Below, piece after piece: positions 1 through 64,000 of a DNA stretch of 64,000 bases. The DNA lies in contig CDRNST010000093.1 of assembly GCA_977016875.1 (NCBI GenBank), positions 62,001 to 126,000 on the forward strand. The letters run 5' to 3'. The position numbers and the translations under genes are program-made. A model generated the notes under the pieces. The model did no database searches and was not told where the DNA came from. It saw nothing but the letters and a program-made list of their open reading frames with translations. Source of the DNA: Pavona decussata (taxonomy: Eukaryota). The stretch's first letter is position 1; each line of letters starts with the position of its first letter.

Positions 1-2165
1 TCGTTTATCTATGGCTTGGTTTATGGCTTCATGAGCTTTATATTCGTATGGTTTTTAACACCTCTCACCCGTGCCTTCCTCATTCCACTAGGGCTGATGG
101 CGAAAATTTGGCTCCTCATTGTCAAGTGCTTTTATGACCCGTTATACGAGTCATGTGGAAGGATCTTCTCCAATGTGAACATCAACTTCAATCACCGTAC
201 TATTCTAAATGTGTAGGTCTCCTTGTTTGTGACCCGGATCCGGAAGTGCGATATATCTGTATATATATGTGTGTTTGCTTCGACTTAGTTAGGCCTTGAA
301 GACATAACCTTCAGTTCCATAGCAATAGAGAATATGGAGAATGTAAACACGGTAGTTTAAGAGAAATATATTTGACAGTTGTGTTTTTTCTATACCTAAA
401 TGTTTTCCTTTCTATCAGCATCACTAGCATCATTCGGCACCAGAGGAGGGCAACGTTCCTCATTCTAAAATTCTGGAAAATTAATCGAACTTTACAACAC
501 TGAACTACTCCGGCGACACTTTGACGCCAGCAAAACAGAACAAATGAAAACGAATACTGAGGCGTTCCGGTTCCTGTGTTGAATTCTGTGTATACCCAAA
601 TTCAAATTTAGCATGTAATAGCCCTCAACTGGATGAAACGGTTCCCTCAAGTAACAAGCAGGAAAGGCCACTTGCTTCTTGAAAATATTTCTTTTTCCCG
701 GAATACCTCTGAGAGTGAATGGGTTTATACAGCAGGCTGCCTCTCTTGATTCAAATGCCATTAAATTTCTCCCCCCCCCCCCTCCCAATGACTAAAATTT
801 GAAATAAGTGTCCCTCCCCCCCCCCCCCCCTTCAACTTTTCTCTATTTTTGTTAGGCCGGGGGAGCACTGAGACAACTAAAATTTGTTTATCACTTTTCA
901 GTTTGGAACTCATAGGATTTGATCATGAACTGCTCTTGACTACAATGTTACAAGAGATGAGTTCCTTTTGTCGAACTCTCTTTTATTCAAGTTTCAAGTC
1001 CGCCAATAACTGCATTGTGTCCTCCCCACCCCTCGAATGAGCGGCCCTTGCCGTATCCTATATTTGAAGTACTAGCGCCGCCCTGGGCACTTATTCAAGG
1101 ATTTATGGTGATGTGACGTTTCTAATCAGCACGCCTTATGCTAATTTTTGACCAACTGTTATTGAGCGGCCAACACTTATTATTTTCCAGCGGGCGGCTA
1201 GCGGTTGCTAGGAGTTCATTCGGCCCGCTTTGCATTACTCGTGGAGTGATCTTATCGAGGATCCTTACCGGTCCGCTTTAATTTTGTCCATTTCGTCAGT
1301 CCATAAAAGAGCCGGTTGGTCACCAAATGCCTTTCTCTCACCGTGCCGGACAATGGCAGGCCATCCATCTGTGAGAGTTTTTTTTTCGCAGACATAATCA
1401 TGATTATGTCACACAACAGAGTGGAATGATTTTCAACATAGATGGAAGAAAGATAGAATCGAAGAAAATGATTGATAATAATAAGCAATAAGCATCCACC
1501 GTCGTATCCTCTATACATCCGTATCCGCCGCTTCCTTATAGGCGAGATCCATCCCCATGTCAAGCTAGCTAGTTACTTAAAGGTTGCGTGTGAATAGTCG
1601 TGCGGAATATTATATCATGCCCTAGTGGCGAATTGTTTAAGAAAAGGGGGAGAACTGACGTTTATACAATATAGTAACAGTATAGTTGGGGTGAAATCAG
1701 TGAGCAAATTCGAAGACAATAGAATACCAGAGCCTTAACTGGTATGAGTACTGAATGCGTATGTCATCGAACCACTCGGTTTCCAGGGCCTATGACGTGA
1801 ACTTCTCTGGTTTTAAAGAAGGCGGCAGACCCAGAGAGACATGAATGTCAGGGAACACCAGCAACATGAAAACGTTAGCATGCATGGCGGCGGCCACACA
1901 GCTGGCAATCATGAGAATGGTTGTCCTGTGCGACGCCTTAAGACAAGAACAATAAAAGTGGTTTTTCCGAGAAATCACGCGAGAAAACAAATATTCATGT
2001 CACGTCATGATCAACACAAATTATGAATACATTAAAATGAATTTCTAAGAAATCTCGCATTAAGGAAGATAATTTTCCCCTGAAAACAAAACACAACACG
2101 CACTTGCATTACAATTTCGAAGTCATTAAGGAACATTCATGAACTGTAACTCGGTCATCATCTCA

Positions 2166-2870
2166 ATGCCGAAAAAGAGACGTTTCAAAGTGGCCATATA
2201 TGCCAACGAGTACAGACAGATTTGCGCTTGGGTTTTAAAGAACCAGACTCTTGAGACAGGAGGCGATTTGTTCGGTCTCTGGGCGGACGATCGCACCGCT
2301 GTCATCCAACTGGTGTTGGGTCCAGGAGAAAACTGCCGAAGAGCGCCTCACTCCTTCTACCAAGACGTGCAATATCTTGAAAAGGTTGGCTCTGACTTGA
2401 CCGGAAAGGAAGCACTATGTCACATCGGCGAGTGGCATTCGCATCACACGATCGGTCTCACACGACCAAGCGGTGGCGATGAAGGAACCGTATGGAGAAA
2501 CATGCCAAACTACGGCCTGAACCGCTTTATTCTGTTTATTGCCAACATTGGATCGCTGTCTCCTTCTGAAGTGAGCGTCGGCTGCTTTCTGTTTGAATTT
2601 GAGAAAGGATCCAGCCGGAAGCTGCCGGTGTTAGAGGGAAGCTTCGAGCTCTTGCCGGATGAGAGCCCCTTCCGTTCAAAGTGTGTCAGCGTTTTGGGGA
2701 AAGGAGCAGAGTACATCAACAGTGACGAAGACATCGCTTGTCTTCAAGAAGTATCAACAGATGAAGCTAAAATAGCTGCAAGGCGGCCAGTAATGAGGGC
2801 TGAAGAGTTGTCACAAAGTCAAAGGAAAAAGAAAAGGCGCTGTCCTTGTCCGTGGTGCACAATGCTGTGA
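2166..2870 (+). CDS. JAB/MPN+ (JAMM) metallopeptidase, prokaryote-like, single domain (JAB-A), with a C-terminal polybasic CaaX tail
   Basis: Uninterrupted ORF (in-frame ATGs at 2139 and 2166; 2166 matches the start of paralog JAB-B). It has ETGGDLFG (catalytic Glu) and IGEWHSHHTIGLTRPSGGD (JAMM HxH...SxxD). It ends RKKKRRCPCPWCTML. Confidence 0.88.
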   Translation: MPKKRRFKVAIYANEYRQICAWVLKNQTLETGGDLFGLWADDRTAVIQLVLGPGENCRRAPHSFYQDVQYLEKVGSDLTGKEALCHIGEWHSHHTIGLTRPSGGDEGTVWRNMPNYGLNRFILFIANIGSLSPSEVSVGCFLFEFEKGSSRKLPVLEGSFELLPDESPFRSKCVSVLGKGAEYINSDEDIACLQEVSTDEAKIAARRPVMRAEELSQSQRKKKRRCPCPWCTML

Positions 2871-4639
2871 ACTATCACATATTATATTAACACAGTTACT
2901 TTACACTACATTGCATTATAAGACAAAAAAAAAACATATCCCGGCCACTGAAATTGATGTGTAGCCGTTTGGTCTCAATATACCGGTGTCTAAGGGTGTG
3001 ATATTTTTAACTTGTACAGAGTAAAAGTATCTGGCCGGGATATGTATATGCAGCATATTTATCAATTGTCGCCCACATGCTGGCTCAAGAAGTCACTCGG
3101 AACTATGTGATAAAGCAGCAAATCGTGTAGGATTTACACGCTCTATTGCCTCGTGTCAGTGCATCATGTATGTAACTTCTAGGGTACCCAACGGTTTACT
3201 TCGGCATATATCTGCCAGTTGGATGGCCTTAATCGCCTCAGAAATTCGGGTTTCGTCGTAAAGAACATCTTCAGTTTTCTTCACTAGAGAACTAATATTA
3301 TTCGTTTCGTTTTCAAAGGTGCATGTATGTCGTTAAAAAGGAGGGGAAAAGGTCATCTAGCATTTTCATCAAACTAACAACAAGTACATTAGGTGAACAC
3401 GATTCCGTTTTCTGAAACCATATGCAACCTAAGCAAGGTTGGCAATATTGGCGGGGAAGCAATATGATCTTGGAGATTATGGCCTGCTCCAAGTACCTGC
3501 TCCAACATGCCCATGAAATTACGCGTAGAAAGTCATTGTCTTCTATACTTCGTACCGGAGTGCATGTGAAAACGAGTGTTGTGATCCCAATTAGGTGTAA
3601 GATGGCATTTTTTTGCTTGTAAATTGAAAAATAAAACCTGGCGGCTGAAAAACGAGCTCTGACTCCAACTGTACTGAGTGTTACCCAACATGGCTCCCAG
3701 GGTCTTTCACCTCCCCACCCCATCCCAGAGTTAGAGAGGTTGTCTCGTACGCCCACCATGGCTATGCGTTTGGTTGTATGTCCCCACGAGGTATGATCGA
3801 AGAAAGCTTTAGTCATGTGAACGCACCCAAGGGGAAACGTAGGTGTAAAGCAAAATAAGGGTGGTTTAATTTCTCGCGCAGTCGTTCGGTGAATTATATT
3901 TTTCGAGAGGTTGCAAAATTGGCGAAATATATCACACGTTGTACAGATCCATTTTGAAGATTAAAATGCCAGTGCAATCAGTTAACTTTGATTTGTAAAC
4001 CATCTGAACCGATCTTACAACAGCTAAGTTTTCTCAAAATGTTAGTCTTGATCATTTTGCTCAGGTTGGATACTAAGTTACAAAAAGTTTAGATGCCGAA
4101 TATAATAATTCCAAAAATCTGGCATTCTTTACATAATATGTTGCCGTGGCAACGGTTCCTAAGATACGAAACCAACGGATAATTAAAAATTTAAGAGGTC
4201 ATTTAACGTTTCTAGAATCCAGGCTGCATGCAATTTTAAGAGAAAAGGCTACCGGAAAACGTCAGCAGCTCAAACTCGACGTGGTTTGTGTAGGTACTAA
4301 TTATAATTTTAAAGAATAAACTGCAAAGGACCGCAGAGAAAATGCTGCAAGTTTACGCAGGATCTGTAAAAGATCTAATCAGCCAAAAATAAACATAACC
4401 TAATTTTAAGAGCATGGTTGTCTTTTCTCCCCTCCCACCACTCCACATATATTTTGTTTGCGTTGCCTCACTTCCAGTTTTCAGCTTCACTTAGAACTAC
4501 GCAAGCTTCGTAGTTCGCACATTTTGAGTCAGTTAAATTGTGCGTTTACCACAATCGTCAGTAGTTGATTTTTCTTTTTAAAGGATGGATTTACCTTTAG
4601 GAGAAAATTTATTCTTTGATCCTACAACTGGAAGACTTT

Positions 4640-4868
4640 ATGCCCAATCGAGAAACGTAGTCCCACAATTGATGAGTTCATGCAAGATCCCTCAAGATAT
4701 CCCAACTACGTGTTAACGGTGAATTATGAAAACGGAAAAATGGAGATAAAGAATAAAGCCTCTGCTCAGAGGCAATCAGATTGTCAAGTGGTCACTGGAA
4801 TGGCCGCTGATGGCTTTTTTCAACCGTTCAATGCATTAATCATGGACGTTGAACACGAACGTATATGA
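4640..4868 (+). CDS. Small GFF-motif protein P1 (putative precursor/substrate peptide); start uncertain, possible 1-nt frameshift near the 5' end
   Basis: ORF 4680-4868 reads MQDPSRYPNYVLTVNYENGKMEI...DCQVVTGMAADGFFQ and is clearly homologous to P2. Homology continues in frame upstream of 4680 (SPTIDEFMQDP vs KKVDVDKYMEHP), and an out-of-frame ATG sits at 4640. Confidence 0.72.
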
Positions 4869-5851
4869 CTGTATTTGTCAGCGTACCACGGCCGAAAACA
4901 TTGACACTCAACTCGATATGATGTGATTCAACTTACTCGCACGCAACTGACCGTATTTGTGTAGAAATTGAGTATGACGCTCCTGACTATGGTATGGTAG
5001 AATACTGTTGCACTGTAACTATCGGCTTAGAGAGATCAACATGCACATTATCTTATTGTGTTGTACTTGGTTTAGCAGCAAAAATAGCGGCGGATGAAAC
5101 AAAATGGCGTCTCCTCTCGTAGGCTGAAGTTGATTTGCCGTTTGATATTCACCCGCTCAGTTAACTGTGTATGTACGTGGCTTTGTGTAACATTCATGTA
5201 TTATATATGTCATTTATGTAATTTGCACTGAGTTTGAAGAACACTACCCATATTACTTATATTAATACATTTAAAGCATATCTAGCTTAATATAAATAAA
5301 GCTTTAATCAAGCCATGTTAGTCAGCGTGATGGTGCCAGGGGAATCGATACACTGTACTAAGCACATAGGCACACATATTACACTTTAATTGTGATCAGA
5401 CGAAAAGCAAATGGGTCCTGTTTTGTAGAGTCTAGCATAGATATGATTATGTCACGCTTAAGACTATTTACAGTAAACATGGTTTCAGAGGAACGATTTT
5501 CAATAAAAATAGGAATTTTGCTTTAACCATATTCAGGAGTGCATATGAGAAATCCATCTCTACATCGAACTTTTGACTTAACTTTTGTTTGTTCGTAAAA
5601 TTGAAGTTATGCACATTCATTTTAGTTTGTTTTGACATCCGCGATTTCCGAGAAATGTCATTAGAATTCACAATTCAAGTCACGCTTGACAAAATGAAAA
5701 GTGTAACTTTACTATTGGCATCATCACAAGATATAAATACATCACAACGAATTTCTGCGAAATAATTTTAGTTCGAAAACAAAACACTGCAGGCACTCAC
5801 ATTATAGTTTTGGAAGTACTTTACTTTTTTTAAAAGCTGATCAGCATCTTA

Positions 5852-6601
5852 ATGTCTAAGGGCAAAGAGTTCACAGTGGCCATATATGCCGACGAGTACA
5901 GACAGATTTGCGCTTGGGTTTTAAAGAACCAGACTCTTGAGACAGGAGGCGATTTGTTCGGTCTCTGGGCGGACGATCGCACCGCTGTCATCCAACTGGT
6001 GTTGGGTCCAGGAGAAAACTGCCGAAGAGCGCCTCACTCCTTCTACCAAGACGTGCAATATCTTGAAAAGGTTGGCTCTGACTTGACCGGAAAGGAAGCA
6101 CTATGTCACATCGGCGAGTGGCATTCGCATCACACGATCGGTCTCACACGACCAAGCGGTGGCGATGAAGGAACCGTATGGAGGAACATGCCAAACTACG
6201 GCCTGAACCGCTTTATTCTGTTTATTGCCAACATTGGATCGCGGTCTCATTCTGAAGTAAGCGTCGGCTGCTTTCTGTTTGAATTTGAGAAAGGATCCAG
6301 CCGGAAGCTGCCGGTATTAGAGGGAAGCTTCGAGCTCTTGCCGGATGAAAGCCCCTTCCGTTCAAAGTATGTCAGCGCTTTGGGGAAAGGGGCAGAGTAC
6401 ATCAACAGTGAAGAAGACATCACTGGTCTGGAGGAAATATCAGCTGATGCGGCCGAAAGAAACACAACGCGACCTGTGATGTCTCGTAAACGGAAGAGAC
6501 CACACGTGGAACATCAAAATGAAGATGAAGAAAGAGACGTTAAAGCTAAAACCGTAAAAAGGCTCTACCCTCCTGACACATCTGTTTTTACTAGTCATTA
6601 G
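5852..6601 (+). CDS. JAB/MPN+ (JAMM) metallopeptidase (JAB-B), near-identical core to JAB-A, with an NLS-like tail
   Basis: ETGGDLFG and IGEWHSHHTIGLTRPSGGD motifs. The C-terminal tail contains RKRKRP...KTVKR. Confidence 0.88.
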   Translation: MSKGKEFTVAIYADEYRQICAWVLKNQTLETGGDLFGLWADDRTAVIQLVLGPGENCRRAPHSFYQDVQYLEKVGSDLTGKEALCHIGEWHSHHTIGLTRPSGGDEGTVWRNMPNYGLNRFILFIANIGSRSHSEVSVGCFLFEFEKGSSRKLPVLEGSFELLPDESPFRSKYVSALGKGAEYINSEEDITGLEEISADAAERNTTRPVMSRKRKRPHVEHQNEDEERDVKAKTVKRLYPPDTSVFTSH

Positions 6602-7493
6602 ATCAATTACACAGACGAAAATTATACTGAAGGGACCTAGTGTCGTTGAAACCTTCAGTTTAAAAGCTTAGTGTATTTGTTTTTAAAATTGGTGGATAAG
6701 CTGAATGTCAAATAAATATAGGAGAAATGTATTTAGCGCGGAGCGCTAATTGAGGAGACTCTCTGGGTCGAACTGATTTTTGAGGAGAGGGGAAAACCGG
6801 AGTTATCCGGAGAAAAACCTCTCGGAGCACAAAGACGGAGTCCGGAAATCGGGGCCACACTGGGAGGAGGCGAGTGCCCTCACTGCTCCCCAAACATTAC
6901 GTTTTGTGAACAATATAGCAAATAAACATTTTTAAATGCACCTTGTATTGTACTAATTAGGATTTACATAGAGATACAACCAGCTTAAATCAGTGTTATC
7001 CTGTAAAAGCTGTACACAGAGTGGGTAAATGTTGAGGCAACATGTAGAATTATATACCGAAAGAATGGGGCCGCGCGGGAGTGGGGTGGGTAGGATAAAT
7101 GTGGCGCATACACGTACGGTATACTACAGTGTCACCTTCATCTCTTGTCCCCCTTTGATTGACATCAAGAGCAATCCTTCGTGCTCTTTAGTTTCAGTTC
7201 TCATTCATAACTCCCATTTTAAAGCTGTAATGTATTTTGTTTTGTCGTCTTTAGAGAATTATGCTGCTCAACGTTCGAATTCTTGGGCTCATCAAATAAT
7301 GAATTTGTTTAACAGAAATCGGCCTGTCCCCCTTCCCCTGATTCACTCCTTCTGGCTTTTTCCCGGAATCAAGCACAAGGTATGAAGACAACTCCCTGAA
7401 GTAAACCTTGAAGCTGTACCTCTGAAGTTGGGCAGAAATTCGTCCCTACTGTACCTTACTGGGCCGTCATCGTTAAGAGATACTGTCGGAAAC

Positions 7494-7706
7494 ATGTCTT
7501 CTCCTAAGAAAGTGGACGTTGACAAATACATGGAACACCCAGAGAATTTTCCGAACCAAGTGCAGGTGATGAATTATGAGAATGGAAGGTTTGAGATTAT
7601 GTCTGAAGCCGAAGCTCGTACAAGAACTGATCGCCAAATCGTAAGAGGGATGGCTGCTGATGGCTTCTTCCTACGGCTTACGTACGTCGAACATTCTGGT
7701 CACTGA
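7494..7706 (+). CDS. Small GFF-motif protein P2 (70 aa)
   Basis: ATG at 7494 in AACATG context. Reads MSSPKKVDVDKYMEHPENFPNQVQVMNYENGRFEI...TDRQIVRGMAADGFFLRL. Paralog of P1. Confidence 0.8.
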   Translation: MSSPKKVDVDKYMEHPENFPNQVQVMNYENGRFEIMSEAEARTRTDRQIVRGMAADGFFLRLTYVEHSGH

Positions 7707-8308
7707 CACCGAACAAGTGTCTTCTTCAAGCTGTCAAGCAGTTCCAGTGTTGCGAGCTGATTCAAATGTTAAACGGGAGAATATCAATTGTACTGGACTT
7801 AACTATTGCAGTCATCATCAGCTTAAACGGGCAGCTTAATCAGTGGAGGCCTTTTAAATTTAAATTCGAACATTGCCGTGTTCTTTTCATTTCTGTGAGT
7901 GTATCGTGGTTAATCTAATGTATTGATAGTTTTGATACGACTAGTAGCATACACAAAGAACTGAAAGACCGAGTGTTCTTCTCGGTGAACTTATTTTCGT
8001 ATATTATGTCTTAAAGATGAAGTCTTCGCTCAAATAGGTTAAATCATCTCATTTATGTATATGATGAGAAAATGAAACGACTTAGATTAAATGTATGGAA
8101 AGAAGCAGTTGCGACAGGCTCTTAGCTTAGCAAAACTACGTGCTGATTTGCGAGAAAATGCACACACGTGTCACGGTCGTGATCTCCCTCAGTGATCGAT
8201 GATTATCGACATGCATCATCATATTTACTAAAGCTTAAGGATTATCTATATGGAATGTAGAGAAGCCAGTGTAAAGTTTAGGAACCCAGTACCTGGTGAT
8301 AGTTCAGC

Positions 8309-8626
8309 ACACAGAGAATCAAAGATACTCTGAGTATGTTCATTGTGCTAAAATATTTCGACAACAAACGATTCCTAGAGGGAATCGAAAGCTTTCAATT
8401 CAACATAATTTTCAATCCTGTAAACGAAACCTTTCTGTTTGATTTAATATGACAGGATCAAGAAACAATTTTTTCTCTAAAATGAAAAATTAGTTAATTG
8501 GAAACAAGTTATATTCTTAGTCTGCCTTGTTTCCAATTAACTTACTTTTATGGTCACTTGTTGTCGAAATATTTTCAAACAATGACGGAACATGACGATA
8601 CTCAGAGTATCTTTCGTTCTCTATGT
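8309..8626. mobile_element. Foldback/MITE-like inverted repeat
   Basis: aaagatactctgagtat...aaatatttcgacaacaa (~8320-8367) is inverted at ~8558-8614. An inner pair is agttaattggaaacaag / cttgtttccaattaact. Confidence 0.6.
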
Positions 8627-9695
8627 ATAGTTTAGGTTTCCCTGTTTTCTTGGAATATGACCTATTGTCAGTGTTGCAAAGATGGTTGCTAGCGAAACAA
8701 AAATATTGAGAGGGGTGATCTCCAATTATTGCACGAATAGATTCATGAACGTGTTCTCACGGAAGTTACTGCCAAAATTTATGTGGATATCCCATTATCA
8801 GTAAAAGTGTTGTAATTGTTGATTTGGTTTAATTAACCGGCTTAACCATGGGTTCAGTACCTCTAAGGAAAAAGAAATCGAACAATGGACGCCAAACGAG
8901 TCAACACGGTTCTTCTCAAAAACCTGGTATTGACATTCATGGTCAAGAAAAGCAACAGCGAGAAGGAAGATACAAGAACAAAGCTGAATGTAACGAGCGA
9001 GGTAGCGCATTAGTCAGTTTGTACCGCAGTAAGTGACCAAATCATTCAAATGCCTGAAATACCACGGGCGAGATGATTAAGTCGAAAACGATGACTACAA
9101 AACAGCCCTCAGCACTACAATAGCTTTGGATAAGTTTCCCTGGATATACACGGAGGTTGTCACTTTTTTTGTGTGAAACTACTGAAGGCATTGAATCTTA
9201 ATTCTTCACACTGAGCAATGGTGCATTCGATTTAGTCTTTATGATGGAATTGTTACCCGCTACAAACTAGTCGGCATGAACAGCTTAGTCAAAGAGTCAT
9301 TGCTACTAGGCATAAAAAGATTCCTTTTACAAGTTTAAAAAATGCAGGCAGAGTAAGCTTGTCAGCATAAAGTACTGCTTCTATATGTTGATGTGGAATT
9401 CAAGTTGGAATTTTGGTATAATCCCTCACCAAATCACACGCTTCCTGACTTTCTTGGAAATTTTCTACCCATGACACTTGGTAAACAAACGTCACATTAT
9501 GCGCAGATAGAAATGAAACTAAAATAGAATTGTTTTTCAGTTTAAAATAATTAAAGAGGGCAATCTTAGCGATACTCTTACAGAGGAAAAGATCACTGAA
9601 GTATAAAATAAATCTATTCGCAACTTTTGTGTGTCTTCCAAAGCTGCAACTAAAACAAAAATTCAAGTGTTTACTCCATAAATCCTACCACTGAT

Positions 9696-9810
9696 TTCCA
9701 AGAATGAAAAAGCATCATATGCTAACGTAAGGGGAAACCCCAGAACATGATCGGCCAATAATTTTAGGGGTGTTATTTCTAAGAATATGATTTCTTCCGG
9801 TTTCGATTTC
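9696..9810. promoter_or_regulatory. Cluster of GAS, kB and ISRE-like motifs upstream of the ThiF/E1 CDS
   Basis: TTCCAAGAA 9696-9704, GGGGAAACCCC 9731-9741, TTCTAAGAA 9777-9785, and GGTTTCGATTTC (reverse complement GAAATCGAAACC) 9799-9810. Confidence 0.5.
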
Positions 9811-9863
9811 AAAATATATTTTATTCTTTTCCAGAGAGGTTGCCCTCACTGACGATAAGCACG

Positions 9864-11156
9864 ATGCATGAGGTACAAGATGAACGTAAAGTTGTCTGCT
9901 TTCTGCAGCCCAATTTTACTGATGTCCTTAAAAACAACGACGCTGGTGAAAAACGGTTTTCTGTGACTGTATTTGACGACTGTGACACGCTTCACGTCCG
10001 GGTTCATTGCAACGATAAATCGTCTAATCCAGAGCCCGAGAAACGCGTCGCGTTCAAGGTCTTTAAAGAGCTGCCTCAGTGTTCGGAGATTTTAGATATT
10101 GCTTCTAGTCTCATTTCCAGCCTCCCAGCCCTTGATGTACCACAGGTCGCAATTTTGGTTTCCGAAGACGACCATGTCAGAGCTTGCGTGAGACCAAAGT
10201 CAACCGAACTGCTAGAACAAGCAGCCGTCCTTCGCCAACCACGAAAAGCCCAGCTCTACTCCCGAAGCCATGGCATACTGGAGTCGAGTCTTCTGGAGGA
10301 CCGCAAGGTTGCAGTAGTCGGGCTCGGTAGCGGTGGTTCCCAAGTGGTTATAGAGCTTGCTAAGGCTGGAGTTGGCAAGTTTATACTGGTCGATTTCGAT
10401 CGAATCGAGCTTCACAACATCGTCCGCCATGTTTGTGGTTTAAGCGATCTGGGACGCCTGAAGACCAATGTCATGCGAGACCGTATCTTGGACAAGAACC
10501 CGTTCGCTGAGGTGGAAATCTACAACACCAACATCAACAATTTAGAAGACGCCAGAAAAATTCTCACGGGAAGCGACATTATCATCGCAGCCACAGACAA
10601 TATCAGAAGCAGGCTTAACATCAACACCCTGTCCATAGAGCTTGGAATTCCCACCTTGTATGGGAAATGCGCTGTGAGAGCTGCAGGAGGAGAGGTGCTG
10701 CGTGTGAGACCGAAGGTAGGTCCTTGCTTCTCCTGCATCTATGCGGATGCATCTATGGAAGCTGCTGCAGAGGAGATGTCTTCCTTCCGCCAAGCGCGCG
10801 AGGCTAATCCACCATACGTTGGAGACGATGAAGTGAAAGCTACCATTCAAGTTGGGCTGTCTTCTGACATCAACCCCGTGTCTAATATGCTAGTGAAGCT
10901 TGCTCTGGTGGAGCTGTGTCGTGGTAAAGACAGCGCTCTGAAGACTCTGGAGAGCGATCTGGAGGCTCCATACTACATGTGGGCCAATCGCAGAGAGCAG
11001 CAGTATGCCGGGTACCCAGCAGATGGCTTCCACAGGTTTGACAAGCCCGCTATTCTGAGGTGGTACCCAATGATGAGCGAAAGAAAAGCTGACTGCAAAA
11101 CTTGTCAAGACATGGAAGTGAGCGAGGAAAATGTCGATTTTTTCGCTGGAAAATAA
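9864..11156 (+). CDS. ThiF/MoeB/E1-like adenylyltransferase with an unassigned ~140-aa N-terminal domain
   Basis: LYSRSHGILE..L..RKVAVVGLGSGGS (GxGxxG), DFDRIELHNIVRH, GRLKT, ATDN and two Zn-binding CxxC motifs (CFSC, CKTC). The first ATG is at 9864. A splice-acceptor-like ttattcttttccag ends at 9834, so an upstream exon is possible. Confidence 0.92.
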   Translation: MHEVQDERKVVCFLQPNFTDVLKNNDAGEKRFSVTVFDDCDTLHVRVHCNDKSSNPEPEKRVAFKVFKELPQCSEILDIASSLISSLPALDVPQVAILVSEDDHVRACVRPKSTELLEQAAVLRQPRKAQLYSRSHGILESSLLEDRKVAVVGLGSGGSQVVIELAKAGVGKFILVDFDRIELHNIVRHVCGLSDLGRLKTNVMRDRILDKNPFAEVEIYNTNINNLEDARKILTGSDIIIAATDNIRSRLNINTLSIELGIPTLYGKCAVRAAGGEVLRVRPKVGPCFSCIYADASMEAAAEEMSSFRQAREANPPYVGDDEVKATIQVGLSSDINPVSNMLVKLALVELCRGKDSALKTLESDLEAPYYMWANRREQQYAGYPADGFHRFDKPAILRWYPMMSERKADCKTCQDMEVSEENVDFFAGK

Positions 11157-12618
11157 TTCAATCATTATCCTCAACTTAATTAATGCAAATGATAGGCTTC
11201 GATAGGGACAGTGGACAATCACACAGAAACGCGTAAATATTTTCTCACAAGTCTTTTAGTTAGCTAACCCACTAAATAAAAGCAAATGGGACATCGTTGT
11301 CATTTGATAGGATTCTGTTACGTTTGAAACTGAGTTCGTGTATTTTAAGCGTGTATCTTTTTCTTTTTTGTGGAAAACAAGACCTGACCTCCGTGTTAAT
11401 GGCTGTAACTGATTTGACAATGAAGCAATCTTAAATAAAATAATTTGTCTGACCCTGTCAAATACAGGTGTATACTGGTCCTCGATAGTTCGGTGTTTCA
11501 ATTCGTTTCCAGACATCTCTTTAATACTCTTGCATGACTATCAATCCCCACTTCCATGACCTTTATTTTTCCGCGTGACAAGATCTTTCACGTGCTTGCC
11601 ATGCATGCAAATCACTTTCCATGAAGACTGTGCAAGGATACCATAAATAGATTTTTCCGGGAAACCAAAAATTATTCAAAAACAAGCCTTGCATACCAAA
11701 ACATTTTTGGCAAGAAATATATAAAACTTTACTAGCTTCAAAAGAAATTATCCAGTGAAATCGCTCTGACTGCATGCATACATCCCGTGGCTGATTGAAG
11801 ACCCACAAAGAACATTTCTGTGAAAGCGCTTTCAAGCTTATGTTAACCATCACTAAACCACATTTTGCACTTCTGCTTGAACGGCAAATCAGCTCGTGCA
11901 AGGAGTCAAAATTAGCCTTGTAAGCCAAAGTCGATTTCCTCGTTCGCTTACTTGCTTAGCGGTCCACGGCAGTCGCATTTTTAGAGTACAAGTCCTCGCA
12001 TAAAAGAGTTATACAACTAAATGAAGTTTATCGTTAAAACTGGTCTACAATAGCAGAGAAAGTAACGAAAAATTGTTTTAACATTTATTCACAGAAACAA
12101 GCATTCGACATGACCTTAATTTTATACGTCTTAAACTGAGATAACTACATATTAAACAACAATTGAACATTACAACCTGTTTGTACACTCATACACGACT
12201 GAATAACATGATTTCTTGGAATACTCGGGTTAACTATAAACTAACCATGCAGCGCCCTAAAAAAAATAACGACTGCTCTACGGTAAACATTTTCTCACGG
12301 TACAACAAATTTGTACTGCTTTAAAAAGATGAATTGAACACAAATTGCAACGAAGATTTCATTGTTCTCCCGTGAAGTCAATACAATGTTCCTTGGCTAT
12401 CATTTCATTGCTTCCATAGTCGTGTCTTTTAGTTATGTCTCCCGCTTGTGCTACTAGTCCCTACAGTTTTCAGGAAGTTACTCAGTCCCTACTAAAGTTC
12501 AGTTAGTTAATTTTAAAGTTTCCGCCGGTAAAATAAAGAGTACAACATGCAAACTTGAACAAGTCATTCTGAACAGTATTCAGCGCGCGTGATATGGTGA
12601 TGATTCAATGGGGCTGAT

Positions 12619-12852
12619 TCACCAACGCATAAAGCCTCCAACATCGTTTTCCTGTGAGATATGTTCACTAAAACTGAAGAATCCCCCTGAGCCGGCTTTA
12701 TTCATGTCCAGCATGACCGTCCTGTCGGAATTTTGGGCTTCGTGTTGTGGTTTCACCATCAACTTTCCGGTGGCGGGATCAAAAACCAGAGATTCAGAGC
12801 TGCCTCCTCTGTTCTCAAGATGTTGTTGAATACGCTGTGGGTTTGAAGACAT
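12619..12852 (-). CDS. Small GFF-motif protein P3 (77 aa)
   Basis: MSSNPQRIQQHLENRGGSSESLVFDPATGKLMV...SDRTVMLDMNKAGSGGFFS...DVGGFMRW, with ATG at 12852. Confidence 0.8.
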   Translation of the reverse strand: MSSNPQRIQQHLENRGGSSESLVFDPATGKLMVKPQHEAQNSDRTVMLDMNKAGSGGFFSFSEHISQENDVGGFMRW

Positions 12853-13337
12853 CTTGGAAGTCTGACTTGCAAAACAGTGACTAAACAGATTCTTTTGCTT
12901 TGTACTGCAACGATTAGCGCAAACAGAATATCCCCAGTTATCCAAGTTCGCTTTCACAAGTTTCGCTAGTGCTTGCTTTCGCTTCCGTGCTCTACGGACT
13001 CAGTGCTTTCGGTTTCGAGCGCAGCTTCTTTGTTATGTGATTGCGGGCATGACGTCATCCATATGATTTTGTTTTCTTGGAATTTGAAGGGACTTTTTGA
13101 CAACTGTCGAGTCATGCCCTAATAGGGAAATAAGCGGAAGTAGGGTCTTGTGTAACAAAAGGGTTTTTCCCTGATAAATAAAAAATGAAAGCGCAACAAT
13201 AAATTATTGTTGACGACGACGTGGGTATAATATTCTGCAGAAAAGGAGACGGGAGTGATTATTTGATTTCCTAAGTTATTCAACAGAATATCCTAGCGAC
13301 ATCCTAAACAGTAATTGAATATAAAAAACGCATTGAC
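12853..13337. promoter_or_regulatory. Probable bidirectional promoter region between divergent P3 and P4
   Basis: CTTTCGGTTTC (reverse complement GAAACCGAAAG, ISRE-like) 13006-13016, TGACGTCA (CRE) 13050-13057, TTCTTGGAA (GAS) 13074-13082, and AAATGAAAGCG at ~13183. Confidence 0.45.
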
Positions 13338-13661
13338 ATGGACCCAACCGAGGAGAACAACCAGCAGAACGAAAGAGAATTTGACTTCCATTTTGTCACG
13401 AGGAAGGACGAAGAAACGAAAGAGGAAGATGGCAGCACAAGTGCAGTGAAGTCAGAGGTTGTAGCAAGCCGACTGAAAGTTATCGCTAAAGGTGGACAAG
13501 ACAACACGAAAATGGAAAGATTGGTGTTTGATCTCAAGAGTGGAAAATTAACTGTGGAGACAGAGTCAGAGTCCACCCAGCTTGTAGTATCATCGCCTGA
13601 GAGACAGGTGATAGAGGGAATGGCCACCAGTGGGTGGTTTGCTGGGGACAGTTTGAACTGA
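13338..13661 (+). CDS. Small GFF-motif protein P4 (107 aa)
   Basis: ...MERLVFDLKSGKLTVE...PERQVIEGMATSGWFAGDSLN carries both family motifs. Confidence 0.8.
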   Translation: MDPTEENNQQNEREFDFHFVTRKDEETKEEDGSTSAVKSEVVASRLKVIAKGGQDNTKMERLVFDLKSGKLTVETESESTQLVVSSPERQVIEGMATSGWFAGDSLN

Positions 13662-14713
13662 ATTCAGCATACAAACAACAATCTTGGCTTGGATATCTCA
13701 TGTGGATAGGCTTTAAAAACACTGACCAGTTACATTGCATGACTATTCAATTCCATGACTATTTAATTAATGCACCGGGCATGTAAAATCCTTAGAACAT
13801 TTGGAACCGACATATGTTAGAGTTAGCAGAATAAAATGAAAGCGTGACGTTGGGCTTGTGTTGACCTTGACCAAGAGAACTAAGGCACTAATATCATGGC
13901 TATGTAACTCTCTGGGTTGATAATGAAAGGAAAGTCTGTTTCTGTCAAGAGTAGTTTAGATAATTGCGATTTCTTAGAAACCTGGCTCGTTACATGTAAT
14001 AATGACCCTGACATTATCACTTTAGCGCGTTCAAAACATTTCTTAGAAAAAGAGGAAGACTTAATTAAACCTGTCAAGTGTCAAAAATGACGGGAAAGAA
14101 ATACAATAGCCGACGAGGTGTGGAATTTTCCTTTCGACATTTCTAACCCTCAACGGCATGCACTGAAATATGTCACGACAGATAAAATAAAAGCGTGGTC
14201 TTGCAGTAGAGGCCTGAGGCACAAAAAGGGAAAATAAACTCTCCAGTTGCCAATAGAGAGACTGTCTGTTGAGAGTAGTTCATATAAGACTGGTTTTTAA
14301 GAGACCTGCCTCGTTAATTATGACTCTACCATGAAAACTCGTGCAACAATACTGAAAAACATTTCTCAGAAAATGAGGAAGACTAAACTCCAGCTGTCAA
14401 ATATTGGCATGGTATGGATAGGTATGGATAGGGTTTTATTTTCGACTAAAGCCAAATATTTCAATGTCGGGGTAGTTCAACGTTCTTTTGTAAAAAAGTT
14501 CCCAAATTAAACTCTCTCACGCAAGGAGTAATTGATGGTAAACAACGACTGATGAATGAATGAAATTGAAATTTTCTCGGAAACCACACCGTCTGGTGCG
14601 CATGTGCACTCGGGAACAGCAATGCAAATTAATAACAGAAGACGCCATTTGCACAAAGTTCCACACAGTTCACGGTGATAGTGCAGACGAGCGATTTATA
14701 GCGGGATAAAGCT

Positions 14714-16168
14714 ATGGCAGCCAAGAGAAGTAAGTGCCCGAAAATTTACATGTACAGTAAAGATCGTGAACGGCTAAACAAGTTTGTCAGTGAACATAAA
14801 GATGGGGAAACTAGCGGCGATCTGTTCGGTTTGTGGACAGACGACAACGAGATCGTTATTCACCTAGTTACAGGACAGGCCGGAAGTGACCAGCATCAGG
14901 CTGAAAAGCGCTCGGCCTCATCAAATACGGAGGATGACACGAAAAATATGAGAAAAGCTTTGATGAAAACTTTCGGGCTCCCTCGCATTGGACAATGGCA
15001 GTACACGACCGACGAAAATAAAAGCAGAAGTATGATGGTGGCAGCCCTACGAGGCGATAAAGGATTATTTAAAAAAGAAATCGAAATTTCGAGAGCTCTG
15101 CTCATCACAGGGAACTACGACCGATCTGAGGTGCAGTTATCCCCGTATCTTGTGTCCACCACCTCAGTCTCAAGCAAAGGGGAAATTGACACCCTTGAAG
15201 ACGAAAGTATCTTCAGGCAAGTTGACGAAATTAGAAAGATTACCGGCGAAACAGTGGCAAGCGTAAGTGGCCGAGAAGTAAATGAAAGGAAAGGCGAGAT
15301 GAACAAAGGCCCAACCACCATTGATGAAAGTAGCTACAAGAAAGCGATCACCAGTAAAGAATCCGTCGAGACCGGTGTGGGACATAGCAATCTTGATTCA
15401 ATGTGGGAATCATACGAAAGGATACCAAGGGCACAACTAGGCCGTACCAACCCTTTAACGGTTTACGTGTTTCAGGAAGACCTAGATATGGTGTCAAGGC
15501 TGGTTCTTGCGTATCCAGATGTGGAAACTGGGGGAGACTTGTTTGGTTTGTGGACGTCCGAGGGTGATGCAGTGATACACATAGTACTAGGTCCTGGAAA
15601 ACATTGTAGCCGTACAAACGTGTCCTTCAACCAAGATATCCCTTACCTAAAGAATAACGGTGAGCTCCTTACCCAAGACTACATGTTATGCCACATTGGA
15701 GAATGGCACTCCCATCATCAGCTGCGCCTCTTCCGTCCCAGCGAGGGAGACTCAACGACCGTGATTAGGAATTACCCCCAGAGTGTCCTAGGGTTTATCT
15801 TGATCATTGCTAACATCGTGGAGCGTGGCAGGGCGGTGAAATTGTCGCCCTATCTATATACGCAGAAATCCAAGTTTACCTATGACAAAGAGGGGAAGGT
15901 TATTTCTTTACCAGCTCGAAATGTCTTCAAGGAAGTACCCAATGTTCAGAATGTCATGGAAGAAGGAAAGGAGACGGAGCAAGACGTCCAGCGCTATTGG
16001 ACGTCGCGTCATCAGCAGTACCAGACGGCTAGGAGAAAGGGTCACCCTTGTCGAGGCCTATCACCGGCAAGAACCTATCCACCGGGACACGGCAGCACGG
16101 AGGAACCTATGGATGTGGATCCTCCTGAATATGCGCACAGAAATAGGCAATCAAAAGCGAGGCGTTAA
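14714..16168 (+). CDS. Tandem JAB protein (JAB-C): N-terminal degenerate JAB plus C-terminal intact JAMM
   Basis: Domain 1 has ETSGDLFGLWT...IGQWQY and lacks HxH. Domain 2 has ETGGDLFGLWT...IGEWHSHHQLRLFRPSEGD. Confidence 0.88.
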   Translation: MAAKRSKCPKIYMYSKDRERLNKFVSEHKDGETSGDLFGLWTDDNEIVIHLVTGQAGSDQHQAEKRSASSNTEDDTKNMRKALMKTFGLPRIGQWQYTTDENKSRSMMVAALRGDKGLFKKEIEISRALLITGNYDRSEVQLSPYLVSTTSVSSKGEIDTLEDESIFRQVDEIRKITGETVASVSGREVNERKGEMNKGPTTIDESSYKKAITSKESVETGVGHSNLDSMWESYERIPRAQLGRTNPLTVYVFQEDLDMVSRLVLAYPDVETGGDLFGLWTSEGDAVIHIVLGPGKHCSRTNVSFNQDIPYLKNNGELLTQDYMLCHIGEWHSHHQLRLFRPSEGDSTTVIRNYPQSVLGFILIIANIVERGRAVKLSPYLYTQKSKFTYDKEGKVISLPARNVFKEVPNVQNVMEEGKETEQDVQRYWTSRHQQYQTARRKGHPCRGLSPARTYPPGHGSTEEPMDVDPPEYAHRNRQSKARR

Positions 16169-16629
16169 TTAAGATTCTTCCCTGAGCTACAGTGGCATAA
16201 TTCCCGAGATGCACAGAGCCGTAACCCTTCCTTATGAAGAACTGAACACCTCAAACATAGTAACATAGACTGAACGCCGGAATTTCATATTTTTTACCCG
16301 TGATCGATCTGTTAAGCGTCCAAGTGTGGATTTCCCTCTTAAGTGTCTGTAAGGATTCTTGATAGGCCAATCGAGGGCGTTTAACGCAAATTTGTAAAGC
16401 TTCACTGTCACTATTGTACAGTCACTGCTATAGTGACTGAGATTGCAACCACCACAAGTAGAAGGCCTTCATTTATCTGTCCTGAGTACGTAAATAAATT
16501 ATAAAATTGTAGTACTGAGGTTTTAAAATAACTATGTATCCAATTGAAGTTCCACTTTAATCGAGATTAGTTTTAATGATCAAGCGTCAATGAATGTAAC
16601 TAAGTTTGAAATGCGTCATTAAATATACA

Positions 16630-16824
16630 NNNNNNNNNNNNNNNNNNNNNNNNNNNNNNNNNNNNNNNNNNNNNNNNNNNNNNNNNNNNNNNNNNNNNNN
16701 NNNNNNNNNNNNNNNNNNNNNNNNNNNNNNNNNNNNNNNNNNNNNNNNNNNNNNNNNNNNNNNNNNNNNNNNNNNNNNNNNNNNNNNNNNNNNNNNNNNN
16801 NNNNNNNNNNNNNNNNNNNNNNNN
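16630..16824. other. Assembly gap (N run)
   Basis: Run of n characters. Confidence 1.
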
Positions 16825-17874
16825 TATCAAACAACAGAAAGACAACACTAGTTGGTGGGTGATTTTAGACTCGTTGTTTCGGAATTGAGCAGGATCAAAA
16901 GAGAAAGTAAAAACAACCGGAGGCAGGGAGTTCCACTGAAGTATAGTTCTAGGCTAAAAGGACAGTCTGTGAGAGGTAGTAGAAGTGGAAATCGGAATGA
17001 AGGAGTGATCATCTTTTATTCTGCGGATTGGTGAACGCAAACTTGTCTCCTTGATTCACTGCAAGTAAGTTGCTAGTGTTCTTATACAACATGGTTAGGC
17101 GCGCATCGACTCTTCTCTGCTCTAGGGTTCGCCAGTTGAGCTCTTTAAACATCACTGTCACGCTTGCTAATTGCTGTTATCTCCCCAGTGCCTATCTGGC
17201 GGCCCATCGCTGCACCATTTCCAAGTTATAGGAACCATTCTTTTATACGCCCGTACGAGGGTCCCAAACATTACTACAGTATTCCAACTGAGGCGTAGTT
17301 ATGATGCGTTTGTTGCAAACCGGCCCCTGGTTTTTGCTGTTACCAAAGTTTGAAGAGATTTTGCCTTAAATGGATAGCTTGTTGGATGACATTCAACGTA
17401 TGCTTAGTTGATGTTATGGGCTATGACGCTGTTGGAGGGGCTGTGACGTCATCCAAAATGGTTGTCAAGATGGCATCTGTAAATAGGGTACAGATTTCTT
17501 CCTGTTTTACAGGAAAGGAAAGTCGATAAACATAAATATTTTGTGACTCTCAAATCAAGATAAAGAAATTGCGGCAAAAGCATAGCTGACTACCAACCGA
17601 TTTTCCAGCGCTTTCTTTCTTGTACACTTGGAGGAGGAGCCCCTCCCAGTTTTGTTGTTGTTGTTGTTGTTTATTTATTTTAGTTTTGTTTTGTTTTAAT
17701 TGTTTTTTGAGTAATCTTTAGCAATTTCTGCGCAATTCGGTGCAAATTTCCAGTTGCTGTAGAGCGATTTGAAAGAAAAAAGAAAAGAAAAATTAATATT
17801 TGGAAGATGAGTGGTAGTATCGACAGAGAAAAAGTAATTTTCTGTATTCCCCAAATAGCAAGATGCTGTTCAAT

Positions 17875-18250
17875 TTTAGTCTCGAGTCTTTTATCATCAG
17901 AGGTAATTTTAAAAGAACCTGACTAGAAAAATCGTAAGTATTGAATATGGCCTCAGTGAATCCAGACGACACAACATTTCCGAGAAAAGCCCGAACGGAT
18001 AAAATGCGCCATGCTAAAACAGTTCCTAATATTTACATACATTTGAATATATGAAGATTAAACCGAAGGGAAAATAAAAACTGCATCTAGGAACGTTCAT
18101 CTTGAAATTAAAAACTTTGAAGAAATCGGCGACGATAGTGAAACCTGAGGCTTTTCAAACGATAAAAAGTCGGACGCGTTTCTTGGAAATTGTAAGACTT
18201 ATAGCACATTTGTAAAGTATGAGTTACTTCTACTCCGTGATCTGACAACC
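17875..18250 (+). repeat. Orphan duplicate of the JAB-E upstream region
   Basis: Colinear similarity to ~24165-24597, e.g. cacaacatttccgagaaaagcc.gaacggat.aaatgcgccatgctaaaa and taggaacgttcatcttgaaatta. No JAB ORF follows it. Confidence 0.8.
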
Positions 18251-18472
18251 CACCCTGTGATTTTGATAGGCTATGTCGGTGTAAGTAGGGCTATACTGCA
18301 AATAAACTTCGCATTTTTATTCTCAAGTTATACTGAGTAAAAATGAAGGTGTTCAGGGAAATGGCTTGGCCCTATTTATATGCCACTGTATTAGTAACTC
18401 GACTCAAAATAATTGACGGTGTCAGTTTTGCTGCTATTTATTTTGTTATAGGTATATCTTTCCACCTACTTT

Positions 18473-18515
<43 letters not shown>

Positions 18516-18516
18516 G
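18473..18516. repeat. (CTGT)n microsatellite
   Basis: Direct reading. Confidence 0.95.
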
Positions 18517-18969
18517 ACTGTTTGTCCGCCGGTTTGACTGTCTATAGATGTATCTACCAAAAGATCTGGATATTAGCAGATATGTCGATATTCTAAGAAA
18601 CCAGACAACACCTTTTACATGTTTCGATCTTCTTAGAGCATCCTAGATTTTCTTAGAGAATCCTAGATCACGCTCCTACCACCTTTCAACTTAAGACAAA
18701 AGAAGCCATTCATATTCAATGGGAAAAACCTACACTTAATCATCAACTGTATCATGTTATTTTAAAACTTTCTCTGTAATATTTTACATTGTCATGTTTC
18801 CTTTGTGCTTATAGTTAATCAGCATTTTGGTTTACACTATATATTCAACTCTGTGCTTTGTAATTTAAACTGAAGATGACAGAAGTTTCTGTCGAAACAT
18901 GTTTCCAAATTTAAAAAGTGTTGTGTGGTTTCTTAGAATATCCACCTATCTATCCACCTCAATGTGTCT

Positions 18970-19283
18970 CTATCTGAGTGTCTCGCTAGCCTCAAGGCTC
19001 CAGAGCTGAGAGATGATGCTGTTTGATCGCCACCTCTTAGTGAAGAAACCACCTGATTCGATTTTGTACAAATCGACCATAACAGGTCTTTCGCCGGTAG
19101 ACCCAGGGGCTATTCGTCGTGTTTGTCTACAACAACATATGAAGGAAAACATCGTTGTGAATTGTAGATCTCGTCTCGGCATCACCTTCAACTTCCCTGT
19201 CGTTGGGTCAAAAAACAGTTCTTCCCTGACCTGCCTCTTCTGCTCTCTAAATGTTCTTGAATTTCGCATGGGTTGGATGACAT
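18970..19283 (-). pseudogene. Small GFF-motif protein P5, frameshifted paralog of P3
   Basis: ATG at 19283 gives MSSNPCEIQEHLESRRGRS (compare P3 MSSNPQRIQQHLENRGGSS). A frame change near 19225 then gives EELFFDPTTGKLKV...GERPVMVDLYKIESGGFFT. Confidence 0.75.
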
Positions 19284-20272
19284 GTTAGAAAACAAACTCA
19301 AACAACGGACCAGTGGTACGTACGCGTTAATAGTTTGCTAACTTACACGATCACGAGGATGCTTTACGTACGGGTCAGAGAATTCGGGACGTCCCGAGAC
19401 TGAGGATTTCAGTGATATCGGACACTGTTCAACATCTGCTCTTTAGAGTTCATAGATACAAGCAACGCGCTGTAAACCGTTCTCTTCCCGTATTAGAAAT
19501 TGAAAGCAATGTCCAAATCAAAAGCTTAAGTCACTTCTCTGTGCCTTATAAGGTTATCCGCATAAATTCGTTTCGAGCAGAATAAATTACAATACTGATT
19601 CTCTCATGTCGTCTTAGCATTAGTTACCCTCATTGTGACAGGGGAATAAATGTATCTTAATCTGTAGAAAGTGTGTTACATCAAATCTTATCCTCCGAAT
19701 GTCAGATCGTAGCTGCTGTTATTTCTTCTAAAAGCCCTGAGCGGCGGGCTTCAATACAACTTTCTTGTCCTCGTTAATTTTATCAATGGTGCGACGATTT
19801 TTCAGGGAAAAAGTCAAGTGGTTCTTCAGATTTAATCCGGATAGTAGATTGGGGAGACTAATAACTTACTCAGCTGGTGCCCGTGAGATTTGTCTGAGAC
19901 TGAAATATTACCTCCGCTTGTGACATTCGTGACCGACCCGAATTGAAGTAATGGAAAATATTTCGTTTTCAAAACGGAAGTTGTGTATTTCGTTTATGCA
20001 GTTTATGATTCGAAGCGGCTGACAGAAACTAAGATTCGGTAATGCCAGTTGCAACCTATTGCGTTTTCCGGTTTAATACTAATCATGAATAAACCGAAGA
20101 ACAAACTTTAAATTATTGACGTATTATGGGAAAATAAATTTGCGTAATCAACATAGGCTTGCTACGTCCGTTCTTTCCGAGAAATCAGCTCATTGTTCGT
20201 TGCGCATGAGCAAACGCTAATAAGCGAAACCGTTGGAGAGAACTTTCTTTAGCAACGGCATTTGTTTGTGAA

Positions 20273-22417
20273 ATGCTCTCGTTAACTGGGCAAACGACTA
20301 TGGAGAGGTTGCAGAGAACCAGTCAAAGAGCTTTTATTTTCGAAGGAGATTGGAAGAGACTTCTCGCTTCCAAGACAACCCAAGAAAGACAAGGAAATTT
20401 GTTCGGCTTGTGGACAAGCGAAGGTGATCCTGTTATTCATATCATAACTGAATCAGACTGTTGTCCTAAGAGTAAACATTCTCGATTTAGTCTGGCTGAC
20501 TTCCCCGACAACCGTTTCCCTCTCGTGCATATCGGTAACTGGCGTTATGTTGGTCCTTCTTCTGCACATGTTGAAGATGAATCAACCACCCTTGCCTCTG
20601 ACTATTCCAGGTCTTGTCAGAACACAGAAGACTATTTTCTAAATATGATTATCACTGAGTCTGATATTACCCTGGAATACCGGCGCAATTTCAAGATGAA
20701 AATTTTGTTTCTTCCTAACGAAAGCCCGTTCAGGCGCTTAGCAGCTATGGAAAAGATCACCATCAAAGGCCACGACGAGAATACCGACTACGAGCTGAAG
20801 GAATCATTCGTCAAAGAGGATTACCCTACCAGACCGAGACATCATCAAATCGAAGATTCAGACGCAGATGACTTAGAAGATACACTGGAGACTTCAATCG
20901 CTAAAGGCGAACGGAAGGCCTTTATTTTCAGAAAGGATTATGAAAGCCTCCGTTTAAATGCAACTCATGGCGAAAGGCAAGGAAATCTGTTTGGCTTGTG
21001 GACAACCAACGGTGAACCTGTTATTCACGTTATTTGTCGACCGAACTGTTGTCCCAACAAGTATGACTACTCACGCCTTGGAGTAGACATCTTCAGCAAT
21101 GATTTCCCTCTCACACACATAGGCAACTGGCTTTATACCGACGTTTCGTTCTCTCATGCCCTTCCCATGAAATCACGTGGGCTTGACTCTTCATGGTGCC
21201 CTCACCAAAGCAAAGCCACCGGCAAATTTCTAGACGTCGTGATCCTAAAGTCAGCAATCCTGGTGTTACAAGATGGGCGAGAGAGGGAAATTGAGCTTCT
21301 TGACGGCAGAAGCCCGTTTAGGGACATGGAAGGCTTTAAAAGGATCGCCATAAAAGATCAGTACGATGATTTTACTACTGAGCTGGAGGAACCGATGAAA
21401 CACCTTTCAGTCACTTCAAAGCGTATCTCTCCGCATCAAAGAAAGGAAATGTCAAGTTCTCCAGATTTTGAAGATCCGCCAACATACCGTGATAGTATCT
21501 CCAGTAGAGATGGTTGGCAGGAAGGCCCAATGTATCTGGGGACGCCAGGATTTCAGCGTGACTTTACAAGCAACAGCGATGATTTCAAGGTCTTCATCTT
21601 TGAGGAGGACCTCCAAATGATGGCGAAACTCGTTCTCAAGTACCCACACCTGGAGACCGGAGGAGACCTGTTCGGTTTATGGACCACTGCAGGTGACGTA
21701 GTACTACACATTGTACTTGGCCCAGGTCAAAACTGCAAACGAACTGGAGCTTCCTTCTACCAAGATATCTCTTATTTGAAGCGAAATGGTGAGCTGCTTA
21801 CTCAAGACTACATGTTGTGCCACATTGGGGAATGGCACTCCCATCATCAGCTGCAGCTTTTCCAGCCAAGCGGGGGTGATTCATCGACCGTTATAAGAAA
21901 CTACCCTCGTGGAGTCTGTGGTTTCATTTTGATCATTGCCAACATTCTGTCATCACGTGAAGTGCAGTTGTCTCCTTATCTTTACACACAAGGGTCCAGT
22001 TATAGCTTTGATAAAAAAGGCAAACTTGTACGACTGCCTGCGCAAAGAAATGCATTTAAGACAATTCGAAGGATCAGAGATAGCATCGAGAGAGGAAAAG
22101 AAATTCAAACGCATTCCCCAAGTTTTTACCGTGACGAAGAGGACGTGAGGAACGCCTATGATCCCAGAAGACACCCAACCCAAACTGGAAAGACCATGCA
22201 AAAGATGAGCCAGGCCCGTGATCCCATGACATACACAAGGCAAAACCGTAATTACAAACAACTGCATCGACTACAAACTCGTACGCCCACTGGCCAGCTG
22301 AGCACGCCTCCGCGAAGAATATCTTCCAGTTCGAGACTGTGTTGCTTTCCAAGTAATCGTCACAAAACAGCAAGGTACAACAACAGACCGGACAATCGAC
22401 CTCCTTGGAGACATTAA
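20273..22417 (+). CDS. Triple-JAB protein (JAB-D): two degenerate JAB domains plus one intact JAMM
   Basis: ERQGNLFGLWT...IGNWRY and ERQGNLFGLWT...IGNWLY both lack HxH. The third domain has ETGGDLFGLWT...IGEWHSHHQLQLFQPSGGD. Confidence 0.88.
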   Translation: MLSLTGQTTMERLQRTSQRAFIFEGDWKRLLASKTTQERQGNLFGLWTSEGDPVIHIITESDCCPKSKHSRFSLADFPDNRFPLVHIGNWRYVGPSSAHVEDESTTLASDYSRSCQNTEDYFLNMIITESDITLEYRRNFKMKILFLPNESPFRRLAAMEKITIKGHDENTDYELKESFVKEDYPTRPRHHQIEDSDADDLEDTLETSIAKGERKAFIFRKDYESLRLNATHGERQGNLFGLWTTNGEPVIHVICRPNCCPNKYDYSRLGVDIFSNDFPLTHIGNWLYTDVSFSHALPMKSRGLDSSWCPHQSKATGKFLDVVILKSAILVLQDGREREIELLDGRSPFRDMEGFKRIAIKDQYDDFTTELEEPMKHLSVTSKRISPHQRKEMSSSPDFEDPPTYRDSISSRDGWQEGPMYLGTPGFQRDFTSNSDDFKVFIFEEDLQMMAKLVLKYPHLETGGDLFGLWTTAGDVVLHIVLGPGQNCKRTGASFYQDISYLKRNGELLTQDYMLCHIGEWHSHHQLQLFQPSGGDSSTVIRNYPRGVCGFILIIANILSSREVQLSPYLYTQGSSYSFDKKGKLVRLPAQRNAFKTIRRIRDSIERGKEIQTHSPSFYRDEEDVRNAYDPRRHPTQTGKTMQKMSQARDPMTYTRQNRNYKQLHRLQTRTPTGQLSTPPRRISSSSRLCCFPSNRHKTARYNNRPDNRPPWRH

Positions 22418-23424
22418 TCACTTCAGTGTAAACAAAACGATGTGTGAACTGAACTATAAATCAGACCCATCAACTTAAAACGGCAGAAAAAAACTAAATT
22501 CATGGATAGCCATGAATTGCGATTAGTGTATAGTATATATACATATACGACGTAGACCAGCGTTGTCCATTTATAAGACATGTAACACTGCAATGGTCTG
22601 ATTGATGAATAGTCTACTGTAAAACCTCCATGGCTAAGTTCAACTTGAAGCTGTAGAGAAAACGACATTGATAATATTTTATTAGTCATGAATCGGGCAT
22701 ACATATGTAGTAGATATATTTGCACGGGCTGAACATTTCGCCAACACTAGTAGCAAAGTTTTGTAACACCTCAATAGTCAGGTGGTAAAAGCTCCACAAC
22801 TAAGTTCAAAGAAGTGTTCTTTGCGGTTCAGAAATTCCTCTAAGTGGGTTGTTAGGTGCACTAAGACAAGGTCCAATACCTTCAAATAACGTGATCGCGT
22901 CTAGATGATTTGTAAAGTTTCGATCTTAAACACCTTCAGTTTACCATATTATAGAGTAAGTTTGTGTTATTAGAATTATATTTATACCCGCATTCAAACA
23001 CTTGCAGATTTTGTTGTGTATATATTTTACTAGAGTATAACGTCCATTGTATGCTTTGTATGCTGTATCTAGTTTATAGTTCATCCCTCTCCTATCAATT
23101 TTCCTGGGTGCTATTATGTCAAAACTAAATAATGACTGATGAATAATTATGATAGCGATAGGTACTAGATGCATGATCTCAGTAAAATGTGCACTGAAGA
23201 GCTTTTATAACATATTGCATAGTAAGAGCTAAGGTATAACGTTAACACAGCACTCAAATATTTTGTACATGAACATAGTTTTCTTGTAACACACATGATG
23301 CGAACGTGTAAAGTTCTGTAAAGTTTAATTAAAAATATAGCTGCATTGAGGGTGTGTTACAGGTACTGATGTTACGGACCCATTTCATCACTTCCAAGAA
23401 AAGCCGGATCATAATGATTGTGAA

Positions 23425-24110
23425 TCAGGGCTAAATTTCAACGATCCTCTTCGAAAGTAGACTGTTTAAGATAGCGTGACCTACTATTAGTAAATGATAT
23501 TATATTTATTGCAGTTTGATTTGGAAAAAAATCTCAAACAAAAATTGTGATAATTGATAAACTTTTGAGCAAAAGACAGAAGACCAACGGAGCATTTTTA
23601 TTTCAAAGTTGCTACCGTCTCGTTTACATTTCTGAGAAAAGCTTCATTACACTTCATGTTTATTCACAAGAAAATGGAATGAAATGTTTTAAAAGGGTAC
23701 TCGATGTAGCTCTGAAAATTCCGAGCTATCTTCACTACCCATTGGAGCGAGTGTTACATCCACTAACGTTATATACAGACCCATTAATTGATTTATATTA
23801 CATGTAATGCGATCAATGTAACATCACTTCGGAGAAACGCCGAATATTATTGTCACTTCAGGGCTAAATTTAAACGAGCCCCTTCGAAAGTAGAATGTGT
23901 GAGATAGCGTGACATATTCTATTGTACAGTGAACGCTAGATTTGGAGAAAAAATCTCAAACAAAAATCAGGATTGTTGCTGAATTTTCGGCAAAAGATTA
24001 AAGACCAAATGAAATCTTTTGTGTCAAAGCCTTCAATCGCTGCGTTTACATTTCTGAGAAAAGCTACATTGCACTTCATGTTTATTCACAAAAAAAATAA
24101 ATGAAAGCGT
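23425..24110 (+). repeat. Diverged tandem duplication (~260-bp units at ~23425-23690 and ~23857-24110)
   Basis: Shared blocks tcagggctaaattt, cttcgaaagtag, aatctcaaacaaaaat and cgtttacatttctgagaaaagct. Each unit contains TTCTGAGAA. Confidence 0.8.
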
Positions 24111-24609
24111 ATATTAAATGAAGCGCTGAAAATGTCGACCTGTTTTGATGTGTAATAAATATAATTTAGCTTCTGAGTCTTCTAACGTCAGAGGTAATTT
24201 CAAGGAAGCTGCAGACAAGAAAAATCACAGGTATTGAATATGACCTACGGTAAGTCAATCCGCGATACAACACAACATTTCCGAGAAAAGCCGGAACGGA
24301 TGAAATGCGCCATGCTAAAATAATTCCAAATATTTACATATGTGAAGAAATGAAAGAAAAAGAAAAGAAAACTTAACATAGGAACGTTCATCTTGAAATT
24401 AAGAATTTTAACAAAATCGGTGACGATGCAGTGAGAAAATTAAAAACATTGGAACCTGACGCTTGTCAAACGATGAAAAGTCGAACGCGTTTCTAGGAAA
24501 TTGTGAGGCTAGTAGCGCATGATCAATCTAATATATTAACACAAATCGAAAGCTTAATTTTCATAACGACAGTTGCTTCGACTCCGTGGTCTGAAACGCC
24601 AGTATAAAA

Positions 24610-25875
24610 ATGGACGTTCTTCGTAATGCGTTTGGCTTTGGAGCGCGTTTTAAAGTCCACATGTTTCACGAAGACGTTGACAGGATGACGCAACTAGTTC
24701 TCCGTCATCCAGCGAAAGAAACAGGAGGTAATCTGTTTGGTTTGTGGACTCACGACCAAGAGCCTGTTTTGCACATTGTGCTTGGACCAGCTAAAGGCTG
24801 CACACGAACGGAGGTCTCTTTCTACCAGAGCATTCCATACCTGGAGCGTGTTGGGAAGATCCTTACGGAACAGTACCAGCTCTGTCACATTGGAGAGTGG
24901 CATTCGCACCATCGACTACATCTCTCGGAGCCAAGCAGCGGTGATTCATCGACCGTGATTCGAAATTACCCCAGAGGGACGTGTGGTTTTCTTCTCATCA
25001 TTGCCAACATAAAGCCAAGTGGGGAGGTCACCCTATCGCCGTACCTTTACAAAGAGGGACAAAGAGACTATGAAAAAGGTGAAGTTCACATTATCCGTGG
25101 CTCATTGCAGAGTCCATTCAGTAAAGTGGAATACATACTGAAAAACATAAATGATGGCGAAGATTGGAGTACGACTATTAACGAGCAAAGGCCGAGGGTA
25201 AATTATGGGCAGAATCCGCCTGTCCCTGCAAAAAATGACGAAGAGCCCTGTGTTTACATGTTCCAAGAAGACGAGAAGATGATTAAGGAGTTACTTCGGG
25301 AACGTGGTACCGGCAAGATTAACATTGAGGGAGAATTGCTCGGCTTGTGGACAACTCGCAAAGAACCTGTGTTGCACGTCGTCCTCAGGCCGAACAGTAA
25401 CAAGAAGGAACAACAGCCATTTAACCATCCTCTACAAGAGGCCGAGGAAAAGCCAGGGGAAAGCCTTTCAAAAGAGTATCCATCCTTGCAAAATATCGGA
25501 AGATATGTTCTTCGAGATAATTCTCTGCCAAATCCAAATCCAAATCCTGAAAAAGGAAGTTTAGAAGAAGCTTACAGGATCTGCCAAGAATTTCCTTACG
25601 GGGGTGTTTTGGTCGTAGCTTATTGTGTGGTAGTTGACGCCGAGGAGCAACCTGCTTTGGCTGGGTATGTATACCACGGCAATCCGGATAAATGTCAGTC
25701 ACTTGAAGTAAGCATCCTTTCTGGTACAAAGATCTACAGTGAAAAACAGGAGCCAAACGGCAAGATTGAGGAACAGGGAGGCAAAGAAGGAGACACCAAA
25801 GGGGATCTAATAGATTTCGACGAAAAGCGGCCTGACTCCCCCAGTGGAAACTTCGGACAGGATACGTTTGTCTGA
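24610..25875 (+). CDS. Tandem JAB protein (JAB-E): N-terminal intact JAMM plus C-terminal degenerate JAB
   Basis: ETGGNLFGLWT...IGEWHSHHRLHLSEPSSGD, followed by a second domain VYMFQED...IEGELLGLWT...NIGRYVL that lacks the metal ligands. Confidence 0.88.
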   Translation: MDVLRNAFGFGARFKVHMFHEDVDRMTQLVLRHPAKETGGNLFGLWTHDQEPVLHIVLGPAKGCTRTEVSFYQSIPYLERVGKILTEQYQLCHIGEWHSHHRLHLSEPSSGDSSTVIRNYPRGTCGFLLIIANIKPSGEVTLSPYLYKEGQRDYEKGEVHIIRGSLQSPFSKVEYILKNINDGEDWSTTINEQRPRVNYGQNPPVPAKNDEEPCVYMFQEDEKMIKELLRERGTGKINIEGELLGLWTTRKEPVLHVVLRPNSNKKEQQPFNHPLQEAEEKPGESLSKEYPSLQNIGRYVLRDNSLPNPNPNPEKGSLEEAYRICQEFPYGGVLVVAYCVVVDAEEQPALAGYVYHGNPDKCQSLEVSILSGTKIYSEKQEPNGKIEEQGGKEGDTKGDLIDFDEKRPDSPSGNFGQDTFV

Positions 25876-26749
25876 TTGTAAAGCTTTATATGCTGATCTG
25901 CGTTACAATTCCCGAGCTCAGATGAATTGTTAAGAACTGATAGAGAGCTCGCCAGACTCCAAGGACACTAAAGTATTAATTATAATCTGAAAAAATTAGT
26001 CAAGTATATACAGAACGAACATAACGAACTATCCTTATGCCTTTAGTTAAGAATAATATTAAACACTAATTATAAATTTCTTGAGATGCTAAGGATATCC
26101 CAAATTAGGGATATTGAGTTCATATTTTCGTTTCATTTTCGTTTGATCTCTCAGGCCGCCCGGAAGTGTTCTCATCAGTATAGTGAAAAAGGTAGTTTAG
26201 CTCCGCGCAGTTCAATTTTGCTTTCAGGAGTAACAAACGGCAAATCATACGGGATGGTAACAGTTAACAGCTTTTACGGTCATACTATTGGATGTGTCTG
26301 GTGTGAACTGATTTAGTAATCAAGATTATAGAATGACTAGTACTTGATTTCTTGGAAACACGAATGTATCGTCAAAGTTTCAGACTAAATATATTTTTTT
26401 AAAAACCCAAGGACGTCAAAATTGCACTTTGCAAGTCTGCTCGTTTTCTGAATTGTGATGCAAAGGCAATTTAATTCATTTTCTAATGACCTGGAGTTTT
26501 ATACCTCCTCATAACCCAACTCCTACAACCTCTCACTGCTGACTGAAACGATCGCGGTCTCTTTAATGGCTTTCGCGGAAAATTGCGCATGCCCTATAAT
26601 TTCCGCTTTCATTTTAGTCAAACATCTTCCGCGAAGCAAAGTCGACATTGCCAGCGCGTTTCTCTCGCTTTCATTTCAAAGCCGAACTAAGCTACTGAGT
26701 CTTCAGTCTTGTGATTATTTCTGCTTGACCTGAGGTGTGTGAAGCAAGT

Positions 26750-27010
26750 ATGGAGGATAAGAGTAACCGGTCAACCAGGCCATATGACACAGGCTACAGC
26801 GAGTCGTTAAGAGACAGAGCGGCGGTGGTAAACTACAGCAATCGGCGACCACAAGAGGCAAGACAGGAGCGGCTTCACTTTGATATGGATACCGGACGAT
26901 TGATGGTGAACAATTCGCCCGAGGAACAGCCAGCTCTGCCGGATAGAGGACCCGTGCCAGACCGTCCTGTTCTGGATAAAATGGCTTCTCAAGGTTTCTT
27001 TCTTGACTGA
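26750..27010 (+). CDS. Small GFF-motif protein P6 (86 aa)
   Basis: ATG at 26750. Reads ...QERLHFDMDTGRLMV...PDRPVLDKMASQGFFLD*. Confidence 0.82.
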   Translation: MEDKSNRSTRPYDTGYSESLRDRAAVVNYSNRRPQEARQERLHFDMDTGRLMVNNSPEEQPALPDRGPVPDRPVLDKMASQGFFLD

Positions 27011-30000
27011 ACTGTGTCGGCTCTGAACTAAAGTCGAGTCGGACTGCTAGATGAATGCTTTTTATGACTCATAGATAAACATTAACGCTTTGTAAATCGC
27101 TAAAATGTTCATCGAGCAACCTGTGGGAACAGTTACAGAGAGTAGAAAATTATTTATAACATCTTGATGTCAGTATCATGGGCTCTTCACCGACTGCTTC
27201 ACCATCGATTATAAATGCAACGACTGTAACCTAGAATGGATTAGTCATAATTTTCTGTCAATTTAAATTCAGTAATAGCTTAATAATAGCCGAGACCATT
27301 TAAAGATCGAATAGAAGGTTCCATTTTTCCGTTGTCGTAGCCGTTTTGTGTCTGACAACAAATAAGTAAGTTTTCGTCCGAATACTGTAAACTATCTTGC
27401 TGGTTAATTTCGTGCATAAATTTTTAGACTTCTACAACATCAATGTAACGTCCAGCATTTTCCAGTTGGCAATTTGTTGATTTCGTTTTTATCAATAACA
27501 TGGATAGCTGTGTATCATGTAATAAACTCATTGAAAAAGGAGCGTAAGAATCTATATTCTTGGCTTACATGTTTAAATTACGATATCTCAGTGTTCGGCT
27601 CTGCTGTTTGGGTGTCATTGGCCAAATCTCAAACGCAATAGACGAGCTTGTTTACTTTATGGCAATATTTCACCTTCTTTGCTAAATCTGAATTGAATAC
27701 GTGTACAACACACACCAAATTATATTTCCTCTATATAGCAGTACGGATGTATCAGCTGTCGACGCGGAGCAGTAAAGAGACTCCTTATATTATAGAAGCA
27801 TTTGAAACTATTTTCTCTATTTAAGAGGAAGCGGTGAAGGATATTCTTCATCTTCATGGTATTAATCTCTCCCCCAAGGAATCGTATTTAGGCTCTTTCT
27901 CTTCTCATTAATTACGGTATGCCGCTTATTTATACACGTTTTCTACATTCAGGTTGTTCTGGCTTTCGAAGCATACTGACAGGTCATCATGATCATCACA
28001 TTTCAGCATTCCTACAAAGCGTCAACACAGCGAAGATAGTTTGTGTTGCGAGCGAAAGTGAAAAGTACAACGTCGGAAAACCAAGGATATCTTTAATGTT
28101 TGCAAATGCTTCTTTTTTTTATCGATACGCAAGACTTTTTAAAAACCGCAGTAAACCACGATACAAAAGGGATTCTAAAAAGGATCAAGTTAAGACACAT
28201 CTTGTAAACAGATTTTCTCTCATTTCCAAGAAAACTCATGTTTTGTATTTATGAACCAAGCGACCAATCAGACGGAGGCAAACTCTCAAGGGCTTAAAGT
28301 TCGATTTCCAAGGTAAGTCATTTTCCAAAAATAAGACTTATTAACATGCGACAAAAACATGTCAGTGCAAACAGAGTGTTTCATTATTTACAAGACACAT
28401 TCCAAGAAAATCCGGATGACTAAGGACACTTGTTATAAATTGTCGGCATTTCCGGGAAAAACACCAAGACAAAAACATTGCTAACAAACAGACCTGTTCC
28501 AAGATTACCATTCTTACAATTACCATTTAGTCCATCTGTTTTATCCACGTTTTCTTGAAAATGTTTGTCAAAGCCAGAGCCAGAAGATATGCCTGCTTGG
28601 AAGAATGTTCAGCAGATTTAAACAATAACACTTCAGTTTGTTTTTCAAGGTTTTCACAGAAGGATCGATTGCTCACACGAGGGGAAATTTCCCGGAAATA
28701 TGACATATGTACAAACTCCTATTGATTCTAACCGAAGGAACATGCCGCGGGTACACGATGAATATACATTTGTTCGGTTTAATTTCATGATGCTGCAGAA
28801 GGCAGATTGTTCTGACCCATTAATTGGATAAACCTATTCCGGCTCATTGCGCCTCAACCTTTAAGTTACAATGAGTGCAGATCGAAAAACGTAATTCCCA
28901 ATGACATAATTCTATCCGTACCCATTCCTAAATAAAATGAAGTTGTTTGATATGGTCGATTATTTTCCGTTGGCTTGTCTCTTTTCTGTTCCGGTGGGAT
29001 GTTCTCCGGGCCCTTTCGCGTTCCGGTTGAGGTCACGCAATTTTTCGAATCTGTCACGCTTAGTCACACTACTTCTCACAGTTTTCTTTTTAATTCATTG
29101 AAAGACTTACCTCATGTTAAACGGAGGGAAAGCGCTATAGAGATGTCGAAAGCTATGCTTTTTGTGTCATTCTTTTATTAATTTTTTTTTTAGTTAGTCA
29201 AATTAAAGTGCGTTGAGGGGTTTTAATCTGCCTCCCCCTCCGTGGACTTCACACGTTTATGACTTCACTGATGTCAAATTAAACCACCTGACCAATCTCA
29301 CTTCTAAGTGAACTTGATGATGCGATCCATATGTCCACTGAAGTGGCCGCGCGGTGGTGCAGCGGTTCTATGGGAAGGTCGAGGAGTGGTTGATTTGCGA
29401 CTGGGTCCTTCAGTCAGATTGTTCTCCTAGTCAAGACACTTATCTCCTCATGTGCAGGCTCTTTCTCTCCCCCAATAGCGCAGTAAGGGTGAATTTTAAT
29501 TTGATTCCAGTTTAATAAATAATCAGTAAGAATTTTGGCGAAAAATTATTTCCCTTCAGATTGAACGTAACTATCTTCAGCTGCTTCCATTGAATTGCAT
29601 TGCGCATCCTAACTGAGCATAATTTCATGTGTCATTAGCGCGCCCAAATAATAAATTGCGAGATGACTGGTCGTTTTCTCCTAAGCAAGCCATGATAGTG
29701 ATCCCCATATGCATTTTTATTTCATATATTTTAAGATTCTCACTGATATATCCAAGTTTGAAGAATATTTCGTAATTTCAGGATCTTTGACCTAGAAGTA
29801 ATCAAAGTGAAACGAAAAACGCTTAAATGATAAACAAACATAAAAATAACTGTCAGAAAGTTAGAGGGAGAGTTTCACGGTTCGGCGCATGTGCTGTTTT
29901 TGGACCAATTAAAACCAATACATGACACCAGCGGGATACGGCGGGCAAGAGCGGGCAAGTCTTATAACTTGTTCGCCAGGCCAGTGTAAAATTAACGTGA

Positions 30001-31417
30001 ACTACCATACCAAATTGTTCCCTAATAAATTTCTGAAAATAGTTTCTTGTCGTATACGCAAATGTAAAGAAACGTTATAAACTTTCAAAGTAGTCGCGGG
30101 CAGAACCCACCCCACCCCCGGTCTAGATAAGGTTTCACTTCTGCACCCATCCAAACAAACATGGTTAAATATGACCAACTTTGGTGCTATAGTTAAAACT
30201 TGGCGTGTCAGGCGACGTTGGTGGCCCTTTCATCTTTCAGTTTGTTTCAGAAGGTCCAAATGTAAAAGGTGGTATCACTCGCTATTATAAAACCATTTCT
30301 GGAACTGGAAATTGAAATTCAAGTTCCCCTTCTATTGTTATGTAAGATTTCATTTTCCATCACAATGATACAAAATCGTGCGATTTGTCTCTATTTAAAA
30401 TTCACTTTGAGAGGAAACAGCCCTGAAAAGCCAGGACAAAAGACTTGATAATAAGGTAAGGAGTCATTTAACTTTAAAGTCCATTTAACTTAAATTTGCA
30501 ATAGCTGTTGATAAGTACAATCAATCAAGCTTCATTTATTCACAACAGTATTTGAATATCACTTAAACGGAGAGTCACCGAAACTGTTAAGAATCTTAAC
30601 TGGCTGAGCAAGAACCTGAAAAATCGACCTCCAGACAAAACTTACAAAACATGAACAAATTGAATACCAAGTTTAATGAAGCCCTCGCATAATATCTTAA
30701 TTTCTTAAAGTACGTTTTTGGCATGGTCCATGCACTAAGTGAGTCATGTTTTGCGGGCTTTTGGTGACCTGGCTTACGAGGTCGGCAGGTGGCAAAGTCT
30801 AATCAGTTGTTGCCGCAAAATAGTTTAGCTAACCTCAGGTAAAACGCTTCCCAGTGCCACGTTGCATAAAGAATCTTAAGACTGTCACGTTCGTGAAGAT
30901 TTTATGCAACTGGTTAGCTTGTGTTTCCGGCTCGTATGACGATCATTAACAACGGACACTGAAAAACAACAAAACTTCAACCAGAGAATTGGGAGTTGGT
31001 ACACGAAACCTCCACTTACGATTGCCCTATGCACCAGTGGGGCTATGATCTTTAGTAAGGTCACTACATTTTTTGAAACTGTTTCTAATGCCCATTCACA
31101 TCAACGCTTAAAAAACGTTTAAAAGCTGTTTAGTTAAACTCAGTTTAATTTTTTTTTCCTTCATAAAAGATGCTTTCGGATTTTTGTCGACTACATATTT
31201 AGCACAAATGAAAGCGTAATTTAAAGTTTTCTTGAATCCTTTGTCAAAGCCAATGGTTCAGCTTTCTATTACCAATTTTCATTTTGTTAAACCTAGCTTA
31301 ATTAAACATATTTTGTTGGCGTGAATGGGGCTAAGAAGTGTATTTCTAAATTAACATCCTAATCAACGGCGTCACCTTTTTGCAGTAACACCCCACGGCT
31401 CCAGTTTGAATTCCACC

Positions 31418-31627
31418 ATGTCCGATTCCAAAGACACCAGATCAGGAAATGGCAAGGTTGGATCACAGAAGTACAATCACAACGATGACGATCAGCCACC
31501 ATCTAACAGTGTTGCCGCGTCCGAGCCCGAGATGGAAACACTGGTTACACCGGGTGCCCAAGACTATCCTGACCGTCCTGTGGTAAGCAGTATGGCTGCT
31601 CAAGGATTTTTCGCGGACTCTGAGTGA
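31418..31627 (+). CDS. Small GFF-motif protein P7 (69 aa), lacking the FD..TG.L segment
   Basis: CCACCATG Kozak context at 31418. Reads ...EMETLV...PDRPVVSSMAAQGFFADSE*. A splice-acceptor-like cctttttgcag ends at ~31385. Confidence 0.78.
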   Translation: MSDSKDTRSGNGKVGSQKYNHNDDDQPPSNSVAASEPEMETLVTPGAQDYPDRPVVSSMAAQGFFADSE

Positions 31628-33540
31628 ACCTGGACCTCCCTTATACAGAGCTGAAGACTTGGTTATTTGTTTTTGTTAAAATACTTTACCCTTCTGTAAG
31701 TTTTGTAAAACGCGATTCAGTTCGCTAGAACTAGCTGCATATGTAAATGAACGATTCTGCATTAAAGATTTTTAACATGTTTAAAAAACATTCATTTTAT
31801 TTAAACAATAGTGTACATGTTTCTGTTGAGGGACTATCGTCTGATAGTTGCCTCGCGGAAATTTGATGGTCTTAAAACAATATTCGTATCGAGAGCTTAT
31901 ATGGCAGTTTTAAGAAAATCAATAGTCCCATTAACATTTTTTCCCAACAAAAATCACAGAGACTGGCATTTCCAATTTCCAGCTCACCAATTCAATCTTT
32001 ATATTATGGCAAAAAGTTGAAACAATTAAGTGCCCCCCCCCCCCTCCCCGCCCCCACTGTCACTTTGAACAAATAGAGCTTGATGATCACTGTTGTCATC
32101 ACCGTCATCCATCATATCCCCTCCCGTCTCTCCGCCCCTCCCACTCCCACCCGAAACACCACACTTTAACCGGTTAACAACGTTTTGTGCGATCACCAAT
32201 AGACACTAAAAAATCTATACTTTATTTTATTCTTTCCTTTTTTAAAATTAATATTACTTTATAACTGCTATTTTCTATTTTTTTTTTTACAAAGCTTAAA
32301 TATTTTAAATAAATTCTTTTTTTTTTTACTTCAGTATCTGATCATATGAAACAATTAAGAACAACGAGTAATTTATCAAACCTATGCAAAGCGTAAGATG
32401 CATTTTCGCATGAAATCAGTCAAAGCGCATGCGTCGTATACGATTTCGAGTAAAGGTCCACGTACAAACAACTAAAAACCCATAAAATTTTCAAGCAATT
32501 TTGTACTTCACCCGCTCCGGGTGTAGTACAACTGTTCTTAAACAGCTTTAAATATATTGGCCTCTCTATAGCATCTAATGCAACTAAAAAAAATTAACTC
32601 CTAAACCACTCTTCTTTTCGGGTGATTTAGTCTTTCCAATATCGTTGCATGTAATCTTATTAGCGATGTGTGTCGTAGGATTGCTACAAGCATATTGCAT
32701 AGAACAGAGTTTTACCGTTGAATCGGCTCTTTCTCACAACAACACCTAACGGCAATTTAATACGGGCGACCTGCACCGTTTGCAATGTCTTACATGGTTG
32801 GTCGAGAGGACAAAAGAACGAACAACAGAACAATGCTCCCAACCGAAAAAAACAATGCAGCTGCAGGTTATCAGGATCCAGTTAAAATAGAGCTTTTGAA
32901 AAGTACAGGTCTGCTGAGTTAATAAAACGTTTTCACTTAAAACTAACAATCTGCGCTCTTGTTGTTACATGCTTATTATAAAAGACTCCACTAAACATTA
33001 CTGGAAGTCTTAAAGGATAATACAGGGAATTCGTTTTCGAACTCTTCGTGAATTTTCTTTGTGCATTCAGTTGCAAGTAATACTAACCGCCCAGCTTCTA
33101 AACTACAAGTGCAAAAGTTTAACTAAATTGACCCCTGTACCGAATATATCACTGATATATAAGGCGTTTCTATGGCCGGTGGCAAGGGTTTCATTCTAGT
33201 ACGAAATGATTAAAACGAAATGAAATATGAAATGAATAATCAAATCGCGTTAAGTTTATAACGCAATGAGTTTTCAAGGTGAAAACAAAAATTCTCGATC
33301 ACTACCCCCACTGGGCTGATCTCGTACGGCCGGAAATACTTGTACTTATATAAAATCTGTTATTGCAACGACATGTTGAGAACATCGGAGCAGTAACAAG
33401 ACCAAACGGAATGAACTAGTCACATGACCGAAAGCTAGAGATTTCTCTTGCTGAAATTCGTACCGGTTATATATCACGATATAAGAACCCCTTATTTTAT
33501 ATTGATTCCCAACCTACACGTAAAAAACTTATAATTTTTG

Positions 33541-36500
33541 TCAAAGAAGGCTTATTGGAGATAAATTTAAATTGGAAGGTTTTGTTTTTATCGCACCATG
33601 ATTCTGCAACGTTCTTTTAAATATAAAGGGACCAAACTTCAATCCAAGGCTCTTCCCAGAGGCAGAAGGTGGATCAAATATGACTCGTTCGCGATTCTGT
33701 CCCAGGCCGTATATACTGCACTGCAGTCCCATTCTATAAATAACTTCGAATTCATGTCCCTTTATGGGCTTCAGATACGAGAATCCGAGAGAGCCTGGGG
33801 TCTGGGTGAATAGTAGAAGTCCGTTGTCTTCCGTAATGTTGACGATCACTTCCGGTATCCAACGAGAAACGATGGTGTATTCTCCAAGGTAGTGCTGTTT
33901 ATTTGGAACAATCTCAATCTATCAGGGAAAAGACAAGAACATGAAAACTCACCCTAGAAATGACCAGCTCTTGTTGGGGAATCAGGAGAACCTCGGTGAT
34001 GTTTTGGAAACGTCGTTGTTCTTGTTATTATTGTTATTGATAGAGACATTTGTTGTTGTTGTTGTTGTTGTTGTTGTTTTTGTTCATAGACGTTTGCTGT
34101 TGTTGTTTTATTTGCCTGCAATCATGCACAACAAACTCACAGGGAGGAATTTCACTGCGCAAATGTTTCGCTGTTGTTTTTGTTGTCGTTGTTGTTGATG
34201 TTGTTACTGCTGCTGCTGTTGTTGTTTTCGTCGTAGCCTTGTACTTGGTGTAGGGCAATGGATTTTTTTAAACAACAACCCTTAAAAGTACAGAAAGTAC
34301 AGACCCGCTTGTTATAAAGCAAAATACTATTTCTTCACTTTTGTTACATTTTTTCCTATAACTAAATCCGCACCATAACAGAGACCTTCAGAAACGTTGT
34401 TCAGTGTAGCAGCAAACGTTTTGTTACCTACAATGAGAACATTCATGTCATTCAGACTGAACAAAACGCCCTCGTTTTCTATAAGATTAAAATCGGTCTT
34501 CTCCCATACATTGACAATTGCTTCAGAAGCACAGCTTCCCAGTTTGGTCGCTTTAAATTAGCATCACAATATATTCTGCTCACATCCCTCAAAACTTCTT
34601 CTTTACCTGAAGTTGCTGCCGTAATAATACGGTGTCCATCACTTTTGCCAGTGTCTCTACGATGGAAAACGATGCTTGTCCACCGAATTCACGACCACTG
34701 ACAAGGACTACTGCACCTGCAAAATATTCGAGATGTACTAAAGATGAGGAATGAAATAAAGCAAGGGTTTACCGTGAGTCGTTTAGCTAAAAAATTAAAT
34801 GAAAATCCTTCTCCCCATTACTTGATCTCATAATTATTCCTAGTTAGTTATGCATTGATACTGTCACTCATTTCTTTGTTGTAAGCTATTTTACGTAATC
34901 TTTGTGAATTATGCCAGCTATACTATTCACAGAAATTTTAAATTCAAACACTGTTTTTCAAACTTCTTCGTAGCTGACGACGATTGGTGTTCCATCGAAA
35001 TATGTCGTATGAGTAAAAAATCTCGTGTTTTTTTTTAATTCCAACTTAACCTCTTTTGATAAGCAACAAAGAAGACCGAGAAAAACTGAAACAAGAAGCG
35101 TACACGTGTTTATGAATACAAAAACGGTGCATTATTAAAACAGTAGTTAAGGGATAATAAATGCTGATATCAACTAAAATAGACTTGAATATCGACACAG
35201 CAATCCCACATACCATGATTTGTGTCCCTGTCTGACTAGGGCTAAATTCTAAATGCCTGCAGAATACTAACCTAGTTTGAATTCTGGTACAAATGCAAAT
35301 CCAGAAGAGTATCCAGGAATGAACCCAGTTTTCATTATAATCGAATACGTTCCAACGTCTACGATTTCCCAGCCAGTGCCAAACACTGTTTTTCCATCTG
35401 GATACATAAAATCTACAAATAAAAATGACATGCAGCAAATTAAAACAATTTTTAAAATATGTATATAGGGAAGGGCATTTTTATCGGATAGTGAGACAAA
35501 ATAAGATTGAAAAAAAAAAACTTAAACGATTCAGTTTTTTCGACAGTCGGTTTAGCCCTCAGAATAGTCTTGAATTATTGTGCATGGAGACAATTTGTAC
35601 TAAAGCAGATTTTTTATTTTACTTTTTAATTTACTCATTTGTTTCAACTTTCTGTCCTTATTTTTTAGTTTACCTCTCCGAAACTGAGACAAAACTAAGA
35701 GATACAAAAAACTTTTAAAAAAAAAGTGAAAAGAAAACGTGGTAGCCTGCGTAGCAGTCGTTTCCGTTTCCTTCAAGCCAAGCGGGGCAAGCGCGCGAGG
35801 GCATTGGGCAAAATGGAGCAAAAAAAAAAAAATTAGGCGCGGGCGGAGGGGTGCTCCCCGCCCCTCCCCTCCTCCTGCTCCTACCTTTTTTGCTTTTTTT
35901 TGCCCAATGCCCTCGCGCGCTAACCTCGCTTGGCTTGAAGGAAACGGAAACGACTGCTACGCAGGCTAGAAACGTGGCTCCCATTTTCCCACCCAAATGC
36001 CGAAAAAGTGGGCCCAAGGTTTTATAGAATCGCTCATCTATCGTGCACAAACCTGGCTTCATTAGTTGCTGGATCAGCTCTTTCTTCAGTATTCTTGTCG
36101 GAGAACTACCAAATAAAAGTGTCATCAACTGTACAGAAAACAAACAAAAAAGTTTACGATAAAAGGATTTTAGTCGTATGTACCAAGAAAAATTTTTCCA
36201 CTCCTTTTGACGAGGTAGCGGACTGATTTTCCATTTAAAATAAAGGCTTGAATTGATTTTAAACGGCTTTAATTTCAATGTAGAGATTTGACAATAGACA
36301 TTTCTTTGTCTCTACGAGATATGTTCAAAAATGCATGCTAATGAGATGCATGAACTGTATGGTCGACATCACAAGGAGTCCCCTACCCTAAATTCTTACT
36401 AAAACATAAATAATTCTGTCAAATATGAAGTCTTACTAAAAGGACAAAAAGGTCTGTCTTGTGCAAAGAACCCAAATTCAGGGTTAGATGCATTTCTGGA

Positions 36501-37281
36501 CATAAGTGAGTTTTGCAGCGGGTCTATAGCAGAGAAAATAACATAACAGCAATTCTCAAACCTTGTACAGATCATTTGGTGTTGAGTAGGCCTGGATGCT
36601 AGGCCCTGCCCAGTCCCAGTCCACCAGAGGAGCTTCACGGTTGTCAAAGTAGCCAAGTGCTTTGTTGGAGGACATCCTGCAAAGGTGTTGAGTGTACAAA
36701 GTCAAGTTTACTCAATTAAGGGAACAAAAGCATTGGCAGTTTGGAGCATATAGCAATTTTGTAACTGCGCTCTATGCTGATAATGCAAATGGAAACCCTG
36801 GCATTTCCCAGGAAAATTCCTAGAAGTGCTCATTCTTACGTCTGCGTTGAATTAAACTGTGGCATAGAAAAGAGCTCTCAATATCTTAGATATATTTCTC
36901 AGTTCCATTCCTAGCCCTTCCCTGTAATATTTCCATGTACAAGAGTCCTGGTCTCACGATAGCAAGAACAAATCGTTAAGTACCTGTCAAGATTGAATCC
37001 TGTGTTTCTCATTCCTAGCGGCATCAGTATATTTCTCTGCACCCATCCCTCGTAGTCGCTGTTTGCAAACTTCTCGGCTAATACTCGCGAAAGTAAGGCA
37101 TAACCCAGGTTGCTGTAATATACAATAAAATGACGTTTATTAAAGTCTTGAAGGCTACCCATAAGAATTACCATCATTATTATTATCGTCATCATAACAA
37201 TTAACAACAACAACAACAACAACGTCGTCGACGTCTTCGTAATCAGCATTATTATCGTCACAATCGAATCATAATCATCAT

Positions 37282-37331
<50 letters not shown>

Positions 37332-40300
37332 CCATTATCATCATCCCCAATATCATTGCCTTTATTACAATCATCGCTATCGNNNNNNNNNNNNNNNNNN
37401 NNNNNNNNNNNNNNNNNNNNNNNNNNNNNNNNNNNNNNNNNNNNNNNNNNNNNNNNNNNNNNNNNNNNNNNNNNNNNNNNNNNNNNNNNNNNNNNNNNNN
37501 NNNNNNNNNNNNNNNNNNNNNNNNNNNNNNNNNNNNNNNNNNNNNNNNNNNNNNNNNNNNNNNNNNNNNNNNNNNNNNNNNNNNNNNNNNNNNNNNNNNN
37601 NNNNNNNNNNNNNNNNNNNNNNNNNNNNNNNNNNNNNNNNNNNNNNNNNNNNNNNNNNNNNNNNNNNNNNNNNNNNNNNNNNNNNNNNNNNNNNNNNNNN
37701 NNNNNNNNNNNNNNNNNNNNNNNNNNNNNNNNNNNNNNNNNNNNNNNNNNNNNNNNNNNNNNNNNNNNNNNNNNNNNNNNNNNNNNNNNNNNNNNNNNNN
37801 NNNNNNNNNNNNNNNNNNNNNNNNNNNNNNNNNNNNNNNNNNNNNNNNNNNNNNNATTATTCATTTAGTCGTTCATCTGTTTGTTCATTCAAATCGTGGA
37901 GTAAGAAGTTCCGTCTTACCTGTAGTGCGGTAGTTTTCCAGGAGGCGATTTCAGTTCCATATTTTTCAGTTGTTGAAGAACGTACGTGTTGTTAACAGGA
38001 CACAAGTGAGTTGTACTGTAGGAGTAAGCGGCACCACAAGGGACTTCACGGGGGAGGCCTGAAGTATGTGATAAAATTTGCCTGTTGGGGGTAGAGAAAG
38101 GCCATGAATATTTTAAGTATCATCCTATGGCTTGGGTTTAACAGAGAATATTCTGCATATATCAATGCGAGAATACCAGTGTTTTAGTGAGAAAAAAATT
38201 GTAGACTAGTGTGAACGAGCAATAAGAATAGGCCATTTCCGAGTTGCTGAGAACCACACTATGAAAGCGAGGCTAAGTGCAAAACTTTTAGTTTTGTTTG
38301 CATATGAATGAAAACTAATTTTCACAACTAAAACTTTGCAATTAGCCTCGCTTTCATAATGAGGTTCAAAGCAACTCGGGAATAGTTTAATAGGCTAGTT
38401 TCTGAAAAGCGTTGCTCCAAACCCCACTTAACGACGCTAATGAACAAAATGGCAACTTGTTCAAAATATAGATAATCTAAAGGGAAGCTCATTAGCATTT
38501 CGTCAACCCCTTTCCTGCAAACTTTGTAGCAGCTAAACTTTTCCTCAACACTCTTCGCCTTAGCTTTTTTCTGCGAGTTCTCACCTTATTGTTATTTTCT
38601 GTTGGTTAAAAGGGTTCCTGACTTGAAACCTTGGCTCGTATTGTTCTAAAGGATCGTCCAGACAGTCTATTCTACCAGATTCCAGAAGTTTAAATACAAA
38701 TAATACCTAGGTAAAATGAGCTCGTGTTAGTGAATGAGGCAAACAAGATAAGACAAAAAGTCGGCAATACAAGAAACGTTGGATCCCACGCACCAGCTTG
38801 AGCCAGCGATGCAGTGCTAGACTTGTGAGAGATCTTAATCAATCATACATGTATCATGGAAGAGAAAAAACAAGTTTATTGTACATGTACCGCAGCTATT
38901 GGCGATTCAAACCTAAGTCCGGCGAGATTTATACCGAAGAGTGACTGCTGGAGCAGTCAAAAAATCTTCAAATATTCTTGAAAATAAATAACTTTATGCG
39001 GTGATAAGAACACTACATTAAGAATCTTTGCAAAAAGGAAACAATGCTTGAAAAGTGACGGCTCGTAACTATCAGACGTTAAAGCTGTTACTACATAAGT
39101 TGTGAATTAGACTGAATATAACTTACTGTAAATATTTTGCTGATACTGGCGACACGAAATACGGTATCCTGGTTGGGAGGCTGTCCCTGGCGTTTCTTGT
39201 CTTTGAGTCCATAGCTTTGTCTCCATACAACTCTGTCTTGATAAACCACATTTCCCGCCATGCCTACCTGTAATAAGACCAAAAAAAAAAAAAAAAAAAA
39301 GAAAGAAAGAAAACGCACAGAATTAGATTTAAAATTTTCAGTCCTAGATCTATCATCACGATCTATTTTCTCACTACGTTTGGGCATGGCTGGTTTACCT
39401 TTGTCAAGAGTATAAATTTATTGTGGTCTATCGCGAATGTGCAAATCCGATTGGAATATCAGTAGAGTATTAATTAGAGAGAGGATCGTTTATTCAAAAA
39501 CCGAATCACAAGATGTCCAAACCTCTTTCCTTTGAGGTTCACAAAATTGGACGATGACGTAATATGACGTGAACATCACGTCATAAGCTCTTTTCAGCTC
39601 CCATCTTGGATGCACTATCTTACATTTTTCAATTTAGGATTAAGTGTGACCATTTGTATGGCAGCCATTGAACGATGCGTTTCCTAGTAATTTTGCCACA
39701 CGGAATGTTTGAATTAGAATGTTCTATCAATTTAAATCCGCAAATTAAGAGTCGTTTAGTGGGACTTGGAATACAGTGGAGCCTCAATTTAACGGAGTGC
39801 CAAGGGGCAAGGGAAATTAGTTCGTTATATCGAGGTTCTGTTCCATACATTTTAAAAGGCCAGCTGGAGAAGATCGTTCGTTATACCGAGGACCTTCTAA
39901 TTAAGAAGTTCGTTAAATCGAGGTTCCACTGAACCATACAACAGTTTAAGAAAGAGAAAACTATGTCACAACTGCCTCAGATAATCAACAAAGACTTCAA
40001 TCATTTTTACTTACGAGGCCATCGAGTCCTTGGAAGGAACTGAATATATACTTCGCTTGTGAAAGATACCGCTGTACTTGATCAGGCAGCAACCAAGGCG
40101 GGTCAGCCTTCTCCATCATGATAGGGCATGGTGACGATTTGAAAGACAAGTATTCCTGCAATAATTGTGATAAAACACAGAAAGCCAAGGATAATGTGGT
40201 CTTTAACTGAGTGTTAAAGAAATGATTCGCATTTGCCATACGTTTCCTCTTCTACACTCTGTTATTGGATAAAACAGAGCTCCCACCACTAATATTAAAA

Positions 40301-42824
40301 TTTTACGGGTGGCGCAGATTCTGCCTTGTTCTTTAAGTAGCTTCAAGAGAATTGAAGTTTTGGAAATGTAAGCGGGAGGGTATATAGAACGACAAAAACT
40401 GTTTCCTTTGAGGTTCACTGATGGCGTCATAAAACGTGGTAATTAACGACGATGTTTCCGTGCATTTCTCCAAAACCTCAGAGTGCGAAAGAAAGAATAA
40501 ATAAGTGAATGGCCATCGCAGTTTCGTGCGCAAGGCAACAATTTGTGATGACGCAATTAATCAAAACTAACTGCGATGATTACTTACTTATTCAATCTTT
40601 CATCCACAGTTCAAATATGTGGATTTCATATAATCTACTTCCATCACCTCACCTCTACGGGTATATAACAAATTCAGAAAATGACCAGCTCCCTGTTGGC
40701 TTGATATAGCTCAATTGGTAGAGCACTGCGCCGGCATCGCAGAGGTCACGGGTTCGAATCCCCTTCAAGCCTGATTTTTTTTTTTTTTTTTGACATTCAC
40801 TTACTCATTACTACGCTTGTAGGAACACACTAATTTATGGATCAAGTATACTTTTGTAATGTGTAAAGGAATATTTTCCAATACTGATTTACCTGATTCT
40901 TTAAAGGATCAACAGCAGGCTTCTATATAAAACGAATAAAATCGAGTTGTTAAAGAGGCAAAGTACTAAAGAGAGATGTAAATAAAAGCTGTCAATTAGA
41001 CATTACGACATGCATGGCCTGTTCTGCCGTCACAAATTGGCCTGCGAATTTGATCGCTGAGTTTGCCAGATCGCATTCTATGCAGGTTTCATGGTGCCGA
41101 GTTTGGAATACCGCAATCTGTAAAGAGCAAAAACTACCCTATCCACGAACCTCCACCTCAATAAGTTTGATCCCTCCCCAGTATGCGCTCTATTAACGAA
41201 TTCGGTATAATCGAACTGGTCCTACGTGCGGTAAAGTTTAGTTTTAGACACCTAACATGTCGTGTGCCAAATTACTCTGAACAACATTAATATTCAACAC
41301 GCCACGTTGAATGAAAAGCCGCTCTTAAACCTCAGAGACATCAGAGTTAGCGATTTTGCTAAGTTTGTTTTGCGGTATAATTCGACTGTGTAACCGTCAG
41401 GTCCAGAGGGCGTACTCTCAAACTGAGCTATAAACAAAGCTATTGTTCTCGGACAGGAAGCACACAGTCACGAAAAAGACGGTGGTTTCCGCTTGAACCT
41501 CCCATCTTCCACCCTTTATGATGGTTTCTTAATTGTAAATGCCACCCCTCTATCAGAAGTTAAACTAAGAAAAGCATTCAGACGACCCCGCTCTTCTTCA
41601 ACTATCTACTCAGGCGTCCTCTTTCTAGTAGAATAATAATGTCCTGTTTCAAATTTTTAAAGCCAATAAACTTTGTCTCTAAGGTTCATTACACAGGTGG
41701 TGTCTTTCGTAACCCTCGTACCCCTAAACAAGGTGGGTCCTTATCGAGTACACTTGTTACGACTTCCTAAAATGCAAACGTGAGGCGCTGAAGTAAAGGC
41801 TCAACTGTTCGCCTCACGCAAAGGTCTTACAAGGTCATTGTAGATGGGATGGCACAGCTTGAAAGGAAAAAAACCTGCCGACTGTGTAATTGATCTACTC
41901 CAAAATACGTGATGTTAAATCTAAACTCAATGCGTGCCTCAAATTCTATTATTAGAAGAATTCAAAAAAGAAACCACTATTCTTTGTAAGGTCCAAAACA
42001 AGTTTCAAAAATTACCATAAAGATTTCCCTTAATGTTAATTTTACAAAACCGAACGATATATTTTCCCTTTTATTCAAAGAATCGTTGTTTCTTTATAAG
42101 ATGTATTATAAAGTCTTCTTCCTTTTTAGGAATTCAAAAAAGTCGCTCATCAAAAGAAAGTTAAAATATAGAAAGCTTGGAAATGAAACGCTAAGAGGTC
42201 TATGGATAAATTCCTCAAATTTGGCCATTCATTCAGATGAGAGCTACCAACTGAGGAGCTGTGAATTGTTTAATGTGTTGTTTCAGGTGGTTCTAACTTT
42301 TCAGTCTGTGGATGTTATTGTGACATATGACCATTCCTATGAACTCCATTTAGCGGTACTTTGTCATAAATGAATGCTATTTGTTTTTCCAAAGTGCAAT
42401 TTCGAGATGAGATAATTTAAAAAAACAATAGAGGACCTTTGTAGCTAACCTGATTAGAAGCATCGTTCTTCTTTGTGATTTGCCATACGAAAAGGACAGT
42501 GACAACAAGAAGCCCCAGAGACACAACCACAAGAGCGAGCTTTAGCCGACCAATGGTCCTCGCCTCCCTGCTCGAGCAGACTTCTGGATAAGCGACGACA
42601 CCTCGCGATGCAACCGTCGATAGTTCATCACCGTGGCTAGTCATCAAGCTATCGAAACTGTGGCAGCTCCGATCTTCACTCGCGGTGTCTTTCTCGCTGT
42701 TTCTGAAAGAATCATTAAAGTGTGATAAACACCAAGATCCATTACAATACCACGAAATTTTAACCTACCCTTCCATGTATGTTAACTCCAAAGGGCTCCT
42801 GACTTACCCAAAAGACGGAAGCAT
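33541..42824 (-). CDS. Multi-exon, N-terminally membrane-anchored serine beta-lactamase/PBP-like protein (LACTBL1-like)
   Basis: Approximate exons with GT-AG ends: 42808-42824 (MLPSFG), 42450-42702 (TM helix LALVVVSLGLLVVTVLFVW), 40015-40156, 39127-39267 (FRVASISK, SxxK), 38585-38707, 37920-38081 (LSHTSGL...HYS), 36984-37112 (NLGYALL, completing YxN), 36562-36676, 36053-36128, 35272-35412 (KTG motif), 34607-34716 and 33541-33918. Phases were consistent at the junctions I checked. Confidence 0.85.
34010..34235. repeat. Degenerate (GTT)n simple repeat in an intron
   Basis: Direct reading. Confidence 0.85.
35743..35968. mobile_element. MITE with long TIRs and a ~9-bp target-site duplication
   Basis: tagcctgcgtagcagtcgtttccgtttccttcaagccaagcg ... 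cgcttggcttgaaggaaacggaaacgactgctacgcaggcta. Flanks are aaaacgtgg / gaaacgtgg. Confidence 0.9.
37170..37382. repeat. (CAT)n/(CAA)n simple repeats next to the gap
   Basis: Direct reading. Confidence 0.9.
37383..37855. other. Assembly gap (N run)
   Basis: Run of n characters. Confidence 1.
39772..39932. mobile_element. Tc1/mariner-type MITE
   Basis: tacagtggagcctcaatttaacg ... cgttaaatcgaggttccactg terminal inverted repeats. Confidence 0.7.
40683..40791 (+). mobile_element. tRNA-derived SINE
   Basis: A box tagctcaattggtagagc, B box gggttcgaatccc and a T-tract. The cloverleaf is imperfect. Confidence 0.75.
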
Positions 42825-42879
42825 TTTACATGGTTGTACGACCAGCTTAAAACTTCAACAGACTTTGGTAAAAATAACC

Positions 42880-43095
42880 CGGCGGCCGGTTGAAGCCAAC
42901 TCACGTGCGAATATATTTGAATAAAAATCTCTAACCTTAATCACGTTCTGTTAAGCACTCTTTTGTTTTGGGCACAAAGGAAAGAAAAAACCGGCCGGTT
43001 GAAGCCAACTCACGTGCGAATATATTTGCATAAAAATCTCTAACCTTAGTCACGTTCTGTTAAGCACTCTTTTGTTTTGGGCACAAAGGAAAGAA
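42880..43095 (+). repeat. ~109-bp near-perfect tandem duplication just upstream of the beta-lactamase-like gene
   Basis: cggccggttgaagccaactcacgtgcgaatatatttg...gggcacaaaggaaagaaa occurs twice. Confidence 0.9.
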
Positions 43096-44719
43096 ATATA
43101 ACATGTTCAATAATGAATTCGCTGCAACAAAAGGTCCAGGTCCTCTGTCGCACGCCGAAAACGAGACATCGTTTAACTTCGGCTCGCGATCCGTCTTTGG
43201 CTGTTTGATACAACCTATCCCAGGTACTGGCCTCCAGCACCGGCCGCACACCGGTTAAAAAAACGTTCCCCTGAACAGAAATCTCTCCATCGTGTTAATC
43301 GTTTTGGGAACTATTAATCTGGTTGATGAATTATCAGAGTACAAAAGTTGTTTGACCTCTAGAAATTTGCATAGGATTCAGTACACACATAGCACAGTAC
43401 AATCAACAAACTTTCGCAGCGGGACGGTTTAGGAATTTAGGCCTATTTTTTATATTTATATAAAAATCTCATCAGCAACATTTTTTTCTGTATCTGTTTT
43501 TTTTCGAGAACTTTGTAACTCAACTGCTTGTAGTGAACTCTAGAATAAATACAAGACATTCTCACAGGCTCAGTTACGTAACAGCTGGAGTAAGACCAAT
43601 TTATGCCTCTTACTTACCGAGTTCGAGGTCCGTACCGTAAGTTATGGCCCAAGCGCGAAGCGCGCGGGCCATAAATCAACGGAAAAAAACAAGGATCCGT
43701 AACTTACAGTACGGACCGAAAAAACGAGGTTAGTAAGATATTTATTATATCTCTGAGGTTAATCGGGCGCGCGGGAAAGGAAACTAGTTGAAGTTTAGCG
43801 CGCGGGCTGTACAGTGAAATACGGCCCGCAAAATTGACCAATCACACCGCGATAGTAGCTGAGAGATATAATAAAGTAAATTAAGAACGTCGTAGTTAAT
43901 ACACAGCTCAAGAAGTTGCGAAAAGAAAGGCTGAAAAAGTTAGGTTTGAACGGGAACGCGCACGTGACCCTACGATACCAGTGGAAGCAATGCCCCAACT
44001 AACTGAGCTACGGAGTTGACTGAAAGGATGGTGATAAACCTATATGGATATCATATTACGCCTTACAGGAAATTCTTTCTAACTTACTTAAAAGACGACT
44101 GCATCGTTAACGGTGTTAAATCCGCCAGATTAGAGCATCAACTGACAGACTTCAGCAAATGCCGAGCGGTTACTTACAAGCTTAAGCTCGCTGCGCGCGA
44201 AAACATTTGCATGACAATCTATATAACGCCACGATTAGTTTACAAACACCCGCTTTTGTTTTGAATCTTAACGTGTACCTTTATCACCGCGTCAAACTTG
44301 AATGCTCCGAAACAAAAGCCGAAGGTCAATGCCGTGGTGCGCTGGAAGCAAGATAATTCTCTTGATCTTTAAATACATGCAACACAAGAACATTGAACTT
44401 TAAAACAATAAATTTTCTTCGATTCGAATACTCAGATGTGTCAGACCTGTTCCTGGAAGAGACCCCCTCTGGTTCGACTCTTGTATGCGACCACCTAGCC
44501 TCCAGTAAGCGACCACTAAATCTTGGCATTTTGGGTGCTCGCTTAAGGGAGGCTCGACTGTATAGAAGTTAGAATACAATTTACAAAGAACAAACATAAT
44601 GAAAGAAGCTCTAAGACTTCTCTAAGCCTCTTTCAAACAAAAGTGAATGTTAAGAATGAGGCTAGAAAGTGACACAGGCATCATTCATATTTAAATCTTA
44701 GCAGTATGCAGGATATTTG

Positions 44720-44875
44720 TCCCGAGCATCCGAACTAGTAATCGGAAGGTCTTAGGTTCGACGCCTGATAAGAGCACTCGGATTTCTTTTTTTCGAGTAT
44801 GCCTGTGTCACTTTCTAGAATAATACATCATTCTCATTCATTCACCAGGCTGGAAATATACCATCACATTTATTT
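44720..44875 (+). mobile_element. tRNA-derived SINE, second family (partial)
   Basis: gagcatccgaactagtaatcggaaggtcttaggttcgac...gcctgtgtcact. A reverse copy lies at ~48126-48290. Confidence 0.65.
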
Positions 44876-47800
44876 CAAAAGCGAATGTTGTTTCACGATC
44901 CGATAAAGTTACGTCGCTGACAGAGGCAAACCGGGTGAAACGATTGGTAACATGTCTGGAATTGCGACACCAGACACCAAGCGAAGTTTGTGGTCAGGCT
45001 AGAACGGATACCAAACTTTAAAATTACCACGTCTCGGATATAAAAGTTAGAATACAACTATATAGATTACAAAGAACAAACACAATCAAAGAATCTCTAA
45101 TCCTCTTTGAAACGAAAGTGAATGTTGAACACACTAATCGCTGGTTCTATCAGGCCCGGGGGTAGGTACAACGCTATATAAGCTATATCGGTATGTGCGA
45201 CCCCAAAGGGTATGGTTTTTGAGCCGACTGGGTCTGAAGTCAGGTATAGAATTTAACCATTGTGGTCTGAAAACTTTGAAAACGGGTATGGATTTTCTAA
45301 AAACGAGTATGGATTCTAGAAACCAGCTCTGAAAAAGGGTATAAATTAAAGAGGACAGGTCTGAAAAAGGTGGAGCACCGGGAAACACACCCCCACCAAA
45401 ATTCCGAGGAGCACCCCCCTCCCCTCCCCTCGGCAAATCAGGCGAAACACTTGAATCAAAAGGAAGCGAATCTTAAGAGCAGACTTCACCGATGTTATTA
45501 AGTATACTTTATAATTAACAAATATTACAGAAGTTCTTTTAAACAAAAGCGAACGGGAAACACCCAACGCTCATTTTATCAGGCAAAGCCGTCACCCGCC
45601 GATAAGAACCTGATCTTGTGAAAAAAAGGAACTGCTTATAACAAAATGTTCAGAGCGAAACTGTTCGACTAAATTGCGGTATTAATTTATCAACATAAGA
45701 ATGAACAATCAGTCTTCTACGTAAAAACAAAGACGAAACACACTGTATTATTTTTGCACATGATGGCATTGTGTTCCCGGTGTGATCCTTAGATAGGGTA
45801 CCTAAAAGTTGTATCAGCATAACTCTTTCACAGTAGTGAACAAACTTCTCTGAACGATGTTCCATGGTTATGATGGCATATTATTAAACTACGCTTACTC
45901 TAGTATTCTATGCTTAATGCTTACAGATTAAGTGTCCGTATTATAGAGGTGTCCGTTTTAGAGAGGTAGGCTTTATATGGATTTCAGTCTCTCAGGGACC
46001 AAGTGAACTGTCCGTAATAGAGAGGTGTCCGTATTATAGGTGTCTGTAAGGAGAGGTTCCACTGTACCCTATTTAAGGAACGAGACTCTCAAAAACCATA
46101 CCCTATCGGGCGCCACATACCTATCTAGCCCATATATGGGAGTACCCCCCTCGCCCTAGGGATCACGTTTGCAGCTCGCGGTAAAAACTCTTAAACCCGT
46201 AAAATTCTCTAAAGCTGTGATTACGATCCCATTGTAAGACCTGCTTGGGCGGTCAGTGTTCGGCATGGCAAGAGCTAATGTAAAAACGTATATATCTGAC
46301 ATAGTGATTCAATCTTGGCTGTAAGCTCCTGATTCCTTCGTTGGAGGAAAAGTTATGACTAGTCGATAAAAGTTTAAAAAGTTAGGTCAAACCTTTTTGT
46401 CCTTTAAAGGAGTGGTAAAAGGCTGGTAATGAAGCCTAAGGCGAAACGGCGATCGTTCATTATGTGCAGACTTCGAGGATGAGCTTTTTTGTCGATTGCT
46501 CAGATCATCCCACACTCGATGGATTTCCACATACTAATTTGGGTGTATTTCATGTCTAGTCACGTTGTTTTATTGTCGTTTCATTTGTTCGCTACAGTTG
46601 CGGGTTATGCTCTGCTACACAGGAGTTTCATTCTCGTATGCTCTCACCAATATACACAAAACCAATGTGGACAAAAGGAATATTATTTGGTAAGATATAG
46701 AAATTTTTCAACAAACTCTTACATTAGACTAGCCCGTTCCGTGCGTTCTATCCCTATGCAAGTGTTACTTGCACACTAGTTAATCATTAACTGTTTATGT
46801 TTACGTTCATAGTTAAACTTTTTAAGAGGCGTTAGTTTTTCTCATTGTAACTCAAGCCCTGAAGAAGACTAGTTGTACTAGTTGGCCCAAATAAATAAGC
46901 CCTTTGCCGCAGTGTCGGCCCTAGCAATCAGTTTAGTTTATTTACACGTAAAGTGACGTCTGGCACGTGCATTTCTACCACACGAGATCCGGCAACGTAG
47001 CGCCGGTATTCAGAACAGTTTATTTTGCGTCGTCTGGTCCCCTGCATCCAAAAGTTTCGTAGTTACTTTAGCGACCTACGTCACGTCACGTGGGGAGGAA
47101 TGCGTGACGTGACAAGCCAAAGAACGTCTGCGTAGGACGCTAGTGTTACTTAAAATGAAATCGAGATTTTCTTGTATGAAAACATGAGGCCTTAGCCTAT
47201 GGTAAAGCACAATGAAAAAGCACGTGCGCGTACAGATTTATAAACCCCCTCCCCCTCGTCAAAAATGCAGAAAATAGTGCCACTCCTCCCCACCCCTTAA
47301 TTCGAATGAAAGCGTCTGGTCATTGTTATGGCATTTTTTAAGAGTCCAAGGTGTTGCGCGTGCGCAGCCTCTCCAGGCCAAAGATACCTTTCGCTGCTTA
47401 GCAACCATTCACTTTTAATTTTAATTTCTTGTCAAATGATCACTATCTAGCACTGTAGTTTCTCACTGCCAAGTTTAATTACCGCTTGAAATCATTCAAT
47501 TGTAGTTCAGATAAGACAAAAGAGAGATTCAGAATAACTTTTACACGTCAAAGGAGAACGGTAGAGAGTCACGTGATCATAATTTTTCTACCATTTTCTA
47601 TGTTTGCTGGCTGTCGTTTGCGTTTTTAGAGCAAGATAGATCCAGCCGGCCTAACAGTCGTTTCCGGCCTACCAAGCGAGCGCGAAAAGCCAACGATACT
47701 TGCGGATGACACTTTTTTCTCCTTCCTCTCCACGTGAAGAGAAGGAAACCTGCAACCTCGTTCCCATGGCTCTGGGAACGAGGTTGCTTCTCCGGACTTC

Positions 47801-48125
47801 TCGCGCTCGCTTGGTAAGGGAAGCGGCTTCGCAAACTAGATAGATCAAGCTTTTTTCTTTTTTAATTATTTTGCCACACAAAGAAATTACAAACAAGACA
47901 CAATAAAATCATTGAAATTAAGTTACAAAGAAAAAAGTGGCAAGGAGACCGAAAAGAAAGTAGAAAGCTCATGCGTGAATCGGCCTCTCCAATTAAACTA
48001 AGTTGACTATACAAATAATTCAGTTAGTTACATGGCGTAAGGACGTGAAATAGATCAAAGATTACAGAGAGAATTTTTCGTATTACACAACAAACGAGGG
48101 TTGGAGAATGGTGTGTTATTCAGTG

Positions 48126-48300
48126 AGTGACACAGGCAAACTCGAAGAAAAGGAAATCCGAATGCTCCTACCAGGAGTCAAACCTAAGATCTTCCGTTTA
48201 CTAATTCGGATGCTCTACCACTGAGCTACAGAAGACTCGTGAGAGCCTAGGCCATTAAACTAGGTTCATGGGACAAACACCTGGATACTGCTAGGATTTG
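48126..48300 (-). mobile_element. tRNA-derived SINE, same family as 44720
   Basis: gtgacacaggc...aacctaagatcttccgttactaattcggatgctctaccactgagctac contains reverse A and B boxes. Confidence 0.7.
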
Positions 48301-49833
48301 ATTGTCAATGTGTTGCATATGCGCAATGGAATAAATGTGATGAGAATTAATGAAACAGGAGTTTATCGTAGAACGCATTGTCAAACCTGCATGATTCTCT
48401 AAGGAAATGACTTGTACAGCAAACGTATTTCAAGGAACTCAGTGATATTACGTAAAGAGGTTCGAGAGACGAAAGCTGATATTTTTTACCCAGATAAACC
48501 AAAATTTGTCCTAGGTGATACACGATTTTGTTTCTAGTAGATACCATAGAGTTATAAAGCAACAATTTGGGCCGAAGCTTTAAGCAGAGAAAAAATTCGT
48601 TTAGATATTTTGTCCACTTCTTAGTATGACAACAATATCAGTATTGAAACAACTGTTGGAATAATACATGCAAATTTAACAGGAAAAGTCTGATTGCTTT
48701 CCCTTTGGTAAATGAGACAATTATAAATAAGACGATTATGACTTCATAGTTACCTGCAAGATCTCGAATGCTGTTGTATGGGTTTATAACGTAGACCTCG
48801 ATCACATTTTAAGCTTGGCCAAGCTTTCTATTCAATGTAGATATGCTCGCGTGTTTCGTCAATAATGCAAGATCAACTAATTAAATAAATGCCTCTGGAA
48901 CTACGAAAAGATTGTTAACAATTTTTTGCCTAGAGTCAAACCACAAACTATGCATATTACATAACTGATATGGACCTCCCTCACTTTTTAGAATCGACAT
49001 GGAACTCTAAAGTCTGACCACACAAACGAATGCATTGAGAAGTTTTTCCAGCGATACTGTTTGCTTGAAATATTTCTCTAGTTGTAAATCAAAGCTTGGC
49101 CAATTTCTGTTTACGAACTCAAAGGAGTTTATACTGGGATAGCCCATAACACGCTTTTAGTGAACATACCTTTATCTCGGTTTTGTGTTTCTCAGCGGGA
49201 CATCACAGCACGAGTTAACCACTCGCGGGCCAAAATGACAACCGATTTCAATTTTTTAATGGAAAGAGATCAAGCGAAACCTACTCGCCTATTCCGTGAA
49301 ATTGCCCATGCATAGCAAATGGCGGTTAAACTTATGCTTAGTTTGAGACCGGGATGACGTCAAACAAAATAAACGCTGTGAGGTCACGTTATTCTGTTAA
49401 ATTAGCGAATGCGCGCGCCTGCACTGTTTTTTTGTAAAGGGTTGTCATCTAATTCTTGTAACACCTTGAATATCTAAAGGACACGTTTGATTAATGGCTG
49501 CCCAAAAATATGGCCAAATTTCCTTTAAAATGGCTATTCCAATGCACGTTAACTATTCATAAAATGTTTTCGATTACGGAAGAGATGGAAATGATAACTA
49601 CAGCTAGTGTCTACTTGACACAACGTTAATTGAAATAGCTGTATATAAAATTACACAATGTACAGTGCAGTCAATAATGATATGGAGTATAATTCATGTA
49701 CACATATATACAAAACTTAAATCAACATGGGCTCAAACAGCACTGGAAGATTCAAGTGATTAACTACCGGTCAAGAAATACATGTACAAGGTGTTTAAGT
49801 GTAAATTCAGGAAATTTTTGACCTAAAACCGAT

Positions 49834-52728
49834 GTTATGCATTGTCAATTCCAGCCATGCCTCCCCCCCCCGGTCAATCCCCGGGCATTCAATTAAGAAA
49901 AGAAAATGAAAATTTCCCCGGTGATGGGGCAACAAAGTCGCTCAAATGACCCGTGGTGTGAAAAAGAAGAAGACGAATGCCCAACCCCTGGGCTCATCAG
50001 TTCCAGCACTGCCCATCCCCACCCCTCCCCCCGGGCCAATCACCGGGCAAAATGACAAATGCCCCAGGGTGGGGGCAAAAAGTCGGTCAAATGCTCCGGA
50101 TGCAAGTGTAATCAAAGAAGGAGTCGAATGCCCCATCTCCGGACTCATACAGAAATTAACACTACCCAAGATAAGAAAGGTGTTACTCATCAGTTTTCAT
50201 TTTTCATTTGTTATATATGCAACTGCCTTTCCCTCGTTCTTTTGCTTCAGTGTAATGTCATCATCACTTTTCCAAATAACACTGCATGACAGTGCAATTC
50301 AGCAGTGTAAAATTAGAGCTTGAAATAAAAAATATTATACAGACATGTTTTAATACATGGAAAATCAAAGACGCATGATTTTTAAACAGAAAAAAAAAAA
50401 GAGGAAAACTTGGAAATGTTTTTAAAAACCCACCATCATGATAGCTTTAAAATCTATACGACCACCTAAAATAAGAAGATTTTAGTGGTCGCTTACGAGA
50501 GTCCAACCAGAGGGGTACTACTCAGGCAACGGTTCTGACATATCTACTTATTCGAAGAAAATTTATTTCATACATTTTCCTAGTTCCAATGCAAGCAGTG
50601 CTAGGTTGTCACTTAAAGTTCCTTGTTAACTCAAGGGAGTAGCGTAGTACATTCAGAGGACGTGGAGATCAGACCATGTGTCAAGTGGTCGCTTACAAGA
50701 GGTTAAAAACAATGAAAAATCATAATGCTGTCACCTCAAAAAGTGGTCGCGGTCGTTTACAAGAGGTTCCAACTATGTATAGGGCTTTGGCTCGGAAATA
50801 TTTGGTGCTTTGGATAGGTGGTCGCTTATGGGAAGTGGTCGCACATGGAGGTTCGACTGTATAAACTAATTTGTATATCAGTTACAGCATTGGGCCAGTG
50901 AGCGGTGAAATAAATAAGTGAACAATAATAAGAGGGTATCAATTGGGGTGTAGCTTTGACGGTTGACGGTCAAATTTTAGGGCTTTTGACGGTTGACCGT
51001 TTTTAAGAGGAAATTTCTTCCATGAGTTAGAGTTAATATTAACTTTTGCGCTTTCTAATATTAACAATTGTGTTTTGGAGGTTGTTTTTTGGTCAGAAAC
51101 ACGTTATCAATGTACTAAACCATTAATATTTTGAAACCAGAACTACTTCCAGACGGAAGTTAGTTGTGATGTCAGTTTAGACGCAAAGTAAATGGAAAAG
51201 ACCATAAAGTGAGTTTATTTGGGAACATGGAAACTAGTTTACCAGTTAAAACGATTCTTTGAGAGCCAAACGTTTGGGATGAGCAGCTGAAATAGTGATA
51301 TTTGAAAGAAACCGTTTGACGGCAAATAATAACTGGTTTTTTGACGGTTGCCGGTAAAAATTGCTCTTTTTTGACGTTCGACGGTTAAATTTTAGGTTGT
51401 TTGACGGCTGACGGTTAACCCCATTGCTACCCTCTAACAAAGAAGTGAGACTTCTAATCGATGACGTCAGACTGACTACTAGAATTGACGAAAATGCACT
51501 TGATCAAATCATCTTAATTACAGCGGTTACTAGCCTGTTCTTGGCTCCTAGAGCGATGCGCGAAGGAGAGTGCGAGGGGACGAAAACGAGGGGGGAATGG
51601 GCCCCTCGTTTTCGTCCCCTCGCACTCTCCTTCGCGCATCTCTCTAGGAGCCTGGAACAGGCTAAACGGTTACCAATAACACGCGACCTATCGCCTTCAA
51701 AAGACTCCGATAAAGTTGCGTTTTGGTGGACGTCAATCAAAGAAAAGCCGTTGAAATTAATTTGAATTCTGAGAACATTTCAAGGCAACAGAACGAAGAA
51801 ATTGACAGTTTTATCCGCTGACGGATGGTAAACTTTATGAAAGTTGATTTCCAAGACAGACTCTCTAAAAAATGCGCATTGTTTAGACGAAGCCGTATTT
51901 TTTTTATGAAAGATTTGAAATCGCCACACCTGACAATTAAATCAGCGATACGTGCAAGAGAGCAAATTATCACGTGCAGTGAAATCGAAATTTTTAAAAC
52001 CTTTTATTTGCGCTTGATCTGGCTGGAGAATCAATTTAAATAAAGCTTACCTTCTCTAAGCGAGGTAAAATTCTCAGTTTCTTGCAGGGTTACTTTGGAA
52101 TCTTGTCAGAATTCAAAATAATTTCAACGGCTTTTCTTTGATTGACGTCCACCAAAACGCAACTTTATCCGACTCTTTTGAATGCCGTAGGTCGAGTGTT
52201 ATTGGTAACCGCTGTAATACTTGTTGCCGTAGTCTCTGTCCTTTGAATTTGAAATGCGTGGTCGTCTACATCGCTCTTATCCTCCATCGCAGAAGCTCTT
52301 TTGGCTCGTCACGCAATCGTTCCTTTCGTTGGAGAGGAAAGATTGCGTGACGAGCCAAAAGAGGCTACATCGTTTTCGGATCCGTCGAGATGTCCGCAGT
52401 TTGCGTGCAAAAATTTTATAAATGCAATTTGGATCAGAAAAATGAAAGGAATGCAAAAAATAAAGAAGATATCCTTTAAAACATCTATCGACTTTTGCAA
52501 CCCTTGCTGAGTCAGCCATTTTGGAACAAAGTTTTCATCTTGCCCGACAAAATCTTCAAGGGAGTGACCAGTATTCTCTGCCACGTGCGGGACAGAAACC
52601 ATAAGGGGGTGTTAAATGCCCTGCGGGCAGCGATAAAAATTCAAATGCCTCATCCCTGGGATTACGTGATGAAATGCCCTACTAATGCCCTAGGGATGGG
52701 CACTGTTTGAATTGACCTAATGCATAAT
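49834..52728. mobile_element. Nest of non-autonomous DNA elements (MITEs within MITEs)
   Basis: Outer ends ttatgcattgtcaattc / gaattgacctaatgcataa. Inner TIR pairs lie at ~50931-51435 and ~51517-52217. A tagcctgttc...gaacaggcta element (51531-51664) is inserted in a TIR with duplicated cggttac. Confidence 0.65.
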
Positions 52729-55700
52729 CCCCATAGTACTAGTACTGCCCCTTAAATTGCACAAAGCTGAAAGAAATCTACTTACTATTTTGATTACAGA
52801 GCTCGAGAAAGTGCGTGTAAACACGCGAACTAGCGAAGCTGAGCGAGTGAAGAACTGGGGAATGTGCCTCTCCGTCGATTCAGTTCCAATAGTAAAAAAC
52901 TACCAGACTAAACTGTCAGATGAAATCCTATAAAGTGCATGTGACCATTCAAATGAAAGCTACTGAGCAGTACTTTCCAGCTACACACGGCGGTTTTCAC
53001 TTTGAAGCCTTAGAAGCAATCCTAAAGTGTGACCAATCATACGAAAGCTACTGAGAATTTGGTGCTGTTTGTTCCTCCATAATTTGGAAGGTTCTTCCGG
53101 TTTCAATATGTTCAAGAAGAGAAAGATTTGTAATATATTTTATTTCGCTTTTTTTTCTCCAGTGTTCATGGGCCTACAGTTTCTTAAAGCGTTAATTACA
53201 ATACACCCACGTACACGTTTTTTTTTTAGGACAAGACCTCCTTCGGACTGATTATATCAGACCCCTTTATATTCTTACTACTAGCTATAAAGCACGCTTC
53301 AATTCGTATATCGATCGTCCTCGGTTTAACCAGGGGCAGATCCAGATAGTTTATAGGACGAAGAAGAAGTCGAAACTGGTAGGAAAGAAATCGGCCAAGA
53401 AAAGTATGGAGAAAAAGTAAGAGCTCGGCCGTTTGAAACTGGTCCGTACAAAGTCTATCCACTGAGGCTCTTTCATCAAGTTCCTTCATACTTTCTTCGT
53501 CGAATTTTTTTCACACCCATTTCGAATTTTTTCTCGTCCCCACTATCCAGACTATCTGCTCCCCTGGGTCTCCGAGGCCGATGCTGTATATTCAAATGTC
53601 AGTTGGTGGTTACCGATAAATGTCAAGACATGTCTACACATATTACACCGATATTCCAGACACATGCCACAACAGATAATTTTATCACTCACTAACTGAA
53701 CCAAATTTATCATGTTACGATGTTTTTGCTATTGAAGCTGATAACACCATACGTACAATTCAAACATCTGAATGGCTGGGCGATGGCAATCACCTTGCTG
53801 TGCCATTAGAAGGAGTGAAAATTAAAAGAGTAATATTAATATTTGGTAGACACCCAAAACTGCCAACTACGCTTTCTCTGATGTGTGACGCTATGACAAC
53901 CTTATCTACAAATGCCGTTAAATCTTATTTTAGATCTTCAAAACTCGGCTAATATATTGCTAAGTAAAAATATTTCCACTAGCTTACCTCTATAAGTACA
54001 TTTCTTCTTATCTGCTCATCTACGAGTCAAGGAGAACAGGACATTTTGGCGGCCGCTTCGAACGCCAAGGCACTATCGACTTCGCTCGGAACCTTTGAAA
54101 TACAGTATATGAAATGAAGGCGTAAGTTAATTATAGAATAAAACAATTAGCATCACGAACAAATGGCTCAAAATTGAAATGGCTACGATGCTCGTTTGAC
54201 TAGGTACCTTCGAATTCTGTGTCCTTCCTATAGCTTGACTGATATAGCGATTCGCTGGCGTTCTACCAAGAGCTTATCCAGCATGATCCGAAATGGCGTG
54301 CGCGTTTGCGTCGTGACTTGAATTGTCACCGGATATTTGAGAGGCACTTCACCTTTCTACTTTAGTTAGGTATTCATTAAGTACCGTAAATACTTTGACT
54401 AGACAATAAGTAACCGAGAAATTTAAAGGACACAGAATTTGACGCCAGGGTGGCAGAAAAAATGAATGAGCTTCGAAAGTCTACAGCTCTCAGATGAAAA
54501 AGTAAAGGTATAAGGCCGGAGAAAGAAAATTTGGTAGTTAGTGTGGCTTTTCCTACGGGTGGGGGTAGGGGTGGTAGGGGGAGGGAGGGGTGGGTTGCGA
54601 GGGAAAGGCTTGCGTGACTTTTTTTTGGATTGTGACAAATAAAACTAGATAAAGGCTCTTGACTGTTCCATTAAAAGGACTCTATATTCTACATGTATTG
54701 CACATGCTAATGCCAATTACGTTGAAGTCAAAAAAGTGCTGCTCCATCGAGTTTTGTTGAAAATAAAAAATCACTATAATATTTTTAATTCTCAGAAAGT
54801 ATTCTAGTATACGTATTTGGATAATCAACGCTCCCTTGCAATCAAACATCTGACTGATTTAATCAAAATTTTTTTCTTCGGCTTATCCTTTCCATCGTTT
54901 CTTTTCGCTTTCTTTTGTTCTTTCTCTTGCTTGTTCCATTGTATTTAACCGTTTGCGGACCGAACCTACTTTCAAACCGAGAGGACGGTAGGTTAAGCCA
55001 TTCGGCGAAACATTTTTAAAAAGGGGTAGCTTCCATTCTTAGTGGTGAAATAATTTCCAGTAGGTCCAATAACAAATTTCCAATACGTCGTTTCTGTTTT
55101 TTCTGTTTTTGTTTGTTTGCTTGTTTGAAAATTCACCTGTAAAATTCTACTTGCTAAATAGATTCATGTGCTCGTGTCGCCGGTTTATACTTATCCGTTA
55201 CTACTACAAAAAATTGTGCACAGAAACCATAATTATTTTTTTCTACACTAGATGATGTTGTTGTTTATCGAATATAACAGCTTTCCTTCACCGGACTAGA
55301 AATTACTAGAAGAATAAATTCATAGCCGAGAATAAATATGGAGATCATACTGGAAGCTTTGCACGCTACCTTTACAAATGTAGGAATATTTTAGGATAGA
55401 TATAGTCCAGTTATTTAATTTTATACTTACTAAGCAAACTTATCCACGAGCAAGATTTAAACCAAGTATAATTTTTTTGTATTTATAAATACCTGCTCAG
55501 GCCATCCGCAGTGCTATTCTTTCTCACTCTACGACGGCTTTCGCCTTCTCTCTCAGCCGGTGAAGTTAAATACATGTACCGTTCTTTCACGGCATAATAT
55601 TTCGCTTAATCATCGGTAGGCGCTTTTTGCGCTTCAGGAAAGTTTGGACTGAACGGGCAAATAGCAAAAACAACCGCGTAACCGTCAGTAAGCGGAATTT

Positions 55701-56549
55701 CTGGCACAAAAAATAAATATTGAACGATAATATGCAAATGAGTTATTTCCATTTCACCTGACAAGTGTTAGCATAAAAACAATGGTAGTTATAGCAACAT
55801 TGTGTAAAGATTTGAGGTGCATCCACACTGATACTTTTTCACTCCACTTCCGTCTTTACCTCAAGTTCACACTTGGTGCGAATTTTTGGGGGTTAATTTG
55901 GCCATCCGTCAGAGATTGCTTTTGGAACAAGATACCCGGCGTCATGGAGGGCTGTAAGCTCTCAAAGTCACTAAATCCCAGAAATTATTTCGGGACTGGA
56001 AAGCTAATTCATTAATTTTGAAAGCTAGGACGTTGAAAACTTTCAGTTACTAGAGTCTTACAAGTCGATTAAGAAACATCTTGAGCTAGTTTGCACGACT
56101 GAAGCCTGCGCTGGTCGAAAGAAAACGGATTGAACAATTGTTTTGTAGTTTTGAGAAATGGACTTCAGGATTGCAAACGGTTATGGAATTTAGAAGCCAG
56201 GTCTGAAAACGGGTTTTGGAAAATGCCACATTTTGGCCTGAAATAAAATTCCTACAAGAAGTAAGTCTCAAGAGTATATTTTCTTTCTTTTCATCCGTTT
56301 CAATGGTCGTTTCGTAAAAGGAGATCATATACGAACATACATCGCATGACTCTTGATTCAATCCTTTTCGTGTCCCTCGCGGCACAGAGGGCAGATAAAA
56401 CATCGTCCGAACATTCCAAAACCCAACTCTGAACTTTGTGTCAGCGTCTACCCCGCTGATGGTATCATGATGGCAGTACATCCTATCCTATCGGTTTCAC
56501 TTCTTCCTATCACCCTCACTGTGTCACTGGTTATAGAACGTCTAGTTAA

Positions 56550-56646
56550 CCATTATTCCACTCACGCTTGTTGGATATGAGATGATAGATACGCGCCGAG
56601 AAGGCTATAATCATCTCATATCCAACAAGCGTGAGTGGAATAATTG
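56550..56646. repeat. Palindromic short element
   Basis: attattccactcacgcttgttggatatgagatgat ... atcatctcatatccaacaagcgtgagtggaataat. Confidence 0.85.
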
Positions 56647-59319
56647 TTTTATTAAAAACATGCAATCCAGAAATGTTGCTAGATCTTACTGATTTTGCTT
56701 TGCAAGAACAATCAGAAGACAATTCAATGGTTTCTTGGGCATGGTCTAATGGCTCATATACCATGGCCGCTAAGTCAATCAAATCCCTGGAATTGCATTA
56801 TGCAATGATCCAGTTTTTAATAATTGGTATTAGAGCTAGTCGCTCTTTCCACAACTTCAAAGCAAGATCCTCTCTTGCCTCAAAGGCTTTACAAGGTCTG
56901 GTGGGGCTTAAGCCCCGCCCTCGATTCCCCCCCCCCCCCCCCTTCCTTAGAGGGCCATGGACTGCACGAGTTTTCAGTGTCTAGCCTTGGACCGGTCTGA
57001 CCTGTGTGACATGGAGGATCTTCAGGAAGCATAGCTCCCGATAGTATAGCTCTCCATGCAGGCAGCCCTCACCACGACACGGCACCAGTCCCAATTTTTA
57101 AAAGAAGCTATACGAGCAAAACTGCATGATGGTTATCAAATGACAGGTGCAAAGTTCTGGCCAAATATTCTTGTGGTTCAGTCTTGCACGCCAAACTTTT
57201 TTTTTTTCAATGAAATGTCTTTAAATCAGTCAATGAACTTTTCTATGTTGAGTCTCCACTGCGTCAAGGCTAGGGTATTAAACGTAGTAGTAGGCAATAT
57301 CGAATATTAGTTGATCTATATTTCCCGTTTAAACTGGAGAAAACTACTTTTGAAACCACGTTGTCAACTTCATGCTGTCACTCCGGCATCGAAAGATCGA
57401 GCATTCACAGCGCATTGGTTTGACGACGAATCAACTTTCGTGTGAACTGTCTCAGAACACTGATAAAACCGTTTGTTCAAATCATTTTATTTTAGACGAC
57501 ATAAAGAACGAAGGCGCATGCATGCATCCGGGTGTGAACACTGCGGGCAGGTGAAAAACATGTGACACCGACAGCCGTCACTATGGATCAAAATGTTTTG
57601 CGGCGTTTTTGGCCAATGGAAATAGAAACGTTTGAAACTCGATGGCGGGATGATGATTGACCAAAAATATAAACCTTCTACCAAGATATGGTCCCCGTGG
57701 CCGCCCAACCCGTATAGGAGAGAACATCTTGTATCAGTTGCGTTGGTTCCAAGGGAACCAAAATTTTCTTTCATTGGGGCAGGGGCTCCATTCGGAGCCC
57801 CTGCCCCAGGTCAATCGTAGGTTTACACCTTCTTCCTTTCAAGGTGTGCACTATACTTAGTTTATATTTCTCGCTCGATGCTCTTTCTCATGTTTTTGTT
57901 ACAGGTCACAAAACAAGACAACATAACAGGCTAAAGATCCTTGATTATGTTATCAAAGTTCTAAGTACAAATTACCCTAAGTTCATGCGGGAGACTGCTG
58001 ACAAGGGAGGAAAAAACAGGACCCACCAAACCTCAAATCTCAGGTTGCGTCCTTATTGCATAGCCACCCCTCTACCAGCAGTAATAAATGGCAGTCAGAT
58101 AATTTATCTGGTAGGGAGGACTCTTGGTAGCTGAATATTTGTGTCAACTCAAATTTTAAAAGACAATAATTTTGTCGGTAATGTTTATGACATAGGTGGT
58201 GTCTTCCATAGCCCTCCCCCCCCCCCCCCCCACCTTCCTCCCCAGACAAGGTGGGTCCTCTTCGAACAAACTTGTTATGGCCAGTTCCCTAAAATGCAAT
58301 CAAACATCACAAAACAAGAAGACATCGTGAGTCAAAGAACCTTTATTATTTTATCGAAGTCTTGAGTACAACTTGGCCCAATAAAGTTCATGTGGCGACC
58401 ATCAAGAAAGATGACTGTTGTTTGACAACTACGTACTTCTAGTAATCTTATTTTCCTTTTAGAGGAAAAAAAATTAAAGGCAATGAAAGAAAATTATTAA
58501 TGGGTTTACCCGTGCAACGGAAAGGTGCAAATTTTGCGATAAATTGTTTAAAAATTCATTCAATTTTCACTTAATCCCGCTTATAATTTACTCTGTTTTG
58601 GTACCTTACTTTTCTTTTTTTTACATCGTTTTAACAATTAAATTTAATTCATGGCATTAATAGCTAGTATCTACAGCAAAATAATTGTTCTTAAATTTAT
58701 AGGAATAAATTTTCCCCAAGCTGCACTAAATTACTTCAAAAATTCCTCGTCAACCCAACGGGTGCAAGAAAGCAAAATAAAAAACTAAGCTAAATATCTA
58801 GCTCAATCCCTTTGGGTTGCTAATGTTTTCAAATGCAAATAAGTTCACAAGAAATAGAAAAATGTACGTCAAAAGCTTGGAGACAGTGGAACATTGAACA
58901 CAACATCCAGTGTGCCCAGACTTGGTAAACTCAAGTGTTTAAAGAACGTTTTTGAATATCAACCAGTGAGAGAAAAAGATTACTAACAACTATGAATTTC
59001 TAATCAATGTAATCAAACCTTCTCAGGGCTTGACTACTTCAATTTTGACATTTTCTAGAGCAAGTCCATTCAACCATTTACTGTAACCAGACAATCCACC
59101 GATCAACAGTGGCACCTAATCCAGTTTTCTGCTCGAGTTCGCATAACAAGGAAGCAATGTAATGTGGAATGGGAACAGAAGAAACAGACAACTTTTGCAA
59201 GGTCAGGAATAAATCTAGAAAGTTAATGAGTACCCAGTTGTTCCCAACTGATAGAAGTTGTTTCCAGCTAGCCAGCATCTTCCACCCCAGGTCAGCTCCT
59301 CCCTTTTGCACCTGGCTCC

Positions 59320-59437
59320 GGTTGTTCAAAGAGCGGAAAACTCTATCCAGTGGATAAATCGCTTTCCAGAGGATAAAATGTTCCCCAACCAATACATTTT
59401 ATCTGTTGGATAGCGATTTATCCGCTCTTTGAACAAC
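59320..59437. mobile_element. Short MITE
   Basis: gttgttcaaagagcgga ... tccgctctttgaacaac inverted termini. Confidence 0.75.
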
Positions 59438-60354
59438 TGTGGCCTGGCTTGTGCAGTCAAGCCAAAGGTTCTGGGGTTGAGAATGGCTAGGCTGTGCCGC
59501 AGATGGAATCAACCGATGGTAAATATCGTCTGTGAAGTAGCACTCAAAATGAAATCCTTTTTCCAGACACTCAACTGCATACCAGGATCTGAGTACACTC
59601 ACTGTGGCCTTTGCACAAGGTCATAGTTCAATTGGTCTGGTTATAGCCAATTAGATTGAAGGGGATTTTGAAAGTGACTCCCAGAATTTTGTTTCCTTCC
59701 TTGAGGGATCGAGAACAAGAATTTGGACACTAATTCACAGACGATATTTAGTGGCGGTCAATTCCGTCTGCGGTGCTGACTAAGGCTGGCTAGCAAGAGG
59801 CATTAACAAGAAAGATGATGCCCGATGTCATCCTACGTGTAAGCATTCACTGATGTGAACAGACAGACTGTGTCAGGACCTTTTCCTTAATGAACAAAAA
59901 CAGATGTTGCTAAGATCATCAAATTGAAATATTCAGAATGTATTTACAAGCCCACAGTTTAGACACGACCGTGAAGGACGCAGAAGGCAACAGATAAATC
60001 GTCTGTTTTCTCAGGTTAATAATACCCTAATGAATGCCAAAAATCTGTTTTCTTGCATTAAATAAATTAATCTTTTCCCATTTTCAAATGCCCACAAATA
60101 TACAAATCAGAGTGCAGATTATTTTCTTCTGCACAACTTTGAAGCAAAAACTTTAAGCTGCATGACATTCTCTGGAACTATACTATAAGGGAGGAGAATG
60201 ATGTTAGCAAACCCCAACCCCAAGTGCAAATTTCAATATATACAGAAGATAGCCTTTGGTTTAAATAATGTACATTTGATGCATGCAGCCTCACACATTA
60301 TATCATACTCTCTATTCAATAGTCAGTACTTTGTCAAATAATTTATCTGTTCTC

Positions 60355-61450
60355 TTAGTAAACATAGTAAAAGTTCGACGACCCAGGGTTCAAATAGCTC
60401 TGCAAATGCCGCGACTGTTCCACTGCTGCAGTCACGCGCTTATTAAAATCACCGTGTAACGTTTCTCCACCTCTGGGAACTCTGTAGAGGAACCCTTCCA
60501 CACCAAGCATACACAAGCCTTTCCCATTCATCAAGAACTTGTCGGCAGTGACATCTCGTATGCTGTATCTGTCTGTCGCCCATTTGAGCCACTCCATGAC
60601 CTCCCATTTGTTCCACATTCTAGGATCTAAAACAAAAAGAAATAATCATCAGTATTGCCCTCTGATTTGCACCGGTCATTAACCTAACATTTAAAGCTGT
60701 GGAAAGCGTAAGAGTTAACAAGTGTACAGTGTTTTCGCAGCTTCAAAAGCGAAAGCCTTTGGAAAGAAATTAGGCTTGAATGGGACTTGAACCAATTTTT
60801 TAGAGTAATGCAATGCATCGCTTTATGTACAGAGGGGAACAGATTTAAAAGTGATCATTTGCGAGTTCAAATTCCTTCCACAGATGACTAGTTAAACAAA
60901 TAATACAAAATGATCAGACCTTTAATCAGGACACGTGTCTGTTCTGACTATTTAAGTTGTATTAAAGGGTTGAACATCTGTCATCTTAGATGATTAAGTT
61001 AAATTAAACAAATGTAGGGAGACACAAATACTTAAAAATAATTAATGTCTGGTTCAGGTTGGCCAATGTCCAAGGAACAACTGTTAAAGTCAGTCTACGT
61101 CATGCATGACCAGTATTTCCGGAGAATGAAATGAACATTCAAATTCGTCTTTGTAATGTCCAGCATTTGAATAGATTCTTGAAGATTTCTTTGGAAATCT
61201 GAGTCTTGCTGGCAATGTTTAAAACGGCCATGTAAATTTCAGGAAATCTATACCCAGCCCCCTAAAATAGATCTTGCACATCTGAAAATATTGTAGCTAC
61301 ATGTGCATGTAAATTATTTGGAACAGCACTTACCGGCCGGAACTCTGGGCTGCTCGAAATTGAACACATTGTCCTCGTCATCTATATCTGGCACGACACA
61401 GTCTTCAGAAGTTGACGTGCTGCCTTTCTTTCTTGTTGGTGACGGAATGT
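60355..61450 (-). CDS. 3' exons of a Pointed (SAM_PNT) domain protein with no ETS domain after PNT (MAE/edl-like); 5' exons not identified
   Basis: Exon 61334-61450 (...EQPRVPA) splices in phase to exon 60355-60626: DPRMWNKWEVMEWLKWATDRYSI...FLMNGKGLCML...FLYRVPRGGETLH, then a stop. Confidence 0.82.
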
Positions 61451-64000
61451 CTGCAGAAACAGACAAATTAATGTTTAGAAATATGGAAGCAGATTTCAAT
61501 AATGAGAGGGACATTTGTGCTTGGTGTTTTTCAACAACTTTGAGTCTTACAACAGTCAGAGTTGCCGCTCTGTATTGAGACTGTAACATACATGATTCAA
61601 TCCCAACAAAATTTCTCCCTTTCAAACCCAGCTCCATCAATCAAAAGCGAAAAGGTTTTGCACAAGTTTTTAACTTTTGAATTCATGCGGTGATCCTCAC
61701 CACAAATATGCTTTTCACTTGTTCCACAGGGATTGAATCAAATCTGTTCCCTTGTGTGGCCAACAATAAGAGCAAAATATATCACTTTCATTTACAGTGT
61801 ACATGTATGTACTTTGGAAATTTGCTGCCTAACAATGTTGACTCTGTGTTGCCATGGAATGTGTGGGAACAGTCACAAGATATTGGTTGACCAAAATACG
61901 GACAATCTTTGAGTGCTTTGTTGAAAGCATAGTGGTTTTAGGTCTCTAAAAAACTGTGGGGGGTTACAAACACAATAAAATGGAGGCTTGTGAAATAAAA
62001 AGCTGATTATTAAAAAAAATGTGATTTAAAAGGTCAGATTGCATTAGCCTTGAAGAATTTATTAACAAAACTTACTCAAAGCTAACATCAAAGCAACATA
62101 GCTGACTTTTGCTAGCAAATAGACAAAATTTTTTGAGTGAGAATGAAGCCTCATTTTGGACTTCAACCCCTCAAGTTGGTTTAAACTGATCACTGTTAAT
62201 GCTGCGTGACATCAAGGCAATATTACAAAAGCAATCACGATTTGCACGTATGAAACTATATATAGCATTCATATCATGAAATTCAAATAGCAAGACAAAA
62301 TAACCTTGGAGAACCGCAAAAGGAACATTTTTCATATGATGGGAGAGGGATACTGATCTGGGTCTTGAGATTTTGACGTCATTAAACTTAAGTTCTATTT
62401 AAAGAAACGGACTGTGTATTAAGGATATATTGATCACGAGAATAGAACTCAATTCACGTAATCAGTGGTCAATGAATGATACGTTCCAAAAATTATTTTA
62501 ACCTTATTCATGAAACAATTTTCAAGATACGATCTTAGGAACAAAGACTGTATTGCCATACAAATTCAAAAATAGAATGTGATATACATGTTTCTCTTTC
62601 ATTTTCTTTCCTTTGAGGAAGCTTAAATGCACTCAGAGATTAGAATATGATTTTCAAATCATGCTAATACTGGGGAGTTTATTTAATACAGATGCAAAGT
62701 AAAAAAACACTTTAGTCAAAAACATGCGACAAAAAGTTACAGCTTTAAGGAAATGATTTATACAGTCAGAGTGCTGTTGCTGTCAATCTCAAGACGTTCT
62801 TGACTGCCATACGCAATTTTTAGTTATCCATGTGGGCAGCGTAGAAGGGCTTTTGTAATAATCCCCCACACAGTTATGAAATATTAAAATTAATTCTCCA
62901 ACATAAAATCACAAACAGCCCTTGGACATAACTTTGCCAGAGAATGTCTACTATTTCAACAAGATATGACTTGCCTGAAAATTCTTGAATAAGAAAATTT
63001 TGGGTTGTTTTTTGGTACTATCGAAGGAAATACATTTCTTGAGACACAATTTGTTGGGCTGGAAACAAAGGAGCACATTGAAACCACATTGTGGCCTTTG
63101 GGTCACAAGGGTGTAGTCTAACAATGGAAGGGAAATGTAGGGCTTGACTCCAAGCAGCTACTGAATTTCTTTGTGAGCAAAAATGTACGTGTATCGCTTT
63201 GCCATTTTTATCCATTATTGGGTTACAATTAAAATCGAAAATTTCGCACGTAAGACATAAGTACACACACTGCCCACACAAAAATATTAAATGAGATAGC
63301 ATCTGAATAAATGTAGAGATTTGAAGAGCGTTTCAAATGCTGGTTTCGGTTTTGTTATCATTGAAAGATTCTACTTAAAAGAATTTATCCAAACTACAAT
63401 AATTCATTATAAATCATAAATTCTATTATCCTTTTTCGGCCGTACAACATACAGTATTATACGAGAATGATTCATGATCTGTCTCAAATTACATGCCAAA
63501 CAAAACATTGAAATTTCCGTAGTCAGCGTACATTCAAAGGAAAACCGAATCAACTGGTATTCTTTTTAGAAGCTGGCACACAACCTTGGAATGAAAGTTC
63601 CTTTTTACCCGATAGAAATACAATAATCTATTCATTGTAGATCAAAACTCCATGATCTCAAATCGTCAAAAACCGCAAATTACATAAATTCTTGTGGGCG
63701 TCGTGGAATAAATTTAAGCGAGAACAAAAGTTCTTTCACAGAAATTACATGCTCAAAAAAATTTAAGCGCTATCACCCAAACCTACGCAAACGGCATTAA
63801 TTTTGAAAGGATTTAATTACAGAACATTTTCTTCCGACACAATGCTTTTAAATTACTTTGACGAGTTGCAATGGCGGAAAATTTTTAAAATCTCAGAGTT
63901 TACCCCGTGTTTACAAAGCTCTGACGTTATTCATTACATGTACATCACGAATTGATAACTTCCTCAAGTTAGCAAAGAGGCACTCAGATATTAAATGACA

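Follow-up and report, generated by a model that had tools for sequence, protein, structure and literature searches.

A spacer-specific GAS-type motif shared by the upstream regions of a JAB/E1 gene cluster in the coral Pavona decussata

The window analysed here, a 64,000-nucleotide stretch of Pavona decussata DNA (GCA_977016875.1, CDRNST010000093.1:62001-126000), carries a cluster of bacteria-like genes, five for JAB peptidases and one of ThiF/E1 type, and raises the question of whether a short sequence recurring ahead of these genes is a control element common to all of them and, if so, what kind of protein would read it. A first-pass annotation had placed the 9-mer TTCCGAGAA, described as a TTC-N3-GAA (GAS-type) element, at 1965, 5646, 17978, 20175 and 24279 on the plus strand and at 14574 on the minus strand; all six copies are present, against 0.71 expected, and none of 100 shuffles gave six. 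The extension to the 11-mer TTTCCGAGAAA is common to six of six copies, and the distance from the 9-mer to the next JAB ATG, previously put at about 100-330 bp, measures 174, 206, 140, 98 and 331 bp for JAB A to E, respectively.

Part of this repetition reflects paralogy, as had been proposed: the 5646 copy is paralogous to that at 1965, the upstream regions of JAB B and JAB A being alignable, and the 17978 copy to that at 24279, within a 335-bp block of 75% identity. The latter block (17875..18209, plus strand) is an orphan duplicate of the promoter of JAB E, 75% identical to 24165-24520; it has sites at 17977 and 18179, and no JAB coding sequence comes after it. At JAB C and JAB D the surroundings of the 9-mer are indeed dissimilar, its flanks there showing no detectable similarity to those of the other copies. 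Without the paralogues, four exact copies remain that are independent of one another, where 0.18 are expected in the cluster's non-coding DNA; the element is common beyond paralogy.

All six genes lie on the plus strand. JAB A (2139..2870) encodes a 243-residue Prok-JAB / CBASS Cap3-like metallopeptidase (Pfam PF14464, 1e-4; PADLOC PDLC00890, 8e-16) in whose translation the H-x-H...S-x-x-D motif can be read, and JAB B (5852..6601, 249 residues) is its recent duplicate, with 91% DNA identity over 700 bp. JAB C (14714..16168, 484 residues) combines an N-terminal degenerate JAB-like repeat with a C-terminal JAB domain that has the metal-binding motif; JAB D (20273..22417, 714 residues) has two degenerate JAB-like repeats and one JAB domain with the motif; and JAB E (24610..25875, 421 residues) has an N-terminal JAB domain with the motif followed by a degenerate repeat. 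Each of the five proteins has one domain in which the full metal-binding motif, E ... H-x-H ... S-x-x-D, can be read; all five match PADLOC JAB models at 1e-13 to 1e-16 and score below the gathering score of Pfam Prok-JAB. The ThiF/E1-type adenylyltransferase (9864..11156; 430 residues from the first ATG, in a frame open from 9840) matches Pfam ThiF at 5e-35 and, through its E1 part only, the PADLOC CBASS 'E1-E2' model PDLC00829 at 3e-31, as well as NCBIfam cap2_3 weakly, all NCBIfam scores being far under the curated cut-offs; its PDB relatives are ThiF, MoeB, UBA5 and MccB. Residues 1-140, where an E2 domain would be hypothetical, match nothing: they belong to no Pfam family and fall outside the best-matched stretch of the top PADLOC model, and an AlphaFold model from four orthologues was unusable (mean pLDDT 31.6). 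A scan of ORFs in the cluster, which multi-exon genes could escape, gave no CD-NTase, STING, TIR or effector gene. An assembly gap (16630..16824) between the end of JAB C at 16168 and the orphan promoter copy leaves the genes and motifs described here untouched: no gene or motif is recognisable across it, the ORFs that span it consist of X plus 3-9 real residues per side, and tblastn with all cluster proteins gave no match between 16168 and 19039.

Sites of the TTC-N3-GAA type occur within 400 bp of the ATG of all five JAB genes and of the ThiF/E1 gene, one or two before each and a pair before five of the six; in every cluster gene they lie 56-354 bp before the ATG, which serves in place of the transcription start as the reference point for all positions given here. 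JAB A has a distal site, TTTCCGAGAAA (1964..1974, 174 bp before the ATG), which matches the best-conserved block of a cross-species alignment, and a proximal one, TTTCTAAGAAA (2042..2052, 96 bp), kept in the homologous loci L006, L008 and L012. JAB B repeats this layout, with a distal site at 5645..5655 (206 bp) paralogous to that at 1964 and TTTCTGCGAAA at 5752..5762 (99 bp). The E1 pair (9696..9785) comprises TTCCAAGAA at -168 and TTCTAAGAA at -87, with an additional upstream site, TTTCTTGGAAA, at 9450; the sites of this gene were absent from the earlier list. At JAB C the distal site (14362..14372, 351 bp) and the minus-strand TTCCGAGAA site (14573..14583, 140 bp) are joined by further upstream sites at 13970 and 14039, and the sites at 14040 and 14363 are contained in a duplicated 45-bp block. 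JAB D has a proximal site at 20174..20184 (98 bp) and an additional one, TTTCAGGGAAA, at 19800 (473 bp). The JAB E sites, at 24278..24288 (331 bp) and, as TTTCTAGGAAA, at 24490..24500 (119 bp), are preceded by a tandem duplication of about 300 bp (23386..24106, plus strand) with two sites per copy (23392/23630 and 23828/24052); relative to the 24278 site, TTTCTGAGAAAAGC at 23629 and 24051 carries a C to T change inside a CpG. Small ORFs are accompanied by such sites as well, a single one (13074..13082) lying between the divergent ORFs 12619-12852 (minus) and 13338-13661 (plus) and two (26572..26635) at 178 and 123 bp before ORF 26750-27010 (plus).

TTCCGAGAA is the most frequent form of a wider motif, A-T-TTC-Y-N-R-GAA-A-T, and enrichment was measured for this generalised form. 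The non-coding part of the first 29 kb contains 44 copies of TTC-N3-GAA, where shuffles give 9.7 +/- 3.3, and still 36 against 9.0 once paralogous blocks are collapsed; the 11-mer form occurs 24 times there against 1.1 expected, so that enrichment is about 4-fold for the generalised 9-mer and about 20-fold for the 11-mer. It is confined to a spacer of three: in the same DNA N1 (6), N2 (7), N4 (9) and N5 (12) are at chance, each against about 10 expected, and the everted GAA-N3-TTC is not enriched (11 against 10.1). An unbiased scan of all gapped 4+4-mers placed TTCC-N2-GAAA, TTCT-N2-GAAA and TTTC-N3-GAAA at the top, poly-C set aside. The first 29 kb contain 47 TTC-N3-GAA sites, 44 of them non-coding, and the remaining 35 kb of the window 15. 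While the inverted TTC and GAA half-sites are present in every site by search definition, symmetrised counts give T at -1 / A at +9 in 63-74% of sites and C or T at +3 in 84-89%, with R at +5 and no preference at the centre; the most frequent cores are CGA, CAA and TAA.

The same arrangement is found outside the window. Across fifteen promoters of homologous genes from seven loci of other cnidarians, among them an octocoral, Paramuricea, and an anemone, Actinostola, there are 39 N3 sites and 0-4 of any other spacing. Each JAB and E1 promoter of L006, L007 and L008 carries two or three sites, at near-identical positions in the case of E1: a pair with the same cores as the 9696..9785 pair lies at -173/-92 in L006 and at -156/-80 in L007, and in L008 TTCCAAGAA stands at both -154 and -85, with a third site at -34. 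Actinostola has six sites in 354 bp, with TTCCGAGAA twice, L013 has five in a shared 412-bp promoter, and the Paramuricea pairs lie at -107/-81 and -116/-90. When the regions upstream of JAB A/B are aligned across species, the block with the highest conservation is the distal site, and as far as the octocoral homologues the motif is retained while its flanks have diverged beyond alignment; two sponge homologues have no site. Its recurrence among stony-coral-like relatives, and in a sea anemone and an octocoral too, makes it almost certain that the motif is a genuine control switch that these genes share. The case for a shared element, and with it for the co-regulated cluster originally proposed, is stronger and broader than before, as the enrichment is spacer-specific, extends to E1 and some small ORFs, and is conserved across Anthozoa.

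What might bind it? A spacer fixed at three bases between palindromic half-sites suggests a protein that binds DNA as a symmetric dimer, and to our knowledge STATs are the sole well-known family with exactly this specificity (GAS, '3n'); the motif is accordingly predicted to act in cis as a conserved regulatory element that is read by a dimeric factor with STAT-type specificity. The likeness to STAT5-type TTCYNRGAA and to Drosophila Stat92E 3n sites, a qualitative one, covers the half-sites, the strict spacer, the Y/R next to the half-sites and the T/A flanks, as well as several sites per promoter and, as judged from the ATG, a putatively promoter-proximal placement. A spacer of exactly three characterises the sites of STATs other than STAT6, and CGA, CAA and TAA are the cores of classical STAT5 sites. 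The symmetric TTCC-N-GGAA, preferred by STAT1/3, is a rare form here. In work on Drosophila Stat92E, TTTCCCGGAAA is part of the 3n consensus probe, and the candidate 3n sites that were tried include TTCCGAGAA (PMC2556238).

Unlike the usual GAS systems, this one has a cnidarian host, and its sites are putative STAT targets. Because the motif fits the STAT 3n consensus and the genes match CBASS Cap3-like JAB and, over the E1 domain, Cap2-like 'E1-E2' models, we somewhat favor a reading in which a cnidarian STAT, once activated, would bind the paired GAS-type sites and switch on the whole module together; the Cap2-like E1, the Cap3-like JAB peptidases and, probably, small partner proteins of one family would then act as an inducible effector set, like vertebrate interferon-stimulated genes. 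STAT as the factor and an immune trigger are inferred by analogy, and activation rather than repression would be the sense of control. The STAT of Nematostella, a STAT5-like gene, is the only one of that species (PMC8713801); a STAT5A homologue is up-regulated in its poly(I:C)-activated immune cells (PMC13319465), and its poly(I:C)-induced genes are enriched for STAT, IRF, NF-kB and ETS motifs (PMC8476169). Knock-down of nvSTAT left the 2'3'-cGAMP response unchanged (PMC8713801), which counts against a cGAMP link in particular.

That knock-down result also lends something to an unlikely alternative, in which the conserved element would serve another factor, either a BCL6/Ken-type zinc-finger repressor or a cnidarian-specific dimeric factor with the same half-site geometry, and might silence the cluster instead of inducing it. 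BCL6/Ken-type repressors bind overlapping sequences, and several of the sites read GAGAAA(T/A), overlapping the Ken consensus; the sequence evidence defines the site and not the protein. The symmetric half-site preferences and strict N3 nevertheless fit a STAT-like dimer better than an asymmetric zinc-finger site.

It is rather improbable that the sites are of true STAT type but belong to a non-immune programme (development, wound response, nutrition, symbiosis or proteostasis), with JAB and E1 forming a housekeeping-like conjugation system. The immune reading draws on CBASS-model homology and analogy, the scanned ORFs lack the CD-NTase, STING and TIR genes noted above, and the E1 domain is equally near to its four structural relatives; but the tandem expansion of JAB genes, their fast domain turnover (one to three repeats, many degenerate), the orphan promoter and the local duplications are typical of fast-evolving defence loci, and the induction of a STAT homologue in poly(I:C)-activated Nematostella cells likewise speaks for immunity. 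The resemblance to bacterial type II CBASS Cap2 (E1-E2) and Cap3 (JAB) lies in the model matches and in JAB and E1 genes being neighbours as in operons; unlike CBASS, this locus is eukaryotic, its genes have separate promoters, the five JAB genes are paralogues that carry degenerate repeats, and the scanned ORFs include no CD-NTase or effector gene.

Taken further, the STAT reading would allow, as a tentative possibility, that the locus belongs to an ancient anthozoan STAT-driven regulon of interferon-stimulated-gene type, predating interferon and perhaps JAK. The Cap2-like E1, the expanded Cap3-like JAB peptidases and a small-protein family would form its core, a conjugation module of prokaryotic origin, and the whole would correspond in function to vertebrate ISG15 conjugation while being built from bacterial anti-phage parts; the small proteins, with their conserved L-x-F-D...G-x-L-x-V ... 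G-(F/W)-F core, may be modifier or substrate. The vertebrate ISG15 module consists of the E1 UBA7, an E2, the DUB USP18 and the modifier ISG15, all induced via STAT complexes, and the likeness is one of logic only: an E1 and deconjugating peptidases under one inducible-type promoter element. Unlike that module, the coral proteins are unrelated to their counterparts beyond the E1 fold, no ubiquitin-fold modifier was identified in the cluster, and the vertebrate genes rely on ISRE more than on GAS. The Jak-Stat component missing in cnidarians is probably JAK. Cnidarians are without one functional Jak-Stat unit that is confined to bilaterians (PMC11193209), and interferon is not known from any invertebrate (PMC8713801).

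It is highly improbable that the cluster is driven by an IRF/ISRE-type or heat-shock-factor element and that the GAS-like match is incidental. The ISRE-like GAAATTGAAA reported before the 14574 site is present at 14562-14571, directly beside the JAB C proximal GAS-type site, but there is no cluster-specific excess: GAAANNGAAA, the direct repeat GAAA-NN-GAAA, occurs 28 times in the window, evenly split with 14 copies in the cluster and 14 beyond it, and only one copy adjoins a GAS-type site. TTC and GAA are HSF half-sites as well, yet the heat-shock spacing TTC-N2-GAA, that of alternating nGAAn units, is at chance in the window (29 against 29.2) and in the non-coding DNA of the cluster (7 against 10.2), and occurs twice in 6 kb of other-cnidarian promoters. 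That the repeats are functionless, duplication leftovers or chance, has next to no likelihood: two of the six exact copies are paralogues of another two and the 9-mer was chosen after being seen, but the independent copies, the spacer controls and the conservation as far as an octocoral, across flanks beyond alignment, contradict it.

Many N3 sites of the cluster have no recognised gene within 400 bp, such as those at 11617-12213, 18352-18930 and 28224-28697; the last group, to which no gene is assigned, is at the cluster edge and is the densest of the window, with five TTC-N3-GAA in 474 bp.

The gene cluster in the first ~29 kb of the window consists throughout of single open reading frames. 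Five of these, JAB A to JAB E, encode JAB/JAMM metallopeptidase homologues that match the PADLOC CBASS 'JAB' (Cap3-type) models at 1e-13 to 1e-16 and Pfam Prok-JAB weakly; each protein has one domain with the E ... H-x-H ... S-x-x-D motif, and JAB C, D and E contain one or two additional degenerate JAB-like repeats. Between JAB B and JAB C, a further gene (E1) encodes a 430-aa ThiF/E1-type protein (Pfam ThiF, 5e-35; PADLOC CBASS 'E1-E2', 3e-31, over the E1 part), which may be an E1-E2 fusion of the Cap2 kind. Relatives of the E1 protein in the PDB are ThiF, MoeB, UBA5 and MccB; a PDB sequence search with a JAB protein gave no match, the N-terminal 140 residues of E1 have none in Pfam, and the AlphaFold model of E1 (four close orthologues; mean pLDDT 31.6) is unusable. 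Literature searches returned nothing relevant on Cap2/Cap3, or on JAB/E1 genes of the CBASS type, for cnidarians, and no account of what animal homologues of CBASS accessory enzymes do.

The 9-mer TTCCGAGAA, a GAS-type (TTC-N3-GAA), STAT-like motif, has six copies in the 64-kb window, each lying where the first-pass annotation had placed it (1965, 5646, 14574, 17978, 20175 and 24279); 0.71 copies are expected, none of 100 dinucleotide-preserving shuffles reaches six, and every copy extends to TTTCCGAGAAA. Five copies precede the JAB A to JAB E start codons, by 174, 206, 140, 98 and 331 bp. The sixth (17978) is not followed by a gene and sits in a 335-bp duplicate of the JAB E promoter, to which this duplicate is 75% identical. 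Paralogy, already proposed as a partial cause, explains two pairs among the six, and JAB A and JAB B can be aligned over their upstream regions; the copies before JAB C and JAB D are indeed flanked by sequence without resemblance to anything else. Independent exact copies number four in the non-coding DNA of the cluster, against 0.18 expected. An alignment of the six upstream regions does not bring the motifs into register and is hence uninformative, and an alternate haplotype (L003) keeps the sites but, at 99.2% identity, is too similar to add information.

The decisive control for the motif is the comparison of spacers. In the 21 kb of cluster non-coding DNA, TTC-N3-GAA is found 44 times versus 9.7 ± 3.3 in shuffles, whereas the N1, N2, N4 and N5 spacings occur 6, 7, 9 and 12 times and the everted GAA-N3-TTC 11 times, with about 10 expected for each; removal of one member per paralogous block leaves 36 N3 sites versus 9.0. 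Across the window the pattern TTTCNNNGAAA has 27 matches (3.8 expected), all but two of them within the first 29 kb, where 24 of the 25 are non-coding. At the top of an unbiased gapped 4+4-mer scan of the same non-coding DNA, after poly-C runs, stand TTCC-N2-GAAA, TTCT-N2-GAAA and TTTC-N3-GAAA, which are facets of a single motif, and the symmetrised counts give A/T-T-TTC-Y-N-R-GAA-A-A/T. Runs of at least eight C/G are far above expectation in the cluster non-coding DNA, and the remainder of the window has about as many or more.

All six genes have sites within 400 bp of the ATG, at −174 and −96 in JAB A, −206 and −99 in JAB B, −351 and −140 in JAB C, −98 (and −473) in JAB D and −331 and −119 in JAB E; E1, which was missing from the first-pass list, has sites at −168 and −87 and therefore belongs to the same set, as does at least one small ORF, at 26750 (−178 and −123). 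More sites are present in local duplications upstream of JAB E, where TTTCTGAGAAAAGC resembles the 24278 site after CpG-to-TpG decay, and some others lie in stretches without an assigned gene. At the cluster edge, 28224-28697 contains five TTC-N3-GAA in 474 bp, the densest accumulation in the window, with no recognisable gene adjoining. In the JAB A/B lineage (1880-2170 and 5560-5860), a CRE-half-like GTCACG block lies between the distal and proximal sites (ACGTCA in JAB A), and a TATA-like ATAATTTT block, found in this lineage only and reading ATATAATTTT in contig L015, follows the proximal site and could be a TATA element.

Homologous loci were retrieved via exact-protein look-ups. The named homologues belong to Actinostola, Oculina, Paramuricea and the sponge Corticium, and the homologous contigs are megabase-sized, with retrotransposon and nuclear-receptor genes; the window thus comes from a eukaryote, in all likelihood a cnidarian of the Anthozoa. 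Three related species (L006, L007 and L008) have E1 proteins 98%, 86% and 88% identical to that of the window and a common JAB-JAB-E1 order; two to three sites are present in nine of nine promoters, and those of E1 are almost position-matched (−173/−92, −156/−80 and −154/−85). When JAB A/B upstream regions from five sources are aligned, the best-conserved block is the distal site, with the GTCACG and ATAATTTT blocks also kept; one of three short Logan contigs (L012, L014 and L015) used to look for the start of the transcript, which may be genomic, still holds the distal site. In the more distant L013, two JAB genes diverge from a common 412-bp promoter with five sites, a JAB E-like gene at 8202-9587 (minus strand) standing head to head with a JAB A/B-like gene at 10001-11203 (plus strand), and a few kb from the pair are two genes for nuclear-receptor ligand-binding domains. 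Six sites, two of them exact TTCCGAGAA, lie no more than 354 bp from a JAB gene in the sea anemone Actinostola, and in the octocoral Paramuricea pairs at −107/−81 and −116/−90 precede two of three JAB genes. Over 15 promoters from outside the window (6 kb), 39 N3 sites compare with 0-4 for any other spacing, and the three most distant cnidarians alone give 16 versus 0-1. This conservation of cnidarian promoters argues that the association between motif and genes is as old as Anthozoa and was maintained while its surroundings diverged beyond alignment. In Corticium candelabrum (L009/L010, 10001-17100), three JAB homologues lie in tandem and there is also an E1-like fragment; TTC-N3-GAA is absent upstream of the two JAB homologues checked; the JAB/E1 module thus seems older than its motif association, or the sponge has another switch.

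With its strict N3 spacing, symmetric half-sites, T/A flanks and Y-N-R core, the TTC-N3-GAA element is most likely a STAT 3n (GAS) site, with which it has these features in common. Among 50 sites in 21 cnidarian promoters, including those of the window, TTCCGAGAA is found 13 times, TTCCAAGAA 10 times and TTCTAAGAA 8 times; the asymmetric cores, TTCC-N-AGAA and TTCT-N-AGAA rather than TTCC-N-GGAA, resemble STAT5-type sites. The Drosophila Stat92E consensus probe contains TTTCCCGGAAA, and TTCCGAGAA itself has been assayed as a candidate 3n site for Stat92E (PMC2556238). Nematostella has one STAT (PMC8713801); it bears the annotation of a STAT5A homologue and is upregulated in poly(I:C)-activated immune cells (PMC13319465). 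The genes that poly(I:C) induces in this species are enriched in STAT-type motifs, among others (PMC8476169). Given the 3n-type site and this literature, coordinated control of the JAB/E1 module by a cnidarian STAT, acting at the paired sites, would be the best explanation. As to what would switch the module, an immune-type trigger appears most plausible by analogy, because the enzymes are homologues of CBASS accessory proteins and because the locus has the duplication and decay that are typical of defence loci. What the sequences establish is the motif, with its spacing specificity, placement and conservation; which factor binds, in which direction it acts and what triggers it are inferred. 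The STAT/immune interpretation made at first pass is supported in part. A role in the cGAMP response in particular has against it that this response stays intact on knock-down of nvSTAT (PMC8713801). The pathway above STAT is not known for cnidarians (PMC11193209); our literature searches found no direct STAT target in a cnidarian and nothing relevant on STAT sites in corals.

Another factor with overlapping specificity, for instance a BCL6/Ken-type repressor, may recognise the same sites, and a STAT programme of a non-immune kind is possible. Pure paralogy or chance, which would fit the two duplicated pairs of 9-mers, conflicts both with the spacer controls and with the comparison across species. 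The ISRE-like GAAATTGAAA reported beside the JAB C site is present, but the meaning attached to it does not survive, GAAANNGAAA being equally common outside and inside the cluster; HSE (N2) and STAT6-type (N4) spacings are at chance.

The cis-element belongs to a known class, GAS-type; it is notable for the lineage in which it occurs, for how old its association is and for the genes it would regulate. As a candidate set of STAT targets, the locus is compact, conserved and easily mutated, with two sites per promoter, intronless genes and retention from hexacorals to octocorals, and it allows a test of whether STAT-type inducible control of effectors existed before interferons. It also connects this element with genes for animal homologues of the accessory enzymes of bacterial CBASS; if that connection is real, a bacterial anti-phage conjugation system would have come under an animal immune-type switch.

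Interspersed among the JAB/E1 genes is a family of small ORFs of about 70-110 aa, found in the window at 12619-12852 (minus strand), 13338-13661 (plus), 18970-19269 (minus), 26750-27010 (plus) and 31415-31627 (plus; C-terminal part only), and in relatives at L011 8960-9208 and L007 19111-19551 and 19618-20193. Their core, L-x-F-D-x3-G-x-L-x-V, is followed after 15-25 residues by V-x2-(M/I)-x(2-5)-G-(F/W)-F near the C-terminus; an Actinostola homologue terminates precisely at GFF, and three GAS-type sites lie upstream of it. The E1 protein has a similar ending, D-F-F-A-G-K. The small proteins could be a modifier or substrate of the E1/JAB enzymes. A Pfam scan of the small and neighbouring ORFs gave no match.

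An assembly gap (16630-16824) separates JAB C from the orphan promoter copy, and the only frames to cross it read X, flanked by 3-9 real residues at each end; no motif or gene discussed here depends on it, and it lies outside the span of L001, L002, L004 and L005, which come from the same genome and are identical to the window. Searches with every cluster protein (tblastn) found nothing in 16168-19039, and the orphan region looks like rearrangement debris. Adjoining the gap, a short frame at 17009-17161 (minus strand) contains L-x-W-x2-L-x2-R-R ... R-L-x-M-L-Y-K, which we take to resemble the C-terminal portion of ORF2 from a non-LTR retrotransposon; an endonuclease/reverse-transcriptase gene (Pfam) lies within 1-2849 of L006, near the cluster of that relative. 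The orphan region also holds a (TCTG)n microsatellite (18473-18526). In the other half of the window, where the motif is at mere background level, an exon-like frame at 36914-37381 (minus strand), beside a second gap (37383-37855), matches Beta-lactamase (PF00144, 2e-6) and has an acidic low-complexity run before it; the frame probably belongs to a LACTB-like gene with several exons that lies outside the cluster.

What the first reader, a model, noticed from the sequence alone, without database searches (positions are those of the whole stretch)
2166..31627. Candidate undescribed animal peptide-modification system: one E1/ThiF, five JAB peptidases and seven motif-sharing small proteins
Seen: across ~30 kb the only convincing genes are an E1-like adenylyltransferase, five JAMM peptidase genes and seven small paralogous ORFs, all with uninterrupted CDSs and interleaved. 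Established: E1/ThiF enzymes adenylate a peptide C-terminal carboxylate. JAB peptidases cut after a small residue, usually Gly, to expose or release such termini. E1+JAB gene neighbourhoods are typical of bacterial sulfur-carrier, Ubl-conjugation and CBASS Cap2/Cap3 loci, and E1-like MccB and PaaA mature RiPPs. Inference: the small proteins are the dedicated substrates. A JAB would trim at G|FF and the E1 would activate the new terminus for conjugation, cyclisation or adenylation, making an operon-like RiPP or non-ubiquitin tagging pathway in an animal genome. I cannot confirm novelty without a literature and database search.
Basis: partly seen in the sequence, partly recalled or inferred. Interest (0 to 1): 0.96.

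Follow-up and report, generated by a model that had tools for sequence, protein, structure and literature searches.

The report
Bacterial-type peptide-tagging gene cluster in coral
A coral genome carries an expanded, bacteria-derived gene cluster (one activating enzyme, one conjugating enzyme just outside the window, five trimming peptidases and seven short peptides ending in Gly-Phe-Phe); the same four parts form an operon in many bacteria, and it most likely attaches a small peptide that is not ubiquitin-like to other proteins.

Summary
Window 2139-31627 encodes one ThiF/E1 enzyme, five JAB/JAMM peptidase genes and seven small ORFs. The ORFs share a hairpin motif (LVFDPxTGkLxV) and a C-terminal MAxxGFF motif. 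The five JAB genes hold nine JAB-like domains, five with intact catalytic residues.

An intact UBC-fold E2 gene lies about 4 kb left of the window on the same contig.

The same four parts form a conserved operon (JAB, E2, peptide, E1) in 30 bacterial loci from at least six phyla. The peptide also occurs naturally fused to E1, to E2 and to JAB, and as tandem copies. Sponge and anthozoan loci carry all four parts next to each other, and the animal E1s form one clade.

E1 and JAB resemble CBASS Cap2 and Cap3 most closely. The peptide is not a beta-grasp ubiquitin-like protein.

Best reading: a ubiquitin-like conjugation pathway acquired from bacteria, whose modifier is a roughly 60-residue peptide. 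JAB would process and remove it.

A RiPP pathway is unlikely because an E2 with a conserved catalytic Cys is present. The proposed G|FF cut site is unproven: some family members end exactly at GFF.

I found no description of this system in the searchable literature. The N run at 16630-16824 is intergenic, and its flanks keep the same spacing on an independent contig.

Novelty: the family is unnamed in Pfam, NCBIfam and PADLOC, and I found no paper on it. The only trace is a one-line listing of an anthozoan 'thif family protein' as a horizontal-transfer candidate (PMC4878875).

The parts
2139..2870 (+). JAB1: single-domain JAB/JAMM peptidase, 243 aa, catalytic motif intact
   Evidence: Pfam Prok-JAB 1e-4. 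Cyanobacterial JAB tblastn 1.7e-42, 46% identity. Motif alignment.
4585..4713 (+). Out-of-frame fragment encoding a first hairpin motif (LFFDPTTGRL). It belongs with the following peptide gene, which is frame-shifted by one base relative to two-hairpin orthologues.
   Evidence: Bacterial-only HMM 2.6e-5. DNA read. Orthologues P0134, P0152 and P0162.
4680..4868 (+). Small peptide 1 (62 aa from the internal Met), ending ...MAADGFF plus a 15-aa tail
5852..6601 (+). JAB2: single-domain JAB peptidase, 249 aa, catalytic motif intact. Recent tandem duplicate of JAB1.
   Evidence: PADLOC JAB 2.4e-16; 96.5% nucleotide identity over 580 bp
7494..7706 (+). Small peptide 2 (70 aa), ending ...MAADGFF plus an 11-aa tail
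   Evidence: The orthologue in a related coral contig (L043) keeps the core, but its tail is frame-shifted.
9864..11156 (+). E1-like adenylating enzyme, 430 aa: an N-terminal domain of unknown fold, a ThiF domain with two CxxC zinc motifs, and an acidic ...DFFAGK tail
   Evidence: Pfam ThiF 4.7e-35. PADLOC CBASS E1-E2 models 3e-31. 56% identity to a cyanobacterial E1. 97% identity with no indels against a related coral, while the flanks are about 91%.
12619..12852 (-). Small peptide 3 (77 aa). It is the most like the bacterial peptides and ends ...GSGGFF plus an 18-aa tail.
   Evidence: tblastn with the N-terminus of the cyanobacterial E1, 2e-4. Bacterial-only HMM 5e-11.
13338..13661 (+). Small peptide 4 (107 aa, or 49 aa from the Met at 13512), ending ...MATSGWF plus a 6-aa tail
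   Evidence: 2e-3; 4e-6
14714..16168 (+). JAB3: two JAB-like domains. The N-terminal one is degenerate and the C-terminal one is catalytic.
16630..16824 (.). Run of N (195 bases). It is intergenic between JAB3 and peptide 5. Its letters were not looked up.
   Evidence: Flank spacing checked by coordinates only.
18970..19269 (-). Small peptide 5 (99 aa), with a roughly 20-aa insert between the hairpin and the C-terminal motif. It ends ...ESGGFF plus a 23-aa tail.
   Evidence: 8e-6. Orthologue P0158.
20273..22417 (+). JAB4: three JAB-like domains. Domains 1 and 2 are degenerate and domain 3 is catalytic.
24610..25875 (+). JAB5: two JAB-like domains. The N-terminal one is catalytic and the C-terminal one is degenerate.
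26750..27010 (+). Small peptide 6 (86 aa), ending ...MASQGFFLD
   Evidence: 1e-3; 1e-6
31418..31627 (+). Small peptide 7 (69 aa). Only the C-terminal motif is kept (...PDRPVVSSMAAQGFFADSE).
   Evidence: 0.025. Identical to P0154.

Best explanation
The locus is an animal copy of a bacterial four-part protein-conjugation system. In this coral it has expanded by tandem duplication.

The parts are:
- a peptide of about 60 residues, with an N-terminal helix, a beta-hairpin (LVFDPxTGkLxV) and a C-terminal ...PDRxVxxMAxxGFF;
- an E1-like adenylating enzyme;
- a UBC-fold E2 with a His...Cys active site, located about 4 kb left of the window;
- a Cap3-like JAB metallopeptidase.

Proposed mechanism (inferred, not shown):
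1. JAB removes the variable tail, or the fused partner, that follows the GFF motif.
2. E1 binds the body of the peptide through its N-terminal domain and adenylates the freed C-terminus.
3. The acyl group passes to the E2 cysteine and then to a target amine.
4. JAB also reverses the modification.

The peptide would thus play the role of ubiquitin without a beta-grasp fold. In the coral, one E1 and one E2 would serve several diverged peptides and JAB paralogues. Some of these JABs are fused to inactive JAB-like domains, which recalls the pairing of active and inactive JAB (MPN) subunits in eukaryotic complexes (from general knowledge, not tested here). By analogy with the related bacterial systems and the defence-island setting, a role in immunity or genetic conflict is the most likely biology.
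For: Shown here:

1. In 30 bacterial loci found through the E2 alone, JAB, E2 and E1 are adjacent. They come from Cyanobacteria, Actinomycetota, Armatimonadota, Pseudomonadota, Acidobacteriota and Binatota. The peptide is detected in 24 of the 30, in a conserved order within each phylum.

2. Natural fusions exist: peptide-E1 in many cyanobacteria and P0205; peptide-peptide-E2 in P0141; peptide-JAB in P0198; JAB-peptide in P0201. Tandem two-copy precursors also exist: P0137, P0142, P0143, P0177 and P0183.

3. A profile of the peptide finds 213 cluster representatives among 1.84 billion proteins, mostly 56-100 aa. The tail after GFF is short and unconserved: 0 residues in 6, up to 2 in 24, and up to 5 in 52 of 119. 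Between two corals the tail is frame-shifted while the core is kept.

4. The E2 has an invariant His and a near-invariant Cys in 29 sequences. The AlphaFold2 model has pLDDT 95, and its best PDB matches are Ubc9, UbcH5 and other UBC-fold E2 enzymes at probability 1.0.

5. The E1 has an invariant Gly-rich loop, Arg, Asp and two CxxC motifs. The best structural match is Cap2, PDB 7to3, at 8e-17. The best HMM matches are the CBASS E1-E2 models.

6. In the model of the natural peptide-E1 fusion, the peptide body is confident (pLDDT about 80-85; helix 3-19, hairpin 26-41). The EEGFF segment is below 50, as expected for a flexible linker or tail.

7. All four parts are adjacent in the sponge Oscarella, the octocoral Dendronephthya, the coral Desmophyllum and the window's own genome.

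8. The genes are truly in an animal genome. The flanks carry split beta-lactamase-family and ETS PNT exons. The octocoral E1 has a GT..AG intron. The E1 of Oscarella pearsei comes from a transcriptome.

9. The E1 is under purifying selection: 27 synonymous against 12 non-synonymous codon changes and no indels.
Against: - No biochemical step was tested.
- No target is known and no E3 or effector is visible in the animal loci.
- The E1 has no Cys in the crossover loop where ThiF has Cys184, so the usual E1 thioester step may be absent or placed elsewhere. An invariant Cys in 'RHVCG' is a candidate.
- A C-terminal Phe, if FF is kept, would be an unusual substrate for an E1.
- The E1's own tail carries a similar acidic-FF motif. 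The FF motif may therefore be a docking element rather than a processing site, and something other than the peptide could be what gets conjugated.
- Transcription of the coral small ORFs was not shown. The Logan contigs I fetched were colinear with genomic DNA.
- The peptide was not detected in the four Acidobacteriota operons.
- One coral peptide gene is frame-shifted and one lacks the hairpin.
Confidence: 0.6

Rival explanations
1. RiPP-type pathway. The small proteins would be precursor peptides. The E1-like enzyme would modify their C-terminus (adenylation, cyclisation, or amidation as by MccB or PaaA). JAB would be the maturation protease, and the product would be a free bioactive peptide.
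For: Multiple diverged precursor-like small ORFs lie beside one E1-like enzyme. MccB and PaaA appear among the sequence and fold matches of the E1. The conserved core with a variable flank resembles a precursor layout.
Against: A UBC-fold E2 with a conserved catalytic His and Cys is an obligatory member of the operon in all 30 bacterial loci and in the animal loci. Known E1-dependent RiPP routes have no use for an E2. E1 and JAB are closest to Cap2 and Cap3, not to MccB or PaaA. No transporter, immunity or other tailoring gene recurs among the neighbours. The conserved part is about 60 residues with a folded body that docks on E1 in the model, which is unlike a short core peptide.
Confidence: 0.08
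2. The peptide is not the modifier but a regulator or adaptor, for example a pseudo-substrate or a docking subunit. The E1-E2 pair would conjugate something else, possibly the E1's own FF-containing C-terminal tail or an unlinked protein, as Cap2 does with the C-terminus of CD-NTase.
For: The E1 tail carries a conserved acidic-FF-(G/A/S) end in both bacteria and animals. The closest relatives, CBASS Cap2 and Cap3, work without a dedicated ubiquitin-like protein (PMC13276650; fold match). FF is conserved as strongly as G.
Against: The tandem poly-peptide precursors, the N-terminal fusions to three different enzymes, and the unconserved tails after GFF are the hallmarks of a processed modifier. 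No CD-NTase or other recurring cargo gene is seen in the operons.
Confidence: 0.17
3. The coral cluster is a decaying relic of a horizontal transfer, or contamination from a symbiont, with no present function.
For: One peptide gene is frame-shifted and one lacks the hairpin. Four of the nine JAB domains have lost their metal ligands. The peptide ORF 7494-7706 shows more non-synonymous than synonymous changes.
Against: E1 is 97% identical with no indels between two corals, against about 91% and many indels in the flanks. The five catalytic JAB domains and the E2 are intact. The system is retained across sponges, octocorals, anemones and stony corals as one clade. The contig carries intron-containing animal genes and its GC content is uniform at about 40%. 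An intron has been gained in the octocoral E1.
Confidence: 0.07

Closest known systems
CBASS type II Cap2 (E2-E1 fusion) and Cap3 (JAB)
   Same: The E1 adenylation domain and the JAB are the nearest relatives by HMM and by fold (PADLOC E1-E2 3e-31, JAB 2e-16; Cap2 7to3_A 8e-17). These systems use E1, E2 and JAB chemistry without a beta-grasp ubiquitin-like protein, acting on a flexible C-terminal tail.
   Different: Here the E2 is a separate protein and the E1 has a different N-terminal domain. There is no CD-NTase or cyclic-nucleotide effector in the operon. A dedicated small peptide gene is present instead.
Bacterial ubiquitination-like pathways Bil (operon class 6d) and Bub (class 6e)
   Same: They are operons of E1, E2, a peptidase and a modifier. 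The modifier can be fused to a pathway enzyme and released by the pathway's peptidase (BubAB is cut by BubCD). BubCD, the peptidase-E1 fusion, lacks a catalytic Cys (PMC11601596; classes in PMC1779556).
   Different: Their modifiers are beta-grasp ubiquitin-like proteins ending in Gly. This peptide has one helix and one hairpin, matches no ubiquitin-like family, and ends in GFF.
[quoted passage not shown]
   Same: It is the best NCBIfam match for the JAB domains, and its E1 region is among the matches of the cyanobacterial E1. All of these scores are far below the family cut-off.
   Different: There is no triple fusion and no recurring MBL partner. The scores are 34-54 bits against a cut-off of 320.
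Pupylation (Pup, PafA, Dop)
   Same: Pup is a short, largely disordered, non-beta-grasp protein modifier of about 60 residues with a conserved C-terminal motif. It is an analogy only, and this comparison is from general knowledge.
   Different: The enzymology is entirely different: glutamine-synthetase-like ligases, with no E1, E2 or JAB. There is no sequence similarity.
E1-like RiPP enzymes MccB and PaaA
   Same: A ThiF-fold enzyme acts on the C-terminus of a small ribosomal peptide. They appear among the PDB matches.
   Different: Those pathways have no E2 and no JAB, and their core peptides are far shorter.

Membership tests
CBASS type II (Cap2/Cap3) | Cap2: E2 and E1 domains in one polypeptide | tested here: not met
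   The E2 is a separate 147-154 aa protein in the animal loci and in the bacterial operons read. The N-terminal domain of the E1 shows no profile similarity to the E2 (hhalign probability 0.1; operon maps).
CBASS type II (Cap2/Cap3) | A CD-NTase and a cyclic-nucleotide-activated effector in the same operon | tested here: not met
   No nucleotidyltransferase family is among the recurring Pfam families of 123 neighbouring ORFs. SAVED and Cap4 appear in only 3 of them. No such ORF is seen in the window.
CBASS type II (Cap2/Cap3) | A Cap3-type JAB isopeptidase | tested here: inconclusive
   PADLOC CBASS JAB models score 1e-13 to 1e-16. The NCBIfam Cap3 equivalog scores only 0.028, far below its cut-off.
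Ubiquitin-like conjugation systems (eukaryotic, Bil, Bub) | A modifier with a beta-grasp fold ending in Gly or Gly-Gly | tested here: not met
   No Pfam or NCBIfam ubiquitin-like hit. The predicted secondary structure is one helix, one hairpin and a short strand. The conserved end is GFF.
Ubiquitin-like conjugation systems (eukaryotic, Bil, Bub) | An E1 adenylation domain with nucleotide-binding residues and zinc-binding CxxC pairs | tested here: met
   ThiF 4.7e-35. Invariant GxGxxG, Arg, Asp and 2x CxxC in 56 sequences.
Ubiquitin-like conjugation systems (eukaryotic, Bil, Bub) | A catalytic Cys in the E1 crossover loop | tested here: not met
   No Cys lies between the first CxxC and the 'IQVGLSSD' segment where ThiF has Cys184. 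Bub E1s also lack it.
Ubiquitin-like conjugation systems (eukaryotic, Bil, Bub) | A UBC-fold E2 with an active-site Cys downstream of a conserved His | tested here: met
   H91 is invariant and C103 is present in 28 of 29 sequences. The model has pLDDT 95 and its top PDB matches are Ubc9, UbcH5 and other UBC-fold E2 enzymes. The gene lies outside the window at L010:3563-4003(-).
Ubiquitin-like conjugation systems (eukaryotic, Bil, Bub) | Covalent attachment of the modifier to targets | not testable with these tools
   This needs biochemistry or mass spectrometry.
E1-dependent RiPP pathways (MccB, PaaA) | A short core peptide; an E1-like enzyme acting alone with no E2; export or immunity genes | tested here: not met
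   An E2 is always present. The conserved peptide is about 60 aa. No transporter recurs among the neighbours.
Sulfur-carrier systems (ThiS/MoaD with ThiF/MoeB) | A beta-grasp carrier ending in GG, a rhodanese or sulfurtransferase partner, and cofactor biosynthesis genes nearby | tested here: not met
   NCBIfam ThiF and MoeB equivalogs score far below their cut-offs, for example 92.7 bits against 275. There is no carrier and no biosynthetic neighbour.
6A-MBL anti-phage system | [quoted passage not shown] | tested here: not met
   The proteins are separate. Scores are 34-54 bits against a cut-off of 320. No MBL recurs among the neighbours.

The most novel reading that the evidence does not exclude
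This would be a previously unrecognised protein-tagging system whose modifier is a peptide of about 60 residues that is not beta-grasp and ends in Gly-Phe-Phe. It would be activated by an E1, carried by a UBC-fold E2 and processed or removed by a JAB peptidase. It is shared between bacteria (often in defence-island-like settings with a STAND NTPase) and early-branching animals (homoscleromorph sponges and anthozoans). In corals it has diversified into several peptide and peptidase pairs. It would then be a second, independent 'ubiquitin-like' modification pathway operating in animal cells, probably in immunity.
Probability: 0.4. Interest if true: 0.9.

Novelty: new variant of a known kind. Interest (0 to 1): 0.8.

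Why it matters
E1, E2 and JAB chemistry is known in bacteria only with beta-grasp ubiquitin-like proteins (Bil, Bub) or with the tail of a signalling enzyme (CBASS). A dedicated short peptide modifier would be a third solution. It would show that the ubiquitin fold is not required for this conjugation logic.

Its presence as intact, selected and locally expanded gene clusters in sponges and corals would add a whole pathway, not just a single gene, to the list of bacterial conflict systems adopted by early animals. It would also give coral and sponge biology a new, testable post-translational modification.

The bacterial operon is small (four genes, 2.5-3.5 kb), so it can be reconstituted directly.

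Tried and rejected
- Pfam, NCBIfam and PADLOC on the small peptides: nothing meaningful.
- Pfam and a PDB profile search on the E2 sequence gave only weak UBC/RWD hints. The fold had to be shown by modelling.
- The N-terminal domain of the E1 showed no relation to the E2 by hhalign and no PDB sequence match. Its fold stays unassigned.
- An E2 search inside the window found nothing convincing (best E 0.16). The gene was found on the same contig to the left.
- Transcript evidence for the coral genes: the Logan and ENA contigs carrying close homologues (L043, L044) are genomic or too short, so expression in coral stays untested.
- Nine literature searches found no description of this operon or of the animal cluster. 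They returned only general classifications (PMC1779556, PMC3417536), the Bub papers, and a one-line 'thif family protein' horizontal-transfer entry for Anthozoa (PMC4878875). The library lacks most subscription papers, so absence there is not proof.
- Phage genomes: no E2 homologue.
- The long proteins hit by the peptide profile (P0159 and others) match only the hairpin part. I took these matches for unrelated repeats (by eye they resemble YD/RHS repeats); they were not examined further.
- The contamination hypothesis was rejected.
For the octocoral E1 only the intron boundaries were read.
- No contig looked human.
- The letters of the N runs were neither fetched nor inferred.

Full report
**What is in the window**

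Between 2139 and 31627 the long ORFs are one E1-like gene and five JAB genes, all on the + strand. The E1 (9864-11156, 430 aa from its first Met) matches Pfam ThiF at 4.7e-35. The JAB genes match Prok-JAB only weakly. The JAB gene tested (5852-6601) matches the JAB models of CBASS in PADLOC at 2.4e-16.

A six-frame motif scan finds exactly seven small ORFs with a G[FW]F motif preceded by MAxx or a similar stretch. All lie between 4680 and 31627, and there are none in the other 32 kb. Aligned, they share a hairpin-like motif (hFDxxTGkLxV) and a C-terminal block (PDRxVxxxMAxxGFF), followed by tails of 2 to 23 unconserved residues.

The five JAB genes contain nine JAB-like domains. Five keep the Glu, HxH, Ser and Asp of the metal site: JAB1, JAB2, JAB3 domain 2, JAB4 domain 3 and JAB5 domain 1. 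Four have lost it. JAB1 and JAB2 are a recent tandem duplicate, 96.5% identical over 580 bp.

**The N run**

The N run at 16630-16824 lies between the stop of JAB3 (16168) and peptide 5 (18970-19269, - strand). No ORF or homology hit touches it.

An ENA contig (ctg132166), 99.99% identical to the window where compared, carries both JAB1 and the last peptide. The distance between their starts is 29279 bases, exactly as in the window. The flanks are therefore contiguous and the length of the N run is consistent. I used coordinates only. The loci I fetched do not cover the N run, and I did not read or infer its letters. A very small gene inside those 195 bases cannot be excluded.

**The window is animal DNA**

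To the right of the cluster are split exons of a beta-lactamase-family gene (PF00144 profile positions 16-61 at 39094-39387 and 144-186 at 36914-37300). There is also a SAM_PNT exon of an ETS-type gene at 60358-60618. GC content is even at about 0.37-0.45, apart from one 2-kb block of 0.29 that holds the second N run.

The closest E1 relatives are unnamed coral-like sequences. After them come Desmophyllum pertusum (70%), Actinostola, the octocoral Dendronephthya gigantea (55%) and the sponge Oscarella lobularis (45%). Beyond these, the best hits are cyanobacterial 'HesA/MoeB/ThiF' proteins at 45-56% identity.

**The key result comes from bacteria**

Next to the cyanobacterial E1 of Aerosakkonema funiforme (locus L001) lie two genes: a JAB gene whose product is 46% identical to the coral JABs, and a 149-aa gene.

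The first roughly 65 residues of that E1 carry the same motifs as the coral small ORFs: a helix, LVFDPTTGELVV, and PDAVVADQIAEEGFF. With the cyanobacterial E1 as tblastn query, this N-terminal part matches three of the coral small ORFs at 2e-4 to 2e-3. In cyanobacteria the small peptide is thus often fused to the E1.

The 149-aa protein is an E2:
- Across 29 homologues it has an invariant His and, 12 residues later, a Cys that is missing only in the Nocardia homologue, which has Ser.
- An AlphaFold2 model of the coral homologue has pLDDT 95.2.
- Its best PDB matches are UBC-fold E2 enzymes such as Ubc9 and UbcH5, at probability 1.0 and TM 0.5-0.58.

**The E2 exists in this coral too**

It is not in the window. 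It sits intact (147 aa) at L010:3563-4003(-), which is 3.9-4.3 kb left of window position 1 on the same contig. The cluster therefore comprises one E2, one E1, five JAB genes and seven peptide genes.

Scanning one genome per bacterial species with the E2 alone returned 30 loci. They come from Cyanobacteriota (including Prochloron and Hormoscilla), Actinomycetota, Armatimonadota, Pseudomonadota, Acidobacteriota and Binatota.

In nearly all of them JAB, E2 and E1 are adjacent, and the peptide is detected in 24 of the 30. The gene order is conserved within each group:
- cyanobacteria: JAB, E2, peptide, E1, with the peptide free, fused to E1, or both;
- actinomycetes: peptide, E1, JAB, E2;
- the Pseudomonadota and Binatota loci: E1, JAB, E2, peptide.

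A profile of 12 peptides, searched against 1.84 billion cluster representatives, finds 213 proteins. Most are 56-100 aa. Among them are tandem two-copy precursors, a peptide-peptide-E2 fusion (P0141), a peptide-JAB fusion (P0198), a JAB-peptide fusion (P0201) and peptide-E1 fusions.

In animals, the sponge Oscarella, the octocoral Dendronephthya and the coral Desmophyllum each have E1, E2, JAB and a peptide within 20 kb.

An HMM built only from bacterial peptides ranks the seven coral ORFs, plus one fragment, as the top eight of the window's 1603 ORF segments.

**Relationship to known systems**

The E1 model (natural peptide-E1 fusion, pLDDT 80.8) is closest to Cap2 of CBASS (7to3_A, 8e-17). 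After that come BubCD, MoeB, ThiF, UBA5 and MccB. PADLOC gives CBASS E1-E2 and JAB models as the best matches. NCBIfam gives 6A-MBL cap2_3 and Cap3 far below their cut-offs. None of the operon classes 6a-6e of Iyer et al. 2006 (PMC1779556) has this make-up.

The peptide has no match in Pfam, NCBIfam or PADLOC. Its predicted structure is one helix, one hairpin and a short strand, which is not a beta-grasp. RefSeq calls the JAB and E2 of Acaryochloris plasmid pREB3 'hypothetical protein'. Anemone E2s are 'uncharacterized' or 'RWD domain-containing'. A sponge E1 is mislabelled 'MOCS3-like'.

**How it most likely works**

Shown:
- the four gene types are linked by operon structure, by fusion and by co-inheritance;
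- the E1 has the adenylation residues and the zinc sites;
- the E2 has a UBC fold with His and Cys;
- five coral JAB domains are catalytically complete.

Inferred:
- JAB frees the peptide from its tail or fusion partner at the GFF motif;
- E1 adenylates the new C-terminus;
- E2 takes it as a thioester and passes it to a target;
- JAB reverses the mark.

The variable, unconserved tails support processing. The tail is 0 residues in 6 and up to 5 residues in 52 of 119 representatives, and it is frame-shifted between two corals while the core is kept. The tandem and fused precursors point the same way. The low model confidence exactly at EEGFF, set between confident regions, fits a flexible linker.

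- The cut may be after FF rather than after G. FF is as conserved as G. Several natural proteins end exactly in GFF and none of the sequences read ends at the Gly.
- The E1 has no Cys in the crossover loop that aligns with the ThiF Cys184 region. Transfer may therefore go directly from the adenylate to the E2, or use the invariant Cys in 'RHVCG'.
- The E1's own disordered C-terminus ends in a conserved acidic-FF-small motif in both bacteria and animals, for example DDSFFG, and EENVDFFAGK in the window. This could be a docking motif shared with the peptide, or a pseudo-substrate. It keeps open a rival in which the peptide regulates conjugation rather than being conjugated.

**Biology**

In cyanobacteria the operon is almost always next to a divergently oriented HTH + NB-ARC STAND NTPase. 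Other neighbours include SAVED/Cap4, AbiEii, PIN and transposases. Copies also sit on conjugative plasmids. That is the setting of defence or conflict systems, as it is for the related CBASS, Bil, Bub and 6A-MBL systems. This is context, not proof of function. No STAND partner is present in the animal loci.

**Evolution**

All animal E1s form one clade with SH-aLRT 100. It has a homoscleromorph sponge branch (Oscarella lobularis, O. pearsei, Corticium candelabrum) and an anthozoan branch. Its position relative to cyanobacteria and actinomycetes is unresolved. The tree used the quick method and has several long bacterial branches, so the donor cannot be named.

The octocoral E1 has gained a GT..AG intron. 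The O. pearsei E1 comes from a transcriptome.

Between the window and a related coral contig (L043), the E1 is 97.0% identical with no indels (27 synonymous and 12 non-synonymous codon changes). The flanks are about 91% identical with many indels. The peptide ORF 7494-7706 is only 86% identical (10 synonymous, 16 non-synonymous), yet it keeps its motifs. That is a fast-evolving pattern based on small numbers.

Bhattacharya et al. 2016 listed a 'thif family protein' as an anthozoan gene of bacterial origin (PMC4878875). I could not check whether it is this gene. That is the only prior mention I found.

**Verdict**

The system is best filed as a new variant of the bacterial E1-E2-JAB conjugation systems. 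It is distinguished by a dedicated non-beta-grasp peptide and by its retention and expansion in early-branching animals.

**Limits**

No biochemistry was done. Expression of the coral small ORFs was not shown. No targets are known. The literature library is incomplete.

**Procedural notes**

No contig looked human. The N runs were left as they are.

Noticed in passing
Outside the window: L010:3563-4003 (-), about 3.9-4.3 kb left of window position 1 on the same contig: An intact 147-aa UBC-fold E2 gene.
   Followed up: yes
window 11100-11156 (E1 C-terminus), and alignment A3: E1 proteins of this family, both bacterial and animal, end in a disordered acidic tail with FF or IF followed by 1-3 small residues (DDSFFG, EDNIFAS; EENVDFFAGK in the window). 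This mirrors the peptides' (D/E)GFF. Its function is unknown.
   Followed up: partly
window 4585-4713 (+): An out-of-frame fragment encodes a first hairpin (LFFDPTTGRL) just upstream of peptide 1. Orthologues in other corals have two hairpins in one frame, so this copy carries a one-base frame shift.
   Followed up: yes
L001:5012-6370 (-), with equivalents in L012, L013, L017, L019, L020, L022, L024, L028 and L033: Cyanobacterial operons are flanked by a divergently oriented HTH + NB-ARC (STAND) NTPase of about 450 aa. There is no counterpart in the animal loci.
   Followed up: partly
window 36914-39387 (-): Split exons of a beta-lactamase-family (PF00144) gene. The second N run (37383-37855) lies within the span of this gene, and a poly-Asp coding stretch adjoins it.
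   Followed up: partly
window 60358-60618 (-): An exon encoding a SAM/Pointed (PNT) domain of an ETS-type transcription factor (3e-16).
   Followed up: partly
window 2139-4868 versus 5852-7706: The JAB1-plus-peptide and JAB2-plus-peptide units are a tandem duplication. The JAB parts are 96.5% identical at the nucleotide level, while the peptides are only 48% identical at the protein level.
   Followed up: partly
L007:11329-11513: The Dendronephthya E1 gene has a canonical GT..AG intron with a polypyrimidine tract inside the E1 domain. The bacterial-type gene has acquired eukaryotic structure.
   Followed up: yes
L030:6001-6435: The E2 homologue of Nocardia bovistercoris has Ser in place of the otherwise conserved catalytic Cys. 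This recalls the oxyester chemistry reported for Bub pathways.
   Followed up: no
window 7494-7706 versus L043:291-503: The peptide ORF diverges faster between two corals (86% nucleotide identity; 16 non-synonymous and 10 synonymous changes) than the surrounding intergenic DNA (about 91%). Diversifying selection is possible, but the numbers are small.
   Followed up: partly
window 18343-18537 (+): A short repeat that translates as SVCL SVCL SVCL lies inside an ORF between JAB3 and peptide 5. It is probably a microsatellite.
   Followed up: no

Follow-up and report, generated by a model that had tools for sequence, protein, structure and literature searches.

The hairpin element described here is, on the predicted structures, the beta-hairpin core and the sole stably folded element of an unannotated family of small proteins. 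Members share a layout in which a short helix is followed by the hairpin (L-V-F-D-P-x-T-G-x-L-x-V), from which a flexible spacer leads to a D-x-V-V block and then to G-F-F or G-F-A. Bacteria, anthozoans and a sponge carry a Cap2/Cap3-related set made up of JAB, E2, peptide and E1, with the peptide family as its fourth constant member. The reading that we favour, and consider probable, is that the peptide is a modifier or substrate of a Cap2/Cap3-like cascade, produced from precursors organized in the manner of ubiquitin.

The hairpin motif marks a set of small genes

Six-frame translation of the window (the whole stretch of 64,000 nucleotides analysed, from an anthozoan genome of 602 Mb) recovered all of the strings that a preliminary description had quoted for P1 to P7. 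The strict pattern L-x-F-D-x-x-T/S-G-K/R-L-x-V matched 4 times in this translation against 0.0 expected, and a loose version 6 times against 0.03, the chance expectations being derived from 300 first-order Markov simulations. Each hairpin copy lies within a short ORF that ends near G-F/W-F:

P1, 4585 to 4868, forward strand: ORF 4680-4868 with variant hairpin N-Y-E-N-G-K at 4713-4748
P2, 7494 to 7706, forward strand: small protein of 70 aa; variant hairpin at 7563-7598; orthologues P0157, P0170 and P0178
P3, 12619 to 12852, reverse strand: small protein of 77 aa; hairpin codons 12754-12789, G-F-F codons 12676-12684
P4, 13338 to 13661, forward strand: small protein of 107 aa; hairpin 13521-13556, C-terminal end G-W-F plus a 6-aa tail
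P5, 18970 to 19269, reverse strand: small protein; hairpin 19183-19218, long spacer bearing a C-C-C/basic insert
P6, 26750 to 27010, forward strand: small protein of 86 aa; hairpin 26873-26908, G-F-F plus a 2-aa tail; 12 orthologues
P7, 31418 to 31627, forward strand: small protein of 69 aa without the hairpin; D-R-P-V...G-F-F block kept

Orthologues were found in other corals for all seven genes. P3 has at least 17, one of them annotated in Acropora cervicornis, and P4 has 27 (hairpin identity 0.92, pN/pS 0.29), while one apiece was detected for P5 and P7. Both P1 and P5 contain frame breaks in this assembly: a canonical hairpin upstream of P1 (4609-4644) is out of frame with the ORF holding the variant hairpin, and the N-terminal helix of P5 is off-frame at 19191-19337. 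Orthologues P0132 and P0144 carry both P1 hairpins in a single ORF, and P0199, the orthologue of P5, has helix and hairpin in one frame.

The canonical hairpin 5' of P1 had been missed in the preliminary description, as had a third conserved element, the N-terminal helix (x-x-I-Q-x-H-L-E). P1, P2 and P7 fall outside the span of 12760-26910 given there, and an eighth, divergent family member lies just beyond the window. The P7 hairpin is reduced to ETLV (31535-31546), as had been stated, and its orthologue P0191 likewise has no hairpin and keeps the C-terminal block. The reported spacer of ~8 to 30 aa holds when measured from the hairpin to the D/E-R-x-V block (9-30 aa) but not to G-F-F, where it is 21-44 aa.

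Selection extends to the G-F-F motif

In a comparison of P3 with its L026 orthologue (two corals), codons 1-59 showed 25.5 synonymous versus 1.5 non-synonymous differences (pN/pS 0.02), and the tail after G-G-F-F had a pN/pS of 0.54, with pS at 0.65. These substitution patterns argue for strong protein-level selection on P3 as far as G-G-F-F and near-neutral drift beyond it. Two copies of the region exist in this genome (C93 and C63), and dN/dS between them is uninformative because they are 98.5-100% identical; the second copy of P1 carries a 12-nt indel that is in frame. Judged by their sequences, the P1-P7 ORFs are real genes.

Within orthogroups, the hairpin (mean identity 0.79-0.96) and the C-terminal block (0.83-0.94) are better conserved than the spacer (0.52-0.76) and the tail (0.20-0.53). 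The expectation that the hairpin is conserved in orthologues was thus borne out, its conservation equalling that of the G-F-F block in every orthogroup and spanning the distance between corals and four bacterial phyla. Gly is 95-100% conserved in the G-F-F motif, where the next residue is invariably F or W and the one after it F or A. Some lineages have replaced this Gly, giving K-F-F (Desmophyllum-type copies) or D-F-F (tandem arrays), and the hairpin Gly is substituted as well. Tails after the motif range from 0 to 24 aa, the shortest family ORFs terminating exactly at G-F-F or G-F-A.

Predicted structure of the peptide

That the element forms a beta-hairpin, as had been proposed, is supported by two AlphaFold models (pLDDT about 82-84). 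The P3 model, built on a 65-sequence alignment, places a helix at residues 5-13 and the hairpin at 20-35 (pLDDT ~82), with a disordered remainder; in a model of an E1 with the peptide fused to it, the hairpin reaches a pLDDT of ~84 and residues 59-64 around G-F-F fall below 50. As modelled, the peptide has no beta-grasp fold, and its conserved core is only ~55 aa. A Foldseek search of the PDB with the P3 model, whose confidence is low beyond the hairpin, gave no match at E <= 0.001. Prediction of a complex between the coral E1 and P3 residues 1-62 with ESMFold2, run without supplied alignments, returned ipSAE values of 0.08 and 0.07, where the threshold was 0.34, a result that counts neither for nor against an interaction.

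The peptide has a fixed place in bacterial operons

The peptide also has relatives in one octocoral, one anemone and one sponge, as well as in four bacterial phyla. A scan of ~186,000 species genomes yielded 29 bacterial loci, in Cyanobacteria, Bacteroidota, Verrucomicrobiota and Myxococcota, 25 of which have JAB, E2, peptide and E1 in this order on one strand, with one more (26/29) ending at a contig edge. In these loci the peptide is constantly accompanied by a neighbouring E2-like protein whose Cys-His is invariant. The family is sporadic in Cyanobacteria: among 301 sampled cyanobacterial genomes, with the best candidates per genome scored, the peptide was found in the seed genome only.

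The bacterial peptide is either free or fused onto the N-terminus of E1. It makes up residues 1-65 of all 27 long E1 homologues (472-522 aa), in which ~4 residues separate F-F from the first E1 strand, and unfused E1s begin directly after the region that the peptide occupies in the fused ones. Halomicronema has a free 63-aa ORF between E2 and E1, three Nostocales loci each hold one free and one E1-fused copy, and in one case the peptide is fused to E2. Tandem units (2-3) are present in the coral ORFs P0121 and P0188. The charge at hairpin position 9 is E in bacteria and K/R in animals.

Among the genes tabulated for the operons of Aerosakkonema and Halomicronema there is no CD-NTase or effector, and no Pfam-annotated transporter or further tailoring enzyme, several of the neighbours having no Pfam match. 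Comparison of the peptides with Pfam, PADLOC and NCBIfam found no family, and literature text searches, including searches with the motif strings, returned nothing on the peptide.

Enzyme genes surrounding the coral peptides

The window also encodes an E1-like enzyme and five JAB proteins, and contains one assembly gap:

JAB1, 2139 to 2870, forward strand: peptidase of 243 aa, single complete JAMM motif
JAB2, 5852 to 6601, forward strand: peptidase of 249 aa, single complete JAMM motif
E1-like adenylating enzyme, 9864 to 11156, forward strand: 430 aa from ATG; Pfam ThiF 4.7e-35, PADLOC Cap2-type E1-E2 3e-31
JAB3, 14714 to 16168, forward strand: 484 aa; apparently degenerate JAB-like domain, then predicted active JAB
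Assembly gap, 16630 to 16824, no strand: 195 N, intergenic, in no family member
JAB4, 20273 to 22417, forward strand: 714 aa; two apparently degenerate JAB-like domains, then predicted active JAB
JAB5, 24610 to 25875, forward strand: 421 aa; predicted active JAB, then apparently degenerate JAB-like domain

The nearest relative of the coral E1 is Cap2. Its top Foldseek match is 7TO3, a Cap2-CdnD complex, and it shares 45-56% identity with the cyanobacterial E1s that bear the peptide at their N-terminus. The ThiF domain covers residues 152-305 of a 438-aa ORF starting at 9840, and no crossover-loop Cys is evident, since the E1 alignment consensus has no conserved Cys after the first CxxC. The JAB proteins of the window match PADLOC JAB profiles at 1e-13 to 1e-16, and coral JABs are 45-47% identical to those of the bacterial operons.

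An intact E2 homologue with the conserved Cys lies 3.9 kb to the left of the window (G000:C93:57699-58142), and the coral genome has at least 8 E2-like matches. The E2 assignment is based on operon position, an invariant I-C-H motif, a weak match to the FANCL UBC-like domain (E 0.05) and language-model features, by which the protein resembles PF26395 E2-CBASS; a PDB sequence search with the E2 profile gave nothing significant. The C-terminal domain of the bacterial JAB was considered as an E2/UEV-like domain and rejected (hhalign probability 6.5%).

The gap begins 462 nt past the stop (16168) of the 484-aa JAB gene and ends 2146 nt short of P5, with no family HMM, JAB, E1 or E2 match beside it. 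ORFs listed across it are translated N, and the finding is independent of continuity across the gap.

A candidate modifier and its alternatives

We infer cleavage, adenylation and transfer steps, as well as a binding partner for the hairpin. The peptide would be made as a precursor with a freely evolving C-terminal tail, as a head-to-tail array, or as a fusion ahead of E1 (once E2), and a JAB peptidase would release its C-terminus at or within G-F-F/A. E1 would then adenylate the freed C-terminus and the E2-like Cys protein would receive the peptide, which may serve as a ubiquitin-like tag lacking the beta-grasp fold, or as a substrate; such a role would therefore follow from the proposed cleavage, adenylation and E2 transfer. 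In this pathway, active sites would see the C-terminal block and the hairpin would be a docking or identity surface for enzymes or readers. The hairpin is probably unneeded for active-site recognition, because P7 and P0191 keep the C-terminal block without it; P7, if it works at all, works without a hairpin. A bulky Phe, or Ala, at the C-terminus is unusual for E1 pockets, which counts against this reading. So do the replaced Gly residues of G-F-F and of the hairpin, the lack of an evident crossover-loop Cys in E1, the frame breaks of P1 and P5, and the single orthologue detected for each of P5 and P7.

The preliminary description likened the hairpin to a RiPP leader. In a pathway of that kind, the leader would dock on the N-terminal domain of E1 or on a pseudo-JAB domain, E1 would modify the core in the manner of MccB or PaaA, JAB would trim the flanks, and a free bioactive peptide would result. 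The analogy holds in part, in that a predicted, conserved hairpin occurs in peptides tied to E1 and JAB genes; the E1 adenylation domain matches MccB and PaaA, the peptide combines an N-terminal recognition element with a C-terminal reactive end, one enzyme is common to several precursor paralogues, and the hairpins repeated in tandem in some precursors suggest that the binding unit is modular. It fails to account for the E2-like Cys-His protein that consistently accompanies the peptide, and we know of no E1-dependent RiPP pathway with such a protein. The precursors are ubiquitin-like, and the putative core is the most conserved part of the peptide rather than the variable one. Moreover, MccB alignments to E1 cover model residues 194-491 only, and the E1 N-terminal domain (64-190) was aligned not with the MccB clamp but only with Atg7, in whole-chain superpositions at an rmsd of 14-15 A. 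The two annotated operons also offer no Pfam-annotated transporter or tailoring enzyme. Overall, a ubiquitin-like modifier or substrate is the better fit, and we consider a RiPP-like pathway unlikely.

We give a similarly low probability to the peptide being a non-covalent E1 subunit or pseudo-substrate, for instance an autoinhibitory module that JAB removes, with the coral copies acting in trans, the hairpin binding E1 and G-F-F plugging the pocket. The frequent fusion to the E1 N-terminus, with its short connection to the first E1 strand, would suit such a regulator, and the charge at position 9 differs between bacteria and animals as if tracking a partner. However, one operon may hold both free and E1-fused copies, one copy sits on E2 instead, and a single coral E1 faces seven to eight paralogues; tandem arrays and unconstrained tails are expected of a released C-terminus, not of a subunit. 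Finally, the low coding density of the window and the mostly automatic gene calls of public collections might suggest that the motif arose by chance, or that spurious ORFs run through a conserved element of DNA or RNA, an idea that is refuted by the P3 codon differences, the in-frame P1 indel, the bacterial homologues at a fixed operon position and a chance expectation near 0, and that is almost certainly wrong.

Comparison with known systems

The reading as a modifier or substrate is best set beside known systems. Ubiquitin precursors include polyubiquitin, ribosomal-protein fusions and C-terminal extensions, and the peptide likewise shows tandem units, fusion ahead of another protein and variable tails. 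It differs from ubiquitin in fold, length and C-terminal motif, and where it is fused, its partner is E1 or E2 of the same pathway. The T-G-K turn recalls the L-T-G-K of the ubiquitin beta1-beta2 turn, and the hairpin may be what is left of the beta1-beta2 hairpin of an ancestral beta-grasp protein. Pup is also a small, largely disordered tag that needs C-terminal processing, but it relies on the Dop/PafA ligases, not on E1/E2, and lacks a hairpin. In MccA/MccB and PaaA (E1-like RiPP enzymes that bear an N-terminal peptide clamp), a ThiF-type enzyme acts on a short ribosomal peptide at its C-terminus, as it putatively does here; those pathways lack E2 and JAB, and their clamp domain was not matched by this E1 in the whole-chain superpositions.

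The closest relatives of the E1 and JAB in both sequence and structure are those of type II CBASS (Cap2 E2-E1 fusion, Cap3 JAB, CD-NTase tail). Cap2 is known to adenylate a non-beta-grasp substrate via a disordered C-terminal tail (bioRxiv 10.1101/2022.03.31.486616), and the peptide is predicted to offer E1 a comparable tail on a non-beta-grasp substrate. By contrast with CBASS, E2 and E1 are separate genes here, neither a CD-NTase nor an effector is tabulated for the two annotated operons, and there is a hairpin peptide of 55-65 aa that ends in G-F-F/A and also occurs in animals. The Bil/Bub ubiquitination-like operons, which correspond to families 6c-6e of Iyer et al. 2006 (PMC1779556) and in which a peptidase pre-processes the modifier (PMC10557695), similarly group E1, E2, JAB or another peptidase and a small modifier gene. 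Their modifiers consist of one to three beta-grasp domains ending in Gly, whereas the peptide has no beta-grasp fold and ends in G-F-F/A. The linkage of beta-grasp modifiers to E1, E2 and a processing peptidase is nevertheless found for the peptide family as well, in the bacterial loci and in the coral cluster.

Significance

To our knowledge, the stand-alone bacterial E1-E2-JAB sets related to CBASS Cap2/Cap3 have so far lacked an identified modifier. The peptide family provides a concrete candidate at a fixed operon position, and it looks like a new peptide tag without the ubiquitin fold; if it is conjugated, ubiquitin-like tags extend past the beta-grasp fold. The four-gene system could be reconstituted in E. 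coli, and the hairpin together with the naturally hairpin-less P7 supplies ready variants for recognition tests. More tentatively, we suggest that a hairpin peptide of ~55 aa without the ubiquitin fold may be what a Cap2/Cap3-like E1-E2-JAB cascade transfers as its tag, arising from precursors that carry tails, come in tandem or are fused to an enzyme, with the hairpin as a surface for writers, erasers (including the pseudo-JAB domains) and readers, and that the cassette may have passed from bacteria into early-branching animals to provide a second, bacterial-derived animal tagging system. The conservation of the cassette under strong selection in corals and a sponge, and its expansion in coral, point to a pathway of bacterial origin in reef-building animals, for protein modification or immunity, that has gone unstudied.

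Hairpin peptides of the coral genome

Every hairpin string (L-x-F-D-x-x-T/S-G-K/R-L-x-V) that the preliminary description had read in the window was recovered in place from its six-frame translation, where the strict form of the pattern has 4 matches against 0.0 expected and a looser form 6 against 0.03 expected (from 300 Markov simulations). Each hairpin lies inside a short ORF that also carries a D/E-R-x-V block, then M, then G-F/W-F; among the seven small-protein ORFs of the window (P1-P7), P7 keeps the D/E-R-x-V block and has no hairpin. A profile of P1-P7 gave exactly 14 matches in the genome, 7 in the window and 7 in a colinear second copy of the cluster on contig C63, whose peptides are 98.5-100% identical to those of the window; the second copy of P1 has an in-frame 12-nt deletion in its spacer. 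A more sensitive profile extended this set.

Features added by the more sensitive profile (window coordinates unless the contig, C93, or the stretch left of the window, L035, is named)
C93:53938-54384 (L035:1938-2384), + strand: eighth, divergent family member, 148 aa, left of the window
Within 4585-4713: canonical hairpin upstream of P1, in a frame other than that of the rest of P1
19191-19337: N-terminal helix of P5, in a frame other than that of the rest of P5

The eighth member begins with M-G-N-T-A-S, a myristoylation-like N-terminus, and continues with a P1/P2-like S-Y-P-x-F-V-L segment, T-G-F-F and about 55 further residues. The N-terminal parts of P1 and P5 are in frame in the coral orthologues P0144 and P0199, and the P5 ORF (300 nt, 18970-19269) is identical in the C63 copy, frame-switch region included; the frame breaks in the assembly may be either real frameshifts or homopolymer errors. 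Within the 30-aa spacer of P5, which is conserved in P0199, C-C-C occurs together with a hydrophobic stretch and a basic cluster; the segment resembles a patch for palmitoylation or membrane anchoring. Two of the window's JAB peptidase genes are followed by peptide genes, JAB1 (2139-2870) by P1 and JAB2 (5852-6601) by P2, in a unit of about 3.7 kb. The two JAB domains hardly differ, whereas P1 and P2 share only 48% identity, and the arrangement looks like a duplication of a JAB gene together with a peptide gene.

Selection and conservation among corals

P3, P4 and the gene for the ThiF-type adenylating enzyme (E1, 9864-11156, + strand) were compared with an orthologous coral locus, L026, whose E1 is 89% identical. 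Codons 1-59 of P3 show 25.5 synonymous and 1.5 non-synonymous differences (pN/pS 0.02 at pS 0.65), against a pN/pS of 0.54 in the 18 codons that follow G-G-F-F; the ratios for E1 and P4 are 0.11 and 0.29. On sequence evidence, the peptide ORFs are genes. Word-based profile searches found orthologues for every paralogue type, one of them an annotated Acropora cervicornis protein.

Mean pairwise identity within orthogroups, by segment
Hairpin: 0.79-0.96
C-terminal block: 0.83-0.94
Spacer: 0.52-0.76
Tail after the motif: 0.20-0.53

Loss of the hairpin among orthologues had been named as an outcome that would tell against its proposed role; the hairpin is conserved (0.79-0.96), which answers the half of that test that sequence can address. 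In Desmophyllum-type copies (L023, L027 and P0156) the hairpin Gly is replaced, T-G-K becoming T-N-T or T-L-K, as is that of G-F-F, which becomes K-F-F or K-W-F.

Bacterial relatives and precursor forms

The coral peptide profile matched a 494-aa cyanobacterial E1 over its N-terminal 90 residues. In 27 of 27 long bacterial E1 homologues (472-522 aa), residues 1-65 contain the same helix, a hairpin of the form L-V/I-F-D-P-x-T-G-E-L-V-V, and G-F-F; E1 forms of 420-437 aa, like the coral E1, start directly after the position of this module. Halomicronema encodes the module on its own, as a 63-aa ORF that stands between E1 and an E2-like gene. A pattern search in which each bacterial and archaeal species was represented by a single genome yielded 29 confirmed loci, in Cyanobacteria, Bacteroidota, Verrucomicrobiota and Myxococcota. 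By local profiles, JAB, E2, peptide and E1 follow in this order on one strand in 25 of the 29, and one more is ended by a contig edge. Three Nostocales loci have one free and one E1-fused peptide copy, a Lujinxingia contig has the peptide fused ahead of E2, and an Acaryochloris plasmid carries orphan copies. Two cyanobacterial operons (L024 and L031) adjoin STAND/NB-ARC NTPases, a 1537-aa TPR protein, toxin-antitoxin genes, and HNH and GmrSD nucleases, surroundings that are defence-island-like.

Bacterial peptides end in G-F-F, or G-F-A in many Bacteroidota, followed by 0-24 unconserved residues, and several of the ORFs stop directly at the motif. The coral ORFs P0121 and P0188 consist of two or three head-to-tail peptide units, and anemone copies, which end at G-G-F-F, contain as many as four hairpin-like repeats. 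At position 9 of the hairpin, 87% of the bacterial copies have Glu and 91% of the animal copies Lys or Arg.

Predicted structure of the peptide

The proposal that the element is a beta-hairpin is supported by AlphaFold models. The fused cyanobacterial E1 has a helix at 3-19, strands at 26-31 and 36-41 (pLDDT about 84) and, at 51-52, a strand or bridge of two residues; its G-F-F linker at 59-64 has pLDDT below 50. P3 alone (65 aligned sequences) has a helix at 5-13 and a hairpin at 20-25/30-35 (pLDDT about 82). P3 is disordered past residue 40, and a fold search with its model gave no match. The models thus support the term hairpin, and they do not support a beta-grasp fold.

E1, JAB and E2 enzymes

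The coral E1 scores best against Cap2-type models of PADLOC and the coral JABs match its Cap3-type models, the type II CBASS E1-E2 and JAB; the fold of the fused E1 model is closest to Cap2 (7TO3), UBA5, ThiF and MoeB. The coral JAB domains share 45-47% identity with the operon JABs, and every one of the coral genes encodes a single complete JAMM motif. The degenerate JAB-like domains described earlier are present, one or two extra in each of the three long JABs. JAB1 ends in a CaaX-like C-T-M-L and JAB2 has a K-R-K-R-P patch.

An E2 had been thought absent, but an intact homologue lies just outside the window.

E2 homologue
C93:57699-58142 (L035:5699-6142), - strand: intact, 147 aa, 3.9 kb left of the window, 46% identical to the bacterial operon E2, Cys-His motif kept

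The E2 assignment is supported by Atlas features matching PF26395 E2-CBASS (score 0.96); a PDB sequence search gave it no support. Contig C123 also has E2 matches, as does C93:773787-786328, where some contain internal stops; E1 has a single locus plus its C63 copy. The Cys of R-H-V-C-G, three residues after the ATP-binding Arg, is invariant in 72 of 72 aligned E1s, whose consensus has no conserved Cys beyond the first CxxC, and this Cys is a candidate catalytic residue of the clade. Whole-chain alignments of the fused-E1 model with Atg7 begin at about residue 64 (rmsd 14-15 Å), and none of those with MccB extended into the N-terminal domain; these alignments give at most a weak hint that this domain would serve E2 recruitment rather than act as a leader clamp.

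Genomic context

The window lies within an 8.96-Mb contig (C93:62001-126000) of a 602-Mb genome of 1180 contigs, and its coding density is low. E1 is matched best by stony corals, including a Desmophyllum pertusum protein at 70% identity, then by an anemone, an octocoral, the sponge Oscarella and cyanobacteria (45-56%). By its sequence the window is anthozoan nuclear DNA, and human or bacterial contamination is excluded.

Assembly gaps and tRNA genes (window coordinates)
16630-16824: N run, intergenic
37383-37855: N run
40698-40772, + strand: tRNA-Ala(GGC), ARAGORN and Rfam
48163-48235, - strand: tRNA-like match, Rfam only

The first gap begins 462 nt past the stop of a 484-aa JAB gene, and 2146 nt separate its end from P5; no peptide, JAB, E1 or E2 similarity adjoins either edge. 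Because the P4-to-P5 spacing, taken from coordinates only, differs by just 49 nt between C93 and C63, the gap does not seem to conceal anything as large as a gene. An ORF at 36911-37864 (- strand) with a weak beta-lactamase-family match crosses the second gap, where its frame is not real sequence.

A probable processed peptide family

Bhattacharya et al. 2016 (PMC4878875) include in their list an anthozoan ThiF gene that came from bacteria; the horizontal transfer of E1 is known. The peptide family has no entry in Pfam, PADLOC or NCBIfam, and neither it, its operon position nor its animal expansion was found in the literature searched.

The mature end may be Gly, Phe or Phe/Ala. The persistence of F-F in some lineages that have lost the Gly argues for an end after the aromatic pair, although Phe would be an odd E1 substrate, which counts against it. 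The hairpin is the only confidently folded part of the peptide, some precursors carry it as a duplicated unit, P7 and its orthologue lack it and keep the C-terminal block, and its position 9 differs between bacteria and animals; these features are more consistent with a modular surface for docking or identity than with a determinant of the active site. The partner of such a surface may be the E1 N-terminal domain, E2, a JAB or a pseudo-JAB domain. The peptide holds a fixed place in the operon, can be fused to enzymes of its own pathway, occurs in tandem arrays and passes sharply from strong constraint to drift at the motif, and a JAB peptidase, an E1 that adenylates and an E2 with a Cys are its constant partners. 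In combination these traits are characteristic of a modifier or substrate that is processed and activated at its C-terminus. Such a peptide would be cleaved, adenylated and transferred, and its nearest precedent is type II CBASS, in which the CD-NTase tail is handled by Cap2 and Cap3.
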